From an uncultured Parvularculaceae bacterium (GTDB lineage: Bacteria; Pseudomonadota; Alphaproteobacteria; Caulobacterales; Parvularculaceae): 64,000 nucleotides of DNA. Position numbers and translations under genes: made by a program. Below the pieces are notes generated by a model that did no database searches, was not told the origin of the DNA, and saw only the letters and a list, made by a program, of their open reading frames with translations. Below, one piece after another: positions 1-64,000 of the stretch (positions within the stretch are counted from its first letter, which is position 1; every line of letters starts with the position of its first letter). Location of the stretch: the NCBI GenBank assembly GCA_947259375.1, contig CAMYLZ010000018.1, positions 55,441 to 119,440 on the forward strand, in the 5' to 3' direction.

Positions 1-904
1 AATACATGTGCAACAACAGGCACAAAAAGACGATGCTGACAGGTTTGAGACGCACGCGCCCGGTCAACGCACCGGCGAAAAGCGCTAACAGCGCCAGTTC
101 CACAAGAACATCTTCCTGCGCCGAAAAAGCCCGCCATTCCATGATGTAGGGCAAAGCCTCGCTTTTGGCGATGACGATTGTCGACCAGATCGCTTCATAC
201 CCATAAGGGTGGATCATCGCCGCGAGCGGGCATAGCGCCAGGAACCCAAGCCAGCGATAAGTCTCGCGCGACCATACGCGCCGGTGCGCGATAAAAAATG
301 CAAGAAACGACAAGGCGGCAGCGACAAAACCGAAGGTGAAACTGCCATGCAAATTGGCCCAAAGGCCCATGGCGGCGAGCAGCCAGAAGGACGGCGCCCT
401 GCCCGCAGCGCCGGCGCGCCAAACGCCGCCCACAAACCATAAAAGCACCGGCAGGACAAGAAGATGCGGGCGCGCCAGAAATACTTCGCTGGTCAGGCCG
501 AACACGACAAACGTCGCCAGCGCCGCATAGACCGGCTTCACTTGCGCGGACAATGGCCAGTAAATCTGCAAAAAAACTATTGTCAGTACAGAGATCGATA
601 AAAGAGCGACGCCGTTCCAGCCGCCCGCGCTGTAAGCGGCGAAAAGAATCATTTGCGACAGCCACTCCTTCGCGATCCAGGGCGCACCCGCAAAACTGTG
701 AGAGTAGGCGTCAACATGCGGAAAACTTTTCGACGCCCATATATCGGCGCCGACAGTCACATGCCACAACGTGTCCGGATCATTGAGAAAACTTTCGCCG
801 ACGGCAAGGAACGCCGCGCCGGCGACAAGCGTCATCACGCTGGCGATGAACAGGCGGACACGCTGCGCGCCAGCACCCGGCGCTGATGGCGCGCCTGCGC
901 GCAT
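1..904 (-). CDS. Polytopic membrane protein, GT-C-like glycosyltransferase family (3' end truncated by window edge)
   Basis: Read manually; it is missing from the ORF track because no stop falls in the window. ATG at 904: MRAGAPSAPG...FLNDPDTLWHVTVGADIW...PWIAKEWLSQ...FLARPHLL...LWANLHGSF...IHPYG...EW. The DxDxxWH, PW...EWL, RPH and WANLHG motifs typify GT-C-like membrane proteins. Confidence 0.7.
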   Translation of the reverse strand, partial: MRAGAPSAPGAGAQRVRLFIASVMTLVAGAAFLAVGESFLNDPDTLWHVTVGADIWASKSFPHVDAYSHSFAGAPWIAKEWLSQMILFAAYSAGGWNGVALLSISVLTIVFLQIYWPLSAQVKPVYAALATFVVFGLTSEVFLARPHLLVLPVLLWFVGGVWRAGAAGRAPSFWLLAAMGLWANLHGSFTFGFVAAALSFLAFFIAHRRVWSRETYRWLGFLALCPLAAMIHPYGYEAIWSTIVIAKSEALPYIMEWRAFSAQEDVLVELALLALFAGALTGRVRLKPVSIVFLCLLLHMY

Positions 905-1002
905 CGCGCCAGGCAAAAAGCCGTGAAATCTCGTCGCGTTAAGCATCGCCATGCCGCCATCCGGTTCGGAAAATCGCTCCGGCCGAGCCTAGCGGGCAAT
1001 GC

Positions 1003-1017
1003 TTACCCTTATTTTAA
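1003..1017. promoter_or_regulatory. CtrA-like box TTAC-N7-TTAA
   Basis: ttac-ccttatt-ttaa in the divergent intergenic region between the membrane-protein gene and fumC; one mismatch to TTAA-N7-TTAA. Confidence 0.45.
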
Positions 1018-1106
1018 GCATGCCCGGACCCTTGCGGAGGGCGCAAAAAGGCGGACCTTGCGCAATCTTGCTCTCTCGCCGGTGCATGCTACACCGCCTT
1101 TTGCAA

Positions 1107-2531
1107 ATGTCGCAGCAATCGACCGAAAGGCTCAAAAACGTGTCCAAGACCCGCACCGAATCCGACAGCTTTGGAAAACTCGCCGTGCCGGCTGACAAAT
1201 ATTACGGCGCCCAGTCTGCGCGCTCGCTGATCAATTTCCCGATTGGCGAAGAGACCATGCCCGCGCCGCTGGTGCGCGCCCTCGGCATCGTCAAGCTAAG
1301 CGCCGCGCGCACCAACATGGCCCTGAAGTCGTTGCCGAAAAAGACCGGCCGCGCGGTCGAAAAAGCCGCCCGCGAAGTGGCGGAAGGAAAGCTCAACGAC
1401 CACTTTCCGCTTTCCGTCTGGCAGACCGGGTCGGGCACCCAGTCGAACATGAACACGAATGAAGTGGTGGCCAATCGCGCCATTGAAATTCTCGGCGGCG
1501 TCATCGGCTCGAAAGATCCGGTGCACCCGAATGATCACGTCAATATGAGTCAGTCGTCGAACGACACTTTTCCCACCGCTATGCATATCGCCGCGGCGGA
1601 GGAGATCACCCACACGCTGATACCGGCGCTGGAGCATTTGCAGGGCGAGCTTGTCTTCAAGCAGAAGGCGTTTGCAAAAATCATCAAGATCGGCCGCACG
1701 CATCTTCAAGATGCAACACCCGTGACGCTGGGTCAGGAATTTTCGGGCTATGCGGCGATGGTGAAAAACGCCGTCAAGCGCGTCAAAGGCGTGTTGCCGG
1801 CGCTTTATCCATTGGCGCAGGGCGGCACCGCCGTCGGCACCGGCGTCAATTCAAAAAAGGAATTCGCCAAGATGTTCGCCGCCGAAGTCGCGGCCTATAC
1901 CAAGCTTCCTTTCGTCACGGCGCCGAACAAATTCGAAGCGCTCGCCACCCATGACGCCATGGTCGAAGCGCATGGCGCGCTCAATGAAATCGCGGTGAGC
2001 CTGTTCAAGATCGCCAATGACATTCGCCTCCTCGGCTCCGGACCGCGTTCCGGCCTTGGAGAAATCTCCCTGCCGGAAAACGAGCCTGGCTCGTCGATTA
2101 TGCCGGGCAAGGTGAACCCGACGCAATGCGAAGCGCTGACCATGGTCTGCGCGCAAGTGATGGGCAACAATGCAACGGTCAGCTTCGCTGGCAGCCAGGG
2201 GCATTTCGAGCTCAATGTCTTCAAACCGGTGATTGCCTATAACACGCTGCAATCGATCCGCCTGATCGCCGATTCAGCACGCTCCTTTACCGACAAATGC
2301 GTCAGCGGCATCGAAGCCAATGAAGCGCGCATTACCTCGCTGATGGAACAATCCTTGATGTTGGTGACGGCGCTGGCGCCGGAAATCGGCTATGACAACG
2401 CCACCAGAATCGCCAAGACAGCGCACAAAAACGGGACAACACTGAAGGAAGAAGCGGTTAATCTGGGCCTTGTGAGCGCCGCGGATTACGACCGTATCGT
2501 CCGTCCTGAAAAGATGATTGGCCCAAAATAA
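1107..2531 (+). CDS. fumC: Class II fumarate hydratase
   Basis: [29 protein letters not shown] and [11 protein letters not shown] signatures. Start is ATG 1107 or GTG 1140. Confidence 0.97.
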
Positions 2532-2678
2532 CACCGTCTCGCCAATGACTTAGCTGGCGCGCATGGCGCGCCGGCGACAAGCTGCCTGAACTGGACCGGT
2601 TCTTGCCTTATCAAAGATGCGCGCTTCCGGCGCGGAAATCGGAAGCGCCGAGCGAATTTGGCACAAGGACGAAAACCA

Positions 2679-2900
2679 ATGGCCGACAATACACCCACCG
2701 AAAGCCAGTTGCGGCTTTTACTCGCGCAATTCCTGTTTGCGCATAATGTCGAAATCGAAACGCTCTATTCGGCGCTCGGAACCGATCTTTCCAGCGCCGA
2801 TTCCGAAGCCGTATCGCATATGGCGGGGATCATCGATGGCGTTACGCTGGCGACTTCGAAAATCCGCGCCCACGGCATAGACGAATGGGCCAAGCATTAA
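2679..2900 (+). CDS. Small hypothetical protein (73 aa)
   Basis: ATG preceded by an AAGGA-like RBS; amphipathic-helix composition (MADNTPTESQLRLLLAQFLFAHNVEIETLY...); fills the gap after fumC. Confidence 0.7.
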   Translation: MADNTPTESQLRLLLAQFLFAHNVEIETLYSALGTDLSSADSEAVSHMAGIIDGVTLATSKIRAHGIDEWAKH

Positions 2901-3027
2901 GGGCGGCATCGCCCTAGGCAAGAGAATGCGCGCGCCGGTTTCCTCATGGGGGGTGAGGAAACCGGTTTTGCCGTTTGCGCAAAGGCATCTTATTGACCGG
3001 CGCAAATTACATTAGGCTGCGCCGACC

Positions 3028-3246
3028 ATGCTTAAACGCTCCATCACACTTAAAGGGCACCGCACCAGCATCGCGCTTGAGCCTGAATTCTGGCAGGCGC
3101 TGGAAAAGCTCGCTGCGGCGGAAAACCGCTCCCTGCCCTCGCTCGTCTATGACATCGACCGGGCGCGGCTCAAGAAACAACCGCCGCCGGGCCTCGCATC
3201 GGCGATCCGCGTTCACATCCTCGATAAAGCAGCGCGTCCGGACTAG
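3028..3246 (+). CDS. Ribbon-helix-helix domain protein (RHH_4 type)
   Basis: KRSITLKGHRTSIALEPEFWQALEKLA...LASAIRVHIL matches the alphaproteobacterial RHH_4 pattern. Confidence 0.88.
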   Translation: MLKRSITLKGHRTSIALEPEFWQALEKLAAAENRSLPSLVYDIDRARLKKQPPPGLASAIRVHILDKAARPD

Positions 3247-6056
3247 TTGACCGCCCGCTCATCCGCGCCCAAGCAGGGCCGGCCAAGGACAAGCGATGTA
3301 TAGGCGCGGCTGACATCTTCGGCATAGCCGCGCATCATCGGGCGAACCTGCTCGAACTTGGCGACGCCGGCGGCGCGCGCCAGCAAAACGCCGAAACGGC
3401 GGCGCACAGGCGCGCGCGCTGGATCGCTCCAGCCCGCGATCACGCGGATCAATTGCAGCCGCGCCCAGAAGGCGCGCGCTTCCGCCAAGGATTGCGCCGC
3501 CTGTTCGCTGATCAAGCCGGAACGCGCCATCGCCTGCAACGCCTCGGCAGGGGGCGCATCCTGCACAAAAGGATGCGCAGAAGCGTGCTTGTAGATCAGT
3601 ATACTGATCACAAGCTCCGCATCCGCGCGGCCGCCATTGATGCGATCAATGTCCCAATCCGATGCAGGACGGTCGCGGCGCATCCGCTGCGCCCGGGCGC
3701 GATCGAGATCGCGGAACAAGATATCGGCCCGGCGCGCGCCCGCAACGGCGAGCCGCAATGCATCGTCAGCCTGCTTGCGCACGCGATCCTTGCCGGCGAT
3801 GACCCGACCGCGCGCCAGCATGATCTGCTCCTGCGCGACCGCTTCTGACTGCACATAGGCCTTGAACGCCGCCGCGGCCGGCACAAGCGGGCCGGCGACG
3901 CCGGACGGGCGATGGCTGACATCCGGGGTAATGGCGAAAACGCCTTCGTCAAACGCGCTCAAGGCTGCGAGATAACGCCGGGCGAACGCCTCTCCGGCAT
4001 CATTCAGCGGCGCGCTTGCAATAAAACCGAGATGGGTCGCCGCGCCCGGCATATGCGGGCCGTCGGCCTCAAAAATATGGAGCGCAATTTTGTCGCCGGC
4101 GCCATCTTCCGCCGCCGGCGCATGCGCCTGCATATGCTCAAACACTACAGACAGTGTCCTGACCTGAAGCGCATCAAGCGCCTCAACGGCGGCGTCGAAG
4201 GACGTCGCGCCGGACGCTGCGCAAAATGCGATGCGCGCCATTGCGGTGCGCCGCCAAGCCGCCAATTCAGACAATGCGTCAGCGCCGTCCGCAAGCACAG
4301 GCGGCGTCAGCCGCTCCAGCCATTCCGCGCCCGATTGCGGCGTTTCAACGCCGGGACAATCAAGGATCAGTTCCGCGCCGTCGGCCGTCTCGGTCAACGG
4401 CTCGATCACCGCGCCAAAGGATCCGAAAGCATCGACGACCGCGCCGCGCTGCGGCGCGCCATCGCGCACCGCGCCATAAACATCCATCTCCTCGCCGGCG
4501 GCGTTCAACAGCTTGTCAAAAAGGCGTATGGCGTCTTCCGGGTGCTGCGTTTCGCCAAAGGCCGTTAATAGTCCTGGCGCGAGCGATGAAAATTTTCGAT
4601 CTCCCTCAGCGCCGCCCGCTGATCGCGCCCAATCGTCGATCGCCGCCGAAAGGCTGGCGCCGTTCAAAAATCCGAGATCTTCGAGTTTGTCCGCGTCCCC
4701 CTCTTTATCACCGCTTCGATAAAGCGCGATTTCTTCACGCGGCCCGCCGGCTAGCTTCGCCAACGCATTGGCTGCATCGGCCTGCGCGCCCTTGAGCGCG
4801 GCGGCGAGGTCGTCATAGGCGGCAAAACCGCAAAGACGCGCCAGCGCCGCTTTTTCATCATCTGCTTCGACGTTGACGACGCTTGCGCCCTTCATGCTTT
4901 GGGTGCGCGCCGTTACGATTTGCGCAAGCTCATCGCCGGCGACCAGCCGTCGCGCAACGTCCCGCCCAATGAGGCGCGAGCGCGAAGCGGATTCAAAAAC
5001 CTCTCGCGCCGAAGCCGTGCGAAACACCGGCCGCAAACCGCCTATGGCGAGACGGCAAAGGTCGGCGGCGCGGCGGAAGCCGCCGCGCGGGTCCGCATCT
5101 CGCGCCTCGACGATGCTGCGCAACGCGTCCCCGGCGATAAGGTTTTCACCCCACACGGTCTCTTCCATGCTTTCAAGGAACGCGCCGCCTGCGGTGCGGT
5201 CGCCCGCAACAATCCGCACGCCGGCCAGCCAGGCTTTGAGCACGTCCGCCTGCGGCCCTGCCGCCGTCGCCTTGACGCGCGCCGCGCTGTCCGCGAATCC
5301 GGCGCCGCCGACCCCGGAACCGAGCGGCGTACGCAACCCGTAAAGCGGATAGTCGCCGGACTTGCCTTCAAAAGCCTCCCGCAATTCAGCGCCGATACGA
5401 ACGAAAATCCGGTCGGCGCCGCGCGCGCCAGGGCCTTTGAACGCTTCTTCGTCATATAGAATGACCAGCTCGAGCGGCCCGCAAGGCGCAAGGTCTTCAT
5501 GGGCGAAATCGCCGCCAGCGACGACGAACACGCCGCGTAGGACATTTTCCTGATCCTCTACAGTAAGCTCGCCGCGTTTGACCGCCGCGCGCACCAGCCA
5601 GCGCAGCGCCGTCTCCATCATGCGCTCGGCGAAATCGACGCGCGCCGCGGTCGCGTCCGCGACGCTCCACTGGCCGCTAAGCTCGGCAATGGCGATCGCC
5701 ACATCGATCCGGTTCTTTAGCGGCGCCAGCGCGGAATGCAGCGCATCAGGCCCGCCGACACCGCGTTCAAGCGCCGTCATATCCCGCGCCGCCTCCGCCA
5801 GTACTGGCGATGCGCCTTCCATCAGCGCCTTCGCCGCGGCATCCGGGTGGATCATGCAAAGCTCTGCAAGACGCCGCGTTGCGCCGAAAATGCGCAGCAT
5901 CAGCAATCGCCGGTCGGGCTGGTCGAGCGGCGCGCCGGGATCGCCGCCCATAGCTTCAGCGACGGCCCGCCGCCAACGCTGTAATGCGGCCGAGGCCCGT
6001 GACGGATCAATCCTGTCCGAAATATTGCGGTTTGAATGTGCGGCGGTCGGCGCCAT
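3243..6056 (-). CDS. GlnE-like (glutamine synthetase adenylyltransferase fold) protein with degenerate active sites
   Basis: 937 aa with a two-repeat GlnE layout (LYGLRTPLG, RPSGVAGPL, ARGRVIAG, GGRADAEL, LEDLGF), but both GKLGG-EL-SDxD motifs are eroded. Confidence 0.75.
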   Translation of the reverse strand: MAPTAAHSNRNISDRIDPSRASAALQRWRRAVAEAMGGDPGAPLDQPDRRLLMLRIFGATRRLAELCMIHPDAAAKALMEGASPVLAEAARDMTALERGVGGPDALHSALAPLKNRIDVAIAIAELSGQWSVADATAARVDFAERMMETALRWLVRAAVKRGELTVEDQENVLRGVFVVAGGDFAHEDLAPCGPLELVILYDEEAFKGPGARGADRIFVRIGAELREAFEGKSGDYPLYGLRTPLGSGVGGAGFADSAARVKATAAGPQADVLKAWLAGVRIVAGDRTAGGAFLESMEETVWGENLIAGDALRSIVEARDADPRGGFRRAADLCRLAIGGLRPVFRTASAREVFESASRSRLIGRDVARRLVAGDELAQIVTARTQSMKGASVVNVEADDEKAALARLCGFAAYDDLAAALKGAQADAANALAKLAGGPREEIALYRSGDKEGDADKLEDLGFLNGASLSAAIDDWARSAGGAEGDRKFSSLAPGLLTAFGETQHPEDAIRLFDKLLNAAGEEMDVYGAVRDGAPQRGAVVDAFGSFGAVIEPLTETADGAELILDCPGVETPQSGAEWLERLTPPVLADGADALSELAAWRRTAMARIAFCAASGATSFDAAVEALDALQVRTLSVVFEHMQAHAPAAEDGAGDKIALHIFEADGPHMPGAATHLGFIASAPLNDAGEAFARRYLAALSAFDEGVFAITPDVSHRPSGVAGPLVPAAAAFKAYVQSEAVAQEQIMLARGRVIAGKDRVRKQADDALRLAVAGARRADILFRDLDRARAQRMRRDRPASDWDIDRINGGRADAELVISILIYKHASAHPFVQDAPPAEALQAMARSGLISEQAAQSLAEARAFWARLQLIRVIAGWSDPARAPVRRRFGVLLARAAGVAKFEQVRPMMRGYAEDVSRAYTSLVLGRPCLGADERAVN

Positions 6057-6175
6057 AGGACCCCCTGAATGTCTGTTCTAAACGGCGGCCAGCTTTGCAA
6101 AGTGCAATGAATTCGGCGTTAATCAATTTCTGACATTTAGACTCGCGCGAAAATACTGATATGAAAAACCCTTTA

Positions 6176-6183
6176 TTAACCAT
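6176..6183 (+). promoter_or_regulatory. CtrA half-site-type motif TTAACCAT
   Basis: Exact TTAACCAT in the divergent glnE-like/CLC intergenic region; a GANTC lies at 6140-6144. Confidence 0.3.
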
Positions 6184-6204
6184 GCTTTTTCCCGGCCCGC
6201 CCAA

Positions 6205-7845
6205 ATGGTTATGACGCGGAACGCTGCCAGAATCCTCATCGCCCTGCGCAAACTGCGCCGCCAGCCCATAGGCTTTGGCGTCTACAAAGTCTGGGCCTTC
6301 GCGGTTCTGATCGGCGCGGCCGCCGCCTATGCTGTCATCGGCTTCCGATATTCAATCGACCTCGTTTCGATGGCGGCCTTTGGCGAGACCGAAGGCGGCG
6401 TCGTCTCCGGCGCTTCATCGCTGCATTTCCTGCGCGCCTGGGCGGCGCCGGTGATCGGCGGCCTGGTGGTCTCCGGGCTGTTGTATCTCGCAGATCGTTT
6501 CAACTGGCTTGAGGGCGGGCGCGGACAAGCGGTCGCCGAAGTGATCGAGGCCCGCGCGGTCGGCGGCGGACGAATCTCGCTGCGGGCCGGAATAGCGGCG
6601 GCGACCGTTTCGGCCGTGTCGCTCGGCGCCGGCGGCAGCGCCGGCCGCGAAGGGCCGGCGGTGCATCTCGGCGCCACCATCGCGTCCTTGTTCAGCCGTT
6701 ATTTCGGCTTCGACGCCAAACAGCGCCGGGCGCTGCTTGGCTGTGGTGCGGCAGCGGCCGTCTCCGCAAGCTTCAATGCGCCGATCGCCGGCGTCCTGTT
6801 CGCGCTCGAGGTCATTCTCGGCAATTATGCATTGTCCGTTTTCGGTCCCATTGCGGCCGCGAGCGTCGCGGCCGCCATCGTCACGCGCATCCATCTTGGC
6901 GACTTTCCCGCTTTCGCGATCCCGGATTATGGCGCGGCGGCGACCATTGACGTGCCGCTGGCGGCGATGCTCGGACTAGTTTGCGGTTTCGTCGCCTCCG
7001 GTTTTTTGCAGGCCACCGAACGGCTGACGCTGGGCGTTCGCGAATTCGCCCAGCGGCGCGGCGTTTCCTACCTTCTTTTGCCGCCGATCGGCGGCGTTAT
7101 CATTGGCCTGATCGGCGCCTTTTACCCGGAAGTCTTCGGCGTCGGCTATGAGGCGGTGACCAAAGCCCTGCGAGGCGAATACGCCATCGGCCTGCTTGTC
7201 ATTCTTGTACTGATGAAATGCGCAGCCACGGCGGTGACGCTTTCTTGCCGTTTCGGCGGCGGGGTGTTCTCGCCGGGCCTCGTCATCGGGGCGTTCGCCG
7301 GCGCGGCTTTCGGCGGCATATTGGGCGTCCTGTTTCCCGGCGTTACCGCAAGCCCGGTTTATTACGCGATGATCGGCATGGGCGCGGCGAGCGGCGCCAT
7401 CCTTGGCGCGCCGATCTCCACCACACTGATCGTTTTTGAAATGACCGGCGATTATTCCATTACCATCGCCTTGATGGTGGCTGTCGCGATTGCAACGCTG
7501 ATCACGCAATGGCTATGCGGTCGCTCGTTCTTTCACTGGCAGCTATCGCGGCGCGGCTATGACCTTTCCGAAGGCCCGCAGGGGATCATTCTCAAAACCA
7601 CCCGCGTGCGCGACGTGATGGAAAAGATGCCGCCTGGCGCGCCGCTGCCCGAAGACGCGGACCGTCTCGAAACCCGCCATTCCCTGGGCGAGGCGCTGGC
7701 CAAGCTGAACGAAGCGGAAGAGCACGGATTGCCAGTTGTCAACGCTGAGGACCGCGCGGTCGTCGTCGGCTATCTGTCGCGCGTCAAAGCGCTCGCCGCC
7801 TATAACAAGGCGCTGATCGACGAAAATATCGAACACCACACCTAA
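6205..7845 (+). CDS. CLC-family anion channel/transporter with C-terminal CBS region
   Basis: GREGP, FNAPIAGVLFALE, GGVFSP, APISTTLIVFEMTG; tail TTRVRDVM...GLPVV is CBS-like. Confidence 0.92.
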   Translation: MVMTRNAARILIALRKLRRQPIGFGVYKVWAFAVLIGAAAAYAVIGFRYSIDLVSMAAFGETEGGVVSGASSLHFLRAWAAPVIGGLVVSGLLYLADRFNWLEGGRGQAVAEVIEARAVGGGRISLRAGIAAATVSAVSLGAGGSAGREGPAVHLGATIASLFSRYFGFDAKQRRALLGCGAAAAVSASFNAPIAGVLFALEVILGNYALSVFGPIAAASVAAAIVTRIHLGDFPAFAIPDYGAAATIDVPLAAMLGLVCGFVASGFLQATERLTLGVREFAQRRGVSYLLLPPIGGVIIGLIGAFYPEVFGVGYEAVTKALRGEYAIGLLVILVLMKCAATAVTLSCRFGGGVFSPGLVIGAFAGAAFGGILGVLFPGVTASPVYYAMIGMGAASGAILGAPISTTLIVFEMTGDYSITIALMVAVAIATLITQWLCGRSFFHWQLSRRGYDLSEGPQGIILKTTRVRDVMEKMPPGAPLPEDADRLETRHSLGEALAKLNEAEEHGLPVVNAEDRAVVVGYLSRVKALAAYNKALIDENIEHHT

Positions 7846-7866
7846 ACACACCGAAGCACTGGCGGC

Positions 7867-8586
7867 CTAGAATGCGCCGAAAGCCATCGCCGTAAACAAC
7901 CGCATGCGCTTCGTCAGCGGAAAAGGCTGCCCCCGCCGCCGCAAATAGCTTCCCGTCAGCGCCAGATGCAGCAAAGCGGGCGCCGCGCCCGCAGCGGCGG
8001 CCTTCAATTCTGGCGCGGCCTCGCCGAGGAGCCTGTCGGCGCGCGCCAGAACCTCCTCGCTGAATTGCGGCGCCAGCGCGCGGCCTTCCCGCGCCAGCGC
8101 AAACGCTGTTCCTGCGCGCCGCGCCGCTTCCGCCAGCACCGCATCGCCGCCGGCCAGCATCACTGCAAGCGCGTCAATCGCGCCTTCCGATTGGGACAGC
8201 CATCGCTCCAACGCGTGTGCATCCGCGAAAGGCTCGCCGTAAAACGGCCGGGCGCGCGCATCGATCGCTTCATCGACAAGCGCCTGAAGCGCCGGCGCGC
8301 CGAGACCGGTTGCGGCGATTTCCTCCACCACCGGATGCGCCCGCGCCGGTTTGCCCTGCCGGATTTCCGCAAAGGCCTCGCGCCACCATTGCAAGCGGAT
8401 CTCCCCCAGCGGCGGCTCGCTGACCGCCGCCGGCACGCGCCGCAATTCAATCTGCACTGCATAAAGCGCAATCAATGACCGCGCGAGCGGCGCCGACGCA
8501 TAGCCGCAGGCAAGCCAGCGGTCTTCATCCTGCACGCTGACAAGGTCGGCGCAATATTGCTGCGAGGGCGTGCGCGCTTGTTCCAT
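7867..8586 (-). CDS. Squalene/phytoene synthase family protein (NDUFAF6-like)
   Basis: LIALYAVQIEL...VSEPPLGEIRLQWWREA...HPVVEEI pattern. Confidence 0.85.
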   Translation of the reverse strand: MEQARTPSQQYCADLVSVQDEDRWLACGYASAPLARSLIALYAVQIELRRVPAAVSEPPLGEIRLQWWREAFAEIRQGKPARAHPVVEEIAATGLGAPALQALVDEAIDARARPFYGEPFADAHALERWLSQSEGAIDALAVMLAGGDAVLAEAARRAGTAFALAREGRALAPQFSEEVLARADRLLGEAAPELKAAAAGAAPALLHLALTGSYLRRRGQPFPLTKRMRLFTAMAFGAF

Positions 8587-8820
8587 CAATCAGAAAACTC
8601 AATCCTGCGTGATCAGCTTGTGCGGACAAGGTTCGGCGCGCCTTGCCGAAAACCCGCCCCTGCTGCTGCTTTTCGCGTCAAGTTCATGTTGACCTGATGC
8701 GCTCAAATTTGTCCTCACGACGCTGACCGCATCAATTCGACGCATAGAAATAGCGCGCCGGCTTGAGGATGCATATCTCGCTCGCATCGACGATGCATCA
8801 ACCTGAAGAGAGGCAATTTC

Positions 8821-9420
8821 ATGGCGATCACGCTACCCGAACTTCCCTATGCCATTGACGCGCTCGCGCCGCATATTTCGCAAAATACGGTCGAGTTTCA
8901 CTATGGCAAGCATACTCGCACCTATATCGACAAGATGAACGCCGCGATCGCCGGCACGGAACTCGACAATGCCGCGCTTGACGACATCGTGCGCGCAGCG
9001 GCGGAAAAAGGCGATCAGGGCCTTTTCAATAACGCCGCGCAGGCGTGGAACCATATTTTTTACTGGAATTCCATGAAACCGAATGGCGGCGGCGCGCCGA
9101 CCGGCGACATCGCCGCTGCGATCAACGAAGCCTTTGGCGGCTATGACGGGTTCAAGGAAACATTTGCGGCAAAAGGCGCCGGCCAGTTCGGTTCTGGCTG
9201 GGCCTGGCTGGTCGCGAAAGACGGCAAGCTCGAGGTGACGGCGACGTCAAACGCCGACACCCCGCTGACCGAAGCCGGCGTCACGCCGCTGATCACCATG
9301 GATGTGTGGGAACACGCTTATTATCTCGATTATCAGAACAAGCGGCCCGACTATATCGGCGCGTTCCTCGACAGCCTCGTCAACTGGGACTTCGCCAACG
9401 CGAACCTCGCAAAGGCGTAA
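8821..9420 (+). CDS. sodB: Fe superoxide dismutase
   Basis: HYGKH, FNNAAQAWNH (Fe-type AAQ), GQFGSGWAW, DVWEHAYYLDYQN; GAGAGG RBS. Confidence 0.95.
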   Translation: MAITLPELPYAIDALAPHISQNTVEFHYGKHTRTYIDKMNAAIAGTELDNAALDDIVRAAAEKGDQGLFNNAAQAWNHIFYWNSMKPNGGGAPTGDIAAAINEAFGGYDGFKETFAAKGAGQFGSGWAWLVAKDGKLEVTATSNADTPLTEAGVTPLITMDVWEHAYYLDYQNKRPDYIGAFLDSLVNWDFANANLAKA

Positions 9421-9484
9421 GTCCCGCGCGCATGCATGAGCTATAAGCCTTCGAGAGCGCTTTGAACGCCCTCTCCAACGACAT

Positions 9485-9516
9485 AAAAAACGGGGCGCAT
9501 ATGCGCCCCGTTTCTT
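9485..9516. terminator. Bidirectional intrinsic terminator
   Basis: aaaaaa-cggggcgcat-atgcgccccg-tttctt: a perfect inverted repeat with A- and T-tracts between convergent sodB and the TonB receptor gene. Confidence 0.85.
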
Positions 9517-9538
9517 GTTGCTGACCGAGCAGCGGCGA

Positions 9539-12500
9539 TCAGAATTGCTGCCGCACCCGGAAAATGAACTGCCGCCCGACCTGATCGGCGTCATAGAAAT
9601 TGCCCGATGCAAAATCGACGCGGCCCGGCCGTCGGTTCATCACATTGTTTACCGCAAGCTGCACCGATGTCGTGTCGAACAAGGTGTATTGAACGGACGC
9701 GTTGTGCAGCAGGTAATCGCCCTGCTGATCATTGATGATATCGGCCGCCGTACACATGGTTCCCGTATCGAGCGGGCTCAATCCGCACAGATATGAGTTG
9801 CCGGTTGCGCTGAACAGCGGCTTGTCCTGCCAGATGGTCCGCCAGAAGAGGCGCAGATTGCCGACATTATAGGTCGTATCGAAGGTGCCTTGCCATTTCG
9901 GATCATCGAACGTGCCGATCGGATCCGACGCTTCTTCATCGAGCACCTGCAACTCGTTCTTGATCGCCCGCAGGATCGTTACGTCAAACTCAATCTCGCC
10001 AAGGTCGGAGCTGGTGTCGTGAATGCCTGTCCAGTTCAATCCGTCTGCGAGATCGACGAACCAGTTCCAGCGCCCTTGAATGCCCTTATAGGCGGAATTC
10101 GCGGCGTTAAGGTTCGTCGTCCGGCCAAATGTGATCTGGCCAGCGGAATCGCGCTGGAATAGATCGTCGCTACAGGCCGGGGTCGTCGGGAAATTGGGGC
10201 TGTCATAACAGGCGACCAGCACCTGCGTCAGACCCAGCGCGGAAATGCGGTCCCGAATATTGATGCGAAAATAGTCGACCGTCAGCGTCATGCGATCGAT
10301 CCAGCGCGGCTGGACGACAACACCCACATTATAGGCTTTCGACTGTTCCGGCATCAGGCCGGGATTGCCTGAATCCGTACCGATGATCGTTGCGTTGACG
10401 ACATTGGAGGTAAAGGGCTGAGTAATGCCCTCCGTGGCGCAGTTCGCCGCCCGCGTCGCCGGCACGAGACCGGCGTCGATGAAACGCGCATCGCACGGGT
10501 CGTCGGCGAACAAGAACGCCTGCACTTCCGGCGAGAACAATTCCACCAGCGACGGTGAACGAATAGCCGTGGTGTAGGAGCCGCGGAAAATCAAGTCTTC
10601 CACCGGCGACCAACGGCCGCCGAACTCATAGGCCTTGGACTTGTTCTTGCCTGAGTTGGCTGGGCCATTGATGTCGTCAATCTTGTCATGCACGCGGCGC
10701 ACCGACGCGCTGAACTCAAGCATATCCATCAACGGCACGCCCATGTCGGAATTAAACACGGGAACAAAAATCTCGCCGTAATATTCAAGCGTGCGGGACT
10801 GGCCGCCGGACGATGCGAATGGCGAGGAGCGCGTTACCGCAAGCGCCGTGCCGAGGCCCGGCGTGAAGACAGCGCGCTCGCGCCGGGTTTCGAAACCGGC
10901 GTTCATGGATATCCAGCCGGCCGGCAATTCGAGCACTTCACCGGTAAGGTTCGCGGTAAAGACCCGCTGCTCATTGTCCGTCGAGGTGATCCGCGGCGAA
11001 CCGGTGACAAACGCAAGAACGCTCGGATCATTGAGCAAGCGCGCATCGCCAAACACGTTGAGCGGCTGACAGCCGTCAGCAAACGGATAGGTATCATCAT
11101 CGCCGGCATCGATGCCGCTTCCGGCGGGCGGTGTGTTGAAGCCGGTAACGTTATCGGAAGCGATGTCGAGATTCACCTGACAGACATTATCGCCAAGTTG
11201 CGCATTGGCGACGCCGCTGAAGCTGTTGCGGTTGAAGTAATCAAGCGCCTCCTGGGCCGTCGTCGCGAAACCCGCATCAATGATCGGTTGCAGGCTGCTT
11301 GCATCCAGCGCCACCGCATCAAGCGCATTGATGAAGCGGCCATCAACGATGCCGAAAGTCTGAGTCTCAATATCAGCCTTGCCGAATACGCCGGAAAGAT
11401 CCCAATCGAACTGCCGGCCGGCAAATTCAAACTCGCCATCCAGCCCGGCAGCCACCCGCCAGGTAAAATTCTCGGTCGAGTTGGCGCCGCCGCTGACAAT
11501 ATCATTATTGAAGCGGTTGAAACCGAAATCGGCGCTGGGCCCGAGCGCACCCTCGATGATGGAGCGCGCCTGGCTGGAAAGAAACGGATTGTCCGTATTC
11601 ATGACCAATGCATCAGACGTTCCCGGAAATGCGAATGTCTGGAAACCGCCCTGAGTCACGAGCTCTGTCGCTTCGGAGTTCGAAAAAGTCGTCTCCGTCG
11701 TGAAGCGGATCGTATCCGTCAGGTCATAATGCGCAAAGGACGAAATATTAATGCGCTCGACCGGCGAGCGGATTTGCGCCACCGAATCGAAAAAGTCGAT
11801 GCCGCAAGTGCCGCCCTGGGCGAAGAATGGCGACGAGGCGCCCGGCGTGCGTCCCGGCTCGCAGGTTTCGAGCTGACCATTCGCCGTGAACTGGTAGAAT
11901 TCACCGCCCACCGAACCAATGCCGAATGAGGGGATGTTGGTCGGCGATGGAGAAACCGAACCGAACTCGCCGAACAATTGCACGACCTGATCGTCATCGA
12001 TCCGGAATTCCTGATCGGGATCGCCGTCGCCATCTGCGTCAACGCCGCTGAAGCCGGTGCCGAAGCTCACGAGGTTCGGGTCGTTGTTAAAGAAATAGTC
12101 CCGGGCGCTGCGCAGCGCGCCTTCCTGCTTGTTGTATTCGACCGACACGGCGACATTGCCGCGGCCATCAGCGAAATTCGAACCGAATACGGTCTGCACC
12201 TGCCATTGATCGAGGTCGCCGTCCTGCGAAGAGCCCCATTGGCCGGAAACTTCGAAACCTTCATAATCATCGCGCAAGATCACGTTGATCGTGCCGGCGA
12301 TAGCGTCCGATCCATAAACGGCAGCGCCGGCGAGCGGCACAACCTCGATCCGCTCAAGCAATGCGACCGGCAACACGTTGAAGTCGACCTGAAGGCCGCC
12401 CGTCGTCGAAAATGTCGTAGGCACGTTTGAAGAAACGAAACGCCTCCCATTGACGAGGGTCAGCGTGCGCTGGGTGCCCAGATCAAACAAGTCAATGAAG

Positions 12501-12829
12501 TTCTGCCCAACGGTAAACGCATTCTGGTCGCCGTTCGGCGTGATGCCCTGGCCGAATGTCGGCACTTCGTTCAGCGCGTCGGCGAGGTTGGTGAATGAAC
12601 GCTTGTCCAGAGCTTCTGCATCGACGGACAACGCTGGGCGCACCGTGTCAATGCCGGCGCGCTCAATGCGCGACCCTGTGACGATAATCGTGTCTTCCTG
12701 GTCTTCCGCATCCGTCCCGTCCTGAGCGTATGCACCTGAATAGGCCGTCATGGCGATCGCTGACGCGCTCGCCGCCAACACCCCGCGTAGGGCAAAATTT
12801 CCGGCCTTGTTTTGATTTCTCATCCTCAT
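9539..12829 (-). CDS. TonB-dependent receptor (~1096 aa)
   Basis: Signal peptide (AYA-Q), TonB box DTIIVTGSRI, plug RTLTLVNGRR and GAAVYGSDAIAGTINVIL, C-terminal GRQFIFRVRQQF; purine-rich RBS before ATG 12829/12823. Confidence 0.95.
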   Translation of the reverse strand: MRMRNQNKAGNFALRGVLAASASAIAMTAYSGAYAQDGTDAEDQEDTIIVTGSRIERAGIDTVRPALSVDAEALDKRSFTNLADALNEVPTFGQGITPNGDQNAFTVGQNFIDLFDLGTQRTLTLVNGRRFVSSNVPTTFSTTGGLQVDFNVLPVALLERIEVVPLAGAAVYGSDAIAGTINVILRDDYEGFEVSGQWGSSQDGDLDQWQVQTVFGSNFADGRGNVAVSVEYNKQEGALRSARDYFFNNDPNLVSFGTGFSGVDADGDGDPDQEFRIDDDQVVQLFGEFGSVSPSPTNIPSFGIGSVGGEFYQFTANGQLETCEPGRTPGASSPFFAQGGTCGIDFFDSVAQIRSPVERINISSFAHYDLTDTIRFTTETTFSNSEATELVTQGGFQTFAFPGTSDALVMNTDNPFLSSQARSIIEGALGPSADFGFNRFNNDIVSGGANSTENFTWRVAAGLDGEFEFAGRQFDWDLSGVFGKADIETQTFGIVDGRFINALDAVALDASSLQPIIDAGFATTAQEALDYFNRNSFSGVANAQLGDNVCQVNLDIASDNVTGFNTPPAGSGIDAGDDDTYPFADGCQPLNVFGDARLLNDPSVLAFVTGSPRITSTDNEQRVFTANLTGEVLELPAGWISMNAGFETRRERAVFTPGLGTALAVTRSSPFASSGGQSRTLEYYGEIFVPVFNSDMGVPLMDMLEFSASVRRVHDKIDDINGPANSGKNKSKAYEFGGRWSPVEDLIFRGSYTTAIRSPSLVELFSPEVQAFLFADDPCDARFIDAGLVPATRAANCATEGITQPFTSNVVNATIIGTDSGNPGLMPEQSKAYNVGVVVQPRWIDRMTLTVDYFRINIRDRISALGLTQVLVACYDSPNFPTTPACSDDLFQRDSAGQITFGRTTNLNAANSAYKGIQGRWNWFVDLADGLNWTGIHDTSSDLGEIEFDVTILRAIKNELQVLDEEASDPIGTFDDPKWQGTFDTTYNVGNLRLFWRTIWQDKPLFSATGNSYLCGLSPLDTGTMCTAADIINDQQGDYLLHNASVQYTLFDTTSVQLAVNNVMNRRPGRVDFASGNFYDADQVGRQFIFRVRQQF

Positions 12830-13343
12830 CCTCTTCCCCTTCCAATGGACAACCGCCATTGCGCGATTACGTCCGCAGCACGACGGCCTGCACCGTCACC
12901 TGCGTGGCTTCCCGGGCGATGGCTGCGCGCTTTATCGAAAAAATACTGGGCGATAGCCGCGCGCCGTCATCGTTGCGGTAACGTCGCGATGACCGCGCGC
13001 TGCATGGAAATCCGGCACTTATCAGATGCCGCGCGCCATCGTCGCATTACTGCGGGTCATGAAACGCAAACCCATAATAACAAGGGAATTTTTTCTTGAA
13101 TACCGAATGTTCCCTCTCCGCGGCGAGGGTATGAACCGCCCGCCTTGCCTGTCAATCTCAATCGGACGGGGCCCTGCATCCAGTTGAAAAGCGTTGCAAA
13201 AAGGCCGCATCGGCGCACCGCTCATGATTTTTAATCTTGCGCTGGCAGGCGGACAATGTCGTCAATAGGCATAAGCGGCGTGAGGGGCGCCGCGCCGGGC
13301 GGATGGGAGTCGTCGCGCCCGATATCGACGTTGGGAGCGCATT

Positions 13344-13955
13344 ATGAGTTTTTCCGGGCTTGTATCAGTTGTTTTTGCTATGAATTTGGCTTTCTTCGCT
13401 CAGCAGGAGGCGGATACCTACACCCTTGAAGATGCGCTGCAGATTTGCGCACGAGTCAAGGATCCGACAGACCGGTTAGCTTGTTTCGAAGGCCTGGCGC
13501 GGTCCGCCGCGCCCGACGCGACGCAGGCGCAAAGCGCAGCGGACGCCGAACCGGCGCGGGATGCGCCCGAAAGCGCGCCGCCCCCGCAAGTCGCCGAGGA
13601 AACGCCGCCGCAATCACAAACGCCCGCGCCCGCCGCCAGCAGCGGCGACGCCGGCGCGCGATATGTGATCATGCGCGCTGACGAGTATGAAGACGAAAAA
13701 CGCGCCATCCAAAAGCAACCAAAGCCGCCGCGCGAGCCTTATGAGGCGACCGTTTTGCGCGCATGGGAATACGCCAATGGCGATTTTTATATCGCCCTCA
13801 CCAATGGTGAAATCTGGAAAAACATGGCGCGCGCGACGCCGCGGCGCATTGAAGACGGCGAAATCATCCGGCTTCGTCCGGGGGTCGTCGGCGGCTGGTT
13901 CATGCAATTCACCACCAAGTCCCGCCCGACCATCAAGGTCAAGAAAGTCGAGTAG
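13344..13955 (+). CDS. Hypothetical exported protein
   Basis: Hydrophobic N-terminus, CARVKDPTDRLACFE Cys-pair motif, Pro/Ala linker, C-terminal beta domain with LTNGEIW. Confidence 0.75.
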   Translation: MSFSGLVSVVFAMNLAFFAQQEADTYTLEDALQICARVKDPTDRLACFEGLARSAAPDATQAQSAADAEPARDAPESAPPPQVAEETPPQSQTPAPAASSGDAGARYVIMRADEYEDEKRAIQKQPKPPREPYEATVLRAWEYANGDFYIALTNGEIWKNMARATPRRIEDGEIIRLRPGVVGGWFMQFTTKSRPTIKVKKVE

Positions 13956-13985
13956 CGCCGGCGAGCTGCGCCAGCGCGAGCTTCC

Positions 13986-14969
13986 CTACGCCCCTTGCGG
14001 CGCGACCTTTGACCAGTCGCGCTTGACGTTCGTCGTCAACAAGAACGGCGATGCGACGAATACAGATGAATAGGTGCCGATAACAACGCCCCAAATCATG
14101 GCGAGCGTAAAGCCGCGAAGCACCTCGCCGCCGAAAATGACGAGCGACAACAGCGCCAGCATGGTGGTGACCGAAGTCATCACCGTTCGCGACAGCGTGT
14201 CATTAATGGACAGATCCAGCACCTCGCCAAGCGGGCGCTGCTTGAAGCGGCGCAAATTCTCGCGCACGCGGTCATAAACAACCACCGTGTCGTTCATCGA
14301 ATAACCGACAATGGTCAGGATCGCGGCGATGATCGCCAGATTGAACTCGAGCCGCGTCACCGCAAACATGCCGAGCGTGATGACGACGTCATGAATGAGC
14401 GCTACGATCGCGCCTAGCGAAAACTGCCACTCGAACCGCAGCCAGATGTAGATCAGCATCATGCCAAGCGCGAGCACAACCGCGATCACGCCCTTCTGGA
14501 TCAATTCGCCGGATACGGTCGCACCGACGACGGATCGGTTGCGAAACTCGATCCCCTCGCCGAGCAACGCGCTTAGCGCGTCCTGCGCGGCGGTCAGCGC
14601 TTCTTGTTGCGCGATTTCGGCGCGGCGCGCCGTTTCATCAGCATCCTCGCCCGGCATCGGCGCAACTTCCTGACGCTCGATCACCACCATCACCGCCTCT
14701 TCAGCGCCGGCGACATCGCGAATTTCCTGGACCTGGACATCGCCAAGCCCCAGCGCGCCCACCGCCTCGCGCACGGAGCCGAGATCAATCGGTTCGTCAT
14801 CGGCCACTTCGATCGTCACGCCGCCCTTGAAGTCGACGCCGAAATTCAGCCCGATGGTCATCAGCGCCGCAATCGACGCAACGATCAGCGCCGCCGACAA
14901 CGCCAGCGCGCCGAAGCGCAAACGTACAAATTGCACCGCCGTCTGATCGGGGATGAGTTTGAGCAACAT
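13986..14969 (-). CDS. secF: Protein translocase subunit SecF
   Basis: LNFGVDFKGG, GYSMNDTVVVYDRVRE, IGTYSSVFVASP. Confidence 0.96.
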   Translation of the reverse strand: MLLKLIPDQTAVQFVRLRFGALALSAALIVASIAALMTIGLNFGVDFKGGVTIEVADDEPIDLGSVREAVGALGLGDVQVQEIRDVAGAEEAVMVVIERQEVAPMPGEDADETARRAEIAQQEALTAAQDALSALLGEGIEFRNRSVVGATVSGELIQKGVIAVVLALGMMLIYIWLRFEWQFSLGAIVALIHDVVITLGMFAVTRLEFNLAIIAAILTIVGYSMNDTVVVYDRVRENLRRFKQRPLGEVLDLSINDTLSRTVMTSVTTMLALLSLVIFGGEVLRGFTLAMIWGVVIGTYSSVFVASPFLLTTNVKRDWSKVAPQGA

Positions 14970-14984
14970 GGGAAATCCCCTCGC

Positions 14985-16619
14985 TTAAAGCTTGATTTCT
15001 TTTGGCCGGGCGCCGAGCAAATATCGACCTGCAAACAGCCGCGTCAGCACATAGGCGGTGAAAACGGACGTCACGACGCCAACCGCCAATGTGATCGCGA
15101 AACCGCGCACCGGACCGGCGCCAAGCTGGAACATGATCAACGCCGCCAGGAAGGTCGTGATATTAGCATCGACGATCGCTGAACGCGCCTTGTCATAACC
15201 GACTTCGGCCGCCTTGATCGGCGTCTTGCCAGCGAGTGTCTCCTCGCGGATGCGCTCGAAAATGAGAACATTTGCGTCCACCGCCATGCCGATGGTGAGG
15301 ACAATGCCGGCGATGCCCGGCAAGGTCAGCGTCGAGCCGAGCAGCGACAAGACGCCGGCGATGAGCACCACATTGGCCAGCAATGCAATATCCGCAAAGA
15401 CGCCAAACCGGCCATAGCTTATCACCATATAGATGATGACCGCTGCAAAGCCGAGAATCAGCGCCATGGTTCCGGCCCGGACCGAATCCGCGCCGAGGCT
15501 GGCGCTGACCGAGCGCTGGTCGAGCGTCGTCAATTCGGCCGGCAGCGCGCCGGAACGGATCAGCAGCGAGGTCTGCGCCGCTTCATAGGCGGAGAAGCGA
15601 CCGGTGATTCGTCCTGAGCCTTGCGTGATCGGCGTCTGGATATTCGGCGCGGAGATGATTTCGTTATCGAGAACGATGGCGAATACCGAACCGACATTGT
15701 TGCGGGTGTAGTCTGCAAAACGGCGCGCGCCGCGCTGGTCGAAAGCGAAATTGATCTGGAAACCGCCGCCCTCGCTATTTGGCCCCGCCGATGCGTCCTG
15801 GACCATGTCGCCGGTCACCTCGGCGTCTTCATAAAGCACCAGCCCGGGCCGCCCTGAGCCTTCAAGCTCGCCGAACGGCACAAAAATCCGCCCCGGCGGC
15901 AACAGACCCTGCATCGCGTCTTGCAGGCTGACCGTCGGGTCGTGCCGGTGAAAGCTGAGTTGGCCGGTGCGGTTAATCAGATCTTTGAGCGCCTGCGGAT
16001 CGTTATCGCCGGGCACCTGAACGACGATGCGGTCAGCGCCCTCGGGCGCGATCAGCACTTCCTTGTTGCCGGTCGGGTCGATCCGGCGGCGCACCACCTC
16101 GATTGAATCGCGGACCGCTTCCGTTGCGTAAAAGGTCTGCGCCTCCTGGGTCATCGTCACCTGGATGCGACCGGCGCCGGCGCTCACTGTATAAGCCCGC
16201 AGGCCGAGCCCCAACGCGCCGCCAATACCGCCGCGGGTCAGTTCGCGAACGCGCTTTACCGCTTCATCCGATTGCGCCGCATCGGCAATGCGCAACGTGA
16301 TGGCCTTGGCGTCGTCGTCATAAGCGATTCCATCGATGGAAACCCGCTCGCGGTCCGCCGCCCGGTTCGGCCGCATATCGCGCCGGATATCCGACATCAT
16401 CGAGCGCATGCGGTCATCGATCACCTTTTGCGTGTCGACGCCGAGCAGCAGATAAGTTCCGCCCTGCAGGTCGAGCCCGAGACTGATCGTCCCCTTCGGC
16501 AAAAAGCCCGGCAGGCTTTCGCGCGTCTCCTTGCTAAGCAGATTGGGGACGGCGAACAGCGCCGCCAGCACCATCAAAAGGGCGATGCCCGCGATCTGGT
16601 ATCGTGAAAACTGCAGCAT
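14985..16619 (-). CDS. secD: Protein translocase subunit SecD
   Basis: LGLDLQGG, LTLPGIAGIVLTIGMAVDANVLIFERIREE, GPVRGFA. Confidence 0.97.
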   Translation of the reverse strand: MLQFSRYQIAGIALLMVLAALFAVPNLLSKETRESLPGFLPKGTISLGLDLQGGTYLLLGVDTQKVIDDRMRSMMSDIRRDMRPNRAADRERVSIDGIAYDDDAKAITLRIADAAQSDEAVKRVRELTRGGIGGALGLGLRAYTVSAGAGRIQVTMTQEAQTFYATEAVRDSIEVVRRRIDPTGNKEVLIAPEGADRIVVQVPGDNDPQALKDLINRTGQLSFHRHDPTVSLQDAMQGLLPPGRIFVPFGELEGSGRPGLVLYEDAEVTGDMVQDASAGPNSEGGGFQINFAFDQRGARRFADYTRNNVGSVFAIVLDNEIISAPNIQTPITQGSGRITGRFSAYEAAQTSLLIRSGALPAELTTLDQRSVSASLGADSVRAGTMALILGFAAVIIYMVISYGRFGVFADIALLANVVLIAGVLSLLGSTLTLPGIAGIVLTIGMAVDANVLIFERIREETLAGKTPIKAAEVGYDKARSAIVDANITTFLAALIMFQLGAGPVRGFAITLAVGVVTSVFTAYVLTRLFAGRYLLGARPKEIKL

Positions 16620-16676
16620 GAGGGACCCTGGTCTCGGCGCGCCTGACGCGCGTTCTTCTGGTTCGGCTTTTGGCGT

Positions 16677-17009
16677 TTACTTGTCGTTCGCCGCGGGCTG
16701 AGGCTTGGTGCGGACGTCCGACAAGGTTGATTTCACCACCTTGACGGTGACGTTCTCGGCGAGTTCGACCATCACTTCCTCGCCTTCAAGGACTTTCGTC
16801 ACCTTGCCGACAATACCGCCGGCGGTGACGACAACATCGCCGCGGCGCACATTGGAGACCATTTCCATGTGCTTTTTGCGCGCGGTCATCTGCGGGCGAA
16901 TAAGGAGAAAATAGAAAATCACGAAAATCAGGACCAGCGGCGCCATCTGGATCAACGGATTGGCGCCGCCGCCCTCGGCGGCCTGCGCGTAAGCGGGCGA
17001 AATAAACAT
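16677..17009 (-). CDS. yajC: Preprotein translocase subunit YajC
   Basis: MFISPAYAQ...FYFLLIRPQ...RRGDVVVTAGGIVGKV; GGGAG RBS; lies upstream of secD. Confidence 0.95.
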   Translation of the reverse strand: MFISPAYAQAAEGGGANPLIQMAPLVLIFVIFYFLLIRPQMTARKKHMEMVSNVRRGDVVVTAGGIVGKVTKVLEGEEVMVELAENVTVKVVKSTLSDVRTKPQPAANDK

Positions 17010-17168
17010 GCGGGTTAGTCTCCCTTGGGAAGCGACGGACCGATCCCCCCGGGACGAAAACGCCCCTTCCCGGCCCCTTGAAGTCGGCGGATATATAGCG
17101 ATCCATGGGTGTGTTGCAATCCGTCGCGCCAAACGGCGCGTGCTAATCAGGCTTATTTAGGTAATTCT

Positions 17169-17184
17169 TGGCCAGAATTTTGCT
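17169..17184 (+). promoter_or_regulatory. Putative sigma54 (-24/-12) promoter
   Basis: TGGCCAGAATTTTGCT versus consensus TGGCACG-N4-TTGCW, with exact GG-N10-GC spacing, 50 nt before ATG 17234. Confidence 0.55.
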
Positions 17185-17233
17185 CAAGAGAGGCGTCGGC
17201 AAGAAAAAGCCGTAAAGATTCGGCCGTGGGGAC

Positions 17234-18700
17234 ATGACAGCGAAAACCTTAATGCTTGGCTTTGACGGCGGCGACGGCGAATTCATCGATGAGATGATTG
17301 CCGGCGGCGAGCTGCCCAATTTCAGGCGGCTGCGCGAAGCCTCATCGTCCCAGACCATCGTTAACGATCCCGGCCAGGGCAATGTCCAGTTCTGGAAGTC
17401 CGCCGCCATCGGCGCGGGCCCTGGCCATCATGGCCATTATTTCTACCTGCAATTCGACCCGCGCACCTACGACACGCGAGTCGATTATGAGATGGGTCTG
17501 CCGGCGGTCACCCCATTCTGGGCCCGGCTTGACGCGGAAGGCCGCCGCGTCGGCGTGGTCGACTGGTATGAAATGCCTATCGTCCCGCTCAAGAACGGCG
17601 CTTTTATCCATCGCTGGTTGCCTCATGAATCGCTGACCGCGATGGAATGCGCGCCGGAAAGCCTGCGCGCGGAGGCGGCGCAATATGTTACCGACAATCC
17701 CATCGCCGAAAGTTTCGAGTCGCGGCCCCGCGCGACGCCGGAAGCGCTCAAGGATTTCTTCGACCGCCTGCTCAGCCGCATCGAAAGCAAGGCGCGGTTC
17801 TTTGCCGACCAGATCACCCGCGAAGACTGGGATCTTTACATCGCCTGTTTCAGCGACGCGCATAATGCAGGGCACTATTTCATGCATCTCCAGGATGAGC
17901 GCCATGCCCGCTATGACGCGGACGCGGCGGCGCTTCTCCGGGCGCCGATCACCCAATGCTATCGCGCGCTCGACAAGGCCGTCGGGATCATCCTTGACGC
18001 CGCCGGCGAGGATACGGATGTTTTTCTGTTCGCCGGCCCGGGCATGGAGCCGCTGACCAGCGCCAACCCGGCCATGGACGAAATCGTGCGCCGCCTGGAC
18101 CTGGGACTTGGCGCGCCGCCTTCAACTGCTGACGCTGCAAAAAAAACCTATCGATCCTTGCTGCCGGAAAGCCTACGCCGGCGCCTGGCGCCGCTGGCGC
18201 GTTTCGCGCGGCGGCGAACCATCGACAATGAATTTCGGCGGCGCCGGTTTTTCGCCCTGCTGCACGGCGACGGCGCGGGCGTCATCCGCATCAACAAAAA
18301 GGGGCGCGAACGCTTCGGCGTCGTCGCGCCGGGCACTGAATATGACGCCGTGGTCGCGGAAATCAGGTCTAGCCTGATGAGCTTCAAGGATGCCGGCGAC
18401 GGTCGGCCGATCGTCAAGCGGATCGTCAGCACCGCACACGAACTTGACGGCCCTTATTGCGATCTGTTGCCGGACCTTTTCGTCGAATGGGAACGGGCCG
18501 GCCGCGCCGGCGGGTTTCAGCGCATCGTCTCGGACAGGTTTGGCGAAATCGACGTGCCCGCAACGATCCGCACCGGCGACCATCATGAACGCGGATGCCT
18601 GTGGTCGCCGGCGCGCCTCAACTTGCCGACGACGCCGGATTGTCCGGCATCCGTCGCCGCCGCAATGATCAACGCCGTAAGGCGCCGTCACAGCAATTGA
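17234..18700 (+). CDS. Alkaline-phosphatase-superfamily (type I phosphodiesterase-like) protein, copy 1
   Basis: LGFDG...GELPNF..L, W.S...G.GPGHHG, WDLYIACFSDAH, LLPDLFVEW, RTGDH. Confidence 0.8.
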   Translation: MTAKTLMLGFDGGDGEFIDEMIAGGELPNFRRLREASSSQTIVNDPGQGNVQFWKSAAIGAGPGHHGHYFYLQFDPRTYDTRVDYEMGLPAVTPFWARLDAEGRRVGVVDWYEMPIVPLKNGAFIHRWLPHESLTAMECAPESLRAEAAQYVTDNPIAESFESRPRATPEALKDFFDRLLSRIESKARFFADQITREDWDLYIACFSDAHNAGHYFMHLQDERHARYDADAAALLRAPITQCYRALDKAVGIILDAAGEDTDVFLFAGPGMEPLTSANPAMDEIVRRLDLGLGAPPSTADAAKKTYRSLLPESLRRRLAPLARFARRRTIDNEFRRRRFFALLHGDGAGVIRINKKGRERFGVVAPGTEYDAVVAEIRSSLMSFKDAGDGRPIVKRIVSTAHELDGPYCDLLPDLFVEWERAGRAGGFQRIVSDRFGEIDVPATIRTGDHHERGCLWSPARLNLPTTPDCPASVAAAMINAVRRRHSN

Positions 18701-18784
18701 TCAGGCCGGGCCGGCGCCGACAGCGCTTGTTGTGCGTCTGCATTTATGTGATTTCTTTGCGCGGGAACGGGGAGAGCAAGGCAA

Positions 18785-20287
18785 ATGACGGCACGGACGT
18801 TGTGTTTCGGTTTTGACGGAGCAGATCACGCTTTTATGGATGCAATGATGGCGGCGGGCGAATTGCCGGCTTTTGCTGCATTGAAGGCGAAATCGCGAAT
18901 TTTCAACTTTGAAAACGACGCGGCCATGGGCGCCGCGCAATTCTGGAATTCCGCATCAATCGGCGCCGGGCCTGGCCATCATGGCCATTATTTCTACATG
19001 CAATTCAAACCGGACACTTATGACGTCGTTCCAAATCATGACTCTTCGATCCCCGACATAAAACCGTTTTGGAACACGCTGGACGACGAAGGCTATGCGA
19101 TCGCCGTCGTCGACTGGCACCGTTTGCAACCCAAGCCTTTGAAAAACGGATTGCTGCTCGATAACTGGCTCGGACATGATCCGTTGACGGACACGCTCTA
19201 TTATCCCCCTGCGCTGAAAGACGACGCACAACAACATTTTTCAGGCGATATCGCCGGCGGCGGCTTTGCCGCGCTTGAGCGGAACACCGCCGAAGAAATG
19301 CAAGCATATCTTGACGCCCTTATGCAGCGGATCGACGCCAAAACCGCCTTTTGCATCGACAAGCTGAATGGACGCGACTGGGATCTGTTTATTGCTTGCT
19401 ATTCAGAAGCCCATGATGTCGGGCATTATTTTTATCATCTCTGCGACCGTGCACATCCGCGCTACGATGCGAGCCTCGCAACGAAGCTCAAAGAGCCGTT
19501 GCGCGCCTGTTATCGCCGCCTCGACGCCGGCCTCGCAAAGGTTATGGCTGCGGCCGGCGACGAGGCCCGCATATTTGTCTATGGCGGCCCCGGCATGGAG
19601 ATGCTGATCAGCGCCAACGACGCCATGGAGGAGATGATGCGGCGTATCGATCTCGGCATCGGCGCGCCGCCATCTGTCGCAGAAAAAGCGCGCACCGGCT
19701 ATCGCACATTGTTGCCGCAAAAACTGCGCTGGCGCCTGGCGCCCGTCGCGCGCGCGCTCCGCAGGCGCTTCGCCAATCACGAATACGCCCGCCGGCGTTT
19801 CTTTGCCGTTCCGCATAATGACAATTCCGGTGCGGTGCGGATTAACGTGAAGGGCCGCGAAAAGCACGGCATCGTCGCGCGCGGCGCGGCGTATGACGCT
19901 GTCCTCAAGGAGATTGCCGAGGCGGTCCAAACCTTTCGCAATGCGGATAATGGGCGGCCCATCGTCAAGCGCGTCATATGCGTGCCGAAAGACTACGACG
20001 GCCCGCATATAGACGTCTTGCCGGACCTTTTCATCGAGTGGGACCGCGACGGCGCCGCACAGAATTTCTCAAGGATCGTCTCTGACAAATATGGCGAAAT
20101 CGATATCGAAGATCCCTTGCGGACCGGCGATCACAATGCTTCGGGGTTTTTCTGGGGCCCGACCGATTATGCCGGCCCGACGATAACGCGCCCGCAACAG
20201 GTCACCGCGCCCTTGATGGACGCCGTGCGAAAGAAAGCGGCGCCGCAAGAGCGGGCGGCGCATCGCCCCGAAAATGTGACGCCCTGA
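18785..20287 (+). CDS. Alkaline-phosphatase-superfamily protein, copy 2 (tandem paralog)
   Basis: Same motif series (GFDG, WNSASIGAGPGHHG, WDLFIACYSEAH, VLPDLFIEW, RTGDH), colinear with copy 1. Confidence 0.8.
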   Translation: MTARTLCFGFDGADHAFMDAMMAAGELPAFAALKAKSRIFNFENDAAMGAAQFWNSASIGAGPGHHGHYFYMQFKPDTYDVVPNHDSSIPDIKPFWNTLDDEGYAIAVVDWHRLQPKPLKNGLLLDNWLGHDPLTDTLYYPPALKDDAQQHFSGDIAGGGFAALERNTAEEMQAYLDALMQRIDAKTAFCIDKLNGRDWDLFIACYSEAHDVGHYFYHLCDRAHPRYDASLATKLKEPLRACYRRLDAGLAKVMAAAGDEARIFVYGGPGMEMLISANDAMEEMMRRIDLGIGAPPSVAEKARTGYRTLLPQKLRWRLAPVARALRRRFANHEYARRRFFAVPHNDNSGAVRINVKGREKHGIVARGAAYDAVLKEIAEAVQTFRNADNGRPIVKRVICVPKDYDGPHIDVLPDLFIEWDRDGAAQNFSRIVSDKYGEIDIEDPLRTGDHNASGFFWGPTDYAGPTITRPQQVTAPLMDAVRKKAAPQERAAHRPENVTP

Positions 20288-20490
20288 CCTCGCGTCCTGC
20301 CTTTGCGCGGTTTGCGGCCTGGCGCCAGCCTCCAATGCGCCGCAAGCCGCGCCTGATCCGGCCGCTCCGAACTTTTTCAACGAGGCCCCGCCTCAACATG
20401 CAATCCGGGCCTCACGCAATCTTGGTGTCACGCAATCCCGGTTACACCAACCCAGCCTCACGCATGCCGGCCACACCGCGCCTCTTGAGT

Positions 20491-20560
20491 GCGAGTGAGC
20501 GCTCACTTGAAATTTTCCCTTGTCAAACTAAATTACCCGAATGTAAGTGAACGCTTACTC
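20491..20560 (+). promoter_or_regulatory. Two palindromic operator-like sites upstream of the TetR gene
   Basis: GCGAGTGAGCGCTCACTT (20491-20508, core GTGAGCGCTCAC is a perfect palindrome) and GTAAGTGAACGCTTACTC (20543-20560) flank a TTGTCA -35-like hexamer at 20520. Confidence 0.6.
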
Positions 20561-20667
20561 AATCCTGTTTCGTGGCTGAACCTGCCGGCCATCCACGCTC
20601 AGGGCCTGTTTTCGGCGGAGGGCCAAAACATAGCGGTGCAACAGGCAGGCGAATTTGGAGGCGGCGC

Positions 20668-21282
20668 ATGATGGCGGAAAAACTGGTCGAAGACGATCGC
20701 GGCGTTACCGCCGCGCCGGGATCGACAAAAGCCCGGATTGAACGTGCGGCGCTGACGCTGTTTTGCGCCCGCGGCATTGACGCCGTCACCACCCGCGAGA
20801 TCGCTGCCGCCAGCGGCGTTTCAGAAGGCGCGCTTTACCGTCATTTTCCCAGCAAGGAAGCGCTTGGCGCAACCATGTTCTTCGCTATCCACCAGCGACT
20901 CGCCGACGAGATTCAGGCGGCGGCGGCCGGCGATGGCATTGAGGCGCAAGCGCGGGCGATCGTCGCCGCCTATACGCGCGTCGCCGACGAAGACTGGACC
21001 CTTTTTTCATATCACTTGCTGACGACACACCGGTTTCTTCCGTTTGCGGATGCTTCGAGCCGCAAGCACGCAGGCAACCCGGTTGCGCTGGTCGAAGGGG
21101 TCATCGCCGACGCCATGCGCTGCGGCGACCTGCCCCAAGGGGACGCCGCGCTAAAAGCCGCCGCTGCGCTGGGGGTTGTTTTGCAGACAGCGCTGCACAA
21201 GATTTACGGCCGCGTGACCGGCGATCTTTCACCAAAACAATCCACGCTCGCCGCCGCCGTCATCGCCGTTCTCAAAACGTGA
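20668..21282 (+). CDS. TetR/AcrR family transcriptional regulator
   Basis: AALTLFCARGIDAVTTREIAAASGVSEGALYRHFPSKEAL helix-turn-helix; GGAGG RBS. Confidence 0.93.
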   Translation: MMAEKLVEDDRGVTAAPGSTKARIERAALTLFCARGIDAVTTREIAAASGVSEGALYRHFPSKEALGATMFFAIHQRLADEIQAAAAGDGIEAQARAIVAAYTRVADEDWTLFSYHLLTTHRFLPFADASSRKHAGNPVALVEGVIADAMRCGDLPQGDAALKAAAALGVVLQTALHKIYGRVTGDLSPKQSTLAAAVIAVLKT

Positions 21283-21295
21283 AAGGCTGCTGGCA

Positions 21296-22072
21296 ATGAT
21301 CGTCTCGATACGTTCCATCCTGTTTCAGACCGCATACTGGATGACCGCCGCCTTTTACGTCATCGGCGCCTTGCCGTTGCTGCTCGCGCCCAGCCGGAAG
21401 CCGTTAATGCTCTGGATCCTCGGATACACATGGACCATGCGCCTCTGGATGCGCTGGATCGCCGGCATTCGCGTCCGCATTGCCGGCAAGGAAAATATCC
21501 CCAATGGCCCTTTTATCATCGCCGCCAAGCATCAAAGCTGGGGCGACGGTTTTGTCATGTTTTCGCAAATTCGCGACCTGGCCTTCGTCACCGGCGACCA
21601 CCTGGAAAAATTTCCGCTGGTCGGCGGCGTTTTACGCAAGATGGGCGCAATTGTCGTCGATAATTGCGGCGGCGCTTACGCCCGGGCCCGGCTTATCGAT
21701 GATGAGTTGAAAAAAGCCCAGAGCGAGAACCGGCGCATTCTTATATATCCGGAAGGGCATCTGGCGCCGGCCGGCCAGCGATATCGCTACAAAAAAGGCG
21801 TGTTTCACCTCTACAAGGCCTATGGTTGCCCGGCCGTGCCCGTCGCAACAAATCTCGGGCTCAGATGGCCGCAGCAAAGTTGGCGCCTCACCCCGGGCGA
21901 AGCGGTGATCGAGTTTCTAGAACCGATCGCCCAAGGGCTCGACAAGGAAACATTCATGAACCGGCTTGAAGCGGCGATCGAAACGCGCTCCATTGAGCTG
22001 CTTGGCGACGAGCGCCCCGTCGGCGTGGAAATCGGCGCGCTTTTACCCGATCCGGGGAAACAGACCAGTTGA
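21296..22072 (+). CDS. 1-acyl-sn-glycerol-3-phosphate/lysophospholipid acyltransferase (PlsC family)
   Basis: KHQSWGD (HxxxxD), IYPEG, VPVATN. Confidence 0.9.
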   Translation: MIVSIRSILFQTAYWMTAAFYVIGALPLLLAPSRKPLMLWILGYTWTMRLWMRWIAGIRVRIAGKENIPNGPFIIAAKHQSWGDGFVMFSQIRDLAFVTGDHLEKFPLVGGVLRKMGAIVVDNCGGAYARARLIDDELKKAQSENRRILIYPEGHLAPAGQRYRYKKGVFHLYKAYGCPAVPVATNLGLRWPQQSWRLTPGEAVIEFLEPIAQGLDKETFMNRLEAAIETRSIELLGDERPVGVEIGALLPDPGKQTS

Positions 22073-22074
22073 CA

Positions 22075-23409
22075 ATGAGTGACACAGTAAAGACCGAGAC
22101 AGGGCCGCTGTTTTTTCAACGGCGCTTCTGGCCCATGTGGACCGCGCTTTCTTTCGGTACCTTCGCCGACAATACGCTGCGCCAGGCGCTCCTGATCGGC
22201 ATTCCGGCCGGGATTATCACGGCGCCATTCTTTGACGACGCGGACAATGCCCTGCCCTTTATCGGCGCGCTGTTGCCGATCTCGATCCTGATCTTTTCCT
22301 CCGTCTCCGGACAGCTTGCCGACAAATACGAAACCTCCATGATGTTTCGTCGCACCAAACTTTCCGAAGTCATCTTGATGGCCATCGCGGCCATCGCTTT
22401 TGCCGGCGGGATTGGCTGGCTCTCTATCGCCATGTTGTTCGCCATGGGCGCGCAATCGGCGTTCTTCTCGCCAGTGCGCGTCGGCGCCATGCCGAAATAC
22501 CTCGCCGCCAATGAACTCGTGCGCGGCAACGGACTGTGCAACGCCGGGCTGTTCACATTCATCCTGCTTGGATATATGGCGGGCAGCGTACTGATTATCC
22601 AGGAACGCGGCGGCGCAATGGTCGGCGGCGTGCTGATCGGCGCCTCGCTGACCGGGTTTCTTGCGTCTTTGCGCGCGCCCTTTGCCGCCGCCAATTCCCC
22701 GGAACTGCGCTTGAGCATCAACGCCCCGGCGCAAACCGCCGCCATGTTCCGCTTCGTGTTCACCTCGCGCGGCGTCGCCCCGCCCCTGCTTGGCGTCGGC
22801 GTGTTCTATCTTCTCTCAACCGCCGTTACGGTAGCGATCCCGCTTTACGGGCGCGACGCGCTGCATGCGACGCCGCTGGTGTGGGGGGCGCTTAACGGAT
22901 TTTTCGCTATCGGCATGGGGATCGGCGCTGTCGCCGCCGCCAATATGGCGAAGTCGCGCTCGGGGCTCGGCGCCTCGACCTGCGCCATCGCCGCTGCGGG
23001 CGTTTCCTGCTTCTCGATCTATTTTCTGACGCCGTTGGCGGCGGGCAGCCAGGATGCGCCCATCGGTCTCGTCGCTTTATTGTCGACCGTCCCGGGGGCT
23101 TCTCTGGTCGGCCTCCTCATTGTTACAAGCGCCTTTGCGGGCGTATACATCGCGCCCCTGCAAGCCGCGGTGCAACGGCGCGCGCCAAAGCCGGTTCGCG
23201 CGCGGATCATGGCCGCCGGCGCCTTTTCAAACGCCACCTTCGCCATTCCCGGCTCATTGTCCCTGCTGGCGATCACCGCCACCGGCGCCGACCCGCGCCT
23301 CGCCTTTGTCGCCGTAGGGGCGGTTATGTTGGTGATCGCGGCCGTTATGGCTTACCGCCGCCGGATTTTGCCGGATGGCCTATATGACGAGATGCTGAAA
23401 GCAGATTGA
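22075..23409 (+). CDS. MFS transporter, LplT/Aas-type lysophospholipid flippase-like
   Basis: FWPMWTALSFGTFADN, GQLADKY, QSAFFSP...MPKYL..NELVRGNGL; about 12 TM segments; coupled to plsC. Confidence 0.82.
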   Translation: MSDTVKTETGPLFFQRRFWPMWTALSFGTFADNTLRQALLIGIPAGIITAPFFDDADNALPFIGALLPISILIFSSVSGQLADKYETSMMFRRTKLSEVILMAIAAIAFAGGIGWLSIAMLFAMGAQSAFFSPVRVGAMPKYLAANELVRGNGLCNAGLFTFILLGYMAGSVLIIQERGGAMVGGVLIGASLTGFLASLRAPFAAANSPELRLSINAPAQTAAMFRFVFTSRGVAPPLLGVGVFYLLSTAVTVAIPLYGRDALHATPLVWGALNGFFAIGMGIGAVAAANMAKSRSGLGASTCAIAAAGVSCFSIYFLTPLAAGSQDAPIGLVALLSTVPGASLVGLLIVTSAFAGVYIAPLQAAVQRRAPKPVRARIMAAGAFSNATFAIPGSLSLLAITATGADPRLAFVAVGAVMLVIAAVMAYRRRILPDGLYDEMLKAD

Positions 23410-23580
23410 GGCCCCGGCTATCGCCGGGGAAAGCGCCATGCTATTTGGTCTGCCTTAACGATAGAACATTGTGACATCACGGTATTTTCGCCCAACCAGG
23501 ACGGTCTGCGTAGGAAATGAGGGCGCGTTTTCAGACAAGTTAACGCGCCAGCAAGGACAAGGCGCTATTTTTCCCGGGAT

Positions 23581-24090
23581 ATGGAACTGACTTTCGCGAT
23601 CATTGCTACATGCCTGGTGTTCGGACTGGTCGCCGCCATCGCCTCCGCGCGGCCGAACCTGATCCCGGAAATCGGCGCAAGCCTGCGAAGGTCTGAAACC
23701 ATCCGCAAATTCTCGCCGCGCAACACGCTTTTCATCATCGGCGCGCATGCCGCTCATCCGGCCTGCAAAATGCAGCGGCGTTTGCTGAAGCCGGCCATCG
23801 CGGCGCTAATCCGCAATGACGTCAAGGTCATGGAAGTTTATGGCGATGACCAGCCGCGCCAGAATGGCGAGGAAATGGACTGGCTCGACCCAGCGTTGCT
23901 GCGCCATGCGCTCGGCGCGGAAGACGGGTTTTTCGTGATTTACGTGGATGACGAAGGCAAAACGCTGTTTCGTTCGGAAGCGCCAATGGTGACAGCCGAT
24001 ATTTTGAGCCGCGCCCAGCTCGACATTGCAACGCCGCGCCGCGGGCGGCGACGCCAGAACCCCGTTCTCAACCGCCTGCGCGCGGCTTAA
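23581..24090 (+). CDS. Divergent DUF4174-like exported protein
   Basis: N-terminal hydrophobic helix; ...LIRNDVKVMEV...LRHAL...FFVIYVDDEGKTLFRSEAP resembles DUF4174. Confidence 0.45.
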   Translation: MELTFAIIATCLVFGLVAAIASARPNLIPEIGASLRRSETIRKFSPRNTLFIIGAHAAHPACKMQRRLLKPAIAALIRNDVKVMEVYGDDQPRQNGEEMDWLDPALLRHALGAEDGFFVIYVDDEGKTLFRSEAPMVTADILSRAQLDIATPRRGRRRQNPVLNRLRAA

Positions 24091-24128
24091 CGCGGCCCTG
24101 CGGCGTTTCGATCTGCGCCATTGCGCGC

Positions 24129-25433
24129 TTATGCGCGCCCAATCGAATGATAGGCAATGCCCGCTTCGGCCATTTCCGCCGGCCGGTAAATATTCCGTAG
24201 ATCAATCATTATCGGCGCATTTAGCAGTGCTTTGACGCGATCCATATCAAGCGCCCGGAACTCATCCCATTCGGTAATGATGGCCACGGCGTCGGCGCCG
24301 TCAAGCGTCTGGTACGGGCCTTCGGCATATTCGACATTTTCCAGCAGGTCTTGCGCCTCTTTCATGCCGGCCGGATCGAATGCGCGAACCTTTGCGCCGA
24401 CCGCCTGCAACGCCGGAATGATATCGAGCGACGGCGCGTCCCGCATATCGTCCGTATTCGGCTTGAATGTCAGCCCGAGCACGGCGATAGTCTTGCCGCT
24501 TACATCGCCGCCGCAGGCGTTGATGATACGCTCCGCCATCTTTTTCTTGCGTGCCGCATTGATCTCGACCACCGCTTCGACGATCCGCGTCGGCGATTCA
24601 TGGACCTGCGCCGTACGGACCAGCGCCAGCGTGTCTTTCGGGAAGCACGAACCGCCATAGCCCGGCCCCGCATGCAGGAATTTTGACCCGATCCGCCCGT
24701 CCAATCCGATGCCGCGAGCGACTTCCTGAACATTGGCGCCGACCTTTTCGCAAATGTCGGCCATCTCGTTGATGAAGGTGATCTTGGTCGCCAGGAAAGC
24801 GTTCGCGGCGTATTTGATCAGCTCCGACGTCGAGCGATTGGTGAAGACGATCGGCGTTTCGTTGAGATAAAGCGGGCGATAAAGTTCACGCATCACTTTT
24901 TGCGCACGCTCGTCCTCCGCCCCGACGATTACCCTGTCGGGGTGCTTGAAATCATTGATGGCGGCGCCTTCGCGCAGGAACTCAGGATTTGAAACGACGG
25001 AAAACTCCGCATCCGGACGGGTCTTGCGGATGATCTCCTCGACTTCCGTTCCCGTGCCGACCGGCACCGTCGACTTGGTGACGACCACCGTGTAGCCGTT
25101 CATTACCGAGGCGATTTCTTCGGCGGCCTTGTAGACGTAAGACAAATCCGCAAAACCGTCGCCGCGCCGCGACGGCGTGCCGACCGCGATAAAAACCGCG
25201 TCAGCGTTCGGCGTCGATGCGGCAAGATCGAGACTGAAGGAAAGCCGGCCCGCCTTGACGTTTTCAGCCACCAGCGCTTCGAGCCCCGGCTCGTAAATCG
25301 GGATTTCGCCTGCTTCCAGCTTCTCGATTTTCGACCGGTCCTTGTCGACGCAAACGACTTCGTGGCCAAAGTCAGCGAAACAGGCCCCTGAAACGAGCCC
25401 CACATAGCCGGTGCCGATCATTGTTACGCGCAT
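24129..25433 (-). CDS. ugd: UDP-glucose 6-dehydrogenase
   Basis: IGTGYVGLVSG, FIAVGTP, KSTVPVGT, SNPEFLREG, GYGGSCFPKD, FKPNTDDMR. Confidence 0.96.
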   Translation of the reverse strand: MRVTMIGTGYVGLVSGACFADFGHEVVCVDKDRSKIEKLEAGEIPIYEPGLEALVAENVKAGRLSFSLDLAASTPNADAVFIAVGTPSRRGDGFADLSYVYKAAEEIASVMNGYTVVVTKSTVPVGTGTEVEEIIRKTRPDAEFSVVSNPEFLREGAAINDFKHPDRVIVGAEDERAQKVMRELYRPLYLNETPIVFTNRSTSELIKYAANAFLATKITFINEMADICEKVGANVQEVARGIGLDGRIGSKFLHAGPGYGGSCFPKDTLALVRTAQVHESPTRIVEAVVEINAARKKKMAERIINACGGDVSGKTIAVLGLTFKPNTDDMRDAPSLDIIPALQAVGAKVRAFDPAGMKEAQDLLENVEYAEGPYQTLDGADAVAIITEWDEFRALDMDRVKALLNAPIMIDLRNIYRPAEMAEAGIAYHSIGRA

Positions 25434-25502
25434 GAGACGATCCCAGGATTGCGGCGGCGCAAGGAGCGTCCCGGGCGCCGCCTTTCGAAGTCATTTCGCG
25501 TC

Positions 25503-26960
25503 TTAGACGGCGTTCTTGGGAAAGACCACCGCCCGGACGGTCAAAATCAGGATTTTAATATCGAACCACAAGGACCAATTGTCGATATAGGCGAGGTCAT
25601 AGCGGACCCGGCCGGCCATTTGCTCGCGTTCGGAGGTCTCGCCCCTATATCCGTTGACCTGCGCCCAGCCGGTCAGTCCCGGCTTGACCTTGTGACGGCC
25701 CGAATAATTCTCGATCATGCGGGCATATTGGTGATTATGGGCGAGCGCATGCGGGCGCGGGCCCACCAGAGACATTTCGCCCCGGATCACGTTGAAAAGC
25801 TGGGGCAGTTCATCAAGGCTATAGCGGCGCAAAAAGCGCCCGATCGGCGTGATCCGCGCATCGCCGGTCTTTGCCTGTTCAATGACAGCGCCGTCATCGG
25901 CCGCGGTCATCGTACGGAATTTGTACACTTTAAAGACTGCATTGTTGAACCCGTGCCGCTGCTGGGCGAACAGGATCGGCCCTTTGCCCTGGAGCTTGAG
26001 GGCGAGCGCGATCAACGCCATGACCGGCGCAAAAACAATCAGCGCGCTGATGCCGAACACATAATCTTCAACCGTTTTGGCGACCCCGCCCCAGCCCTCA
26101 AGCGGCCGGCGATAAAGAGACAAAACCCGGACCCCGCCGACATCGGCGATCGCGCCGCCAAGATGATCGAGCCAATGAATGTTCGGGCAGATGGCGATCG
26201 ACACCGGTAAGATGGAAAGACGGCGGATCAAGCCCGACATGTCTTCCGGCGCCGTTCGCGGGGCGGCGATGACAATGTCGTCAACCTCGCCATTGCGCGC
26301 CGCTTTCGCAAGATCGTCAAGGCCGCCTTTCGCATGGGCGTATTGCGCGTCGCGCGGGTCTTCCAATCCGCATTTATAGACCCCGACCACCGAGATGCCC
26401 TGCGGGGATGCAACCGCGCGTTCGGCGAATTTCAGCCCCAGCGAAGATGCGCCAACCACCGCGACCCGCCGCGCAAAAACGCCGCCGTCCCGGCTCATAC
26501 GATGGACGAACGCCGCCGCCGCGACACGCACCGAGATGACGACCGCCAGCGCCGCGCCGCTCCAGGCGAATAGCCATACCCGCGAGTAACTGTCGGAAAG
26601 CTTCATGGCAAACGCGAAGGCGAGCAAGCCAAGCACGGTCAGCGCCCAGCGCGCCAGAATAGCGCGCAGCAAACCGTCAAGTCTCGCCAGTTGCTCGAAC
26701 TCGTAATAACCGTCGCGGCGCATCAGGGTGGAAAAGACAGTCGCCGCGACAATGCCCGCCGTCGCGTAACTCTGGAAATCAAATCCGGCCTGAAACGCGA
26801 AACGATGATACAGATAGGCGACGCCGACTGATGTGAAGATCACATTGACGAAGTCAAAAAACTGAACAATGTCGCCGAACAACGCACGCGCCACCGGCGC
26901 GCGCCGCCTTACGCCGTCCGCCGAAAACCCATCCGCGCTATGAACGCCGGATTCCGCCAT
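25503..26960 (-). CDS. Undecaprenyl-phosphate glucose phosphotransferase (WcaJ/HfsE-like priming GT)
   Basis: N-terminal TMs plus YKFRTM, DARITPIGRFLRRYSLDELPQLFNV, MSLVGPRP, KVKPGLTGWAQVNG, WSLWFDIKIL. Confidence 0.93.
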   Translation of the reverse strand: MAESGVHSADGFSADGVRRRAPVARALFGDIVQFFDFVNVIFTSVGVAYLYHRFAFQAGFDFQSYATAGIVAATVFSTLMRRDGYYEFEQLARLDGLLRAILARWALTVLGLLAFAFAMKLSDSYSRVWLFAWSGAALAVVISVRVAAAAFVHRMSRDGGVFARRVAVVGASSLGLKFAERAVASPQGISVVGVYKCGLEDPRDAQYAHAKGGLDDLAKAARNGEVDDIVIAAPRTAPEDMSGLIRRLSILPVSIAICPNIHWLDHLGGAIADVGGVRVLSLYRRPLEGWGGVAKTVEDYVFGISALIVFAPVMALIALALKLQGKGPILFAQQRHGFNNAVFKVYKFRTMTAADDGAVIEQAKTGDARITPIGRFLRRYSLDELPQLFNVIRGEMSLVGPRPHALAHNHQYARMIENYSGRHKVKPGLTGWAQVNGYRGETSEREQMAGRVRYDLAYIDNWSLWFDIKILILTVRAVVFPKNAV

Positions 26961-27086
26961 AACAAACTCTCACCCCTACGCTCTAACGCGCCAAGCCCTT
27001 CGCCCGCGCCGGTCAAACCGGTCCGATCCTTGAATGACTTGCATGCAAGAATGGGGCTAGAATAGGCCAAAAAAGGCGCATGTGCC

Positions 27087-27311
27087 ATGTCGAAACAGTT
27101 TGCAGCGTTCCATGTCAGTTGGCGGGACGCAAAAGTCCGCCCGCTCGGCCTCGTGGCCGATGAACGCGATTATGGCCGCGCGGCGGCGGCTGCGTTGCAA
27201 TCGCGGCTGAATCAGCTCGCCGATGAAGGCTGGATAATCCAGGAAGTGTTGCCGATGACCGGCCTGACGCCGAAACAGACGGCGGCCTTCACGATCATCG
27301 CCTTCCGCTAG
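27087..27311 (+). CDS. Small hypothetical protein (DUF4177-like)
   Basis: 74 aa; LQSRLNQLADEGW motif. Confidence 0.6.
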   Translation: MSKQFAAFHVSWRDAKVRPLGLVADERDYGRAAAAALQSRLNQLADEGWIIQEVLPMTGLTPKQTAAFTIIAFR

Positions 27312-27366
27312 GACGCGTCAAAAAAGACGGTTGATTTCTCACCGGAAAGCGTAGCATCCCCTGCGC

Positions 27367-28167
27367 ATGAAATCACATGCTTATACCGACGCCGAGCTGA
27401 GCGAAGTCTTGTGTGCGCTGGCGCTAAAAGCCGGCGCCGCCGCGCTTGAAATTTACGCCAGCGACTTTGAAGCCGAAACCAAAGACGACGCCTCCCCGGT
27501 GACCGAGGCGGACCGCCTTGGCGAAGAGATCATCCTCGCCGGCCTTGCGGAATTTGCACCGCACATTCCTGTCCTGGCGGAGGAAAGCACGTCGGAAGGC
27601 GGCGCGCCGGCCGAACTTGGCGAACGCTTCTTTCTGGTAGATCCGCTCGACGGCACACGAGAATTTGTCAACCGCACGGGCGAGTTCACCGTCAACATTG
27701 CGCTGATCGAAAATGGCCGGCCGGTATTTGGCGTCGTCTATGCGCCGGCCTCGAACCTGCTTTATGCCGGCGGTCCGGACGGCGCCTGGAAAGCGCCTGT
27801 CGGTGAGGACGGCGCCTTGGGCGCGCGCGAAACGATCACCGCGCGCATGACGCCCGAAAGCGGCCTCATTGCGGTCGCAAGCCGATCGCACCGGTCGGCG
27901 CAAACCGATGATTTTCTCAATACGCTGGATGTCGCCGACTTTACGGCCGCCGGATCATCATTGAAATTCTGCCTCCTGGCGGAAGGCAAAGCGGATATTT
28001 ATCCGCGCTTCGGCCGCACCATGGAATGGGATACCGGCGCCGGTCAGGCCGTGCTCGAAGCCGCGGGCGGGCGCGTTGTCGCTTTCCCGAGCGACGAACC
28101 ATTGGCCTACGGAAAAAAATCGCGCGGTTACGACAACCCGCATTTCATCGCCTGGGGCCGGCGCTAG
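27367..28167 (+). CDS. cysQ: 3'(2'),5'-bisphosphate nucleotidase
   Basis: SPVTEAD, EE, FFLVDPLDGTREF, GSSLKFC, PRFGRTMEWDTGAG. Confidence 0.93.
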   Translation: MKSHAYTDAELSEVLCALALKAGAAALEIYASDFEAETKDDASPVTEADRLGEEIILAGLAEFAPHIPVLAEESTSEGGAPAELGERFFLVDPLDGTREFVNRTGEFTVNIALIENGRPVFGVVYAPASNLLYAGGPDGAWKAPVGEDGALGARETITARMTPESGLIAVASRSHRSAQTDDFLNTLDVADFTAAGSSLKFCLLAEGKADIYPRFGRTMEWDTGAGQAVLEAAGGRVVAFPSDEPLAYGKKSRGYDNPHFIAWGRR

Positions 28168-29810
28168 CGGTACATTCCCGTTTCGTCGCCCTCTTGATTG
28201 AGGCTCGCCGGCGCGCTGATGTCGCGGCGCATCCAGATATCCCACAATGGCGTGCGCTCCACCATCTTGAACTGCGTAAATAGCAGCGCTTCGGCACGGC
28301 CTTTCGCCTCGACGCTTTTGGCGTCCATTTCAAGACGCGGAACGAAAACGATATTCGCCGCGCTCGCCGCAGCCGGACCGTCGGCGCGGCAATCGCGTTT
28401 TTTCGCCAAAACGCATGCGGTGTCGGCCGCCGTCAGGATCGCCACGTCATAGCCTTGCTCGGCCATGGTCCGCGCGCGTCCCGCCGCCTCCAGCAACATC
28501 GCGGACTGATCAACCGGCGCGAGGGCCAATAGCTCACGCGCCTCGGGTGTTGAAAACCGCCCCTCCTCGATCCATTTCGCAATGGTCGGCCCGCCCGGCT
28601 GCACCAGCGCGAGTTCGGCGCGAATATCCGCGGGCGCGTCTTTCGCCGCCGCATATTGCAGCGAAAACTGACCGGTCGCCTGCACCGCAATGGCCCCAGT
28701 CCAGAATAACGTTACGCCCGCCGCCGTCAGCGCCGTTGCAACACTGGCACGATCATGACCGCTGAACAGCCCGTCATAGAACGGCGATGCAACGGAAAAG
28801 CAGGCGAGCCCCGCGGCCAAGGCGAATACCGGCAGCGCATTGGCGCCGGCAAGGCGCGCCGCGATCAGCCCAACAAGCACCAACCCCAACGCCGCCGCGC
28901 CGTTACACCGATGCGCCCGGCCGCCGAAAATCAGGGCCGAGAAGATGACCAGAAGCGCGCCATGAGCGCCGCCGCTCAGCGCCAACGCCGCCTCGCCGCC
29001 AGCAATGACGGCGTCCCATTTCAGGGCATGCGACGCCGCAAGCGCGCGCGCCGCATTCATGCCCGGGGCAAGAAGTTCGGCGGCAATCGCCAGAATGACA
29101 AACAGCGCCAGTGCGCCCGCATAACGCTGAAGCCCGAAACGCCCGGCGACAAACGGACAGGCGGATAAAGCAAGCAGCCCGGCAAACGCATAAACCGGGT
29201 TCAGCAGCCACAGCGCCGCGAGGCCGCAGCCACCCAACGCGCCTTCAAAGCGCGCGCGGAATTTGGATTCTTCTGCAGAGACCGACAAAAGCGACATGGC
29301 GGTCACCATTAAAACAGCCAGTCCCAGTTCCGCCGGGCCGGAAAAAGGCGCCGCCGCATAAGCGGACAACCCGGCGACGATCAACACCGTATAAAGGGCC
29401 GGAAATCGCGGCGCCGCCAAATAGGCGAAGGGCGCCGCGATCAGAACCGCGCTCATCGCCTTCGCCACGAGATGCACCCGCCCTGGCACATCGGCGAACA
29501 TATCCGCCGCCGCCAGCAGCAGCACGAATAATGGCGCTTCATGGTTAACCAGCGCGGCTTCGCCCGCCAATACGGCGCGCGCCTCGGCAATCGGCCCGAT
29601 CATGTTTGCGGTCGGCGAGAGGCTTAACAGCGCCGGCGACAGCGCTGCCGCCGCTGCAAATAAAACCGCAACGGAAAGCGCAATTGCAAACGCCAAACGC
29701 GGACCGGACCATGCGAAAATGGCGGCGGCGGCGAGACGCGCGCGCGGCGCGGGAGCGCGCCAAGCATATTCCGGCGCCGTCTCCTTGCGAGAGGAGGTGG
29801 ACGTATCCAT
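28164..29810 (-). CDS. Hypothetical polytopic membrane protein with C-terminal soluble domain (GT-C-like topology)
   Basis: 548 aa; many hydrophobic Ala/Leu/Gly helices followed by a polar ~150-aa tail. Confidence 0.7.
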   Translation of the reverse strand: MDTSTSSRKETAPEYAWRAPAPRARLAAAAIFAWSGPRLAFAIALSVAVLFAAAAALSPALLSLSPTANMIGPIAEARAVLAGEAALVNHEAPLFVLLLAAADMFADVPGRVHLVAKAMSAVLIAAPFAYLAAPRFPALYTVLIVAGLSAYAAAPFSGPAELGLAVLMVTAMSLLSVSAEESKFRARFEGALGGCGLAALWLLNPVYAFAGLLALSACPFVAGRFGLQRYAGALALFVILAIAAELLAPGMNAARALAASHALKWDAVIAGGEAALALSGGAHGALLVIFSALIFGGRAHRCNGAAALGLVLVGLIAARLAGANALPVFALAAGLACFSVASPFYDGLFSGHDRASVATALTAAGVTLFWTGAIAVQATGQFSLQYAAAKDAPADIRAELALVQPGGPTIAKWIEEGRFSTPEARELLALAPVDQSAMLLEAAGRARTMAEQGYDVAILTAADTACVLAKKRDCRADGPAAASAANIVFVPRLEMDAKSVEAKGRAEALLFTQFKMVERTPLWDIWMRRDISAPASLNQEGDETGMYR

Positions 29811-29973
29811 TTGAAACAGCCCTAGCCTTTAAGTGTCCCTGACTGGCGACTGGCGCCGCCGGTCAATGAGATCAGTTGCAAAGGGTTTGCCGTTTTCGCG
29901 CGTCGCCGGCGTTTTCTTGATGTCGTGCGGAATTCCGGCTTTGCCTCGGCGGCGCGCCTGCTATGTTCCACCC

Positions 29974-30657
29974 ATGCGAACGCTGCTGCACATGCCTCTC
30001 GACCCCGCTTCACGGATGGTGCGGATCATCCTTGCCGAAAAGGGCCTGCCCGCTCATTTCGTCGAAAAGCGCCCGTGGGACGACGATGACGGCGCGCTCG
30101 CGGCTGTTAACCCAGCGGGCGCCATACCGGTTCTGCTCGACGAACCGCCGACCGGCGGCGATCTCGCGGTGTGCCCGGCAAGCGCAATTGTCGAATATCT
30201 CGAAGACGCTTACCCGAATTCGCCGCTGCTGCCCGCGACCTCCGCCGCGCGAGCGGAAACGCGCCGTCTCATTCAATGGTTCATGGAAAAATTCGATACG
30301 GAAGTCTCCGACAACACGCTCCGTGAACGAATAAACAAACGCCTGATGCGGCGCGGCCAGCCCGATTATGAACGACTAAAGGCCGGCGTAGAGGCGCTCT
30401 CCTGGCATCTCGATTATGCGGCGTGGCTGCTCGACCAGCGGCATTGGCTTGCCGGCGAACGATACACGGTCGCCGATATCGCCGCGGCCGCACAACTCTC
30501 CTGTCTCGATTATATCGATATCGTGCCTTGGGAAAAATTCGCGCCGGTGAAAGACTGGTATGCGCGCATGAAGTCACGCCCAAGCTTCCGGCCGGTCCTG
30601 CGGGATCGAATGGATGGCGTGCCGCCCCCGTCGCATTATGACGATCCGGATTTTTGA
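29974..30657 (+). CDS. fzlA: FtsZ-binding protein FzlA (GST fold)
   Basis: [45 protein letters not shown]-terminal HYDDPDF, as recalled for Caulobacter FzlA; adjacent to queG. Confidence 0.85.
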
Positions 30658-31784
30658 TCATGCAGATTCAATCCGACCCAAAAAATCGCATTCGGGAAGC
30701 GGCGGCGGAAATTGGGTTCGATGCGGTCGGCTTTGCTGACGCAAACTTGCCTGATGCGATCCGCGACCGTTTTACGCGCTTTCTGGAGCTCGCCCGCCAC
30801 GGAACCATGGGCTGGCTCGAAAATCGCGCCGAGCAGCGCGTCCATCCCAACGGCCTTTGGCCGGATGCGCGAAGCGTCATCATGCTGGGCATGAATTACG
30901 GACCCGATACGGACCCGATGCGGGCGCTTGAAGCGAAATCAAACGGCGTGATTTCCGTCTATGCGCGCAATCGCGATTATCATGATGTCGTCAAGAAGCG
31001 GCTGAAACGTCTCGCACGGCAAGTCGTCGAAGAACACGGCTGCGAGGTCAAGGTATTCGTCGATACCGCGCCGGTTATGGAAAAACCGATCGCGGCGCGC
31101 GCAGGCCTCGGCTGGCAGGGCAAGCATACCAATCTGGTTTCGCGCCGGCACGGCTCCTGGCTATTTCTTGGAGCGATTTTTACAACACTTTCCCTCACCC
31201 CCGATGAAGCGGAGCGCGACCATTGTGGTTCCTGCCGAAACTGTCTTGAGGTTTGCCCGACAAGCGCTTTCCCGGCGCCCTATCAGCTCGATGCGCGCCG
31301 GTGCATCTCCTATCTGACGATTGAGCATCCCGGCCCGGTTCCACAAGAGTTTCGCAAGGCCATGGGCAATCGAATTTACGGATGCGACGATTGTCTTGCG
31401 GTTTGTCCTTGGAACAAGTTTGCGGCCGAAGCCCGCGAAGCGGCGTTTCACGCGCGCGATGAATTGCGCACGCCGACGCTTGAAGATCTCGCAGCGCTTG
31501 ACGACGCCGCGTTCCGCAAGCTTTTTTCCGGCTCCCCCGTAAAGCGCACCGGTCGCAATCGATTTGTGCGAAATGTATTAATCGCCATTGGCAACTCCGG
31601 CGATGCAGCACTTGTTCCTCGTGCGGAGGCTTTGCTTGAAGACGAAAGCCCTATTGTGCGCGGCGCCGCCATTTGGGCGCTGTCCCGGCTTTCGCCAGAC
31701 CGCGCAGCGCGGGCCCGAAACAGCCTGGCTTCCTGCGAAACTGACAAGGGCGTTATCGCCGAATGGTCGGCGGCAGGCGATTAA
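30654..31784 (+). CDS. queG: Epoxyqueuosine reductase
   Basis: [60 protein letters not shown]. Confidence 0.96.
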
Positions 31785-34700
31785 GCCTCCACTGTCACGG
31801 TCACGGTTGTCTTGTCGAAATTGCCGTGATCGTCTTCGACCCAGTAAGCAAACGTATCCACGCCGGTAAAACCCGGATCCGCGATATAGCGCACGGTGCC
31901 GTCGTCATTGACCGAAACGATCCCGTGATTGGCAGGGTCGAGACCGTCAATACGCAATTCATCGCCATCCGGATCATAATCATTTGCCAGGACATCAATA
32001 TCCACTTGCTCGCCGCTGCCGACGTTCGCAAAATCATCACGGCCCACTGGCGCGAGGCTGTTCAAGTCCAGAACTCCATGATATTCCGGCTCGACATCAA
32101 GATCGGAAAAATTCCGCTCCCACTCGACGAATACGCCGACTTTCTGCACCTCCCCGGTGGCGCGATCGGCGTAATACTGATCGATGATCGTGACCTGTCG
32201 CCCATCCGGCAAGGTCCAATAGCCTTCTTCTTCCAGCGCATTGCGGATCGTGAAATAGTCGTGGCGGTTCGGATCCCATGTCGGGGAAACGATCGCCGCG
32301 CCGACAGAGTCGGTTTTCGTTCCTGTCAGATCCAGGAAATTACCGGCGCCAGGCAATGGCGTCACCGGAATATTGTCAATGTCGGAATCAAATAGCAGGC
32401 GGCCTGTTACAAGCTGATCCGCGGTAAGGAACAGATCGCCGGCGCCAGCGCTGAGATTGCCGAAATCCGTATCCGCGCCGTCGACATTGACGTCGATAAA
32501 GACATATCCCCAATCACCATCAAACGGATGGTTGAGATTGGTCTCCTGCTTGGATGCATAAACGCCAGTCGGGAAGCCCGAAATAGCGGCGCCGTTGATC
32601 GTATTGTCGATGGAGTTCGGGCCGAACTCAATGCCGCGCCAGGGCGCACGCGCGCCGCTCGACTGGTCCGTCGCAATGAGGTCAATATCGCGCAACGTAT
32701 AATGCGCCGTATATTGCAGATGAATGCCGGTGCGCACTTCCCAGCCGGTGAAATCTTCAATGACGGAACGAACATCATGAGCTTGTTCGGACCCTCCCTT
32801 GATCACCTCAAGGCCGATACCCACCGCAATAGCTTCATTACCGTAAAACTGGGTAATTGCTGGATAATTGACGATTGCCTCATCCACATAGCGTAACGAC
32901 TCGGAAAAATCTGCGGTCGCCGGGTCGACAGGAATCACGCCCCCGCCGCGGGACATATAAACAAATCCGTGTCCGCCGGGTACGCCGGCGGCGACATTGT
33001 CCACAGCATCGACAAGGCGGCCCTGAAACCAGAACCCCGCACCGGTGCGCCCAAGGTCGAATGCGGAAACGTCCTCATGCCACTTGGCGCCGCCGCCATT
33101 ACCGATCGACTTGATCGCAATATTATGGGTCCAACGACCCGTCTCATTTCCTGTTTCCGCAACAAACGCCGCGCCATAAACATCGTAAGCAGCATTATCG
33201 GCGAGCACCGCATTCGAGTCATGGTGCACATATCCCCAACCGGGCGATCCCCACACTGCGTTGCCGACAAGATAGGCCGGATCATCGATATCGGAGACGC
33301 CGGCGCGATGGATATGAAGAGAGTAACGGCCCTTCACATTGGAATCGCTCTGGATGTTCTCAATGTCGCCAGCGTCGAATGCCCGCTCTGATTTGTCCGT
33401 CCGGCCAAGCTCGGTGAACTCCGCGTAACGCACATCGATGTCATCTGAATGCATGAACATCACATGCCCACGCTGGTGAACGGGAACCGCATCTCCATTC
33501 TCCGTCTCGAACACCACATTGCGCGAATAATTCGCCACATAGGCCTTCAAGTCAGCGCGCGGCGCCTCGTGGTCGAATTGCAACGGCCGATCGAAATGAA
33601 TGACATTGCCTTCGATACGCGTGATGATCAGCTCCTCATCTTCTGTTTGATCATCGCGCGGCACGGTCGGCGCCACCTCTTCCGAATGCGTCAAATTCGT
33701 GCCGGTCAGGACAAGCCTGTCGCCGACTTGCCAGCCTTCAGGCGGATTTTCGAGGGTCAATGTCGTATCGCCCGCCATCGGGTCAAGCGCGACTTTCAAA
33801 AAGGAATCCTTCTTGGCGCCGTGAATTTCCGTTGCGCCGTGGCTAATGACGCCGCGCGAAAGCAGCATTGGATCCCATGCAACATCGATCGGCCCGTTAT
33901 CCGCGATCTGGATTACCGCCTGCACATTGGCGGCGACCGGGTTCTCCGCCGTGCCGATCGTCAAACGCCCGCTTGGCGCGACCAGCAAGGTATCGACTTC
34001 CATGAAAGTATCGACGTCGGTTGCAAAATCGAGCGCCCCATCAACGCGCACGGTGAACAAAGAGACCGGGCTTTCGCCGTCATAGGCGACCTCAACGCCA
34101 TGGGAGATAACCACTTTCGCGCCTTCGCCAGGCACCTCTCCGTTGGCCCATGTCGCTGGGTCAAACCATGAACCGCTATTGACAGCGACATGCGTCGCTT
34201 CTTCGACGGGGGCGAGATTAAGCGCCGCAATATGCTCTGACGCTTTTGCTGGGTCATCGGGGTGCGGAGCGCCATCATTGTGGCCGCCATGACCGCCCGT
34301 TCCATCCGGCTGATCTTCCGAACCGCCATTATGCCCGTCCGCGCCGCTATCGCCTCCGCCATCCGCGGCGACGTCAATTTCAACAACGGCGTCGCTGAGA
34401 TTGCCGTCGCTGTCGCGGACTTCGTAACGAAATGTTGCGACGCCCTCAAAACCTTCCTCCGGCGCGAAATGAATGACGCCGTCATGCAGCATCACCGTGC
34501 CGTTAACGGCGTCGAACACTCGGACCAATTCAAGGGTCGTATCCGGCGCATGCGTATCATTGGCAAGCAGGTCTTCCGCCGCAATCTGAATGCCGGCGCC
34601 GGATTGGGTTGAAAAGTTCCCGTCATCTTCCGCCATAAGCGTCGATGGCGGCGGCGTCCCCGGCCCGTCAGATTCTCCGCCGGCGGCGCCGCCAGACGCC

Positions 34701-34990
34701 CCGCCATCAGAGGCGCCGCCTGAGCCTGAGCCGGCCCCGTCATCCGGTCCGCCAGGCGGGTCAATGCCGTCATTGGCTGTCGGGCCGCCCTTGCTGCTGA
34801 GCGTGAAGCAACCTTCCACCGCCAGAAGCGGCGCAATCATGCTGGCTTGGGAAAGGCGTTTCTTGACTTTTGGGCGGCGCGCGCGGCGGCCTTGTGCCGG
34901 GGTTGATAACAACCCCGCCTCGGACGCCTCCAGAATGTCGCGAAGATCGAAAGATGAATAACGCTTAGCCGCATCAAAATCAGAACTCAT
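31781..34990 (-). CDS. Large extracellular protein: Ig/cadherin-like domain + G8 domain + parallel beta-helix + Ig-like domain
   Basis: Two LLAND/VLAND...TF.Y.V.D Ig-like repeats; G8 start [24 protein letters not shown]; [40 protein letters not shown]. Confidence 0.82.
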
Positions 34991-35187
34991 AACATTCCCG
35001 TACGCTACGCCTTACAACCTGTCCCCACTCAGGGGAGCCAAGGCACTCTAGGCAATTACGAGAAATGCAAAATTGAACGTCTTGTTAGAATTGTCGCTAG
35101 ATTGGGGAAACGACGCGATTTTTCACAAACCTTACGCGCTATTAATGGCCCCCGATGGCGCTATTGTCGGCGCCGCTCCCTGCCGGG

Positions 35188-37356
35188 TTAACGAAGCGTT
35201 GCCGCGTCTTGACCGGATTCGGTTTCGGTTGATGCGGCGCGCCCCATGCCAAACAGATTGGCCTGCGCAATGCCGCGTTCGACGAAACGCGCTCGATCAG
35301 CCTCCGGCGCCCAGCCCAGAACCTGTTTGGCGGCGGCATTGTCGAAGGGCGAGCGCTGCGCACGCGAACTCCAGTCGCGAAAACTTGGGCGCGTGAGCCC
35401 GGGCTTCCTCGCAATCAGGCGTTTCAGCCAGTATTTCACCATATCGACAACGAAATAGGTCCAGACCGGCGTCGGGCCTGTGCGCATGCGAACGCCGCAG
35501 GCGCGGCTGACTTCATCAAAATAATCGCGCGCGGACAGCATCGGCTCGCCAATGAGGTTGAATGACCGGCCGAGCGCCTCCGGCTTGTCCATCGCCAGCA
35601 CCAGGCCGGCGGCGACATCATCGACCAGCACGAACGGCATGAAATTGCGCCCATCGCCCCAAAGTTTGCAGGCGGTCGCGCCGCGCCACATGGCAATCCC
35701 CCAATGCTGCAAGGGACCGCCCTTTCCGATAACGATACCCGGGCGCGCAATCACCAAAGACAAGTCACGCGCTCTTTGCAATGCCAGTAATTCCTCCTCA
35801 CACGCCGCTTTGGAGCGCGCATAAAGATTGCGGCGTTCGAGGTCTTCATCAAACGGGGTTTGCTCCGTAATCGTCCTATCAGCGTTCGATGCATCATATG
35901 AATCGATCGTGCCGGTATAAACCAGCCGTTTCACTCCCGCCGCCAGGCACGCCTCGCCAATTCGGCGCGTTACCGCGACGTCGTTCTCGAGATATCCCTG
36001 CCAGCTTGACTCACTCGCGCGCGCCAGGTGGAAAACGCCGTCAGCACCCGCCATCGCCGCCCTCAAGTCTTCATCAGACTTCAAATCGCCGCTTATGACC
36101 GATACCCGGCCATCCTGACGGGCGAGGCCGCCGCCTGCGCCGCGCGAGAAGACACGCACATGATATCCTTGGTCAAACAAGGCGCGACACAAAGCTCTTC
36201 CAATAAAACCTGTGCCGCCAATCACCAGCATCGTCTTGCCATTGGCTTCCGGCGGGGGCGTTTGGGCATCGCGCTTCGGCGCGAATTTCGAACCCGCATC
36301 CCCAACCGCCCGTTCGATCATTGCCGTAGCGCTTGCGGCAAGCCCCGCAGACAACCGCCCGTCAATGTCAGCGCCGTCATGCATGGAACGATAAAAACCA
36401 TCTACCGCGCGCTGTATCGATAGCCCGTAAGGCGCGTGCGCATTCAGCGATGTCAGTTGGCGAAACGCATTACCGGCGCCGGCGCTGAACGCCTGCCGCG
36501 CCGTCGACAATTGGCGAAGCAGCGGGCCGACGACAATATCGCCCATGGGCGCCGTCTCGCGCCGGTATGTATCCTCTGCAAAATCGTAATGCGCCACCGC
36601 GCCAAGCCCGCGTATGCGCAAGGACCGATGATCGCACCCCTCAACCAGCGACAGATTTAGATTCACCGACGTATGGCCCGCGCGGCCCGTAATGCGCCAA
36701 CCTTGATAGTGGGTGACCCCGCCGGGAATTTCGATGGGATTGCGCAAATCGACGCTAATGTCATCCAACGGTCCGAGAATATCCGCGACAAAAGCAAACA
36801 AATGCGGCCCAAGTTCGAATAGGAGGTTTTGCGGCTGGCGCAGCATCCACAGGCTGAAGGGGCCGGAACGCAGCGGCGCCAGCGGAAACTGCCAATTCGC
36901 TTCGAATGTATCGATCGGGCCGATAATCCCGCTCGCGATATCAGCCTTGAGCCGATCATAGGAAGGCAGCATCAGAAAATTATGATTGACGCCGAGATGC
37001 GCGCCCTTCGCGTTGCTGAGCGCATCAAGCCGCTGACAATCCTCAACATTCAAGGCAAACGGTTTTTCAACAAAAGCCGCGATACCGGCCTTCAGGATTT
37101 TTTCCGCTGCTTCCGCATGAATATGCGGCGGTGTTAAAACATGAACGCTGTCTGCGACGCCCGCATCGAGCATTTCATCGAGCGACGTAAACACGCGCGC
37201 CGCGCCGCAACGTCCGGCAAGCGCGTCGGCTGCATTGCGGGAAAGGTCGCAAACAGCGCTGATTTCAACGCCGGGCGTGCGCTTTAACGCGCCAGCATGC
37301 CAATCGGCGATGTACCCGGCGCCCAGAAGCGCGACTCTTGTTGCTGCTTTGCTCAT
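35188..37356 (-). CDS. Gfo/Idh/MocA oxidoreductase fused to NAD-dependent epimerase/dehydratase (SDR)
   Basis: N-half GAGYIA, VLTPPHIH, VEKPFA, GVNHNF, ELGPHL; C-half GGTGFIG, VFHLA, YARSK, RPGIVIG. Confidence 0.88.
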   Translation of the reverse strand: MSKAATRVALLGAGYIADWHAGALKRTPGVEISAVCDLSRNAADALAGRCGAARVFTSLDEMLDAGVADSVHVLTPPHIHAEAAEKILKAGIAAFVEKPFALNVEDCQRLDALSNAKGAHLGVNHNFLMLPSYDRLKADIASGIIGPIDTFEANWQFPLAPLRSGPFSLWMLRQPQNLLFELGPHLFAFVADILGPLDDISVDLRNPIEIPGGVTHYQGWRITGRAGHTSVNLNLSLVEGCDHRSLRIRGLGAVAHYDFAEDTYRRETAPMGDIVVGPLLRQLSTARQAFSAGAGNAFRQLTSLNAHAPYGLSIQRAVDGFYRSMHDGADIDGRLSAGLAASATAMIERAVGDAGSKFAPKRDAQTPPPEANGKTMLVIGGTGFIGRALCRALFDQGYHVRVFSRGAGGGLARQDGRVSVISGDLKSDEDLRAAMAGADGVFHLARASESSWQGYLENDVAVTRRIGEACLAAGVKRLVYTGTIDSYDASNADRTITEQTPFDEDLERRNLYARSKAACEEELLALQRARDLSLVIARPGIVIGKGGPLQHWGIAMWRGATACKLWGDGRNFMPFVLVDDVAAGLVLAMDKPEALGRSFNLIGEPMLSARDYFDEVSRACGVRMRTGPTPVWTYFVVDMVKYWLKRLIARKPGLTRPSFRDWSSRAQRSPFDNAAAKQVLGWAPEADRARFVERGIAQANLFGMGRAASTETESGQDAATLR

Positions 37357-38336
37357 TTGTACTCGACGATCTCAACCTTTGCGCCCGTCAGCATTCGCCA
37401 GCGGTGTTTCAGGATGCCAATCAGGTTTGGAAATTTCGCTAACGTCAAAAACGCTGCGCCCAGGCTTGCATGACGCGGCGCTTCTCCCCGGCGGATCAGC
37501 CCTTGCCGGGTGCGCAGAAACGATGCCGGATACAGGCCCAGCAATAAAAAGCTCAAGCCATTCGATAATGGCGCGCCGACAAGCGCCGCCGCTGGCAGGG
37601 CGAGCCCCCAGCCCCAAGCGCGCCGGCGCTCGGCGCGGAAATAATCACGATGCAAATCGCCGAGCTGCGCAAAAGCGCAGCCGGCCCGAACCATCCGCCG
37701 CCACCATTGCCCGAATTCATGCATATCCGCATCGTGAAAACACATGTCGCGATCGATCCGCACGATGCGCGCGCCATTGGCGCGAATGCGAATGCAAAAA
37801 TCATCATCCTCCGCGGCGATAATATTGTCGCGAAACCCTTCAACGCCGCGAAAGGCGTATGCCCGGACCATAAAAATTCCGCCGCATGCATTTATATCGC
37901 CAGCCGGGCCGCGCCATTCAATTTCACACAAGCGGTTATAAATGCTCGCATCGGGGAGCCGCTCGCGGCAACGGCCGGTGACAACGCCAATTGTTTCGTC
38001 ATGGCTGAGCGTCGCAGCGGCGGTTTCAATGAAACCATCTATAAGCGCACAATCGCCGTCGATAAACATAACATAATCGGTATCGGGCCAGCGCGCTTCC
38101 AGCGCACGGAACCCGGCATTGCGCGCCCGCGCCGCTGTAAAACCGTTTGCTTCTTCAAGCGAGACGACAAGCGCGCCGTGTTCTTCCGCATAAGGAACGC
38201 TTTCATCGACAGAACCGGAATCCACATATACGATCCGCTCGCCAGCGCCTTTCAACGACGCCAGGCATTGTTTGAAGCGTTCGCCCTCGTTCCGCCCTAT
38301 GGCGACAAAGCCAATTGTTCGTTTCAGGTCATTCAC
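37353..38336 (-). CDS. Glycosyltransferase family 2
   Basis: GTG start overlapping the upstream TGA; IGRNEGERF..CL, VDSGSVD, RARNAG, FIDGD (DxD), EDDDFCIR. Confidence 0.9.
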   Translation of the reverse strand: MNDLKRTIGFVAIGRNEGERFKQCLASLKGAGERIVYVDSGSVDESVPYAEEHGALVVSLEEANGFTAARARNAGFRALEARWPDTDYVMFIDGDCALIDGFIETAAATLSHDETIGVVTGRCRERLPDASIYNRLCEIEWRGPAGDINACGGIFMVRAYAFRGVEGFRDNIIAAEDDDFCIRIRANGARIVRIDRDMCFHDADMHEFGQWWRRMVRAGCAFAQLGDLHRDYFRAERRRAWGWGLALPAAALVGAPLSNGLSFLLLGLYPASFLRTRQGLIRRGEAPRHASLGAAFLTLAKFPNLIGILKHRWRMLTGAKVEIVEYK

Positions 38337-39529
38337 GGGCGCGGCTCCGCATCGTCGCCGCGCGTCGGCGTCCACTGCTTGACGCTGTCGCGCCCCGCCT
38401 TGCCGAATACTTTCGCTTTCGCTGCGATGAACTGAATGCCTCCGCCAATCGCCGACGGCGGCAGGGCGTCGCGCCCATACGCAACCCAGCCGATGAATAA
38501 AGCAAGGCCGGTCAAAACAAGCGCCGAAATTCCAAGCGAGAACGCGCCGAAAAACCCTGTCGCCAGCCAGGTCGCGCAACCGAGCCCCGCCACGGCTCCA
38601 AGCATGGCGATAAACAAAGTCAGCGGCGGGATCATAAGGTCCGCCGCCGCGCCGATTAACCGCCAATTCCGTTGCTCAATCCCCTGCCTGATCAAGGCCA
38701 TGAACGACCGTGCGGCAAAGCGAACCGACCCGAGCGACCAACGCGCCGCCTGGCGGGTCATCGCCGCTTCTCCGGTCGGAAACAGGCTCGTCACGGCCGC
38801 ATCTTGCGCCAGCATCGGCGCCGCGCCGGCGCGCACCAGTTGCAAGGACAGCGCGAGGTCTTCGACAATCTCGCCGGATCCGACCTTCGCATGCTCAACC
38901 GTTCGCCACGGCGCAGCAAAACCGGACCCGGTAAAACGGGTCACGTCGAATATTCGCTGCAATCCGCTCATGCGCACTTTATTGATGAACAGCCAGGCGA
39001 ACTCCGCCGCCTGCCACCGCGGCCCGGCGCCGGCAGGCGCCTTCATCAGGTAAAGCGCTTGCACAGGACGGCCTTCCTGCGCGGCAAGGCCAGCGACCTT
39101 TTGCAAGGCGCCGTCATCAAACAGACAATCAGCATCTGCGAAGACGATGATCGCCGGCGGCGCCGCGCGCAACGCATCGATGGCGAATTGCAGCGCATAT
39201 CCCTTGCCGCGTGCTTCCGGCGCATTGCGCACCAGCACTTCAGCGCCATGCCGCAGGGCGGTTTCCGCAGTTTCATCAGTGCAATTATCCGCAACCACAA
39301 TCAAACGGTCGCGATCACGCAATTGAGCGCGAATATTATCGAGCGTCGGCGCAATGGTTCCCGCCTCGTTATGCGCCGGCACGACGATGGCAATCGGCCC
39401 GGCGCCGTCCGCCGCTGGTCGGAGCGTCACAGGCGCAAGCGCGGCGATCGCCTCGGCAAACAGGAGCCCTGCCAATGCGAGGCCCGCCATCGCAAGCCCT
39501 GTCGAGGTGATAATCAAAAATACGGACAT
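38333..39529 (-). CDS. Glycosyltransferase family 2 (membrane-anchored)
   Basis: VPAHNE, ADNCTD, GKGYAL, FADADC, EDLAL, RQAARW (QxxRW). Confidence 0.9.
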   Translation of the reverse strand: MSVFLIITSTGLAMAGLALAGLLFAEAIAALAPVTLRPAADGAGPIAIVVPAHNEAGTIAPTLDNIRAQLRDRDRLIVVADNCTDETAETALRHGAEVLVRNAPEARGKGYALQFAIDALRAAPPAIIVFADADCLFDDGALQKVAGLAAQEGRPVQALYLMKAPAGAGPRWQAAEFAWLFINKVRMSGLQRIFDVTRFTGSGFAAPWRTVEHAKVGSGEIVEDLALSLQLVRAGAAPMLAQDAAVTSLFPTGEAAMTRQAARWSLGSVRFAARSFMALIRQGIEQRNWRLIGAAADLMIPPLTLFIAMLGAVAGLGCATWLATGFFGAFSLGISALVLTGLALFIGWVAYGRDALPPSAIGGGIQFIAAKAKVFGKAGRDSVKQWTPTRGDDAEPRP

Positions 39530-39542
39530 GGGTGCTTGCCGT

Positions 39543-41672
39543 TCAGGGGCGGCTTGCGCCAAACCAATAACGCATTGCGCCGAGCAACTCGGGAAATTTT
39601 CCAAAAACAGAATAGAATCCGCGCCGCCAGGAAGCTGGCCGGAAAACGCCGCGGCGAAACACGCTGGCGAAAAACAGCAGCAAGTAAACAGCGAGCCCGG
39701 CGGCGACAACGCCGCCAGCCGCCACCGCCGCCGGCGTCAGCGGCGCGACCAGCGAGGCGGCAAACGCCGCTCCGCCGGCGAGCAGCGCCACGCCGAGCGG
39801 AAATACGCCGCCCCAGAAAACAGCGCGAAATGTCGGCGCAGCCCCATATCGCTCGGGCGGGCCGCCATGCAAGGAAACCGCATAAGCGTTGTCGAACCCA
39901 CGCCTCCGACAGGCGCGCCACCAACGTCCGACCGTCGGCCTTTGTTTTTCATATATCGCCATATCGGCTTCAAGCCGCCAGATATGCGCGCCGCGCCGGC
40001 GCTGGCGAATGCACAGATCCTCAAGATCGCACGACATCAAATCGCCACGAAAGCCGCCAGCCGCTTCGAACGACGCGGCGCGCACCAAAGCCGCGCCGCT
40101 CGCAGTCATGACGATTTCTCCGGGCTCGCCCAGCACTTTGGCGTCCTTGATGGATGAAAATTCCACCTTGTCGCCTGCGCCGCCGATGATCGCACCTTCA
40201 ACCATTGCGACTTCCGGACGCCGTTCGAGAAACCTCTCCGCTGTCGGCAGCCAGTCCGGATCGATGGCCGCGCCAGCCTCAATCAACTGAACATAATCGA
40301 GGCGCGAAGCCAGCCGTTTCAATTGCCGATAGCCGGCGTTGCGCGCCCGCCCGCCGGTTTGAAACGGTTTTCCATTATTTTCGACAACTACAGCGCCTGC
40401 ATTGCGGGCTTGCGAAAGCGCTTCGGGCATTTCAGCAAGCGGCGCAAAAATAATCGTCCGCCCCTCACGGGCCACGGAGCGGATGGTCGCCTCGGGCGAG
40501 ATTTCAGGATCTGCGCTGGTAATAACGACGCCCGTCGCCACCGCCGGCGCTGCGGCTGGCGTCTCCGATTCCCTTGACGGCGCCGGCGCCGGATCAGCCA
40601 GATCGACCGTCGCCGTCATGCTCACCGCCGCGGATGGCGCAAATTGATCAGGGGGCGATTTTTCATCCTGCGGCGGCGGCCCAACCATAGCGCGATCATG
40701 CGGGGTTGCCCTGAGGTCTGAAAAGCCGGACGCCGCAGCGTGCGACGCCTCTTGCGGGTCAAGCTGGTCGCTCAGCCGGGCGCCGCCGTTTGCAAACGCA
40801 TCCGGCCCTGCTTCTTCGTCCGCCGGGATTGGTCTTGCGCCGCCCTCATCCGACGCGATCCCGAAAACCCCGTAAGTCAGCTTGTCGCGAACGACATTGC
40901 GCACCGTTTCCACACCGACGACGCGATCCTCGGCGGAAAATGCGTATACCAGCGCAGTGTCCGCGATGATGTTGATCACCCGCGGCACGCCGCGTGACTG
41001 CTCAGCAATCAGATCAATGGCGCGTTCGGTGAAAATTCGCTGATGGCTGCCGGCGATCGACAGCCGTGTTTCGATATAGGCTTGCACCTCGTCACGGCTA
41101 AGCGGCGTCAGGTGAAAGTCCGAACCAACCCGCTGGGCGAGTTGTAACAGTTCGGGACGGTTGAGGAGCTCTTTAAGTTGCGGCTGGCCGACCAGTATCA
41201 ACTGCAGGAGCTGGTCCTTGCCGGCATTGATGTTGGACAAGAGCCGCAATTCCTCAAGCATGTCCATCGATAGGTTTTGCGCTTCGTCGATGATCAGGAC
41301 AATGCGCTTTCCCTTTGCGTATTCGCTTATGAAGAATGTCTGCAATTGCGAGAACAACCCGACATGACTGTTATCGTCAAATGGCTGGCCGAACGCCATC
41401 AGCACCCAACTCAGCAAATTTCCGCGCCCGGCCTGTACGTTGGAAAGCAGCGCGACTGTATGAGTGTCGGACAACTGGTCCAGCAGGCGATGGATGAGCG
41501 TGGTCTTGCCGCAGCCGACCTCTCCGGTAATTACGGAAATGCCCGCATGGTTGAGAACGCCGTATTCAAGCATCGCATAGGCGAGCCGATGCGTTCTCCC
41601 CCAGTAAAGAAACGACGGGTCCGGTTGGATTGAGAATGGTTTCTCCGAAAGGCCGAAAAACTGCTCATACAT
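39543..41672 (-). CDS. ExeA/PEP-CTERM-associated AAA ATPase fused to a degenerate GT2 domain
   Basis: MYEQFFGLSEKPF..QPDP, Walker A GEVGCGKT, Walker B IIDEAQ, LILVGQPQL, SRGVPRVIN; residues ~381-709 align with the GT2 at 37353-38336. Confidence 0.85.
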   Translation of the reverse strand: MYEQFFGLSEKPFSIQPDPSFLYWGRTHRLAYAMLEYGVLNHAGISVITGEVGCGKTTLIHRLLDQLSDTHTVALLSNVQAGRGNLLSWVLMAFGQPFDDNSHVGLFSQLQTFFISEYAKGKRIVLIIDEAQNLSMDMLEELRLLSNINAGKDQLLQLILVGQPQLKELLNRPELLQLAQRVGSDFHLTPLSRDEVQAYIETRLSIAGSHQRIFTERAIDLIAEQSRGVPRVINIIADTALVYAFSAEDRVVGVETVRNVVRDKLTYGVFGIASDEGGARPIPADEEAGPDAFANGGARLSDQLDPQEASHAAASGFSDLRATPHDRAMVGPPPQDEKSPPDQFAPSAAVSMTATVDLADPAPAPSRESETPAAAPAVATGVVITSADPEISPEATIRSVAREGRTIIFAPLAEMPEALSQARNAGAVVVENNGKPFQTGGRARNAGYRQLKRLASRLDYVQLIEAGAAIDPDWLPTAERFLERRPEVAMVEGAIIGGAGDKVEFSSIKDAKVLGEPGEIVMTASGAALVRAASFEAAGGFRGDLMSCDLEDLCIRQRRRGAHIWRLEADMAIYEKQRPTVGRWWRACRRRGFDNAYAVSLHGGPPERYGAAPTFRAVFWGGVFPLGVALLAGGAAFAASLVAPLTPAAVAAGGVVAAGLAVYLLLFFASVFRRGVFRPASWRRGFYSVFGKFPELLGAMRYWFGASRP

Positions 41673-41742
41673 GATGTTTTCGCTTCCAATCGGCCCTTGC
41701 GCCGTCGCATCCCTTACTGACTATCACGACAAACGCCGCCGA

Positions 41743-44157
41743 CTACATCCGGTCTAGCAGCGCCCGCACGTCATTTTCAAATATGAAGTCCGGGCCGCCA
41801 AGCCTCAGCGCCTCTTCAAGGCTTTCGCGGGCCGCTTCCTCGTCGCCGCTGGCGAATTGCGCGGCGCCAAGGTGATATCGCATTTCGGCGCTCTCGCCGA
41901 CGCCGGCCACCGCCTCGGCAAGATACTCAAGCGCCCGGTCATACTCACCGGAGCGATAATACGCCCAGCCGACCGTGTCGCGATAATAAGGGTTGTCGAG
42001 CGTTTCCAGGGTCTTCGCCACCTCAAGAGCGCGCGCGATGCTTGCGGCGTCCAAAAGCAGGTCGGAGGACAGGCTGACGAAATTGTTGGCGATAATACGA
42101 TCATTGGGACGCTCTTCGATCAGGTCCGAATAAATCGCCAATGCGCCTTGGCGGTCGCCGCGCTGGATCAGGACATCCGCCTTGAAAACCCGCATGGCGC
42201 TGTTTTCCGGCGCGGCCTGCAGACCGCGTTCAATCAACGCGGCGGCGTCTTCGAACCGCTCTTCGTCAAGATAATGCCGATAAACAAGCTCATAAGCTTC
42301 CGGACGCTCTGGCGCGACATCAATCGCCCGCTCCAGCGTCGCCAGATAGTCGTCATCATTATCGCGAGAATCATGAATGCGCGCCAACAGAAGATAGGCG
42401 GGATATTTGTCCGCATCGGAATTAATGATCCGGGTCAACAACGCTTCCGCGTCGTCCAGACGATCCGAGCGCATGTAAGCCGTCACCACTGCGGTCAGCG
42501 GCTGGCTTTCAAACGGAATTTTCTCCTCATTCGCTGCAAATGCATCAATAACGCCCTGATAGTCGCCAAGACCGATATAAGCGGCGGATTTGATCCTCGC
42601 CGCCAGAGCATCCTGATTGGCGACGTCTTCCAACAAGGCAGCGACTTCTTCCGCGCCGCGCCAGTCCTGCTTGGCAAGGCGAATGGAGGCAAGAAGTTTA
42701 AGGTTCTCCGTATCCCCCGGATGCGCCGCCAGCGAGTCCACCAGCACTTCCTCAGCCCGTTCTACATTGCGGCGGCGCAGGAGAAATCTTGAAAAACGCT
42801 GTGCGACGCCTGCCGCCCGATTACTCGTCTCGAAGGCTTTCGCCAATTCGGCCTGCGCAAAATTGAGATTGTCCTGTTTTTCGAACGCGGCCGCCATCAG
42901 CACCATGGCGTCATATTCATCCGGACTATTGTCCAGCGCCGAGCGAAGATTGACGACCGCCTGGTCATATTGAGCATCATCGATCTGCAATGCCGCCCGC
43001 TTGATTAATGCGGCTGTATTGCGCTCATCCGCCGCCAGAATTTCATCAATCAGGGCCCGCGCCTGATCTCGCTCGCCGTCTTTCAGCAACAAGACGGCGA
43101 TCTTGTTCTTGGCTTGAAATGCAATGTCGAGATTTTCGGATGCCGCAAGGCCGTCAAGAAGCGCGCGAGCGCTTTCGGCATCGTCTTCCTGCACATAAAA
43201 ATCCGCCAAGGCGAATTGCACTTTGGCATCGTCCGGATTGGCTTGCGCAAACGCCCGCAGCGTCGCTTCCGCCGCTTGAGCGCCTTCGATGCGATTGACG
43301 ATCCGCACGACATTGAGTTTTGCGTCGAGATTTTCCGGTTCAAGACCGGCGATCGCTTCCAATTGCTCGCGCGCCTGAGCGAGTTCGTCCCTTCGAATGA
43401 GCTCTTGTGTAAAAACCCGCCGATAGGCCGGTTCTTCAGGGAAGTTCTCGATAAGTTGCGCGTAAGCGTTCAATATCTCGGTCTCTCGGCCAAGCCGCTG
43501 GAGCGCGTGAATGCGCAATAACTGCAAAACCGCGATCTGCGGATTGATCTCAAGCGCCTTGTCGATTTCCGCCAGCGCCCCCTCGAAATCACCGTCTTGC
43601 GATTTTTGCGTCGCGAGGACGGTCACGGCCTCCGCGTTCGCCGGGTCTTCGGCCACGACGCCGCGTGCAATCTCAACAGCGCCCGCAGCATCGCCAATCT
43701 TCAAAAGCACTGCCGCTTTAAGCGAGCGCGCATCGACATTTTCCGCATCCAGCGCCAGCGCTTTTTCGGCTTTTTCGAGCGCCGATGTTTCATCGCTGCT
43801 CACGAGAAAGAGCTTGCCGAGTTTGATCTGCGCGTCGATTTGCGCCGGGTCGAGCCGCGCAACGCTTTGCAAAATCCCGAACATCGCCTTGAAGTCATTG
43901 CGCTGTTCAGCAATTTCCGCGAGCCCGACCAGCGACGGGATATGTTCCTCGTCGATCTTCAGGGCGTTTTGAAACTGGATATAGGCTTTCGGCAAATCAC
44001 CTGCTTCTAGATATTCCGCGCCATCCGTACTGTAACGCTCGACTTTCTGTTCAGGCGAGGCGCACGCGGCGGCCGCCAGCGCCATCGCCGATACAGCCGC
44101 AAATCTGAGATAGCCCGCTCGCTTGATCGAACCTTTCCGTTTGCCGATTGTCGTCAT
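41743..44157 (-). CDS. TPR-repeat lipoprotein, PrsT-like
   Basis: Basic N-region and lipobox LAAAAC, then TPR repeats along the whole length; ends RDTVGWAYY...YHLGAA. Confidence 0.85.
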   Translation of the reverse strand: MTTIGKRKGSIKRAGYLRFAAVSAMALAAAACASPEQKVERYSTDGAEYLEAGDLPKAYIQFQNALKIDEEHIPSLVGLAEIAEQRNDFKAMFGILQSVARLDPAQIDAQIKLGKLFLVSSDETSALEKAEKALALDAENVDARSLKAAVLLKIGDAAGAVEIARGVVAEDPANAEAVTVLATQKSQDGDFEGALAEIDKALEINPQIAVLQLLRIHALQRLGRETEILNAYAQLIENFPEEPAYRRVFTQELIRRDELAQAREQLEAIAGLEPENLDAKLNVVRIVNRIEGAQAAEATLRAFAQANPDDAKVQFALADFYVQEDDAESARALLDGLAASENLDIAFQAKNKIAVLLLKDGERDQARALIDEILAADERNTAALIKRAALQIDDAQYDQAVVNLRSALDNSPDEYDAMVLMAAAFEKQDNLNFAQAELAKAFETSNRAAGVAQRFSRFLLRRRNVERAEEVLVDSLAAHPGDTENLKLLASIRLAKQDWRGAEEVAALLEDVANQDALAARIKSAAYIGLGDYQGVIDAFAANEEKIPFESQPLTAVVTAYMRSDRLDDAEALLTRIINSDADKYPAYLLLARIHDSRDNDDDYLATLERAIDVAPERPEAYELVYRHYLDEERFEDAAALIERGLQAAPENSAMRVFKADVLIQRGDRQGALAIYSDLIEERPNDRIIANNFVSLSSDLLLDAASIARALEVAKTLETLDNPYYRDTVGWAYYRSGEYDRALEYLAEAVAGVGESAEMRYHLGAAQFASGDEEAARESLEEALRLGGPDFIFENDVRALLDRM

Positions 44158-44200
44158 CTAATTCTCCACCCTCATTGCGCCGGATGCCCGTGTGCCATCA

Positions 44201-44215
44201 TTAATGCGCCCTTAC
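44201..44215. promoter_or_regulatory. CtrA-like box TTAA-N7-TTAC
   Basis: ttaa-tgcgccc-ttac, 44 nt upstream of the TPR gene start. Confidence 0.5.
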
Positions 44216-44225
44216 AATCCTTGCC

Positions 44226-45452
44226 TTAGCTGGCAACCCGCTCTTTCGCGTCGCTGGCTTGCTGCTCGGCGCTCGCCGCCGCTCCGCAAGCATAATTCAT
44301 GCTGTTCAACCGTAACACGCGCCGCTGCGCCGGGCTGACCCCCTCCAAGGTGATCCGCTCGGCTCCAATGTGCTTTTCCAGCATCAAAAGCATTCCGAGA
44401 AACGCCCGATCAAACCGCGCGCCCGGCGCGAATACCAGCCGCACCGGGCGGTTCGCCGATGCCGCCTGCCGGAACGCGTCGCTCACCGGGGCGAGGCCCC
44501 TGCGCAAAAGGCGTCCGGAAAGTTCGATGCGCGATTCCGCAACGCCGAGCATGATGGCGGCGCCGGCCGGCGCCCCAGCGCCGCGACCGGCGCGTCCGAG
44601 TTGCGGCGCAACGCGCGTCAAAAACAAACCGGCCAGCGCGATCGCGTCCTCAAAATAACGCCGCCATAGTGACGGCTCTTCCTTGATGCGCCAGGCCCAT
44701 TCCAGTCCCAAATGCTGCAAGCGCCGCGGCGCGCGCGCGATGCCGCCCGCCGTAAAGTCAATCACCGCGCCAAGATGCGCCGTCACCGGCGCCATCAGTC
44801 GTTCGCGATTGCGCTCGATCCAAGCCTGCCCCTTTGCCGCGCCCAAGGCGACAATGACGAAATCCGGCGCCGTTGCATTGATATCGTTAATGACATCTTC
44901 TCCGCTCATGCTCTCCACATCGCCATAGCCCGGATTACGCCACCCAACCGCCTGTACGCCGTTTGATTCAGCATTGATCATCTTCGCCGCGGCTTCAGCG
45001 GCGCCGTCGCGCCCGCCGAAAAAGAATATTTTAAGCGGATGGCCGACAAAGGCGGGCCGCCGCCGCAACGCTTCGAACAGGTCGGAGCCGGCGACGCGCG
45101 TCGAAACCGGTATGCCCAGCAATCGCGCCATTAACACCAGCGGCCCGCCATCAATCAGGCTGAGATCGGCATTCAGGATCCGGCGCCGCTCCTGGCGGTC
45201 TCGCGCCGCGCGCACCAGCCAATTTACATTCGGCGTTACAAAAGACAGGCGGGCGCCGGAACGCACCGCAGTATCAATCGCCGCCACCGCCTGATTGATA
45301 TCGGCCATATCGACCGGCAGTCCCAACAAGCACCATACGTCGCGATCAAAATCATCGCGCCGCAAGGACGCGACGGGACCGCGCAACCTTGTCGTTGCGC
45401 CTGAGGCGGCGGACGCCTTGCTATTCGTCATGTCAGGCCGCGGCTCAGCCAT
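44226..45452 (-). CDS. WecB/TagA/CpsF glycosyltransferase with C-terminal STAS-like extension
   Basis: VTPNVN, LSLIDG, RVAGSDL, FFGG, IVALGAAKGQ.WI, GLEWAWR..EEP.LWRRY; ~95-aa tail. Start is 45452 or 45431. Confidence 0.87.
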   Translation of the reverse strand: MAEPRPDMTNSKASAASGATTRLRGPVASLRRDDFDRDVWCLLGLPVDMADINQAVAAIDTAVRSGARLSFVTPNVNWLVRAARDRQERRRILNADLSLIDGGPLVLMARLLGIPVSTRVAGSDLFEALRRRPAFVGHPLKIFFFGGRDGAAEAAAKMINAESNGVQAVGWRNPGYGDVESMSGEDVINDINATAPDFVIVALGAAKGQAWIERNRERLMAPVTAHLGAVIDFTAGGIARAPRRLQHLGLEWAWRIKEEPSLWRRYFEDAIALAGLFLTRVAPQLGRAGRGAGAPAGAAIMLGVAESRIELSGRLLRRGLAPVSDAFRQAASANRPVRLVFAPGARFDRAFLGMLLMLEKHIGAERITLEGVSPAQRRVLRLNSMNYACGAAASAEQQASDAKERVAS

Positions 45453-45540
45453 ATTTGTTTCGACGCCAATTCTCTGGGTTTGTGCATTCGCGGCGTTTCA
45501 GTCTGAGACCGGAAACACCGTTAATGAAACCTTGCTGCGA

Positions 45541-45555
45541 TTACCGCAATTCTAA
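45541..45555. promoter_or_regulatory. Weak CtrA-like box TTAC-N7-CTAA(C)
   Basis: Two mismatches; in the divergent tagA-like/exosortase intergenic region, with further TTAA half sites at 45521 and 45582. Confidence 0.3.
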
Positions 45556-45846
45556 CAGCAAAGCTGAGGCCATTTTTATCCTTAACACTCCCTTGGCCGG
45601 ATTTTATGGAGATTCGAACGCCCAGAGGGCCGGCGCCGCCGCCCCGGCGGCCGGGCGAAACGCGCCATGCACGCGGCCCGCCGTCACGCCTGAGGGAAGT
45701 TTTTTCACCGGTCTTTATTGCGAATACGCTTTGACGGATTGATCTACGGCGCCGTTTTTGCTGTCCTGCTACAAAGAATCCGACCGTAACGTCTTTATTT
45801 GGGGGGAGCGGACAGCGCCAGCATCCGCAAAAAGTGAATCGAATCT

Positions 45847-47472
45847 ATGACCAGCACGCCACCCGAAAAGGGGCCGCATTCGGGCTCATTCACCAAGCTT
45901 CGTCCTGCTTACCTTGTCGGCATGCTGTGCGCGGCGATTCTGTTCGCTTTTTTTGGTGGAATTGAGAATCTTTTCAAACGCTGGGGCGAACAGCAAGAGC
46001 TCAGCCATGGTTACTTCCTGCCCGTGATCACCAGCTGGATGCTCTGGTCGCGGCGCCAGGCGCTCACGCAAAGCGTCAGCCGCCCCGAATGGCTCGGCCT
46101 TGCCGGCGTCGCAATCGCCGCCATCGTGCTGATCTTGTCAGAACTGACCGTCACATCGCTGATGATCTTCCAACAGCTCGCCATGATCGCGCTGTTTTCG
46201 TCGCTGGCGCTGGCGCTTGGCGGTTGGGGTTTGTTCCGGCTGACCCTGCTTCCCGTCGGTTTCCTGCTGTTCATGGTGCCGCCGCCATATTGGGCGATCA
46301 CGGTACTGTCTCAGCAGTTCCAGCTATGGTCGTCGCAAATCGGCGTTGCGATGATCGAGATGTTCGGCATACCTGTGCTGCTGACCGGAAACATCATCGA
46401 CCTTGGCGATTACAAATTACAGGTCGCCGAGGCCTGCAGCGGCTTGCGGTATCTATTCCCATTTCTCAGCCTCGGTTTTCTCGCCGCCTATCTCTTCAAT
46501 GCGCCATTATGGCAGCGCGCGGTCGTTTTTATTTCGACAATTCCGATCACCATTCTCATGAACAGTTTCCGGATCGCCGTTACCGGCATCCTGGTGCAGC
46601 AATTCGGCGCCGAACATGCCGAAGGGTTCATTCATCTGTTCGAAGGCTGGGTGGTCTTCCTGTTCTGCTTGGCGCTTCTTTTCGGCCTCATCGCCGCGCT
46701 GGCGCGTTTTTCCGGGCGCAAGGATGTCAGCGCGCTACTCACCCTGCCGGAAATCAGCCCGATTAAAGCCGCCCACTCCTGGTCGGCGTCAGTATTCAAG
46801 AAATTCGCGCTGGCCTCTATCGCGATCATCGCCGCCGCCGGCGCCTATGTGCATTATGGCATTTCCAATGTCCTGAAAATTCCGGCGCGCGCAGATCTCG
46901 CCGCCCTCACTTACGAATTTCCCGGCTGGCGCACCGACATCGCCGAAGTCGACGCGCAAACCCTGGAAGTGCTCGGTGCGGACGATTACCTGATCACCAA
47001 TATGACCAGCCCTGAGGGCGAGCTGTTCAACCTTTATATCGCCTATATAAACATGCAGCGGCACGGCCATAGCTGGCACTCCCCGCGTCAATGCATTCCC
47101 GGCGGCGGATGGCAGATTACGCGTCACGACGTCGTTCCGATCACGCTCGAGACCGGCAGGACGTTCCATTACAACCGCATCATCATCGAGAATCGCGGCC
47201 AGCGTCAGCTTCTCTATTACTGGTACGATCAACGCGGGCGGAAAATTGCAAATGAATTCGTGATGAAGTTCATGCTGATCCTTGACGCGGTACGGATCCG
47301 ACGGACCGACGGCGCCATGATCCGCATCATGACCCCGATTACCACGAACGAGAGCCTTAATGAGGCCGATCAGCGCTTGCTCGGTTATATGCGCGAATTG
47401 CAGCCAAAGCTTCCAGCCTATATTCCGCCCGCCGACGCGCCGGCGACCCGGGAATTCGACCCTGGGGCGTAA
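45847..47472 (+). CDS. Exosortase with C-terminal EpsI domain (XrtD-like)
   Basis: W..QQELSHG, VAEACSGLRY (Cys), NSFRI (Arg), HAEGFIHLFEGW; EpsI part ADDYL, YIAY, HSPRQCIPGGGW, YYWY.QRGR, RRTDGAMIR. Confidence 0.9.
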   Translation: MTSTPPEKGPHSGSFTKLRPAYLVGMLCAAILFAFFGGIENLFKRWGEQQELSHGYFLPVITSWMLWSRRQALTQSVSRPEWLGLAGVAIAAIVLILSELTVTSLMIFQQLAMIALFSSLALALGGWGLFRLTLLPVGFLLFMVPPPYWAITVLSQQFQLWSSQIGVAMIEMFGIPVLLTGNIIDLGDYKLQVAEACSGLRYLFPFLSLGFLAAYLFNAPLWQRAVVFISTIPITILMNSFRIAVTGILVQQFGAEHAEGFIHLFEGWVVFLFCLALLFGLIAALARFSGRKDVSALLTLPEISPIKAAHSWSASVFKKFALASIAIIAAAGAYVHYGISNVLKIPARADLAALTYEFPGWRTDIAEVDAQTLEVLGADDYLITNMTSPEGELFNLYIAYINMQRHGHSWHSPRQCIPGGGWQITRHDVVPITLETGRTFHYNRIIIENRGQRQLLYYWYDQRGRKIANEFVMKFMLILDAVRIRRTDGAMIRIMTPITTNESLNEADQRLLGYMRELQPKLPAYIPPADAPATREFDPGA

Positions 47473-47478
47473 TTTTTG

Positions 47479-48450
47479 TCAGGCGCGGCCGCCGCCAAGC
47501 CAGCCAAGCCAGATATCTGCATATCGCTTGCGGCTGAGCTGCGGCGCCGGCCTGCCAACGACGCCCCGCATCAAGGCGATCAGCCGACCGGCCAGCCACG
47601 CAATATTCGCCAGGAATGGTCCGGCCGGCCCGTAAACCTTTCGAAAATAGCGCGCACGCGATCGGTAGTAATAGGCCGGGAGCCGCGCGCCCTCGTCCTG
47701 CTTTTCGCTGAGTTTCGTCGAGCCGCCCGCATCGTGGACGAATACGGCGGCCGGCACATAGCGGATTTCAGCGCCGCGCCGGGTCAATCGCCGACAATAA
47801 TCGCAATCCTCATAATAAAGGAAAAACCCCTCATCCATCGGGCCGGCTCTATCTATCGCTGCGCGCCGGATCATCACCGCAGCGAAACTCACCCATGCCG
47901 GATCGGTTGCAACATCGTCGGGAAAAATCGGCGTTTCACCATGCGGCAACAGCCGGGTCACCGGGCCCGTCTGCGCGCCGTCGACAAACTCACTGGCGAG
48001 ACTGTGACGACGAAACCGGGACACTTGCGGGGCGCCATCGCTGGAGACGATCTTCGGCGTAAAAACACCGGCCGCCGGCGCGGCTTCCGCAGCGGCGAGC
48101 AGCGCCTTGAGGGCGCCGGGGCGCACCTCGGCATCGCTGTTCAACAACAACACAAACTCAGAGCGAATGTTTTCAAAACCGATATTGTTGCCAGCCGAAA
48201 AGCCCCCATTGCCGGGCGCGGCGACGACTTTCATACGGGCGCGCGCCGGCGCAATCTCACGCCAGGCGCAAAGCCGCTCAAATGAACCGTCGCCGGATGC
48301 GTTGTCGACGACGACACAAGCCCCCTCGACTTCCTCCAATTGCCGCGCCAGCGAGGCAAGGCATGCCTCCACGAGAGCCGGCGTGCGGTAATTCACAATC
48401 ACCACGCCAAGCCTGAAACGGCGATTTTCGTCATATTCGTCTTTCGCCAT
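47479..48450 (-). CDS. Glycosyltransferase family 2 (rhamnosyltransferase-like)
   Basis: IVNYRT, VVDNASGDGS, GFSAGNN, LLNSD, FFLYYEDCD. Confidence 0.9.
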   Translation of the reverse strand: MAKDEYDENRRFRLGVVIVNYRTPALVEACLASLARQLEEVEGACVVVDNASGDGSFERLCAWREIAPARARMKVVAAPGNGGFSAGNNIGFENIRSEFVLLLNSDAEVRPGALKALLAAAEAAPAAGVFTPKIVSSDGAPQVSRFRRHSLASEFVDGAQTGPVTRLLPHGETPIFPDDVATDPAWVSFAAVMIRRAAIDRAGPMDEGFFLYYEDCDYCRRLTRRGAEIRYVPAAVFVHDAGGSTKLSEKQDEGARLPAYYYRSRARYFRKVYGPAGPFLANIAWLAGRLIALMRGVVGRPAPQLSRKRYADIWLGWLGGGRA

Positions 48451-48482
48451 ACGATTTCACTGTTTCATTCTTGCTGCAGTTG

Positions 48483-48498
48483 CTAAGCTGGTTTTAAC
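48483..48498. promoter_or_regulatory. CtrA-like box CTAA-N7-TTAAC
   Basis: ctaa-gctggtt-ttaac between the divergent GT2 and wzc-like genes. Confidence 0.5.
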
Positions 48499-48681
48499 GC
48501 TTTGATTTAGCACGGCTTGCCCTGATTATAAGAGCCCTGCATGAGCCGCGCCGGCGTTCTGGCGGCGCAATTCTTGCAGCGCCGCTCGCCGATACAGGCA
48601 TGGCGTGTCCGCCGCGGCGCTAATGGCCGCATGAACTGGGATGAGGCTTCCACAGGCCTCGATGAACAGGACTGAACGAGA

Positions 48682-50310
48682 ATGGGCGAAGAATTCACAC
48701 TCGAAGACGCGCTGATCATCCTGCAAAGGCGGTTCTTGTATTTCATCATCCCGGTTCTGGTGATCGCCCCTATCGGCGTGATCACCGTGATGCTGTTGCC
48801 GGCGAAATATACCGCCCAAGGAACCATTCTTGTTGAGTCGCAGCAAATCCCGACTGATTTTGTCCGCTCGACGATTAACGCCTATGCGCATGAACGCATC
48901 CAGACCATTCGCCAGCGCGTCATGACGCGCAATCGCCTGCTTGAGGTTGCAGACGAATATAAGCTTTTCCCGCGCGAACTTGGCCTGTCCGAAACCGAAC
49001 GCGTCAAGAGAATGCGCAGCAATCTGAAAGTCGACCTCATCACCACGCGAACCAATCGCGCCTCCGGCGACGGCACGATTGCCTTTACGGTCGCATATAC
49101 GGATAGCAACCCTGGCAAATCCTATCTCGTCGCCAATAAGTTCATGACGCTGTTCCTTGACGAAGATATTCGCGCACGCACGGCAGGCGCGTCCAACACG
49201 ACAGAATTTTTTGAGCGGGAAACGTCGCGCCTTCGCGCGGCGGTCGCCGACCTTGAAAATCGCGTATCGGAGTACAAGACCGTTAATGCAGGCGCGCTTC
49301 CCGAACAGCTCAGCATGAATCTCGATATGCTAGAACGACTGCAAAGAGAGCAATCTTCAGCCCAGTCCTCGATCACTCAACTTGAAGAAGAGCGGCGCTT
49401 TCTGGAGGACCAGCTCATCAGCGGCAATAAGGGCGATAACGGGCTTTCGATTGAGCTGGCCCGCCTCGAATCCGAATTGGCGCGGCTGCGGGCCACCTAT
49501 CGCGACAGCTATCCGGAAGTAATCGCGAAACAGGACGAAATCGCCGCCATTAAACAGCGCATGGCGCCAAGCGAGGAGATCAAACGGCTGCGCAACCGCC
49601 TGAGTGCGGCGGAAGACACCTTGAGCCGACGGGAACGCGCGGACAGCGACGATCCGGAAGCGATGGCGGCTGCCGAAGCCGACATAGCGGCGGCGCGCGA
49701 AGCATTGAGCTCGCGTATTGCCGAAGAAATGCGCAAAGGATCGGACGATATCGCCGGCGTGCAGCTTGAAGGCCGCATCGCTGTCGTCGAGAACCGCATC
49801 CGCATGCTGAACCGGCAAAGTGAGACCACGCGCGAGCGCATTATCGCTTTGGAACAGCGCATAGCGCGCACCCCGGAAGTCGAACGCGGTCTTTCCGCAC
49901 TGACCCGTGATTACGAAAACATGTTCAGGGAATATCAGGACATCCTCGACAAACAGCAGGACGCCCAGCTTGCGGAAAACCTGGAAGAAAATCAGCAAGC
50001 TGAGAAATTTTCCATTCTGGAGCCCGCGCTTAATCCTGAAGAGCCGTCCAGCCCGGATCGCCTGAAACTGATTTTTGTCGCGCTGGTTGGCGCGATCGGC
50101 CTTGGCGGCGCCGCCGCTCTCGGTGTCGAGCTGGTCATGGCTAGGCTTCGCGGCCGGAGCCACATTGCTAGCATCATTGACGGTCAGCCAATCGCCGTTA
50201 TTCCGTATATTCACGGCGAAAATAACCGCCGCCTGCGTTTGCCATTTTTAAACAACCGGCCGGGCAAGGGCCGTTTTGGCGAACACATGACGGAGCGAGA
50301 CGCAGCTTAA
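48682..50310 (+). CDS. Polysaccharide chain-length determinant (Wzc/GumC transmembrane part)
   Basis: Two TMs flanking a long coiled coil; LPAKYTAQGTILVE, FSILEPA..PEEPSSPDR. Confidence 0.9.
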   Translation: MGEEFTLEDALIILQRRFLYFIIPVLVIAPIGVITVMLLPAKYTAQGTILVESQQIPTDFVRSTINAYAHERIQTIRQRVMTRNRLLEVADEYKLFPRELGLSETERVKRMRSNLKVDLITTRTNRASGDGTIAFTVAYTDSNPGKSYLVANKFMTLFLDEDIRARTAGASNTTEFFERETSRLRAAVADLENRVSEYKTVNAGALPEQLSMNLDMLERLQREQSSAQSSITQLEEERRFLEDQLISGNKGDNGLSIELARLESELARLRATYRDSYPEVIAKQDEIAAIKQRMAPSEEIKRLRNRLSAAEDTLSRRERADSDDPEAMAAAEADIAAAREALSSRIAEEMRKGSDDIAGVQLEGRIAVVENRIRMLNRQSETTRERIIALEQRIARTPEVERGLSALTRDYENMFREYQDILDKQQDAQLAENLEENQQAEKFSILEPALNPEEPSSPDRLKLIFVALVGAIGLGGAAALGVELVMARLRGRSHIASIIDGQPIAVIPYIHGENNRRLRLPFLNNRPGKGRFGEHMTERDAA

Positions 50311-50345
50311 GCAAATAGGTCAGGATTTCGGGGTAGGTCGGCTTT

Positions 50346-51161
50346 ATGGATCGTATACGAAACGCCGTAACGCGAGCGCGGCATGAGAGAGAAAAAACCG
50401 CCGACCCGGCGCGATCGGCGCAAAGTCGCAATGCGGTCGAACCCGGTGGCGTCGAACCCGGTGGCGCGGGATACGACTTTGCGCGCGCTGAGTGCGATTT
50501 TGAAAACTTCGCCAAGCACCGGATCATCGCCAATGAACAAGACCCGGTGCTGAATGCATATCGCGTCTTGCGCACACGAACATTGCAAAAAATGGAGGCG
50601 AACAACTGGCGCACGCTGGCGGTCGTCTCCCCTGGTTCCGGCGCGGGCAAGACTGTCACGGCGATCAATCTCGCCATCGCCATCGGCTCCAAACTCGGCT
50701 CGCGCGCGACACTGATTGATCTCGATTTTTATCGGCCGAGCGTCGCCCGCTATTTGGGACTCAAGGATTTTCCGTCGGTTCTGGATTATTTCGAGGGCAA
50801 GCGCGATCTTCATGACATCGCGCTGCGGCCGCCGCTGCCGGACGTCCTGGTGCTCGCCAATGAACGGGTGACGCGGCGCGGCGCCGAGCTTCTAACCTCG
50901 CCTCGGGCCGACGAGATGATAGACACCGCCGTCAATGATTTCGCCTCCAGGGTGGTCATTTTCGATATGTCGCCCCTGCTCGGATGCGACGACACGATCG
51001 CGTTTCTCCCGAAAATTGACTGCGCGCTTCTCGTCGCGGCAAGCGGCGACACCAGGGTGGACGAGCTTAAAGAAGCGCAGCGGGTGCTCGGCCAGACCAA
51101 TATTCTCGGCACCGTCCTGAACAAGGCGCCGGCCGCTTTCATGCCGAACCAGTATTACTAA
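50346..51161 (+). CDS. CpsD/CapB-type protein tyrosine kinase (Wzc cytoplasmic part)
   Basis: AYRVLRTR, Walker A SPGSGAGKT, A' LIDLDFYRP, Walker B VIFDMSP, C-terminal NQYY. Confidence 0.9.
   Translation: MDRIRNAVTRARHEREKTADPARSAQSRNAVEPGGVEPGGAGYDFARAECDFENFAKHRIIANEQDPVLNAYRVLRTRTLQKMEANNWRTLAVVSPGSGAGKTVTAINLAIAIGSKLGSRATLIDLDFYRPSVARYLGLKDFPSVLDYFEGKRDLHDIALRPPLPDVLVLANERVTRRGAELLTSPRADEMIDTAVNDFASRVVIFDMSPLLGCDDTIAFLPKIDCALLVAASGDTRVDELKEAQRVLGQTNILGTVLNKAPAAFMPNQYY
50436..50465 (+). repeat. Exact 15-bp tandem duplication (VEPGG x2)
   Basis: gtcgaacccggtggc occurs twice, in frame, in the N-terminal linker of the kinase. Confidence 0.9.
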
Positions 51162-51343
51162 TGTGATGGCGTTTGCCCGCCGAGGCGGTGCGAAATGTCG
51201 CAAAAAGAGCTTCAAAATGCGGTATTGTGGCGTTCTGGCGCTTGAAGCCCATAGGTAAACTCCCCAGTATAAAATCCTGTGAAGGATTTATTCACGCCAG
51301 CAATTTAACGCACGGAACCAAGTTCTGAACGAGCCGGCACGCC

Positions 51344-52420
51344 ATGAAAGTTTCCCAGTCCGTTAAGCTCGCCGGCATTTTTGTCGCGCTGATCGCCATT
51401 TATTTCATGGTTAGCGGTTTGTTCGGCGCCAATGGCGATGTTGACGCCGGCCCGGCGGAGCAAGACGTGTTCTCCGTCCTGACCCGCACCGTAACGCCGG
51501 AAGCCTGGGCGGACACAATTGTCATCCGCGGGCGCACTGAGGCCGATCGAAAAGTGATCGTCAGGGCGGAAACCAGCGGCGCCGTTGCGGCGACGCCCGC
51601 CGAACTCGGCGCGCTGGTTAATGGAGGCGCGGTTCTGTGCCGCCTCAATGAGGATGCAAGGCGCGCCCAATTGGCCGAGGCGCGCGCTTCGCTCGACAAG
51701 GCCGAGCTTGATTACAAAGCCGCCGTTAAGCTGAATGCGGATGGTTTTCGCGCAGAGACCAGCGTTGCGGCTGCGAAAGCCCTTCGCGATCAGGCGGCGG
51801 CGACGCTGCGGGGCGCCACGCTCGAGCTTGAAAAAACCGATATCAAATCGCCCTTTGAGGGTATCTTTGACGCGCGCCATGTCGAAGTCGGCGACTTCAT
51901 GGCGGTCGGCGACCCATGCGCGACCGTCATTCAGCGCTCGCCTTTTCTGGTAGTCGGCGCCGTTTCAGAGCGCAATGTCAGCAAGATATCAAAAGGCGAT
52001 CGCGGCGTTGCGCGTCTCGCCACGGGCGAAACCATCGAAGGCGAAGTGCGCCTTGTTTCCGCGGCGGCGGATCCGGCGACCCGCACTTTCGATGTCGAGC
52101 TTGAAATTCCAAATGAAGCCGGCGCACTGCGCGATGGCGTGACCGCCGAGTTCACGGTCTTCGCTGCGGAACGCAACGCTCATCGCTTGCCGCGCGGGGC
52201 GCTTGTGCTTGACGATAACGGCGATATCGGCGTCCGCTTTGTCCAACAGGACGGCGTGGTCGCCTTCGCGCCGGTAACGCTCATTGGCGAGACGCCGTCG
52301 GGCATCTGGGTTTTGGGCCTTGGCGGCGAAGTGCAGTTGATCGTGCGCGGACAGGAATATGTCTCGGCAGGACAGACCGTCGTCGCAATGCCGGAGGATG
52401 ACACGGGCGGGGCGTCATGA
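51344..52420 (+). CDS. RND efflux periplasmic adaptor (MFP)
   Basis: N-terminal TM; VRAETSG.V, IKSPFEG, VEVGDF, ADPATRTF, G.EYV..G.TV. Confidence 0.92.
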   Translation: MKVSQSVKLAGIFVALIAIYFMVSGLFGANGDVDAGPAEQDVFSVLTRTVTPEAWADTIVIRGRTEADRKVIVRAETSGAVAATPAELGALVNGGAVLCRLNEDARRAQLAEARASLDKAELDYKAAVKLNADGFRAETSVAAAKALRDQAAATLRGATLELEKTDIKSPFEGIFDARHVEVGDFMAVGDPCATVIQRSPFLVVGAVSERNVSKISKGDRGVARLATGETIEGEVRLVSAAADPATRTFDVELEIPNEAGALRDGVTAEFTVFAAERNAHRLPRGALVLDDNGDIGVRFVQQDGVVAFAPVTLIGETPSGIWVLGLGGEVQLIVRGQEYVSAGQTVVAMPEDDTGGAS

Positions 52421-55400
52421 CCGCGCTGATTGACGCCGCTTTCGCACGAACGCGTGTCGTCATGACCGCGCTTCTGGTCTTCGTGTTTTTCGGCCTTGTT
52501 TCCTTCAACACCATCCCGCGCGAGGCGGATCCGGATGTGCCGGTGCCGTTTGTCGGCATCACCATCCCGCTGCCCGGCATTTCTCCGGAGGACGGCGAAC
52601 GGCTGTTGCTGCGGCCCACCGAATTGGAGCTCCAGAATATTGAGGGCCTCAAGCAGATGGACGCGTTCGCTTATGATGGGGCCGCGCAGTTCGTTCTGGA
52701 ATTTTTGACGACAATCGATCTCGACCAAGCCGTGCTCGACGTTCGCGAAGCGGTCGATCGCGCGAAATCGGAATATCCGGCCGATGCTGAAGAACCCATC
52801 GTCCAGGAGTTCAACGCACAAACGCAATTCCCCATCCTGACGACGGTGATTTACGGCGCCGCGCCCGAACGCGCCTTGTTCCAGACCGCACAGCGGCTCG
52901 AAGACAAGCTGGAAAGCATCTCCGGCGTGCTGGAAGCGCGCCTTACCGGCGCGCGCGAAGAATTGCTCGAAGTCATTGTTGATCCGCGGGTGCTCGAATC
53001 CTACGGCCTCACGGAAATGGAAGTCGTCAATGCGGTGAACGCCAACAACCGCCTGGTCACCGCCGGTTCTGTCGATCTCGGCGACGGGCGTTTCACGGTG
53101 AAGGCGCCGGGCCTTGTCAGAAATGCGGAAGACCTCGCCGCAACGCCGGTCCGCGTCAGCGGCGAAAACGTTATTACCATTGGCGATGTCGCCAGCGTCA
53201 GGCGCACCTTCAAAGACCGTGACGGCTATGCGCTGTTCAATGGCGAATTGGCCATCGGCGTCGAAATTTCAAAACGCTCTGGCTTCAATATTGTCGAGAC
53301 AATCGAGGAAGCGCGCCGGGTCATCGAAGAAGACTCAAAGTTCTGGCCTGCGACGATCAAATACGAGTTTATCAGCGACCAGTCGACATTCGTCAGGGAC
53401 AGCCTCAATGGGCTGACCGCCTCGGTAATGACGGCGATCTTGCTGGTGATGATCGTTGTCGTGGCGGCGCTCGGGCTGCGCTCCGCGTTGATGGTCGGCA
53501 TCGCGATTCCGACAACCTTCCTGATGGGTTTTTTATTGCTGACCTTGTTCGGCTACACGCTGAACATGATGGTGATGTTCGGCCTCGTGCTGGCGGTCGG
53601 GATGCTGGTCGACGGTGCTATCGTCATCGTCGAATATGCCGACCGTCGCATGGCGGAAGGCGCGCCTCGGCGCACGGCCTATCTTGAAGCCTCAAAACGC
53701 ATGTTCTGGCCGGTGATCACCTCGACAGCGACGACGCTCGCCGCCTTCGCACCATTCCTGTTCTGGCAGGACACCGCCGGCGAGTTCATGAAATACCTGC
53801 CATTGACGCTGATCTTCGTGCTGCTCTCCTCGCTGGCGGTGGCGCTGGTGTTTCTCCCGGTTTTGGGCTCGCTGTTCGGCATCCCGCAATGGATGAAGAA
53901 AAAGCTCAAAATGAAGGGCAAAACCGAGGGGCCGGCCAAGCAATATGAGATCGACGAAATCGACCCAACGACGCTCGGCGGGCCAGTCGCGGCTTATTCC
54001 CGTTTCCTGCGAGAACTGGTCGCGCGGCCTTTGCTTGTCGGGATCGCCGCGATTGGCGTCGCCGCGATGTGCATCGGCTCTTTCGTCGCCGCTGCGCCGG
54101 AATCGGAATTTTTCATTCGTAATGACGACGACGAGATCAACCTGCTCGTCATGGCGCGCGGCAATCTTTCGTCCAGCCAGAAAATCGACGTCGTCAGGGA
54201 AGTCGCCGCGCTGATCGAAGACCATCCGGCGATCGATCATCTATATCTGCAAACCGGCCCAGAGCTTGCCCGCGGGCAGGATATTCCGGTTGAAACCGTC
54301 GGTCAGGTCGGCGTCAAACTGGTCTATTATTCAGAACGCGAACATTCCACTGCCGTGGTGGAGCAACTGCGCGAACGGGTCCGGCATGTCGCCGGCGTGC
54401 ACGTAGAAGTTCGCCAGCGTCAGGCCGGGCCGCCAATCGGCAAGGACGCGCAACTGGAAATTTCATCGCCGGACTTCGACGCCATGGTCGCCGCGGCAAA
54501 AAAGGCGCGTTCGTTTGTCGATACATCGACGATCGTCATCGACGGCCAGGAAGTGCCTGCCTTTATGGACCAGGAAGACACGCTGCCTTTGCCGGGCATC
54601 GAATGGACGATCGAGATCGATCGCGCGCTGGCCGGCCGATACGGATTGTCTGTTCAACAGGCCGGCGCGGTATTGCAATTCGTCACGGACGGATTGCTGA
54701 TCGATAAATACCGGCCGCTCGACGCCGATGACGAGATCGATATTCGCGCCCGCTACCCTAAAGATCAGCGCAATATCTTCGCACTTGACCGGGTGCGCGC
54801 GCAGACGCCGCAAGGATCGGTTCCGCTGTCGAATTTCGTCGCACGCGTCGCCAAGCCGCAAGTTGACCGGATCAACCGGCGCAATGGCGCGCGCATTATC
54901 GAGGTCAAAGCCAATGGCAACACGCAGGTCGCCGGGCATGAAGTCAGTCAGGACCGGGCCATCGCGCAGATGAAAAACTGGCTCGAAGCCGGCGCCCTCG
55001 GGCCGGATGTCACATGGATCATGCGGGGCGCCGATGAAGAAACCGCCGAAGCGGCTGCGTTCTTCCAGAATGCGATGATCGCCGCCTTATTCATGATCGC
55101 GATGATCCTCCTTCTGGAATTCAACAATTTTTATCACGCCATCCTGACGCTTTCGGCCGTCATTATGTCCGTGCTCGGCGTATTGCTGTCCATCGCGCTG
55201 ACCGGGCAATATGTCAGCATCATCATGACCGGCACGGGCATTGTCGCGCTCGCCGGCATTGTCGTAAACAACAACATCGTACTGATAGACACGTATCAAT
55301 ATCTGCGCCGCAAAGGCCTTGCGGTTGAAGAAGCGGTCGTGCGCACAGCGGCCCAGCGCGCCCGCCCGGTGCTGCTGACCACCGGCACAACCATTCTCGG

Positions 55401-55722
55401 ATTGTTGCCGATGGTATTCGAGATCAATGTGAATTTCGCCGCCGGAGCGATCACACACGGATCATCGACCTCTGACTGGTGGGTGCTTTTGTCTTCGGCG
55501 GTCGTTTACGGGCTCGCGTTCTCTACCATCCTGACACTGATATTGACGCCCGTCATGCTGGCGGCGCCGACCGTGCTGCGGCGCCGGGCGCCTGTCGCCT
55601 ACGCACGCACCGTGTCGCTGGCGTCATCGCTGGCAGCGCAGTTCGCAGGGCGATCCCGCCCGAAAGCAACGCCGCCGCCCGAACCATCGCCGGAAACCGA
55701 GATCCCGCGCGCAGCGGAGTAA
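52417..55722 (+). CDS. RND efflux permease (AcrB/MdtB family)
   Basis: IPREADPD, GMLVDGAIVIVE, GEFMKYLP, GIVVNNNIVLID, RARPVLLTTGTTILGLLP. Confidence 0.93.
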   Translation: MTALIDAAFARTRVVMTALLVFVFFGLVSFNTIPREADPDVPVPFVGITIPLPGISPEDGERLLLRPTELELQNIEGLKQMDAFAYDGAAQFVLEFLTTIDLDQAVLDVREAVDRAKSEYPADAEEPIVQEFNAQTQFPILTTVIYGAAPERALFQTAQRLEDKLESISGVLEARLTGAREELLEVIVDPRVLESYGLTEMEVVNAVNANNRLVTAGSVDLGDGRFTVKAPGLVRNAEDLAATPVRVSGENVITIGDVASVRRTFKDRDGYALFNGELAIGVEISKRSGFNIVETIEEARRVIEEDSKFWPATIKYEFISDQSTFVRDSLNGLTASVMTAILLVMIVVVAALGLRSALMVGIAIPTTFLMGFLLLTLFGYTLNMMVMFGLVLAVGMLVDGAIVIVEYADRRMAEGAPRRTAYLEASKRMFWPVITSTATTLAAFAPFLFWQDTAGEFMKYLPLTLIFVLLSSLAVALVFLPVLGSLFGIPQWMKKKLKMKGKTEGPAKQYEIDEIDPTTLGGPVAAYSRFLRELVARPLLVGIAAIGVAAMCIGSFVAAAPESEFFIRNDDDEINLLVMARGNLSSSQKIDVVREVAALIEDHPAIDHLYLQTGPELARGQDIPVETVGQVGVKLVYYSEREHSTAVVEQLRERVRHVAGVHVEVRQRQAGPPIGKDAQLEISSPDFDAMVAAAKKARSFVDTSTIVIDGQEVPAFMDQEDTLPLPGIEWTIEIDRALAGRYGLSVQQAGAVLQFVTDGLLIDKYRPLDADDEIDIRARYPKDQRNIFALDRVRAQTPQGSVPLSNFVARVAKPQVDRINRRNGARIIEVKANGNTQVAGHEVSQDRAIAQMKNWLEAGALGPDVTWIMRGADEETAEAAAFFQNAMIAALFMIAMILLLEFNNFYHAILTLSAVIMSVLGVLLSIALTGQYVSIIMTGTGIVALAGIVVNNNIVLIDTYQYLRRKGLAVEEAVVRTAAQRARPVLLTTGTTILGLLPMVFEINVNFAAGAITHGSSTSDWWVLLSSAVVYGLAFSTILTLILTPVMLAAPTVLRRRAPVAYARTVSLASSLAAQFAGRSRPKATPPPEPSPETEIPRAAE

Positions 55723-55730
55723 GGCCGTCC

Positions 55731-56711
55731 CTACTCGCCCCCTTCTTCGCTCTCGGCGTCATCGGGCACGTCGAAAATCTGTCCCGGATAGATCAGGTCC
55801 GGATCGCGAATCTGATCGGCATTCGCCTCGTAAATGATCGTATATTGCGCGCCGCGGCCATAGGCCCGCCGCGCGATGCGCCACAGGCTGTTGCCCGGCT
55901 GAACGATGACCTTGCCGTCACGAAGGTCGACTTGGTCAGGACGCGCACGCTCGAACGGCAACTCGATGGCGTAAGCAGGGCGACCGTTTTCATCCAGTTG
56001 AACGACGAGCAGCGAATATACGCCCGGCGCAATCTGCGCTTCCGGCGCGATCGTCCAGCGCCCGTCGCTGTCGGCGGCTGTCTGTCCGAGGAGCTGACGA
56101 TTGATGAAGAGTTGCACAACCCTGCCGGGCTCGGCCGTTCCTGAGAAGATCACGGCGCCAGTGTCGTCATAGTCGATGACGTCAAGCGACAACGGCCCCA
56201 GTCCTTCCGCAGCCGCGCGCGGCTCTTGCAGGACTTCGGTCGCGCCGCCCGGCGTCGTGCGCAAGACCAGCGGCAAGTCGCCTTCGCGTTCCGGCACGTA
56301 AATGACGATCGCATCTTCGGAGCGCACCGTCATGCCGTCAGCTGTCGTCATGGAGAGGCTAAGCTCCACCGGCCCCGCTTCGAGCGGCGTGTCGGTCGCC
56401 ACGACCCAGGCGCCGTCCGGTTCGGTGATTGCAGTCGCCAGTTCCTCGTCATTCGCAAAAACGGTGATTTCAGACCCTGGCCGCCCGCGCCCGGCGATCA
56501 CCGCATAGCCGGTCCGGTCCACGCGGACGATATCAAAACTCGGCAGGGCTGCTTCAGCCGGCGCAGTTGCATCCGGCGCGCCCGGCGCAGGCGCCGGTCC
56601 CGCTTCCGCCGGCGCGTCTTCAGGGCTTTCGATAATCTTGAAACGTTCCGCCGCTTTCCAGCCGATGAAACCAAGAACGATCAGTAAAAGGACGATGATA
56701 ATGACGCGCAC
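55731..56711 (-). CDS. Membrane-anchored Ig-like + LysM peptidoglycan-binding protein
   Basis: PSFDIVRV, two Ig-like repeats, VIVQPGNSLWRIARRAYGRG..Y..IYEANADQIRDPDLIYPGQIF; GTG start with AGGAG RBS. Confidence 0.92.
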   Translation of the reverse strand: MRVIIIVLLLIVLGFIGWKAAERFKIIESPEDAPAEAGPAPAPGAPDATAPAEAALPSFDIVRVDRTGYAVIAGRGRPGSEITVFANDEELATAITEPDGAWVVATDTPLEAGPVELSLSMTTADGMTVRSEDAIVIYVPEREGDLPLVLRTTPGGATEVLQEPRAAAEGLGPLSLDVIDYDDTGAVIFSGTAEPGRVVQLFINRQLLGQTAADSDGRWTIAPEAQIAPGVYSLLVVQLDENGRPAYAIELPFERARPDQVDLRDGKVIVQPGNSLWRIARRAYGRGAQYTIIYEANADQIRDPDLIYPGQIFDVPDDAESEEGGE

Positions 56712-56750
56712 GGTGTGCAGGCTCCTTGAAAAAACGAGATGGCCTCCAAT

Positions 56751-56782
56751 TTACTTTACCCTTAACAATTTCCGCGTACAAT
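56751..56782. promoter_or_regulatory. CtrA-like box TTAC-N7-TTAAC overlapping a sigma70-like promoter
   Basis: ttac-tttaccc-ttaac (56751-56766) overlaps TTTACC-N16-TACAAT (56755-56782), between divergent LysM and LOG genes. Confidence 0.5.
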
Positions 56783-56813
56783 GCCGCACTAACATCGAGA
56801 ATTGTATAACCTT

Positions 56814-57368
56814 ATGAAATCATTATGTGTTTACTGTGGATCACGCCCAGGTAGTGATCCTGCGTTCAAACAAGCCGCGATTGAAGTCGGCCAGGAAGCC
56901 GCCCGCCGGGACTGCCGGATCGTCTATGGCGGCGGCAAGCTTGGCCTGATGGGCGCGACAGCCGGCGCGGCGCGTGACGCCGGCGGCAAGGTATTTGGCG
57001 TCATTCCGGATTTTCTGGTGGAGCTTGAAGGCATCCTCGAAGGCGTCGATCACAAGGTCGTCTCCAATATGCATGAGCGCAAAATGATGATGTTCGAAGA
57101 ATCGGACGCCATTTTGACGCTGCCAGGCGGCATCGGCACGCTGGAAGAACTGATCGAGGTCCTTTCATGGGCGCGACTTGGCCTGCACCGCAAGCCGATC
57201 ATTGTACTCAATATCAATGAATTCTGGACGCCCCTTAAGGAACTGCTTCATCACGTGGTGGACACCAGCCTTGCCGACAAGGAACTGCTGAACGACGTGT
57301 GCTTTGTTGAAGACGTCAAAAGCGTTTTTGACTATGCCGACAAACGCATGCTGCGGGCGATCGCTTAG
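56814..57368 (+). CDS. LOG family nucleotide phosphoribohydrolase (TIGR00730 type)
   Basis: CVYCGS, VYGGG..GLMG, MHERK, LPGGIGTLEEL. Confidence 0.93.
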   Translation: MKSLCVYCGSRPGSDPAFKQAAIEVGQEAARRDCRIVYGGGKLGLMGATAGAARDAGGKVFGVIPDFLVELEGILEGVDHKVVSNMHERKMMMFEESDAILTLPGGIGTLEELIEVLSWARLGLHRKPIIVLNINEFWTPLKELLHHVVDTSLADKELLNDVCFVEDVKSVFDYADKRMLRAIA

Positions 57369-58693
57369 GCCTTTTGGCCGCGCAAACGCGCCCGCGCCTT
57401 TTCCGCGCCGATAAGCGGCAGGAGCGCCGCCATCTCCGGGCCGCGCGCCCTGCCGGTCAGCGCGAGACGCAAGGGCATGAATAAATTCTTGCCCTTGGCG
57501 CCGGTTTTTTCCTTGAGCGCGCTGGTCAACACGCCCCAGCTTTCCGCATCAAGCTGACCGGAAAGCAGCATCGCCGCCTCACCGCACAGCGCCTCATTTT
57601 CGATAACCGGCTCGATCTCGCCGTCGACAATTCCGACCCAATCAGCGGCTTCGGCGACACGCGTGATATTGCCGCGCACCGCCTCCCACAGCGATTGCGA
57701 AACGCCCAGCGCCTGCAGCCTGTCCGCCATTGTTTCAAACGATGTTTCACGAAGCAGCTTGGCGTTCAGGGCTTCGAGTTCGCCCATGTCGAACCGCGCC
57801 GGCGCGCGCCCGAGGCGATCAAAATCAAAAGTCTTGGCCAGCTCTTGAATATCAGGCTGCGGCGTAACCGGGTCGGCGGTGCCAAGCTTGGCGAGAAAGC
57901 TGGTGATTGACGCCGGTTCGACCCCGTCTTCTCGCATGACTTCAATCGACAGGGAGCCGAGGCGCTTTGACAGCCCCTGCCCATCGGCGCCGACAAGCAG
58001 CGAGTGATGGGCGAATTGCGGCGGCGTTCCGCCAAGCGCCCTGATAATCTCAATCTGCACGCCGGTATTGGTGACATGGTCTTCGCCGCGCATGACATGC
58101 GTGATGCTCATGTCGATATCATCAACGCAGCTTGGCAGCGTATAGAGAAACACGCCGTCTTCGCGGATCAGCACAGGGTCGGAGACGCTTGCGGTGTCCA
58201 CCGTCGTGTCGCCGCGAATGAGGTCGGTCCACGCTACCGGGGATTGCGAAAGCTTGAACCGCCAGTGGGGCCGGCGCCCTTCGTTTTCCAGGGCGGCGAC
58301 ATCATCCGCAGTGAGGTTTAACGCGCCGCGATCATAGACCGGCGGCAAGCCGCGCGCCCGCTGGATCTTGCGTTTGCGGTCGAGTTCTTCGGCCGTTTCA
58401 TAGCAGGGATATAGCAGGCCGGCGGCTTTCAGTTTTTCCGCCGCCGCCTCATATTCGCCGAACCGTTCCGACTGGCGCGTCGTCTCGTCCCAATTGAGCC
58501 CGAGCCAGCGGAGATCGGTTCGAATGCCGTCTTCATAGGCCTTGGTCGAGCGTTCACGGTCCGTATCGTCAATCCTGAGGACGAATGTTCCCTCTGATTT
58601 GCGCGCGAACAACCAGTTCCACAAGGCGGCGCGCACATTGCCAACATGAAGCTTGCCGGTTGGCGACGGCGCAAAACGGACTTTGACGGTCAT
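57365..58693 (-). CDS. gltX: Glutamate--tRNA ligase
   Basis: RFAPSPTGKLHVGN (HIGH), LRIDDTD, RGEDH, GLSKR (KMSKS), FMPLRLALTG. Confidence 0.95.
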   Translation of the reverse strand: MTVKVRFAPSPTGKLHVGNVRAALWNWLFARKSEGTFVLRIDDTDRERSTKAYEDGIRTDLRWLGLNWDETTRQSERFGEYEAAAEKLKAAGLLYPCYETAEELDRKRKIQRARGLPPVYDRGALNLTADDVAALENEGRRPHWRFKLSQSPVAWTDLIRGDTTVDTASVSDPVLIREDGVFLYTLPSCVDDIDMSITHVMRGEDHVTNTGVQIEIIRALGGTPPQFAHHSLLVGADGQGLSKRLGSLSIEVMREDGVEPASITSFLAKLGTADPVTPQPDIQELAKTFDFDRLGRAPARFDMGELEALNAKLLRETSFETMADRLQALGVSQSLWEAVRGNITRVAEAADWVGIVDGEIEPVIENEALCGEAAMLLSGQLDAESWGVLTSALKEKTGAKGKNLFMPLRLALTGRARGPEMAALLPLIGAEKARARLRGQKA

Positions 58694-58982
58694 TTGTTTT
58701 CTCGAAAAACCCTTGAGTTGCGTGGGATTAGCGGCTCTATGCCCGGCGGTCAAATGGGAGGCGCCTTGTGATGCGAACCGCTCAGCGCTCCGCCTCCAGC
58801 ATCACGGCGCGCCGGCTGCCGCTTGCGCGCCGCCCGCCGCTCTGCAAGCATCCGCAAAGGCAGAAAAATTGACCGGGGCGGAAACCGCGAAATCAAGGCT
58901 TATCATGCTCGGCAGCGCATCCGTCATACCCCATACCTCCGACCGTCCGGCGCTAGTTCATCAACGGGAGCAACTTGCAAAA

Positions 58983-59513
58983 ATGCTGAAACCAATGCTC
59001 AAGATCCTCGCAGGCGCTGTCTTGTTGACGGCGCCCCTCGCCCCCGCCGCCGCGGCGGCAGAGGCTATTGAAGCCGCTCGCGAAGACGTCGAATCGATCG
59101 ACGCTATCATGACGGCGATCTATGACGTCATCTCGGGCCCGGCGGGCGCGCCGCGCGACTGGGACCGATTCCGCTCGCTTTTCCATGAGGGCGCAAGGCT
59201 GATCCCTGTCGGCGCGAATGGCGCGACAGCGATAACACCGGAGGAATATGTAACCCGCGCCGGGGCATCCTTCGCCGAGAACGGCTTTTTCGAATCCGAA
59301 ATCGGCCGCAAGACCGACCGTTACGGCGACATCGTTCATATCTTCAGCGCTTATGAGGGGAAGCGCAACGCCGATGACGCCGAACCGTTCCTACGCGGCG
59401 TCAACTCTTTCCAGCTCCTGCGACATAAGGGGCGTTGGTGGATCGTCACTATCTATTGGCAAGCGGAAACGCCTGACAATCCGATCCCTGAGGCATACTT
59501 GCAGGCGCAATAG
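58983..59513 (+). CDS. Exported NTF2/SnoaL-like protein
   Basis: Signal peptide; IDAIMTAIYDVISGPAG..RDWDRFRSLF, FFESEI, YGDIVHIFSAYE, RGVNSFQL, WWIVTIYW. Confidence 0.8.
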   Translation: MLKPMLKILAGAVLLTAPLAPAAAAAEAIEAAREDVESIDAIMTAIYDVISGPAGAPRDWDRFRSLFHEGARLIPVGANGATAITPEEYVTRAGASFAENGFFESEIGRKTDRYGDIVHIFSAYEGKRNADDAEPFLRGVNSFQLLRHKGRWWIVTIYWQAETPDNPIPEAYLQAQ

Positions 59514-59521
59514 ACCGCGCC

Positions 59522-61195
59522 CTAGCGGTCGCGCCAGCCATTGGTAATGGGATAGCGCCGGTCGCGGCCGAAATTGACCGCCGCAACTTTCGGGCCTGGC
59601 GGCGCCTGGCGGCGTTTATATTCCGCAACGTATAGCAAGTGCTCGATGCGCCGCACGGTCTTTTCATCAAAGCCCTTGGCGACGATATCGCGCACCGCCA
59701 TTTCCTTCTCAACGAGCATTTCCAGGATCGGATCGAGCACCTCGTAAGGAGGAAGGCTGTCTTCGTCCTTTTGATCCTCGCGCAACTCGGCCGAAGGCGG
59801 CTTTGCAATAATCCGTTCCGGGATGACTTCGCCTTTCGCACCTTTCAAATCCGGCGCATGATGCGCATTACGCCACCGGCAGAGCGCGAACACTTCCAGC
59901 TTGTAAATATCTTTCAGCGGATTAAAGCCGCCATTCATGTCGCCATAAAGCGTTGCGTAACCAACCGACATTTCCGACTTGTTCCCGGTCGTCAGCACCA
60001 TATCGCCAAACTTGTTCGACAGGGCCATCAGGAGAACGCCGCGCAGGCGCGATTGAATATTCTCCTCGGTCACATCGGGATTGAGGCCCTCAAAGGCCGA
60101 CTCCAACATTTCGCCGAACGCCTTGACGCCCGGCTCAATTCCAATGGAACGATAGGAAACCCCAAGCGCCCGGGCGCATAATTCCGCGTCTTCGAGGCTC
60201 TCTTGCGACGTATAGCGCGAAGGCATCATCACACAATGTACTTTGTCAGCCCCAAGAGCATCAACTGCAATGGCTGCCGTAAGCGCTGAATCGACGCCGC
60301 CCGAAAGCCCGATGACGACGCCGTTAAAATAGTTTTTCAAGACATAATCCCGTACCGCGAGCGTCACCGCGCGATAGATCATTTCCTCGCCGCCGACCCA
60401 AGCCGCTTTAGGGCCGTCGACGCACGCCCAATGCCCGCCCTCCTTGCGCCACGCCGTCATGGCGATGGTTTCAGCAAATTGCGGACATCGATATTGAACA
60501 TTGCCTTGCGCATTCATGACGAACGCCGCGCCGTCGAACACTACCTCGTCCTGCCCGGCAAGCTGATTAATAAAAATCAGCGCCAGCCCTGTCCCCGTCA
60601 CGCGCGCGCGCGCCGCATTCACTCTTGCCTCCAACGCCGTCTTCCTGAACGGCGAGCCATGGGGAACGATAAAGATCTCCGCGCCTTGCCGGGCGAGATG
60701 CTCGCCCGCGCCTTCCAGCCACATGTCTTCGCAGACCATAAGGCCGAGCTTCAGGCCCTTGAACTCGACGGGTTCCGGATAGTCCGGACCCGGCGCAAAC
60801 CGGCGCGGCTCGTCAAAGACGCCGTAATTGGGCAAGCGCACTTTATAGCGCGCCGCCGTGATCTCGCCGTCCGCCAGCAAAAAAGCGGCGTTATAGAGCG
60901 CCTTGCCCGCGCCCTCCGTTTCCGGCCAGGGCGCGCCGATGATCATCGCCGGACCGCCATCGCCGGTGTCCTGCGCCAGCGCCTCAACCGCTTCACGGCA
61001 AGCGCGCTGATAAGACGGCTTCTGGACCAAATCCTCAGGCGGATAGCCGGAGACAACAAGCTCGCAAAAAACAATGAGATCTGCGCCTTGCCGTCCCGCC
61101 TCGGCGCGCGCCGCACGGATGCGCCGGACATTTCCGTCTATGTCGCCGACAACGGGCGCGATCTGGGCGATAGCGATGGAGAGTTTCTCGGTCAT
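59522..61195 (-). CDS. nadE: Glutamine-dependent NAD+ synthetase
   Basis: Nitrilase domain (GYPPEDL, LPNYGVFDE, CEDMW) plus synthetase domain (GLSGGVDS, ENIQSR, TGNKSE, TLYGD, PSAELREDQKD). Confidence 0.96.
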   Translation of the reverse strand: MTEKLSIAIAQIAPVVGDIDGNVRRIRAARAEAGRQGADLIVFCELVVSGYPPEDLVQKPSYQRACREAVEALAQDTGDGGPAMIIGAPWPETEGAGKALYNAAFLLADGEITAARYKVRLPNYGVFDEPRRFAPGPDYPEPVEFKGLKLGLMVCEDMWLEGAGEHLARQGAEIFIVPHGSPFRKTALEARVNAARARVTGTGLALIFINQLAGQDEVVFDGAAFVMNAQGNVQYRCPQFAETIAMTAWRKEGGHWACVDGPKAAWVGGEEMIYRAVTLAVRDYVLKNYFNGVVIGLSGGVDSALTAAIAVDALGADKVHCVMMPSRYTSQESLEDAELCARALGVSYRSIGIEPGVKAFGEMLESAFEGLNPDVTEENIQSRLRGVLLMALSNKFGDMVLTTGNKSEMSVGYATLYGDMNGGFNPLKDIYKLEVFALCRWRNAHHAPDLKGAKGEVIPERIIAKPPSAELREDQKDEDSLPPYEVLDPILEMLVEKEMAVRDIVAKGFDEKTVRRIEHLLYVAEYKRRQAPPGPKVAAVNFGRDRRYPITNGWRDR

Positions 61196-61244
61196 GAGCC
61201 GCATTTATGCTCTTTTTGAGCAAAAATAAAGCGCCCGCGCACGG

Positions 61245-61628
61245 TCATTCGACCTGCGCTTCGATGACATGCATGTCGTTGTCGGAAAGACCGAAATGAT
61301 GGCCGATTTCGTGAACGAGCACATGGCTCACCAGTTCTTCCAGACTGGCGCCACCGCGCATCCGCCATTCATCGAGAATCGAACGGCGATAGAGATGGAC
61401 ATGGTTCGGCGGCGCATCGTCCGCATCGGCCAGCGCCACGCCTTCGAACAGGCCCGAGAGCTCAAGCGGATCGACAATGCCCAGGTCCCGCAGAATTTCG
61501 GGCTCCGCCTCTTCCGCCACATGGATCACGACATTGCCGCAAAGCGCGCGAAACTCGGCGGGCAATGCGCAAAACGCCCGCCGCGCCAGCGCATCAAACG
61601 CCGCAAGGTCGGGCGCGCCGGCGTTCAC
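61245..61628 (-). CDS. Minimal zincin metallopeptidase-family protein
   Basis: LSGLFEG, HLYRR, VLVHEIGHHFGLSD (HExxH). Confidence 0.88.
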   Translation of the reverse strand: MNAGAPDLAAFDALARRAFCALPAEFRALCGNVVIHVAEEAEPEILRDLGIVDPLELSGLFEGVALADADDAPPNHVHLYRRSILDEWRMRGGASLEELVSHVLVHEIGHHFGLSDNDMHVIEAQVE

Positions 61629-61630
61629 CG

Positions 61631-63019
61631 CTACGCTCCGTCAGGCGCATCCACCGCATCATAGATCGCCTTGATCAGCGGTGTTGTCGCCTCCACCGGC
61701 GAGCGCCCGCGCGTGAGACCCGTGCGGACAATCACCATGCGCTTGTCGGGAATGATGAACACATATTGGCCTTCGTGACCGGCGAAATAGAACATTTCCT
61801 CCGGCAAGCCTTCGAAAAACCGTACGCGACCATTCCCCCCATCAAAATTCAACCAGAATTGCGCCCCATACTGACCATTGGATGCTGTTGTCGGGCGGCG
61901 CACATAATCAACCCATCCCTCGGGCAAAAGCCGCTCGCCGTCCCATACGCCGTCTTGCAGGTAGAGCTGACCGAGGCGCGCCCAGTCGCGCGCCGTCGCA
62001 TAGACATAGGATGAACCGATGAACGAGCCGGAGGCATCCGGTTCGAGAACCACGTTTGACGCGCCGACGGGATCGAACACCGTCTCACGGGCGAATTGGT
62101 AAAAATCAACACCATCGGCGGCCAACGCTTGGCGCAAGGTGCGCGCAATCAGGTTGGACGTGCCGCTCGAATAATACCAATGCTCGCCCGGCGCATGGTC
62201 GATCGTCATGTTCGCAGCAAAACCGCCCGCGTCGGCTTCCTCGAACAGCATGCGATTCACATCAGAGCGGGCCGCATCATAATCCTCGCCAAAGGCCAGG
62301 CCGCTCTGCATGCGCAACAGGTCATTCCAGGTAATCGCCGACCGCGCGCTGTCGCCATGCCACTCGGCCACGGGCGCTGGATCGTTTACCTCCACCAGAC
62401 CGCGCAACGCCGCCGCCCCGACCAGCGTCGCTGTCACGCTTTTCGCCATGGACCAGGACAGGAACGGTGTTTCGCGGGAAAAGCCATCCGCATACCGCTC
62501 ACTGACAATCATGCCGTCTACCGCCACGAGAACGGCGCGATGATGCGCGCCGTTCTCGCCGAACGCATCATCCATGGCGGCGTTCAATGCAGCATAATTA
62601 ACCCGTGCAAGCGCCCCTTCGGAACGCGGCGGCGCCTCTTCCCAACTTGTCATGTTCGCCGGCCCACCGGGCGCCGGCAAGGTGCTAACCCCGCCGCCAT
62701 TGGCGAGCGTGCAACCATAGCCGTCACGATAAATCGCGCGCACGCCCCCAAGCCCTAACGGACCGGCTGCACGCACTTGTCGGGCTTGTCGATCTACTTT
62801 CGCCGTGACCTGCCGCATCGCCGCGGCCATCCCATCGAATTCGCTGGTCAGGATTTCGTCCGCGTCGCGGCCCGCGACAAAGATTTCCGAACAGGCGATT
62901 TTGGCTTTGTAGCCGGCGCCAATCCGCACCAGCCGGTCAGCCTTGACGCCGAAATATGTGACCACGCCTGCAATGAGGGCGGCGATCAACAAAACATGAG
63001 GCGTCCACCGTGATGTCAT
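61631..63019 (-). CDS. Serine hydrolase, beta-lactamase/class C-like
   Basis: SWSMAKS (SxxK), LLRMQSGL, WYYSSG, GHEGQ; N-terminal TM. Confidence 0.9.
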   Translation of the reverse strand: MTSRWTPHVLLIAALIAGVVTYFGVKADRLVRIGAGYKAKIACSEIFVAGRDADEILTSEFDGMAAAMRQVTAKVDRQARQVRAAGPLGLGGVRAIYRDGYGCTLANGGGVSTLPAPGGPANMTSWEEAPPRSEGALARVNYAALNAAMDDAFGENGAHHRAVLVAVDGMIVSERYADGFSRETPFLSWSMAKSVTATLVGAAALRGLVEVNDPAPVAEWHGDSARSAITWNDLLRMQSGLAFGEDYDAARSDVNRMLFEEADAGGFAANMTIDHAPGEHWYYSSGTSNLIARTLRQALAADGVDFYQFARETVFDPVGASNVVLEPDASGSFIGSSYVYATARDWARLGQLYLQDGVWDGERLLPEGWVDYVRRPTTASNGQYGAQFWLNFDGGNGRVRFFEGLPEEMFYFAGHEGQYVFIIPDKRMVIVRTGLTRGRSPVEATTPLIKAIYDAVDAPDGA

Positions 63020-63257
63020 GACCTGAAACTATCCTCCGCTAATCATTCTGTCAGCCGTTACGCGCATCACCGGAAGTCAGGATCCTCGTTAATTCAGCTC
63101 ACGCCCGCTGTACAAAACCGCTCAATCTTCCGCATGGTTAGTATGCAGCCTAGCCATAGACAAGCTACAGGCCGTTTATCACGCCGGGAGAACGCCAAAC
63201 GGCTTGTGAAAAGGCCGCCCGATGCGTTATGCGAGAGGCGATACCAGGAGGAATTCA

Positions 63258-63962
63258 ATGCAGAAAATCTATCCTGACGCCGCGGCGACGCTTGAGGGCC
63301 TGCTGTTCGATGGAATGACCATCATGGCGGGCGGTTTCGGGCTTTGCGGTATTCCGGAAAACCTCATTCTCGCGCTGCGCGATTCCGGGGTTAAAAATCT
63401 CACCGTCATTTCCAATAATGCCGGCGTCGATGACTTCGGGCTCGGGCTATTGCTCAAAACGCGCCAGATCAAGAAGATGGTTTCTTCCTATGTCGGCGAG
63501 AACAAGGAATTCGAACGGCAATATCTTTCCGGCGAACTGGAACTTGAATTCAACCCGCAAGGCACGCTTGCGGAACGTTGCCGCGCCGGCGGCGCCGGCA
63601 TTCCGGGTTTTTACACCCGGACCGGCGTCGGCACGCAGATCGCCGAAGGCAAGGAACACAAGGAATTCAACGGCGAGATTTATATCTTGGAGACCGGTCT
63701 CGTGGCCGACCTTTCCATCGTCAAGGCATGGAAAGGCGACGAACAGGGAAACCTCATCTACCGGAAGACGGCGCGCAATTTTAATCCGATGATGGCGACC
63801 GCCGGAAAAGTTACGGTCGCCGAGGTCGAGGAGATTGTCCCGCTCGGCAGTTTCGATCCGGACAATATTCATACGCCCGGCATTTTCGTCCAGCGCCTGA
63901 TCAAGGGCGAACACGAAAAACGCATCGAACAACGCACCGTCCGTCAGCGGGAGAACGCCTAA
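63258..63962 (+). CDS. scoA: 3-oxoacid CoA-transferase subunit A
   Basis: [49 protein letters not shown]; AGGAGG RBS. Confidence 0.93.
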
Positions 63963-64000
63963 TGCCCTGGGATCGAAATCAAATGGCCGAACGGGCTGCA
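63962..64000 (+). CDS. scoB: 3-oxoacid CoA-transferase subunit B (5' fragment)
   Basis: TAATG overlap with scoA; [13 protein letters not shown] is the typical subunit-B N-terminus. Confidence 0.8.
   Translation, partial: MPWDRNQMAERAA

Follow-up and report, generated by a model that had tools for sequence, protein, structure and literature searches.

How can an exosortase locus serve a surface glycan when the DNA around it encodes no flippase, polymerase or outer-membrane exporter and no protein to be sorted? The question arises from positions 31781-51161 (~19.4 kb) of a 64,000-nt window, i.e., the whole stretch of DNA analyzed, on contig CAMYLZ010000018.1 (C18) of an uncultured Parvularculaceae bacterium (assembly GCA_947259375.1). 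A first-pass annotation of this window described an exosortase-centered glycan locus and saw neither Wzx, Wzy or Wza nor a CTERM tail there. Our Pfam and NCBIfam scans bear out the listed gene content gene by gene, with XrtD in the midst of glycan genes (Table 1), and whole-genome HMM scans agree that the window lacks these functions, in that Poly_export, Wzy_C and Polysacc_synt_3 have no match on C18 and no VPLPA/PEP-CTERM tail is present there. The picture of a deficient locus is, however, an artifact that arises because a single window was inspected: six genes for VPLPA-like cargo, a co-varying wzx/wzy pair and one Wza are located elsewhere in the genome. The same annotation had named CTERM substrates and wzx/wzy/wza elsewhere, with conserved synteny, as the mark of an ordinary split XrtD locus, and this is largely what we find, the cargo and the synteny being established and wzx, wzy and wza being present as candidates only. 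We consider it likely that this region is a discrete XrtD/VPLPA-CTERM exosortase system of the marine genus Hyphococcus, an ordinary split locus with its remaining functions encoded elsewhere.

Table 1. Genes of the XrtD module and, upstream of it, wcaJ and ugd (window coordinates).
Feature	Position	Strand	Family evidence
ugd, UDP-glucose 6-dehydrogenase (outside module)	24129-25433	-	TIGR03026 464 bits
wcaJ, undecaprenyl-phosphate glucose phosphotransferase (outside module)	25503-26960	-	TIGR03023 470 bits (cut-off 410)
G8 + CEMIP beta-helix + Big_9/cadherin protein	31781-34990	-	PF10162 G8 E 3e-16, PF24606 E 2e-8, Big_9 E 1e-30
GFO/IDH/MocA oxidoreductase fused to SDR epimerase/dehydratase	35188-37356	-	PF01408 E 5e-23, PF01370 E 5e-38
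GT2a glycosyltransferase	37353-38336	-	PF00535 E 3e-12; DGD motif present
GT2b, membrane-embedded GT2	38333-39529	-	PF13641 E 1e-23
ExeA/PEP-CTERM-type ATPase + catalytically dead GT2a copy	39543-41672	-	TIGR03015 285 bits, aa 1-263
PrsT-like TPR lipoprotein	41743-44157	-	TIGR02917 212 bits (cut-off 312), TPR_19 E 4e-45
GT26 (WecG/TagA/CpsF) glycosyltransferase + STAS domain	44226-45452	-	PF03808 E 5e-44, PF13466 E 3e-10
XrtD exosortase + fused EpsI	45847-47472	+	TIGR04152 487 bits (cut-off 400), TIGR02914 122 bits
GT2c glycosyltransferase	47479-48450	-	PF00535 E 2e-15
Polysaccharide co-polymerase (PCP), chain-length determinant	48682-50310	+	TIGR03007 194 bits (cut-off 279)
BY-type tyrosine autokinase, split Wzc partner	50346-51161	+	TIGR03018 115 bits, TIGR01007 66 bits

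The module combines an exosortase, a set of helper genes and a glycan-specific part. XrtD matches TIGR04152 over its full length (487.4 bits, with residues 44-527 on model positions 3-486), carries the TIGR04178 signature (73.6 bits), and ends in an EpsI domain (TIGR02914 cut-off 42.8 bits; PF11984 E 6e-49). When it is aligned with XrtA and nine XrtD-like proteins, residues C197, R242 and H263 do not vary, and we take such a Cys, Arg and His to be the core residues defining the exosortase/archaeosortase family. The helper genes form a second, diverged set of the kind found in XrtA/PEP-CTERM loci, comprising an ExeA-like ATPase, a PrsT-like TPR lipoprotein, a chain-length co-polymerase and a tyrosine kinase. 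The C-terminal 340 aa of the ATPase (aa 362-702) are a paralogue of the neighboring GT2a (27% identity, E 1e-23) that has lost the DxD motif, with EAG in its place; the TPR protein has a lipoprotein-type N-terminus (...AMALAAAAC), the co-polymerase has TM helices at both ends, and the kinase has the C-terminus ...NQYY. The glycan-specific part, i.e., GT26-STAS, the three GT2 enzymes, the oxidoreductase-epimerase fusion and the G8/beta-helix protein, varies between species. For example, GT2c is missing in G046, G096 and H. luteus, the fusion, which is assigned a putative role in nucleotide-sugar modification, is missing from the H. luteus locus, and the STAS part of GT26 is absent from distant loci (coverage ~0.6 there). 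The GT2a reading frame is open to 38666, and the shorter form that we list is backed by its orthologues (coverage 0.73-0.76). The G8 protein, encoded by the last gene of the minus-strand run and variable among related loci, has no CTERM tail and no relative in the PDB by sequence search, and is a candidate glycan-cutting or glycan-modifying enzyme.

Among Hyphococcus (Parvularculaceae) genomes, this region is present or absent as one unit. The gene order from wcaJ to orf326 is fully kept in four XrtD-positive congeners, and the same synteny is found in 15 more Hyphococcus/Marinicaulis contigs. Examination of the XrtD-negative congeners demonstrated that G011 is missing precisely the genes from G8 to the tyrosine kinase, and that G006, G051 and G216 are missing those from G8 to the RND pump gene. 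The module is gained or lost as a single block.

The cargo of the module is encoded elsewhere in the genome. Genome-wide, matches to TIGR03370 (VPLPA-CTERM) exceed the cut-off on three contigs (C32, C7 and C22) and fall slightly short of it on a fourth (C28), and a search for the tail pattern identified six VPLPA-CTERM-like proteins, all of them small and with an N-terminal signal peptide, which are encoded on six contigs other than C18 and have only their last ~25 residues in common. These tails are confined to congeners with XrtD, with 6-14 matches in each of the XrtD-positive congeners (8 of 8) and 0 in every XrtD-negative one (4 of 4). A cargo gene is located 328 bp from xrtD in G016, and G096 has one ~2.2 kb beyond orf326, of which the present genome contains no homologue. 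The ORF at 56802-57368, in roughly the matching place, does not contain a CTERM tail and was rejected as cargo; by eye from its sequence, rather than by a family scan, it looks LOG-type. XrtD is predicted to cleave these tails off its cargo at the inner membrane, and would hand the proteins on to the cell surface or matrix.

Of the remote ugd-wcaJ pair that was proposed to feed the locus, wcaJ appears to be tied to it in function. The genome has just two PHPT genes, of which wcaJ is one. Of the four XrtD-negative congeners, three no longer have an intact copy (deleted in G006 and G051, a 19% remnant in G011), and G216 does; the gene likely encodes the priming enzyme for the module. In contrast, ugd is not specific to the system, since all four of these congeners retain it, and its possible role is precursor supply. 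WcaJ, 5 kb upstream, would prime a lipid-linked repeat unit, which the GT26 and GT2 enzymes would extend. Flipping and polymerization of this unit may fall to a Wzx/Wzy pair at C27:66085-69113, controlled by the co-polymerase and kinase of the module. This pair is present in all nine XrtD-positive genomes and in none of the four XrtD-negative ones, a co-variation that traces to just two independent loss events and may reflect a general loss of surface islands; the pair lies in a variable glycan island of 40 kb that also has T1SS and ABC-transporter genes of its own. We identified no outer-membrane exporter dedicated to the module. The sole Wza is the XrtA-type exporter inside the XrtA locus on C4, which is also the only Wza in 5 of the 8 other XrtD-positive congeners, and we propose that the polymer exits through this Wza, which the two systems would share, or is ligated to another carrier. 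The RND pump at 51344-55722 was rejected as an exporter, being retained in G011 where there is no module and having no outer-membrane factor gene seen alongside, and is probably a mere neighbor.

Other readings of the locus dispense with one or more of these remote functions. The first-pass annotation suggested that two multi-pass membrane proteins outside the module, a 511-aa protein (window positions -583 to 952) and unk548 (28164-29810), might stand in for Wzy or a ligase as GT-C-like enzymes, attaching glycan to proteins. Each is predicted to span the membrane with 9-11 helices and ends in a soluble domain, and unk548 is located between wcaJ and the module, but neither has a Pfam or NCBIfam match even at E 0.05, unk548 is not similar to the WecA-like neighbor of distant XrtD loci, and both are retained at syntenic sites in congeners without XrtD, cargo or module. 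In view of this retention, the two proteins were rejected as parts of the system, and a stand-in role for them is very improbable. Also at odds with our data, and very improbable, is a decaying remnant, non-functional now that its export genes are gone: distant XrtD-like loci do hold Wza and Wzx in cis where the present module holds neither, yet its 11 genes are all complete and keep their order, at 55-85% protein identity, in many species of two genera, XrtD and GT2b show no variation in their catalytic motifs, and cargo genes are kept only where XrtD is kept.

The locus would need no Wzx/Wzy if GT2b were a processive membrane synthase able both to polymerize the glycan and to carry it through the inner membrane; by analogy, the TPR lipoprotein would then be an AlgK/BcsC-type scaffold and the G8 protein an AlgG/BcsZ-type modifying enzyme. 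GT2b is predicted to have a single membrane helix at its N-terminus and several more toward its C-terminus, its D, DxD, ED and QxxRW motifs are invariant in 13 orthologues, its AF2 model (pLDDT 88.8) has PcManGT, hyaluronan synthases (HAS) and BcsA as best PDB folds, and it is the most widely retained glycosyltransferase of the module, found even in a gammaproteobacterial locus. We nevertheless regard this route as unlikely. PcManGT, the top structural match, bears the name of a mannosyltransferase and is not known to be processive, and GT2b has just ~4-5 membrane helices where the BcsA channel needs more. The related locus L102 retains the core with GT2b missing, and the TPR repeats extend as far as residue 788 of the 804-residue protein, with no porin/barrel domain after them and no separate porin gene in the module. 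Moreover, features of the Wzy route are part of the module or tied to it, namely the PCP, the tyrosine kinase, a GT26 enzyme, from a family that acts on lipid-linked acceptors, and the priming gene wcaJ, which decays upon module loss. More doubtful again is a self-contained Hyphococcus/Marinicaulis device without Wzx, Wzy or Wza, in which GT2b, complexed by the dead-GT2 ATPase and the TPR lipoprotein, would make and translocate the glycan, XrtD would transpeptidate VPLPA-CTERM proteins onto it, and the G8 enzyme would trim the product, the C27 co-variation being coincidental.

As a finding on "missing" functions, the split XrtD locus that we favor is ordinary, these functions being encoded elsewhere. 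Hyphococcus provides a clean natural test, i.e., close species with or without the whole module, in which the cargo, wcaJ and one wzx/wzy pair shift in step, and it opens the questions of how the exosortase acts on its cargo and of a physical link between cargo and polysaccharide.

With the XrtD/VPLPA-CTERM system (TIGR04152 with TIGR03370), the locus shares an EpsI-fused exosortase above the curated cut-off, small secreted VPLPA-tailed proteins whose genes, within the one genome, are mostly remote from that of the enzyme, and an exosortase gene surrounded by polysaccharide genes and one for a TPR lipoprotein. It differs in having a dead GT2 domain on its ATPase and a STAS domain on its GT26. 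This system was reportedly defined computationally by Haft et al. in 2012 in J Bacteriol. Our full-text literature search for XrtD and VPLPA-CTERM identified no relevant paper and no experimental XrtD study. Distant XrtD-like loci hold Wza (L107, L108) or Wzx (L106, L109, L111) beside the same ATPase/TPR/WecG/PCP/kinase core, whereas the module lacks both, as well as the adjacent gene for a 540-553-aa WecA/MraY-family protein. In other Parvularculaceae genera, XrtD neighborhoods have nothing in common with the module except a GT4 gene, which made synteny beyond the genus unusable as evidence.

The same genome contains a complete XrtA/PEP-CTERM system on contigs C4 and C29, which shares with the module an ExeA-like ATPase, PrsT TPR lipoprotein, chain-length determinant, tyrosine kinase and exosortase-EpsI. 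The helpers of the module have, however, diverged from their paralogues on C4 (23-40% identity), and they fall below the XrtA equivalog cut-offs (ATPase, 285 vs 324.5 bits; PrsT, 212 vs 312; chain-length determinant, 194 vs 279; kinase, 115 vs 231), with the true equivalogs located on C4. The module also lacks the TIGR03027 exporter and the TIGR03016 outer-membrane protein, whose sole copies are at C4:7577-8215 and C4:10720-12408, along with the deacetylase, FemAB and amidotransferase, and its sorting signal is of the VPLPA type instead of PEP. The XrtA/PEP-CTERM-EpsH exopolysaccharide system was described by Haft et al. 2006 (PMC1569441), a paper that does not deal with the VPLPA variant.

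Synthase-dependent systems (BcsA cellulose, hyaluronan synthase, Alg8/AlgK/AlgG alginate) share the GT2b fold with its D, DxD, ED and QxxRW motifs, and a co-encoded TPR lipoprotein and beta-helix protein; unlike them, the module lacks a PilZ or co-polymerase partner as well as a TPR-porin, its GT2b has fewer helices, and Wzy-type hallmarks are present. With Wzx/Wzy-dependent capsule and EPS systems (group 1 capsule and colanic-acid type, with WcaJ, Wzx, Wzy, Wzc and Wza), the proposed system has in common a WcaJ-type primer, a GT26 enzyme, and a PCP with a BY-kinase, but its genes lie in three or more separate parts of the genome with no dedicated Wza, and an exosortase and its cargo have been added.

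Pfam and NCBIfam scans identified every gene that the first-pass annotation had named in the XrtD exosortase/glycan block at window 31781-51161 (the module), and showed seven of these genes in a minus-strand run from which the XrtD gene is divergent. Residues C197, R242 and H263 of XrtD are invariant. In whole-genome scans, contig C18, on which the window lies, was free of Wza, Wzy_C and Wzx matches and of CTERM tails; the absence of all four from the window, as previously noted, thus holds for the whole contig. Within the ATPase-pseudoGT product, the C-terminal 340 residues are a paralogue of GT2a (27% identical) that retains its membrane helices but has EAG in place of DxD, and this domain is predicted to be catalytically dead. 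The fusion is conserved throughout Hyphococcus and Marinicaulis, and matches to it in distant XrtD-like loci are confined to the ATPase part. The STAS domain is C-terminal in the GT26 enzyme, and this second fusion looks lineage-specific, because similarity in the distant loci is restricted to GT26; the fusion may serve to connect the enzyme with the tyrosine kinase at the level of regulation.

Coordinates of the module and of other features discussed (window positions unless a contig, C, or an extracted stretch, L, is named)
Feature	Position	Strand	Basis or content
G8, CEMIP beta-helix, Big_9/cadherin protein	31781-34990	-	Pfam/NCBIfam scans
GFO/IDH/MocA oxidoreductase fused to SDR epimerase	35188-37356	-	Pfam/NCBIfam scans
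GT2a	37353-38336	-	Pfam/NCBIfam scans
GT2b	38333-39529	-	Pfam/NCBIfam scans
PEP-CTERM-type (ExeA-like) ATPase with predicted dead GT2 domain (ATPase-pseudoGT)	39543-41672	-	TIGR03015, 285 bits
PrsT-like TPR lipoprotein	41743-44157	-	Pfam/NCBIfam scans
WecG/TagA GT26 fused to STAS	44226-45452	-	Pfam/NCBIfam scans
XrtD with fused EpsI	45847-47472	+	TIGR04152, 487 bits (cut-off 400)
GT2c (third GT2)	47479-48450	-	Pfam/NCBIfam scans
Chain-length co-polymerase (PCP)	48682-50310	+	Pfam/NCBIfam scans
Tyrosine autokinase	50346-51161	+	Pfam/NCBIfam scans
wcaJ	25503-26960
unk548, membrane protein	28164-29810
511-aa membrane protein	-583..952
TonB-dependent receptor and tandem 490-aa paralogues	9539-12859, 17234-20287
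XrtA locus	C4:3840-17026		EpsB_2 primer; TIGR03027 exporter (229 bits); chain-length determinant; kinase; TIGR03016 outer-membrane protein; ATPase above cut-off; deacetylase; FemAB; stp1
XrtA-EpsI, amidotransferase, stp2	C29:4935-10505
XrtA-associated ligase-like protein	C25:403929-405263		TIGR03097
PEP-CTERM peptide	C32:143364-143588		TIGR02595, 20 bits
Wzx/Wzy pair	C27:66085-69113
Variable surface-glycan island	C27:60600-101200 (L020, L021)
Wzx-like gene cluster	C22:31375-37577 (L023:7375-13577)
540-553-aa exosortase neighbour	L105:7846-9507; L107:11817-13451; L108:11539-13161; L109:12266-13903; L111:11921-13555; L112:12510-14144

XrtD was present in 44 of the 301 genomes in our sample of the order, all 44 in Parvularculaceae, and the named relatives belong to Hyphococcus and Marinicaulis of this family, with Rhodobacterales not among them. 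Within the genus, gene order is conserved all the way from wcaJ to orf326 (protein identity 55-86%), as it is in 15 further contigs. Related loci share a constant core (ATPase-pseudoGT, TPR, GT26-STAS, XrtD, PCP and kinase) and have variable members (G8, GFO-SDR, GT2a and GT2c); in other Parvularculaceae genera, a GT4 is the sole neighbour of XrtD. Four congeners lack XrtD. In G011, queG adjoins the RND adaptor gene, so that exactly the genes from G8 to the tyrosine kinase are missing, which matches the limits given in the first-pass annotation, and in G006, G051 and G216 queG adjoins orf326, with the genes from G8 to RND missing. These deletion limits therefore identify 31781-51161 as a single unit of gain or loss. 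Elsewhere in the window, orthologous matches to the TonB-dependent receptor and tandem 490-aa paralogues are absent where synteny would place them in G006 and G011 (the sole match to the receptor in G006 is partial, at 27%), so this region is also variable within the genus.

The first-pass annotation saw no sorting substrate; however, six tailed proteins are encoded on other contigs. These proteins (the cargo), recovered by a tail pattern search, are 200-243 aa long, lie on six contigs, and all carry an N-terminal signal peptide. Similarity among them is confined to the last ~25 residues, and this common tail looks like a sorting signal. The VPLPA-CTERM model TIGR03370 gave three matches over its cut-off (C32, C7 and C22) and one just under (C28), and the cut-off was reached in none of 14 control genomes. 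VPLPA-like tails number 6-14 per genome in all eight XrtD-positive congeners and zero in all four XrtD-negative ones, and in G016 one cargo gene lies 328 bp from xrtD.

A complete XrtA/PEP-CTERM system, split across three contigs (C4, C29 and C25) and with a textbook locus on C4, is also present, and the module helper proteins are diverged paralogues of its proteins (23-40% identical). The C4 exporter is the sole Poly_export protein of the genome, as the XrtA-type exporter is in 5 of the 8 other XrtD-positive congeners. A single clear PEP-CTERM protein, a 74-aa proline-rich peptide, was found in the genome.

Besides a likely MurJ, judged from N-terminal sequence alone, the genome encodes three MOP flippases (C5, C27 and C22) and three Wzy_C proteins (C25, C27 and C20). 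Concatenated protein queries were searched against 13 Hyphococcus genomes, nine XrtD-positive and four XrtD-negative, the latter representing two loss events as judged by differing deletion limits and identity levels. Wzx_C5, Wzy_C20 and the XrtA-type Wza occur in 9/9 XrtD-positive and 4/4 XrtD-negative genomes. The C27 Wzx/Wzy pair occurs in 9/9 (as an orthologue or a 26-29% variant pair) and 0/4, and the C22 Wzx-like gene in 6/9 and 0/4. The C22 gene lies ~1-3 kb from a cargo gene in the genome under study and in five of the congeners carrying it; its cluster, which adjoins a VPLPA-CTERM cargo gene, also encodes a HAD hydrolase, a cytidylyltransferase-like protein, an APH-type kinase and a weak TagF-like glycerophosphotransferase. 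The small number of loss events is one caveat to the co-occurrence of the C27 pair with XrtD; another is that the pair sits within a variable island of ~40 kb, of which G011 has nothing and G006 lacks most. This island carries GT4/Wzy/Wzx genes, a TolC-ABC-HlyD T1SS, GalE, KpsF-like, ABC-2 transporter, polysialyltransferase-like and VPLPA-like cargo genes, and an 1862-aa multi-transferase with GT8, FkbM methyltransferase, galactosyltransferase and sulfotransferase domains; the tail-less G8/cadherin-repeat protein might be a substrate of the island's T1SS.

Of the two PHPT genes in the genome, one is wcaJ. Comparison with stretches L117-L124 showed wcaJ to be cleanly deleted in G006 and G051, intact in G216, and reduced in G011 to a remnant of ~270 bp (19%) between cysQ and ugd, with ugd kept in all four. 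We regard wcaJ as a likely trans-acting partner gene that decayed after loss of the module it served. This decay counts against the surviving alternative that GT2b acts as a synthase, which it could do given that its D, DxD, ED and QxxRW motifs are invariant and that the best solved relatives of its confidently predicted structure (pLDDT 88.8) are an archaeal minimal cellulose-synthase-like mannosyltransferase, hyaluronan synthases and BcsA; the GT26 and the PCP/kinase pair in the module, and the few membrane helices of GT2b, also speak against it. The earlier proposal that two GT-C-like membrane proteins replace a classical polymerase or ligase fails, since unk548 and the 511-aa protein are both retained in XrtD-negative genomes and neither matched a family in our scans. 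The module is a split XrtD/VPLPA-CTERM locus, of a kind that is known but, in the literature searched, without experimental study; for the outer membrane, the candidates are use of the XrtA-locus Wza in common with that system, transfer of the glycan to a different carrier by ligation, or no route at all.

Distant XrtD-like loci (31-39% identity) have the same helper core as the module. Directly beside the exosortase they encode a protein of 540-553 aa with ~14 membrane helices, which in all three cases tested (L105, L107 and L108) is a WecA/MraY-family protein (PF00953) with a long extra membrane domain; Hyphococcus has no neighbour of this kind. Wza is present in cis at the loci of Nitrospirales and Lacibacterium, and Wzx at those of Paracoccaceae and two Nitrospira-type loci. 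In its general design the system therefore depends on Wzy and Wza, and in Hyphococcus the locus follows this design in dispersed form.

Follow-up and report, generated by a model that had tools for sequence, protein, structure and literature searches.

A CEMIP/TMEM2-type beta-helix protein of XrtD exosortase EPS islands as a candidate processor of the island's own polysaccharide

Introduction

Vertebrate TMEM2 (CEMIP2) and CEMIP (KIAA1199, HYBID) are the closest described relatives of the bacterial G8 protein analysed here. The G8 domain of TMEM2 belongs to a continuous beta-helix (PMC10206443). One careful study of human TMEM2 found neither hyaluronidase activity in vitro nor an assignable active site (PMC10206443), and the catalytic status of the protein is disputed (PMC12423501). 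Of the two GG (PANDER-like) lectin domains, GG-1 is inserted in the helix and GG-2 is C-terminal, and hyaluronan degradation requires residues of GG-1 (PMC12423501). Fibrocystin (PKHD1) and PKHD1L1 are similar by description only: both are extracellular, with G8 followed by beta-helix (PbH1) repeats, but they differ from the protein studied here in being giant eukaryotic proteins of the multi-IPT/TIG kind, for which no enzymatic role is known.

EPS loci can themselves carry glycanases or modifiers, such as PlyA/PlyB and ExoK/ExsH in Rhizobium, PslG, PelA, AlgL and the beta-helix epimerase AlgG in Pseudomonas, and BcsZ for cellulose. Their families (GH16, GH39, GH8, PL5, CE4/GH166 and the AlgG CASH beta-helix) are unrelated to the G8 protein, and we know of no G8/CEMIP-type helix in any of them. 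The G8 protein would nevertheless resemble them as one dedicated, exported, putatively glycan-active protein inherited with a biosynthetic locus, and by analogy it might control chain length, release the nascent polymer or modify it.

A further group consists of phage depolymerases of capsule, EPS or O-antigen, which are right-handed parallel beta-helices. Solved examples include the Klebsiella K1 lyase (7W1C/7W1D), K64-1 S2-4 (9K4A), AP22 gp54 (4Y9V), LKA1 gp49 (4RU4) and phi297 gp61 (4RU5); the K1 lyase works by a metal-independent Tyr311/His373/Arg397 triad (PMC8822698). A literature search returned no paper on bacterial G8 proteins.

Results

The window is a 64,000-nt stretch from an uncultured Parvularculaceae bacterium (GCA_947259375.1, contig CAMYLZ010000018.1, positions 55,441-119,440); the source bacterium is marine. 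An initial annotation had read one ORF as two Ig-like domains, a Gly/His-rich linker, a G8 domain and a beta-helix, and the translation together with Pfam bears this out (Table 1), down to the strings it had picked out: the linker GHNGG... at about residues 222-247, GHVMFMH at 508-514, RYSLHIH at 555-561 and YVHHDS at 587-592. At E<=1, the complete list of Pfam matches is Big_9, Cadherin_4, Cadherin_5, G8, CEMIP_beta-hel and CshA_repeat. G8 (PF10162) scores 59.8 bits (E 3.2e-16; gathering cut-off 22.9 bits) across profile positions 1-120 of 124, and CEMIP_beta-hel (PF24606) scores 35.1 bits (E 1.6e-8; gathering cut-off 27.3 bits) at residues 552-680. The gene is present in a single copy in a genome-wide scan with Pfam G8, and its ATGAGT start is kept in 10 orthologous loci whose upstream regions were aligned. 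Histidine averages 9% over the 60 residues that precede the core (27 orthologues), versus 2.8% in the core; the linker is otherwise variable, being His/Met/Asp-rich in some orthologues and Thr/Ser-rich with GGHTHT in others.

Table 1. Features of the G8 gene, its product and the surrounding island (positions in the window)
Feature	Residues	Position	Strand	Size or basis
Whole ORF, G8/CEMIP-like beta-helix protein with two cadherin-like Ig domains		31781..34990	-	1069 aa
Conserved extended leader	1-61	34808..34990	-	orthologue comparison
Low-complexity Gly/Pro/Ser/Asp spacer, varying among orthologues	62-118	34637..34807	-	sequence
N-terminal cadherin-like/Big_9 Ig domain	119-207	34370..34636	-	Big_9 E 9.7e-12, Cadherin_5 E 5.6e-12
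Gly/His/Asp-rich linker ending in the conserved HPDDPAK..EH motif	208-249	34244..34369	-	orthologue comparison
Conserved core of about 700 aa	250-960	32111..34243	-	AF2, homologue alignment, Foldseek
Pfam G8 domain, N-terminal coils of the beta-helix	280-397	33800..34153	-	Pfam
Most conserved coils, candidate active or binding site	490-681	32948..33523	-	80-sequence alignment A2
C-terminal cadherin-like/Big_9 Ig domain	980-1066	31793..32053	-	Pfam, E 4e-21
Conserved upstream elements, ATTAAT (35141-35146) and GACAATTCTAACAAGACGTTCAAT (35072-35095)		35072..35146	-	10 orthologous upstream regions aligned
XrtD exosortase/EPS island, G8 gene at one end		31781..51161	.	domain matches and congener deletion

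The AF2 model of the core (pLDDT 95.6, pTM 0.94) is one rigid beta-helix of about 700 aa, its parts being the G8 coils, the main right-handed helix and two beta-sandwiches, one small and inserted, the other C-terminal. A structural comparison with TMEM2 and polysaccharide lyases, proposed at annotation, returned TMEM2 first and depolymerases next. In the PDB, Foldseek placed the TMEM2 ectodomain at the top (8c6i_A; E 9.8e-17, TMq 0.46, 923 columns), followed by the Klebsiella K1 capsule lyase (7w1c/7w1d, E ~1e-10), with further matches to the K64-1 depolymerase and to the AP22, phi297 and LKA1 tailspikes; the BFVD matches were likewise capsule depolymerases and tailspikes. At the sequence level, a single-sequence phmmer search of the PDB gave a low-complexity artefact (EZH2) alone, and a profile from alignment A2 was polluted by poly-Q matches from the tails; the cleaner A1 profile, used instead, matches TMEM2 8c6i_A at E 0.001. 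The core is homologous to the right-handed beta-helix of TMEM2/CEMIP.

Side by side, the two helices share their layout. In TMEM2/CEMIP (8C6I) and in the bacterial core alike, a long right-handed beta-helix begins with coils formed by G8, a small beta-sandwich with a W.GD.(I/L)V..T motif is inserted after these coils, and a second beta-sandwich follows the helix. Shared motifs comprise RN(I/V).I, GH.M.M, GRY..H.H, VH.(S/T)N and F..E.G.E, at an overall identity of about 10%, and both proteins are placed outside the cell in a polysaccharide-rich matrix, as far as the bacterial leader predicts. The G8 and beta-helix core of the TMEM2/CEMIP architecture, as first annotated, is thus present, but the whole architecture is not: the two GG domains of CEMIP/TMEM2 are absent from the bacterial protein (Pfam, E<=1), and its 700-aa core has no room for a lectin insert of about 150 aa. 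Because these domains are missing, we rejected its identity as a CEMIP orthologue and treat it as a bacterial variant. Further differences from TMEM2/CEMIP are a lipobox-like Cys leader in place of a type II transmembrane segment or eukaryotic signal peptide, the additional cadherin-like Ig domains and His-rich linker, a longer loop with an invariant LGRTDK/N551 that has no TMEM2 counterpart, and a genomic setting in a bacterial EPS island. The substrate in situ is certainly something other than vertebrate hyaluronan.

Phage depolymerases resemble the core in length and helix type (Foldseek E 1e-10 to 1e-7), and its inventory of invariant Tyr, His and Arg matches the Tyr/His/Arg of the K1 lyase. 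Sequence similarity to them is undetectable in PHROGs, TM scores are 0.14-0.26 and the rmsd is large; hence the likeness is one of fold class and not of a superposable active site. In contrast to these phage-encoded enzymes, the core comes from the EPS locus of the producer itself, and no trimerisation or tail-attachment domain is evident. PHROGs holds no family for the G8 protein, no Pfam pectate-lyase, Beta_helix, lyase or GH model matches it at E<=1, and Pfam models gave no signature of an established lyase or hydrolase family (PL1, PL3, PL6, PL9, GH28 etc.).

Conservation concentrates in the central coils. In the 80 sequences of alignment A2, R507, H509, M511, M513, R530, D532, K533, N551, R555, Y556, H559 and H561, and then H590, S592, N599, E612, E616, N623, K636, D645, R658, N665 and R681, are invariant or at least 90% conserved. 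About 20 of these polar residues are invariant in homologues that span phyla and are only 38-50% identical, and the His motifs first noticed at annotation, together with FVAETGNE, are invariant or nearly so in the same diverse set. Enzyme sites typically show such a density of fixed His, Arg, Lys, Tyr, Glu and Asn. For part of the cluster, the aligned residues of human TMEM2 are identical: in the profile-to-sequence alignment with 8c6i_A, the motifs GH.M.M, GRY..H.H, VH.(S/T)N and F..E.G.E correspond, the register of VH..N being uncertain by one residue. Strand periodicity, rather than model coordinates, suggests that the conserved residues sit on one face of the helix. Across the most distant orthologues, the core is as conserved as the housekeeping protein QueG and more so than the neighbouring GT2s (58% versus 44-47%).

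The leader consists of an extension of about 45 aa, in which a GRRxRR(K/R)-rich stretch accompanies a DL(L/I)xA motif, of a short hydrophobic segment (MIAPLLAV) and of a lipobox-like VEGC at residues 58-61 that follows MIAPLLA, so that Cys61 lies 61 residues from the conserved start. Bacterial lipoproteins are marked by a signal peptide with a lipobox, [LVI][ASTVI][GAS]C, near the N-terminus. The Cys is kept in most orthologues and absent from some; position -2 is E here and Q in Amphiplicatus, and only the Q variants satisfy the PROSITE lipobox. From these features, the protein is predicted to be exported and anchored, probably tethered at the cell surface. The leader is atypical in its length, its short hydrophobic stretch and the E at -2, which counts against the reading that we favour below. 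As to other export routes, we rejected the protein as an exosortase substrate, since it ends in ...TVTVTVEA within the Ig domain and bears no PEP-CTERM/VPLPA-CTERM tail (the TIGR03370 genome scan matches four other ORFs instead), and as a T1SS RTX adhesin, since Pfam HemolysinCabind is unmatched and the protein is without RTX repeats, which some roseobacter relatives do have.

The G8 gene ends a minus-strand EPS run and converges on queG. From the G8 end, the island reads G8, a GFO/IDH/MocA-epimerase fusion, two GT2s, a pepcterm-type ATPase, a PrsT-like TPR protein, WecG/TagA-STAS, XrtD-EpsI, an unknown gene, a chain-length determinant and a Tyr-kinase, with the genes from WecG/TagA to the fusion co-oriented with G8; the exosortase matches XrtD TIGR04152 at 487 bits (cut-off 400). 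The initial annotation was right about the orientation and about the end of the run, but not in placing the gene directly downstream of the glycosyltransferases, as its neighbour is the oxidoreductase-epimerase fusion across a 197-bp gap. Natural deletions delimit the island. In one congener (G011), exactly this block is missing between queG and RND pump genes, and in two others (G006, G051) the block is missing along with two RND genes; all three keep both flanks and also lack the priming transferase. The G8 gene holds the same position in 20/20 Parvularculaceae loci long enough to show its neighbours. A co-occurrence of G8 and xrtD, also raised at annotation, is borne out by an XrtD orthologue in each of the 16 G8-positive genomes of the family and by no genome with G8 but without XrtD (Fisher p 1.4e-4, uncorrected for phylogeny). 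Thus, the G8 gene is a fixed component of the island, gained and lost with it, and its association with the XrtD EPS locus is strong, given this natural deletion and independent rearranged loci in other orders. Among the findings that the annotation had named as refuting its reading, none of those open to a computational check turned up. The annotated link to a uronic-acid EPS through the nearby ugd fared less well: ugd is retained in the three congeners that lost the whole island, which weakens the inference, and we rejected ugd as proof of a uronic-acid substrate.

Of the best 150 of the wider family's 4276 cluster representatives, with lengths of 463-2174 aa, most align with the core over its whole length (positions 2-697), the shorter ones being partial. 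The spread of the core in Alphaproteobacteria is patchy (3/400 other genomes), and the homologues of Rhodobacterales and Bradyrhizobium lie in rearranged EPS/exosortase loci. Aliiroseovarius has two tandem G8 genes in a locus with exosortase-EpsI, GT, Wzx and sulfotransferase genes, adjoining the same GFO-epimerase fusion; in Bradyrhizobium the homologue adjoins a PEP-CTERM protein, GTs and Wzx; three more alphaproteobacterial loci bear Wzy, GT, WecG, Wzc-like or rml genes. The homologue is thus <10 kb from polysaccharide-synthesis genes in five independent alphaproteobacterial loci of differing gene order, with such genes on both sides in three (Aliiroseovarius, Bradyrhizobium and L045). Cyanobacterial homologues (44-45% identity; 47-48 bits on PF24606) sit among housekeeping genes outside EPS loci, so a tie to self-EPS is not intrinsic to the core. 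Elsewhere in the family, the core is fused to CBM6, CBM35, PA14 or LamG.

Discussion

The core is a relative of TMEM2/CEMIP with a fold like that of phage capsule cutters, and the most likely role of the protein is therefore to trim or remodel the polysaccharide of its own cell. We favour, with slightly better than even confidence, an exported depolymerase or modifying enzyme for the polysaccharide of its island; both catalysis rather than binding and the identity of the substrate we infer. On this model, a modular protein, exported and probably tethered at the cell surface, would act on the polysaccharide after export, in a depolymerase or chain-modifying step that would set chain length, release or matrix remodelling. 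Its working site would be the face of the central coils with the invariant His/Arg/Tyr/Glu cluster (H509, R555, Y556, H559, H561, H590, E612, E616), supplemented by the bacterial-specific loop (R530, D532, K533, N551). The cadherin-like Ig domains and flexible linkers may hold the helix or act as spacers, so that it projects into the polysaccharide layer.

The main rival, to which we give appreciable but clearly lower weight, is a non-catalytic matrix lectin or adhesin, whose helix would bind the island's polysaccharide and tether it to the cell or cross-link it, with the cadherin-like domains mediating protein-protein or Ca2+-dependent contacts. Comparable matrix roles are played by CdrA with Psl in Pseudomonas and by Vibrio matrix proteins. 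Two cadherin-like/Big_9 domains of a kind found in large adhesins, the lipobox-like anchor and the RTX, PA14 or LamG modules of relatives, typical of adhesins, all fit such a binder, and island co-inheritance suits it as much as an enzyme. The nearest solved homologue, TMEM2, also lacked measurable enzymatic activity in one study (PMC10206443). However, some 20 polar residues held invariant at 38-50% identity and a core conserved at housekeeping level are unusual for fast-diversifying adhesins or lectins, all structural neighbours ranked after TMEM2 are active depolymerases, and there is only one copy per genome.

We consider it unlikely that the protein is instead an enzyme or binder for a foreign glycan, be it an algal or cyanobacterial nutrient polysaccharide or a competitor's matrix, hitch-hiking at the island edge. 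The gene does lie at the very edge with its own conserved upstream region, its cyanobacterial homologues are found among housekeeping genes, CBM6 and CBM35 are common in nutritional polysaccharide-degrading enzymes, and the patchy spread is consistent with horizontal transfer; yet the five independent loci again place it close to polysaccharide synthesis, congeners lost it with the island, and no TonB receptor, sugar transporter or catabolic gene stands beside it in the window. A structural surface protein without glycan function (an S-layer, holdfast or stalk component) seems very improbable to us: a large, beta-rich, predictedly exported protein with Ig-like domains would suit a prosthecate-type lineage, but homology and fold indicate glycan-active beta-helices, relatives carry CBM fusions, and the strict tie to EPS biosynthesis genes would be left unexplained.

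A metal dependence of the G8 protein is predicted solely from its His-rich composition. A more specific proposal, which we hold to be doubtful, is that the His/Met/Tyr/Glu cluster common to the bacterial proteins and human TMEM2/CEMIP (H509, M511, M513, Y556, H559, H561, H590, E612 and E616) binds a metal, which in this lineage the His(/Met)/Asp-rich linker of the protein would supply, and that the polysaccharide would be cleaved by metal-dependent, possibly oxidative chemistry. To our knowledge, no study has located the active site of TMEM2. If the metal centre were real, its chemistry would differ from that of the known beta-helix enzymes, which are Asp/Glu hydrolases, Ca2+ lyases and Tyr/His lyases, the long-sought CEMIP/TMEM2 active site would be identified, and the inactivity of purified TMEM2 without a cofactor or partner would be explained.

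XrtD exosortase EPS islands thus carry, as a constant component inherited with them, a previously unstudied class of CEMIP/TMEM2-type beta-helices, and the G8 protein is a concrete candidate for an enzyme or tether that processes polymer outside the cell. Reduced in architecture, single-copy and probably easy to express, the bacterial proteins keep the His/Arg/Tyr/Glu motifs of the central coils of TMEM2, so their core could be a simple model for the human TMEM2/CEMIP family. Natural congeners with and without the island are ready comparison strains.

The 197-bp gap upstream of the G8 gene holds the conserved elements of Table 1. A scan for sigma-70 and terminator consensus sequences was not above shuffled expectation, and Rfam at E<=1 over 31000-36000 gave nothing, hence no riboswitch in the leader. 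Since the gap carries an element conserved among orthologues, the G8 gene probably has its own promoter, and the conserved elements are probably that promoter or an operator.

The G8 gene and the EPS island

Natural deletions are the strongest of four lines of evidence linking the G8 gene to the EPS system. Three congeneric genomes without the gene (G011, G006 and G051) keep the flank queG-GST-unknown-IMPase-ugd and, on the far side, either the RND pump or the gene beyond it. The block missing from G011 runs exactly from the G8 gene to the tyrosine kinase. A priming sugar transferase (Bac_transf plus CoA_binding_3), 5 kb outside the island, is missing from all three congeners while the adjacent ugd is kept; functionally, then, the transferase is part of the island and ugd is not. 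The initial annotation had taken the nearby ugd as a sign of a uronic-acid EPS, an argument weakened by its retention in all three deletion congeners. The RND adaptor and permease genes directly beside the island are kept in G011 and gone with it in G006 and G051.

The minus-strand run ending in the G8 gene encodes a WecG/TagA-STAS protein, a PrsT-like TPR protein, a pepcterm-type ATPase, two GT2 proteins and a GFO/IDH/MocA-NAD-epimerase fusion. Facing this minus-strand run are an exosortase-EpsI fusion, a chain-length determinant and the tyrosine kinase; the exosortase is XrtD by TIGR04152 (487 bits against a cut-off of 400). At the G8 end of the run, queG and the G8 gene are convergent. The position of the G8 gene is identical in 20 of 20 Parvularculaceae loci with enough flank to show neighbours, which by itself is weak evidence for an EPS role because the housekeeping neighbours are syntenic as well. 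Across the family, all 16 G8-positive genomes carry an XrtD orthologue, and G8 never occurs in its absence; the genomes lacking G8 comprise five with a more distant XrtD (47-49% identity) and nine with neither (Fisher p 1.4e-4 for co-occurrence, kinship between genomes ignored). Marinicaulis MAGs (L011-L015, L020) lack the GFO-epimerase fusion, and their GT2 and G8 genes are separated by over 1 kb of different sequence. With the fusion missing and G8 present, the sugar-modifying part of the island is variable and G8 constant.

Homologues also occur elsewhere in EPS loci that are independent and rearranged. An Aliiroseovarius exosortase-EpsI EPS locus (GCA_048060095.1) holds two tandem G8/beta-helix paralogues, one of 1636 aa with two PA14 domains and one of 1463 aa. 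The pair is flanked on one side by the same GFO/IDH/MocA-epimerase fusion as in the window, a GT1 and a deacetylase, and on the other by GT2, GT4, Wzx, a sulfotransferase and exosortase-EpsI; the locus also contains a 2OG-Fe oxygenase. The Bradyrhizobium jicamae homologue adjoins a PEP-CTERM protein, GT2, Wzx and GT4s, and three more loci carry Wzy, GT4, WecG, Wzc-like, rmlABCD or Bac_transf genes. In contrast to these EPS-linked loci, three cyanobacterial loci have housekeeping surroundings. The EPS link proposed initially stands.

Features of the G8 gene, its protein, the island and compared loci
Feature	Position	Strand	Basis or remark
ugd	24129-25433	-	kept in island-less congeners
Priming sugar transferase	25503-26960	-	missing from island-less congeners
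Block missing in G011	31781-51161		G8 to tyrosine kinase
G8 gene	31781-34990	-	1069 codons
Leader	residues 1-61; 34808-34990	-	unusual; conserved in most orthologues
Ig domain 1 (cadherin-like/Big_9)	residues 119-207		Pfam
G8 domain	residues 280-397		Pfam, 59.8 bits vs cut-off 22.9
CEMIP beta-helix model	residues 552-680		Pfam, 35.1 bits vs cut-off 27.3
Ig domain 2 (cadherin-like/Big_9)	residues 980-1066		Pfam
Conserved polar residues, first part	R507, H509, R530, D532, K533, N551, R555, Y556, H559, H561, H590		80-sequence alignment
Conserved polar residues, second part	S592, N599, E612, E616, N623, K636, D645, R658, N665, R681		80-sequence alignment
Upstream elements ATTAAT and ACAATTCTAACAA..TCAAT (also given as GACAATTCTAACAAGACGTTCAAT)	35072-35146	-	ten orthologous loci
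RND adaptor and permease	51344-55722	+	beside island
VPLPA-CTERM ORFs (~210-250 aa), signal at C-terminal end	C32:54774-54848; C7:80774-80848; C22:36870-36944; C28:58292-58363		TIGR03370
Aliiroseovarius EPS locus	139-14392		two G8 paralogues
Marinicaulis loci	~5600-9300		no GFO-epimerase fusion
Extra core copies, family genome G116	C4:177120-184469		tandem

Architecture and fold of the G8 protein

The gene is a single open frame, and a genome-wide scan finds one G8 gene in the 3.2-Mb genome. The Gly/His linker and the motifs HVMFMH, YSLHIH and YVHHDS, read from the sequence initially, are all present in its product. AlphaFold2 modelling of residues 250-1069, with an 80-sequence alignment as input, gave a pLDDT of 95.6 and a pTM of 0.94. 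Foldseek against the PDB placed the TMEM2 ectodomain first (8C6I, E 9.8e-17, 923 aligned columns), followed by the Klebsiella K1 capsule lyase, the K64-1 depolymerase and the AP22, phi297 and LKA1 tailspikes; matches in a viral structure library were likewise capsule depolymerases and tailspikes. With 8C6I leading and the CEMIP beta-helix model above its cut-off, the homology to TMEM2/CEMIP and the beta-helix proposed initially are borne out. The G8 'domain' of TMEM2 is merely the first helix coils (PMC10206443), and the predicted secondary-structure pattern of the bacterial protein fits the same arrangement. We rejected membership of the CEMIP/TMEM2 family proper: a Pfam scan found no GG/PANDER-like lectin domains in the bacterial protein, which is therefore filed as a CEMIP/TMEM2-type beta-helix.

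The closest homologues, over 100 in number, share the whole architecture (core identity 59-82%); those with a named source belong to Hyphococcus, Marinicaulis, Amphiplicatus or further Parvularculaceae. An exhaustive search with the ~700-aa core (residues 250-960) returned 4276 cluster representatives, 1734 of them at E<=1e-30; the core aligned end to end in most of the best 150 of the 4276, within host proteins of up to ~2170 aa. It is patchy in Alphaproteobacteria (3 of 400 other sampled genomes). Family genome G116 carries two extra tandem copies (39% identity) on a contig separate from its orthologue's. Database names of bacterial homologues are 'G8 domain-containing' or 'Ig-like domain-containing' protein only, and a literature search found no papers on bacterial G8 proteins.

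Candidate site and function

Polar residues that are invariant or at least 90% conserved cluster within residues 490-681. The family profile aligns with TMEM2 (E 0.001), sharing GH.M.M, GRY..H.H, VH.(S/T)N and F..E.G.E; an LGRTDK loop is confined to the bacterial proteins, with no TMEM2 counterpart. From strand periodicity in the model, we infer that H509/M511/M513, H559/H561, H590 and E612 lie on one parallel sheet in successive coils, their side chains probably pointing outward. The Tyr, His and Arg inventory resembles the metal-independent K1 lyase site, Tyr311/His373/Arg397 (PMC8822698), and is also compatible with a metal site. Of the initial interpretation, which is supported in part, metal dependence and a uronic-acid substrate stay hypothetical.

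The best-supported reading, which we consider moderately probable, casts the protein as an enzyme exported to depolymerise or modify the polysaccharide of its own island. Its main rival, possible though doubtful, is a non-catalytic polysaccharide-binding tether. At 40-50% identity, in Cyanobacteria, roseobacters, Bradyrhizobium, Paracoccus and Myxococcales, the core is fused to LamG, CBM6, CBM35, PA14, GLEYA, RTX and cadherin modules. Action on foreign glycans is unlikely, and a purely structural role is very improbable. The proposal is that this CEMIP/TMEM2-type beta-helix serves XrtD EPS islands as their dedicated component outside the cell.

Leader, export and upstream region

The ATGAGT start context is kept across ten orthologous loci, so the long N-terminal extension is translated. 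Most orthologues share a ~45-aa extension (a DL(L/I)xA motif, then an Arg-rich GRRxRR(K/R) stretch), a very short hydrophobic stretch and (A/V/I)(E/Q)GC with a lipobox-like Cys. The Amphiplicatus leader is short and classical-looking (MKSR...LLAIQGC), and the Cys is absent from several orthologues. A putative lipoprotein-type anchor is plausible, and export may follow Sec, a Tat-like route or another pathway. The linker leading into the core varies and is of low complexity, being His/Met/Asp-rich in some orthologues and Thr/Ser-rich with GGHTHT in others; its His content (9% vs 2.8% in the core) is suggestive of metal binding, nothing firmer.

A scan of the genome with the VPLPA-CTERM model found no CTERM sorting tail on the G8 protein. 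Four ORFs elsewhere carry one, three above the TIGR03370 cut-off. These ORFs are candidate substrates for XrtD, scattered outside the window. The 197-bp gap upstream of the G8 gene matches no Rfam family, and its orthologue-conserved elements are a probable dedicated promoter or operator.

Follow-up and report, generated by a model that had tools for sequence, protein, structure and literature searches.

Among the known systems closest to the protein described here is ExeA/GspA of Aeromonas and Vibrio, an accessory ATPase of type II secretion. Its cytoplasmic N-terminal part is an ATPase of the AAA_22 type bearing GxxGxGKT and DEAQ; a module at the C-terminus fastens it to the inner membrane, and it works with an envelope assembly machinery. 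ExeA crosses the membrane with a single helix, carries a peptidoglycan-binding domain in the periplasm, and has ExeB and a secretin as its partners. Inactive glycosyltransferase (GT) paralogs that act as partners or anchors are exemplified by GtfB/Gtf2 with GtfA and by GAUT7 with GAUT1, in which a GT fold minus catalysis is kept to bind, stabilize, or anchor. ATPases of the XrtA-associated TIGR03015 family, described by a model of 269 positions, are encoded beside a PrsT-like TPR protein, a chain-length determinant, a BY-kinase-like protein, and an exosortase. Such ExeA-like ATPases are a conserved yet unexplained part of exosortase/PEP-CTERM polysaccharide loci, and one has recently proved indispensable for making EPS: PrmE, a related-looking AAA+ ATPase of Sphingomonas sp. 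LM7 that is distinct from the BY-kinase and is encoded in the promonan EPS cluster beside the Wzz, BY-kinase, and WecG/TagA genes (PMC11340318).

P0001, encoded in the 64,000-nucleotide stretch of Parvularculaceae DNA analyzed here (the window), resembles ExeA/GspA in its N-terminal ATPase with both motifs, its tie to the inner membrane through a C-terminal module, and its likely work with an envelope assembly machinery, and it resembles the TIGR03015 ATPases in its gene setting. Unlike ExeA, it ends in a degenerate GT2 domain that is cytoplasmic and has a membrane hairpin, and its locus is an exosortase/polysaccharide locus; unlike the TIGR03015 proteins, it has XrtD as its exosortase and carries 440 extra residues. 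PrmE is likened to P0001 by gene setting, but no GT-like domain has been reported for it and its pathway has Wzx and Wzy. The GT half of P0001 shares with GtfB/Gtf2 and GAUT7 a fold kept without its catalysis, but the latter are free-standing proteins of the GT-B or GT8 type, each paired with an active paralog, whereas P0001 joins a GT-A/GT2 fold to an AAA+ ATPase and has no evident fixed active partner.

Architecture and distribution of the fusion

P0001 is a single uninterrupted ORF of 709 aa on the minus strand (39543..41672) with an ATPase-linker-pseudoGT2 layout. The top HMM match of its AAA+ ATPase domain (aa 1-268; 40869..41672, minus strand) is TIGR03015 (pepcterm_ATPase; aa 1-263, E 6e-85), aligned over model positions 1-265 of 269, in effect the full model, at a score under the curated cut-off (284.9 vs 324.5 bits); PF13401 (AAA_22) matches aa 42-170 at 98.4 bits against a gathering threshold of 27. 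Walker A (GEVGCGKT, aa 50-57; 41502-41525, minus strand) and Walker B (IIDEAQ, aa 127-132; 41277-41294, minus strand) are both invariant in the family, GxxGCGKT and DEAQ being present in every one of more than 100 family clusters. The HMM matches and intact Walker motifs confirm the initial annotation of residues 1 to ~270 as an intact ExeA/PEP-CTERM-type AAA ATPase. Foldseek groups aa 40-267 with ORC/Cdc6-type AAA+ proteins, and the median identity of the domain is 86% across 38 species. The ATPase is followed by an Ala/Pro/Asp/Ser-rich linker (aa 269-380; 40533..40868, minus strand) that is disordered, with AlphaFold2 pLDDT <50 over aa 271-369; the model of the whole protein has a pTM of 0.56 and does not give domain-domain contacts. 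No Pfam match to a peptidoglycan-binding domain is found in P0001, the C-terminal half of which has a GT-A fold instead, and a scan of genes in the locus turned up neither ExeB/GspB nor a secretin.

In all sources P0001 is named an AAA (family) ATPase or ExeA, with the GT half unmentioned, and NCBIfam holds no model spanning the full-length ATPase-GT fusion; the fusion thus belongs to no curated family. Our survey across genomes found full-length homologs of 700-790 aa in more than 100 protein clusters and 80 genome loci, representing 80 species genomes that all belong to the Parvularculaceae (marine alphaproteobacteria); the architecture was not found in other families of the same order. Synteny is preserved in the complete Hyphococcus flavus genome, and a sister genus has WecG-STAS, the TPR protein, and an unfused ATPase of 278-295 aa. 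Eroded catalytic motifs, together with a homolog (P0093, locus L003) that has a frameshift inside the ATPase domain, might suggest that the GT-like half is a functionless, decaying remnant or that the fusion results from misassembly or a frameshift. The P0001 ORF is unbroken, however, and because the same single ORF is found in complete genomes and in more than 60 species-level genomes, the fusion is no assembly artifact; moreover, the GT half has 28 invariant columns, an identity on par with that of functional neighbors, and a confidently modeled fold (pLDDT >90). These conservation data already refute the remnant or artifact explanation, whose probability we regard as negligible.

Fold, descent, and catalytic residues of the GT-like half

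The C-terminal half is a GT2 paralog descended from a P0002-type membrane GT2. P0002 itself, an intact 327-aa GT2 (PF00535, 48 bits), is encoded nearby (37353..38336, minus strand) and is the nearest paralog of the GT-like domain: in BLASTP, P0001 aa 396-702 align with P0002 aa 24-311 at 28% identity (E 5e-25, far beyond chance), and every motif quoted when the two were first called colinear is present. After its own family, the closest relatives among 1.84e9 representatives are GT2s of ~330 aa with an IGRNEGERL motif. Foldseek places aa 380-705 (pLDDT >90) among GT-A/GT2 enzymes, membrane-embedded ones included, with a probability of 1.00 to 6p61, WrtF, SpsA, HAS, and BcsA; PcManGT (6yv7) and hyaluronan synthase (7sp7) align over 345-409 columns, interface and membrane helices included, but keep the DxD and other catalytic motifs and are only 12-16% identical to P0001. 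The GT-A (GT2) fold domain, catalytically degenerate by BLASTP, Foldseek, and column statistics, spans aa 381-605 (39858..40532, minus strand). It is followed by a two-helix membrane hairpin (aa 611-674; 39651..39842, minus strand), where Kyte-Doolittle peaks at aa 617-646 and 644-677 coincide with AlphaFold2 helices at aa 611-642 and 648-674, and by C-terminal helices (aa 679-704; 39561..39638, minus strand) colinear with the GKFPxLxG end of P0002-type GT2s. Profile searches of PDB sequences returned no significant relatives, and Pfam assigns aa 381-709 to zero families even at E<=10, PF00535, PF13641, and PF13632 included. Weak precomputed Pfam GT2 matches exist for some relatives of P0001.

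Aligned with P0002, the GT-like half has E465-A-G467 in place of the DGD of the DxD motif (within 40266-40283) and IFAPLAEMPE in place of YVDSGSVDES (40422-40451), so that the first acidic loop is replaced and Pro occupies the site of the first nucleotide-binding Asp; the Q of QxxRW is missing as well. Retained are RARNAG (40332-40349), invariant in the family, and the catalytic base of the ED/TED motif, D552 in LEDLCIR (within 40005-40025), invariant in 107/107 members. Across the 107 family members the first-loop Asp is always absent, with P, A, or S in its place in 100, and the DxD is intact in 31 (29%); the tree requires no fewer than 17 gains or losses of this motif, some of them between close relatives (DAD/DAS, DAD/DVN). 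By comparison, each of VDSGS.D, DGD, ED, and QWWRR is kept in at least 95% of the 117 members of the P0002 family. A first Asp lost throughout and a drifting DxD are the signature of a pseudoenzyme, and the sequence comparisons support a GT-like domain that has lost nucleotide and metal residues yet kept its fold and membrane helices; alignment, hydropathy, and AlphaFold2 agree on this point with the initial annotation, which had reported the DxD and the VDSGSVD loop as lost and the membrane helices as kept. The module would thus be a clean example of a bacterial GT-A pseudoenzyme missed by standard annotation. Median identity across the 38 species is 46% for the GT-like domain, 49% for the EpsU-like GT2 of the locus, 57% for P0002, and 53% for the TPR protein, so that the GT-like half, still under purifying selection, evolves about as slowly as the true GTs of the locus.

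Could the domain still be an enzyme, making P0001 a bifunctional ATPase-glycosyltransferase with (i) an altered donor, such as a polyprenyl-phosphate sugar, (ii) a metal-independent mechanism, or (iii) a neo-functionalized hydrolase or transferase activity? An intact DxD in 29% of the family, the invariant D552, and the kept RARNAG would leave room for some members to retain catalysis in a residual or altered form, and the family also has invariant charged residues of its own (R484, R485, E487, E536, R542, and D544) and a level of constraint that resembles that of real GTs. Yet the first nucleotide-binding Asp is missing from every member, the repeated DxD flips, close relatives included, would be unexpected for an essential metal site, and no Pfam GT2 model finds the domain, while the nearest active family keeps all these residues. 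On balance, we consider a retained enzymatic activity unlikely.

Locus neighbors and a role at the polysaccharide machinery

The fusion is flanked by genes on the same strand. Directly downstream lies an EpsU-like GT2 (38333..39529, minus strand; NF041865 EpsU, E 7e-39; PF13641, 85 bits) that has membrane helices at both termini and RQAARW as its QxxRW motif; a 458-aa ORF overlapping the fusion was rejected as a version of this protein, the true start being the ATG at 39529. Upstream are a PrsT-like TPR lipoprotein (41743..44157, minus strand), recognized by its N-terminal signal peptide and LAAAAC lipobox and by TIGR02917 at 211.8 bits, under that model's cut-off of 312, and a glycosyltransferase of the WecG/TagA family with a fused STAS domain (44226..45452, minus strand; PF03808, 150 bits; PF13466, 40 bits). 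Farther on, the plus strand encodes an exosortase XrtD with an EpsI domain (45847..47472), which scores 487.4 bits against the TIGR04152 cut-off of 400. The locus thus has the gene setting of TIGR03015-type ATPases, in which exosortase/EPS genes accompany a TPR protein of the PrsT type. Many related loci bearing the fusion have no XrtD within 7 kb, and our literature search on XrtD or VPLPA-CTERM returned nothing relevant. The TPR lipoprotein gene lies directly upstream of the fusion in 72/72 loci, and in genus g3, whose loci are minimal, WecG-STAS still accompanies the TPR protein and the ATPase.

The initial annotation had proposed, as one of two options, that the pseudo-GT forms a heterodimer with the active GT2 of the P0002 type nearby and so brings the ATPase to it. 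Paralogy with P0002 stands, as does its position two genes away both here and in many Hyphococcus loci, and the pairings of GtfB with GtfA and of GAUT7 with GAUT1 offer a precedent. The dedicated partnership does not: a P0002-type gene lies within 7 kb of the fusion in only 33/62 loci, whole clades have none in the locus (e.g., the Marinicaulis OFTM genomes), in one genome (G111) the P0002-type gene is found on a different contig, together with the dehydrogenase and epimerase genes that belong to it, and the DxD decays independently of P0002, being intact in 7/34 loci with the gene and 4/23 without it. Because P0002 is not a constant partner, the specific docking idea is only partly supported, and we judge it improbable. 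The EpsU-like GT2 is more constant, following the fusion directly in 63/69 loci. As an obligate partner it was rejected: it is absent from three fusion-bearing genomes (G111, G154, and G164) and present in the fusion-less genus g3.

We posit, with somewhat better than even confidence, that P0001 is an inner-membrane protein in which a dead GT2 module, joined to an ATPase by a linker, anchors or adapts that ATPase at the exosortase-linked polysaccharide machinery. The N-terminal ATPase is cytoplasmic and followed by the linker of ~110 aa, and the GT-A domain also lies in the cytoplasm, held to the membrane by the hairpin. The GT module, presumably no longer able to transfer sugar, would serve as membrane anchor and adaptor, keeping the ATPase at the cytoplasmic face of a machinery that would comprise WecG-STAS, the TPR lipoprotein, a chain-length determinant with a BY-kinase, and in most cases the EpsU-like synthase-type GT2. 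Binding of the module to a GT partner or to a glycan on a lipid carrier may persist. By analogy with ExeA in secretin assembly, the ATPase could be an ATP-dependent assembly or switch subunit. Against the adaptor model, the hairpin leaves only ~5 residues in the periplasm, where the TPR neighbor resides as a lipoprotein, which makes a direct connection between the two across the membrane questionable. If the anchor/adaptor model is right, fusion to a membrane GT2 fold shows that the ATPase works next to the enzymes that build the glycan, on the cytoplasmic side of the membrane, and provides an experimental handle on it.

A conserved in-frame TGA at the junction in relatives

In at least 18 independent relatives, the ATPase and pseudoGT halves lie in one frame, parted by one TGA, itself conserved, whose surroundings read F(I/L)KxxSDGxGG-TGA-A(A/G)G; P0102 (locus L002) is a genuine same-frame split of this kind. 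All 509 codons between the TGA and the next possible start are free of stops, and no start codon or Shine-Dalgarno site is conserved at a fixed distance past it. Selenocysteine insertion was rejected as an explanation: no SelB scored above cut-off in 15 genomes, no downstream hairpin is conserved (mean z -0.6), and TGA is an ordinary stop in neighboring genes. A pattern scan of metagenome contigs with the linker motif gave only four matches, a chance level. In P0001, the linker retains GPDAF (40794-40808, minus strand), the surviving start of the motif that ends in SDGxGG-TGA in relatives.

These patterns suggest that the conserved TGA is a leaky stop that has been hard-wired into a fusion in this genome. 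Tentatively, and with slightly less than even confidence, we propose that the junction began as a conserved leaky UGA and that several lineages, this genome included, made it sense. Read-through would yield two products, a short ATPase that is soluble and, in smaller amounts, a long form tethered to the membrane, and the change from stop to sense codon would hard-wire the tether. In phage Qbeta, a leaky UGA likewise gives a short major product (coat) and a C-terminally extended minor product (A1). The Qbeta comparison applies to the split-type relatives only, and the putative site differs from that of the phage in lying in a cellular gene, being conserved across genera, and having an SDGxGG peptide context with no downstream RNA structure. 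If read through, the TGA would be one of the rare recoding sites of bacteria, with a sequence context that is defined and can be tested. Programmed read-through of a conserved stop codon is rarely seen in cellular genes of bacteria, and a leaky UGA would be such a case; it would also mean that polysaccharide assembly is tuned through the share of the ATPase that is tethered to a dead glycosyltransferase. Three forms are seen: the ATPase alone in the sister genus, ATPase-TGA-pseudoGT in many relatives, and the full fusion in this genome.

Architecture and distribution of the fusion

The fusion gene (39543-41672, minus strand) is one ORF without interruption, and the anatomy of its 709-aa product is, in our view, nearly certain. 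Residues 1-263 match all of the NCBIfam TIGR03015 model, which describes the XrtA/PEP-CTERM system-associated ATPase (E 6e-85), but the score of 284.9 bits falls short of the curated cut-off of 324.5; Pfam AAA_22 also matches this region (98 bits), and Walker A (GEVGCGKT) and Walker B (IIDEAQ) are both intact. The ATPase belongs to an established group, that of ExeA/TIGR03015-like AAA_22 ATPases; unlike ExeA, the fusion protein has no peptidoglycan-binding domain. Past a linker abundant in Ala, Pro, Asp and Ser (aa 269-380), residues 396-702 align by BLASTP with residues 24-311 of P0002, an intact 327-aa GT2 encoded nearby (37353-38336), at 28% identity (E 5e-25). E465-A-G467 stands opposite the DGD of P0002 and IFAPLAEMPE opposite its YVDSGSVDES loop; RARNAG, the (E/D)D-hCIR motif and the C-terminal helices are retained. 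The initial annotation had described just this, an ExeA/PEP-CTERM-type ATPase with intact motifs joined to a colinear GT2 copy that lost its DxD and acidic loop and kept its helices, and the ORF, HMM domain search and pairwise alignment bear out its sequence observations throughout.

Even at E<=10, Pfam has no model that matches the C-terminal half, and a profile search of PDB sequences returned no match to it. In an AlphaFold2 model (83 homologues, mean pLDDT 78), the ATPase part is confidently modeled, residues 271-369 are disordered (pLDDT < 50), and residues 380-705 reach very high confidence (pLDDT mostly > 90), with long helices 611-642 and 648-674 at the positions of both hydropathy peaks. 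Foldseek against the PDB likens the N-terminal half to ORC/Cdc6-type AAA+ proteins and groups the C-terminal half with GT-A/GT2 enzymes (e.g., 6p61, WrtF, SpsA), in alignments of 345-409 columns that take in the membrane/interface helices of hyaluronan synthase, BcsA and PcManGT, a minimal mannosyltransferase from archaea. The C-terminal half thus shares the GT2 fold but fails the GT2 sequence models and two of the three catalytic signatures.

A search with aa 380-709 only found 176 proteins at E<=0.001; among the best 120 of these 176, 107 are full-length (>=640 aa) with the P-loop motif of the ATPase, and seven of the 107 lack a match to the Walker B pattern. Databases name these homologues "AAA family ATPase", "general secretion pathway protein A" or "ExeA", and no source's name for those listed mentions the GT half. 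A misassembly joining two genes cannot account for the fusion in general: the gene recurs in the complete Hyphococcus flavus genome with its gene order unchanged, and the architecture survey called for at the outset found the fusion conserved at 80 loci of one family. These loci, from a scan of species-representative genomes, all belong to Hyphococcus, Marinicaulis, Amphiplicatus, Parvularcula or unnamed Parvularculaceae, and matches in an order-wide survey of 151 genomes are likewise confined to the window's own family; the fusion is restricted to Parvularculaceae. The combination had been thought undescribed, and none of the curated families or papers found here describes it. In one MAG, the homologous gene (L003 7507-9701) is frameshifted within the ATPase domain and several adjoining genes are also split, probably through assembly error or pseudogenization. 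Beyond the window, its genome also encodes another ExeA-like ATPase (G000:C4:12410-13354; 464-aa open frame, 37% identical over aa 1-315), with comparable paralogues in most related genomes.

State and origin of the GT-like half

Across an alignment of the 107 full-length members (from the best 120 of 176 matches), the first nucleotide-binding Asp position is never Asp (Pro 48, Ala 40, Ser 12, rest other), and the Q of QxxRW is unconserved. At the DxD position, 31 members have DxD, 21 ExG and 16 DxG, the others having DxS/E/N/A/H/Q/R, NxD, QxG or SxG. R442 (of RARNAG) and D552 (at the catalytic-base position) do not vary in any member, nor do 26 further columns of this half. With the DxD columns left out of the maximum-likelihood tree, the "DxD intact" state must change 19 times, at least 17 of them forced by well-supported branches, and switches even among close relatives. 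The 117 members of the P0002 family, by comparison, keep VDSGS.D, DGD, ED and QWWRR each in at least 95% of cases. With the window as reference and the same 38 species throughout, median identity is 86% for the ATPase domain, 57% for P0002, 56% for WecG-STAS, 53% for the TPR protein, 49% for the EpsU-like GT2 and 46% for the GT-like domain, which lies close enough to its locus neighbors to indicate ordinary purifying selection as a folded domain. Judged from sequence, the relaxation of selection is specific to the donor and metal sites, and a kept fold with such sites relaxed is the signature of a pseudoenzyme. Some family members may still be catalytically active, a reading for which sequence alone leaves room; for the GT-like half as such, we consider it quite likely that it is not a working transferase.

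Its source is shown by a phmmer search with aa 381-709 against 1.84e9 representatives: the 36 matches below 1e-30 consist of fused proteins, of fragments or of GT-like ORFs standing alone, and the next-ranked (about 1e-29 to 1e-32) are ~330-aa GT2s with the P0002-type IGRNEGERL N terminus. The module thus derives from a GT2 of the P0002 type.

An in-frame TGA between the halves in relatives

At 18 independent loci (including L039, L072, L074, L092, L097, L101, L103, L104, L105, L107, L115, L126-L130 and L002; L085 is a near-duplicate nineteenth), the ATPase and GT-like ORFs lie in the same frame with exactly one stop codon between them, and that stop is TGA in 18/18. The TGA is followed by A at 16 loci and by C at 2, and at none by U or G; according to a comparative study, +4U lowers bacterial read-through (PMC5289835). 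All loci except L115 share the context (F/Y)(I/L)K(E/D/G)x(S/T)DG(A/S)GG-TGA-A(A/G)G-(G/C)(G/A)N, conserved as peptide and nucleotides in an otherwise unalignable linker, and the Lys codon after the TGA varies synonymously (AAG, AAA). The ...DGxGG ending recurs in 30 more database clusters, made up of ATPase-only ORFs of ~300-350 aa.

The GT-like ORF of these relatives may be reached by read-through of the TGA or may start independently. The earliest in-frame ATG/GTG/TTG lies 6-77 codons past the TGA at no fixed distance, and no consistent Shine-Dalgarno site precedes it at the TGA loci. Between TGA and first possible start, 509 summed codons contain no in-frame stop, against 13 and 42 in the other two frames (composition predicts 12.7 for the 395 codons of the first ten loci; P about 3e-6), and codon-position GC follows the coding pattern, GC1 > GC3 > GC2. 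The absent stops, coding-type GC and unfixed starts argue for in-frame translation past the TGA. SelB was found in 0/15 genomes tested, TGA serves as a normal stop in neighboring genes, and no conserved RNA structure was found downstream. We regard the conserved TGA as a candidate leaky stop, and functional read-through as a tentative reading, somewhat short of an even chance.

Where the ORF of a sister taxon is uninterrupted, a sense codon occupies the TGA site (GGYKGD in L102 versus GG*KGD in L103; GGREQQ and GGSSRHA in relatives of L092). TGA forms are scattered on the tree, often basally, L072 being sister to the whole Hyphococcus/Marinicaulis clade. The simplest reading would be an old conserved TGA, swapped for a sense codon in several lineages, with decay of the motif thereafter; in the window the stop is gone, and of the motif only GPDAF (aa 289-293) survives, the homologous spot lying at about 40780-40810. 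Either way, both halves work together, joined covalently or not, and covalent joining has become fixed more than once. The conserved TGA adds to the fusion's interest.

Neighbors and a possible role

Among the 80 loci, a PrsT-like TPR gene lies immediately upstream of the fusion in 72/72, the window's copy carrying a signal peptide and lipobox, and an EpsU-like GT2 immediately downstream in 63/69. The latter (38333-39529) looks like a synthase-type GT2 from its RQAARW (QxxRW), DAD and ED motifs and its N- and C-terminal membrane helices; it most likely starts at ATG 39529, 14 nt past the fusion's stop, the 458-aa ORF at 38333-39709 that overlaps the fusion's end being an over-extension. It was not found in three fusion-bearing genomes (E<=1e-15). 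P0002 had been proposed as a possible active GT partner; as a dedicated pairing this is not supported: a P0002-type GT2 lies within 7 kb of the fusion in just 33/62 loci, and DxD state bears no relation to its presence. With both GT2s inconstant, no single active GT is the fixed partner of the GT-like module.

Sister genus g3 has a pared-down locus, which consists of WecG-STAS, TPR and an ATPase of 278-295 aa that is not fused and stops right past the AAA+ lid domain; it lies amid housekeeping genes (dnaQ, coaE, aroE, maf, htpX, polA) at L035 (G041), L036 (G066) and L025 (G101). The constant companions of the ATPase are thus the TPR lipoprotein and the WecG-STAS transferase, which suggests that these three form a minimal conserved core module, and the GT-like module is an add-on limited to part of the family. 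In the window, the WecG/TagA-family glycosyltransferase with its C-terminal STAS domain, a fusion kept across related loci, lies at 44226-45452.

We propose that the fusion protein acts as an AAA+ ATPase tethered to the inner membrane, serving as a switch or in assembly for the exosortase-linked polysaccharide system. The tether would be the GT2 module, presumably non-catalytic, which keeps its membrane-associated GT fold and probably some affinity for lipid-linked glycan or components of the GT machinery; such an adaptor role is about an even bet. ATP-dependent assembly is proposed by analogy with ExeA and with PrmE, an AAA+ ATPase required for EPS production in Sphingomonas (PMC11340318).

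XrtD was not seen within 7 kb in many fusion loci, including L038 (G111) and L004, so the tie to exosortase D is looser than the window suggests. The window also encodes a 722-aa GFO/IDH/MocA oxidoreductase-SDR epimerase fusion (35188-37356); in G111, oxidoreductase and epimerase are two genes adjoining a P0002-type GT2 on another contig (L041 10288-12942), an arrangement indicating that the genes travel as one module, separately from the ATPase-pseudoGT.
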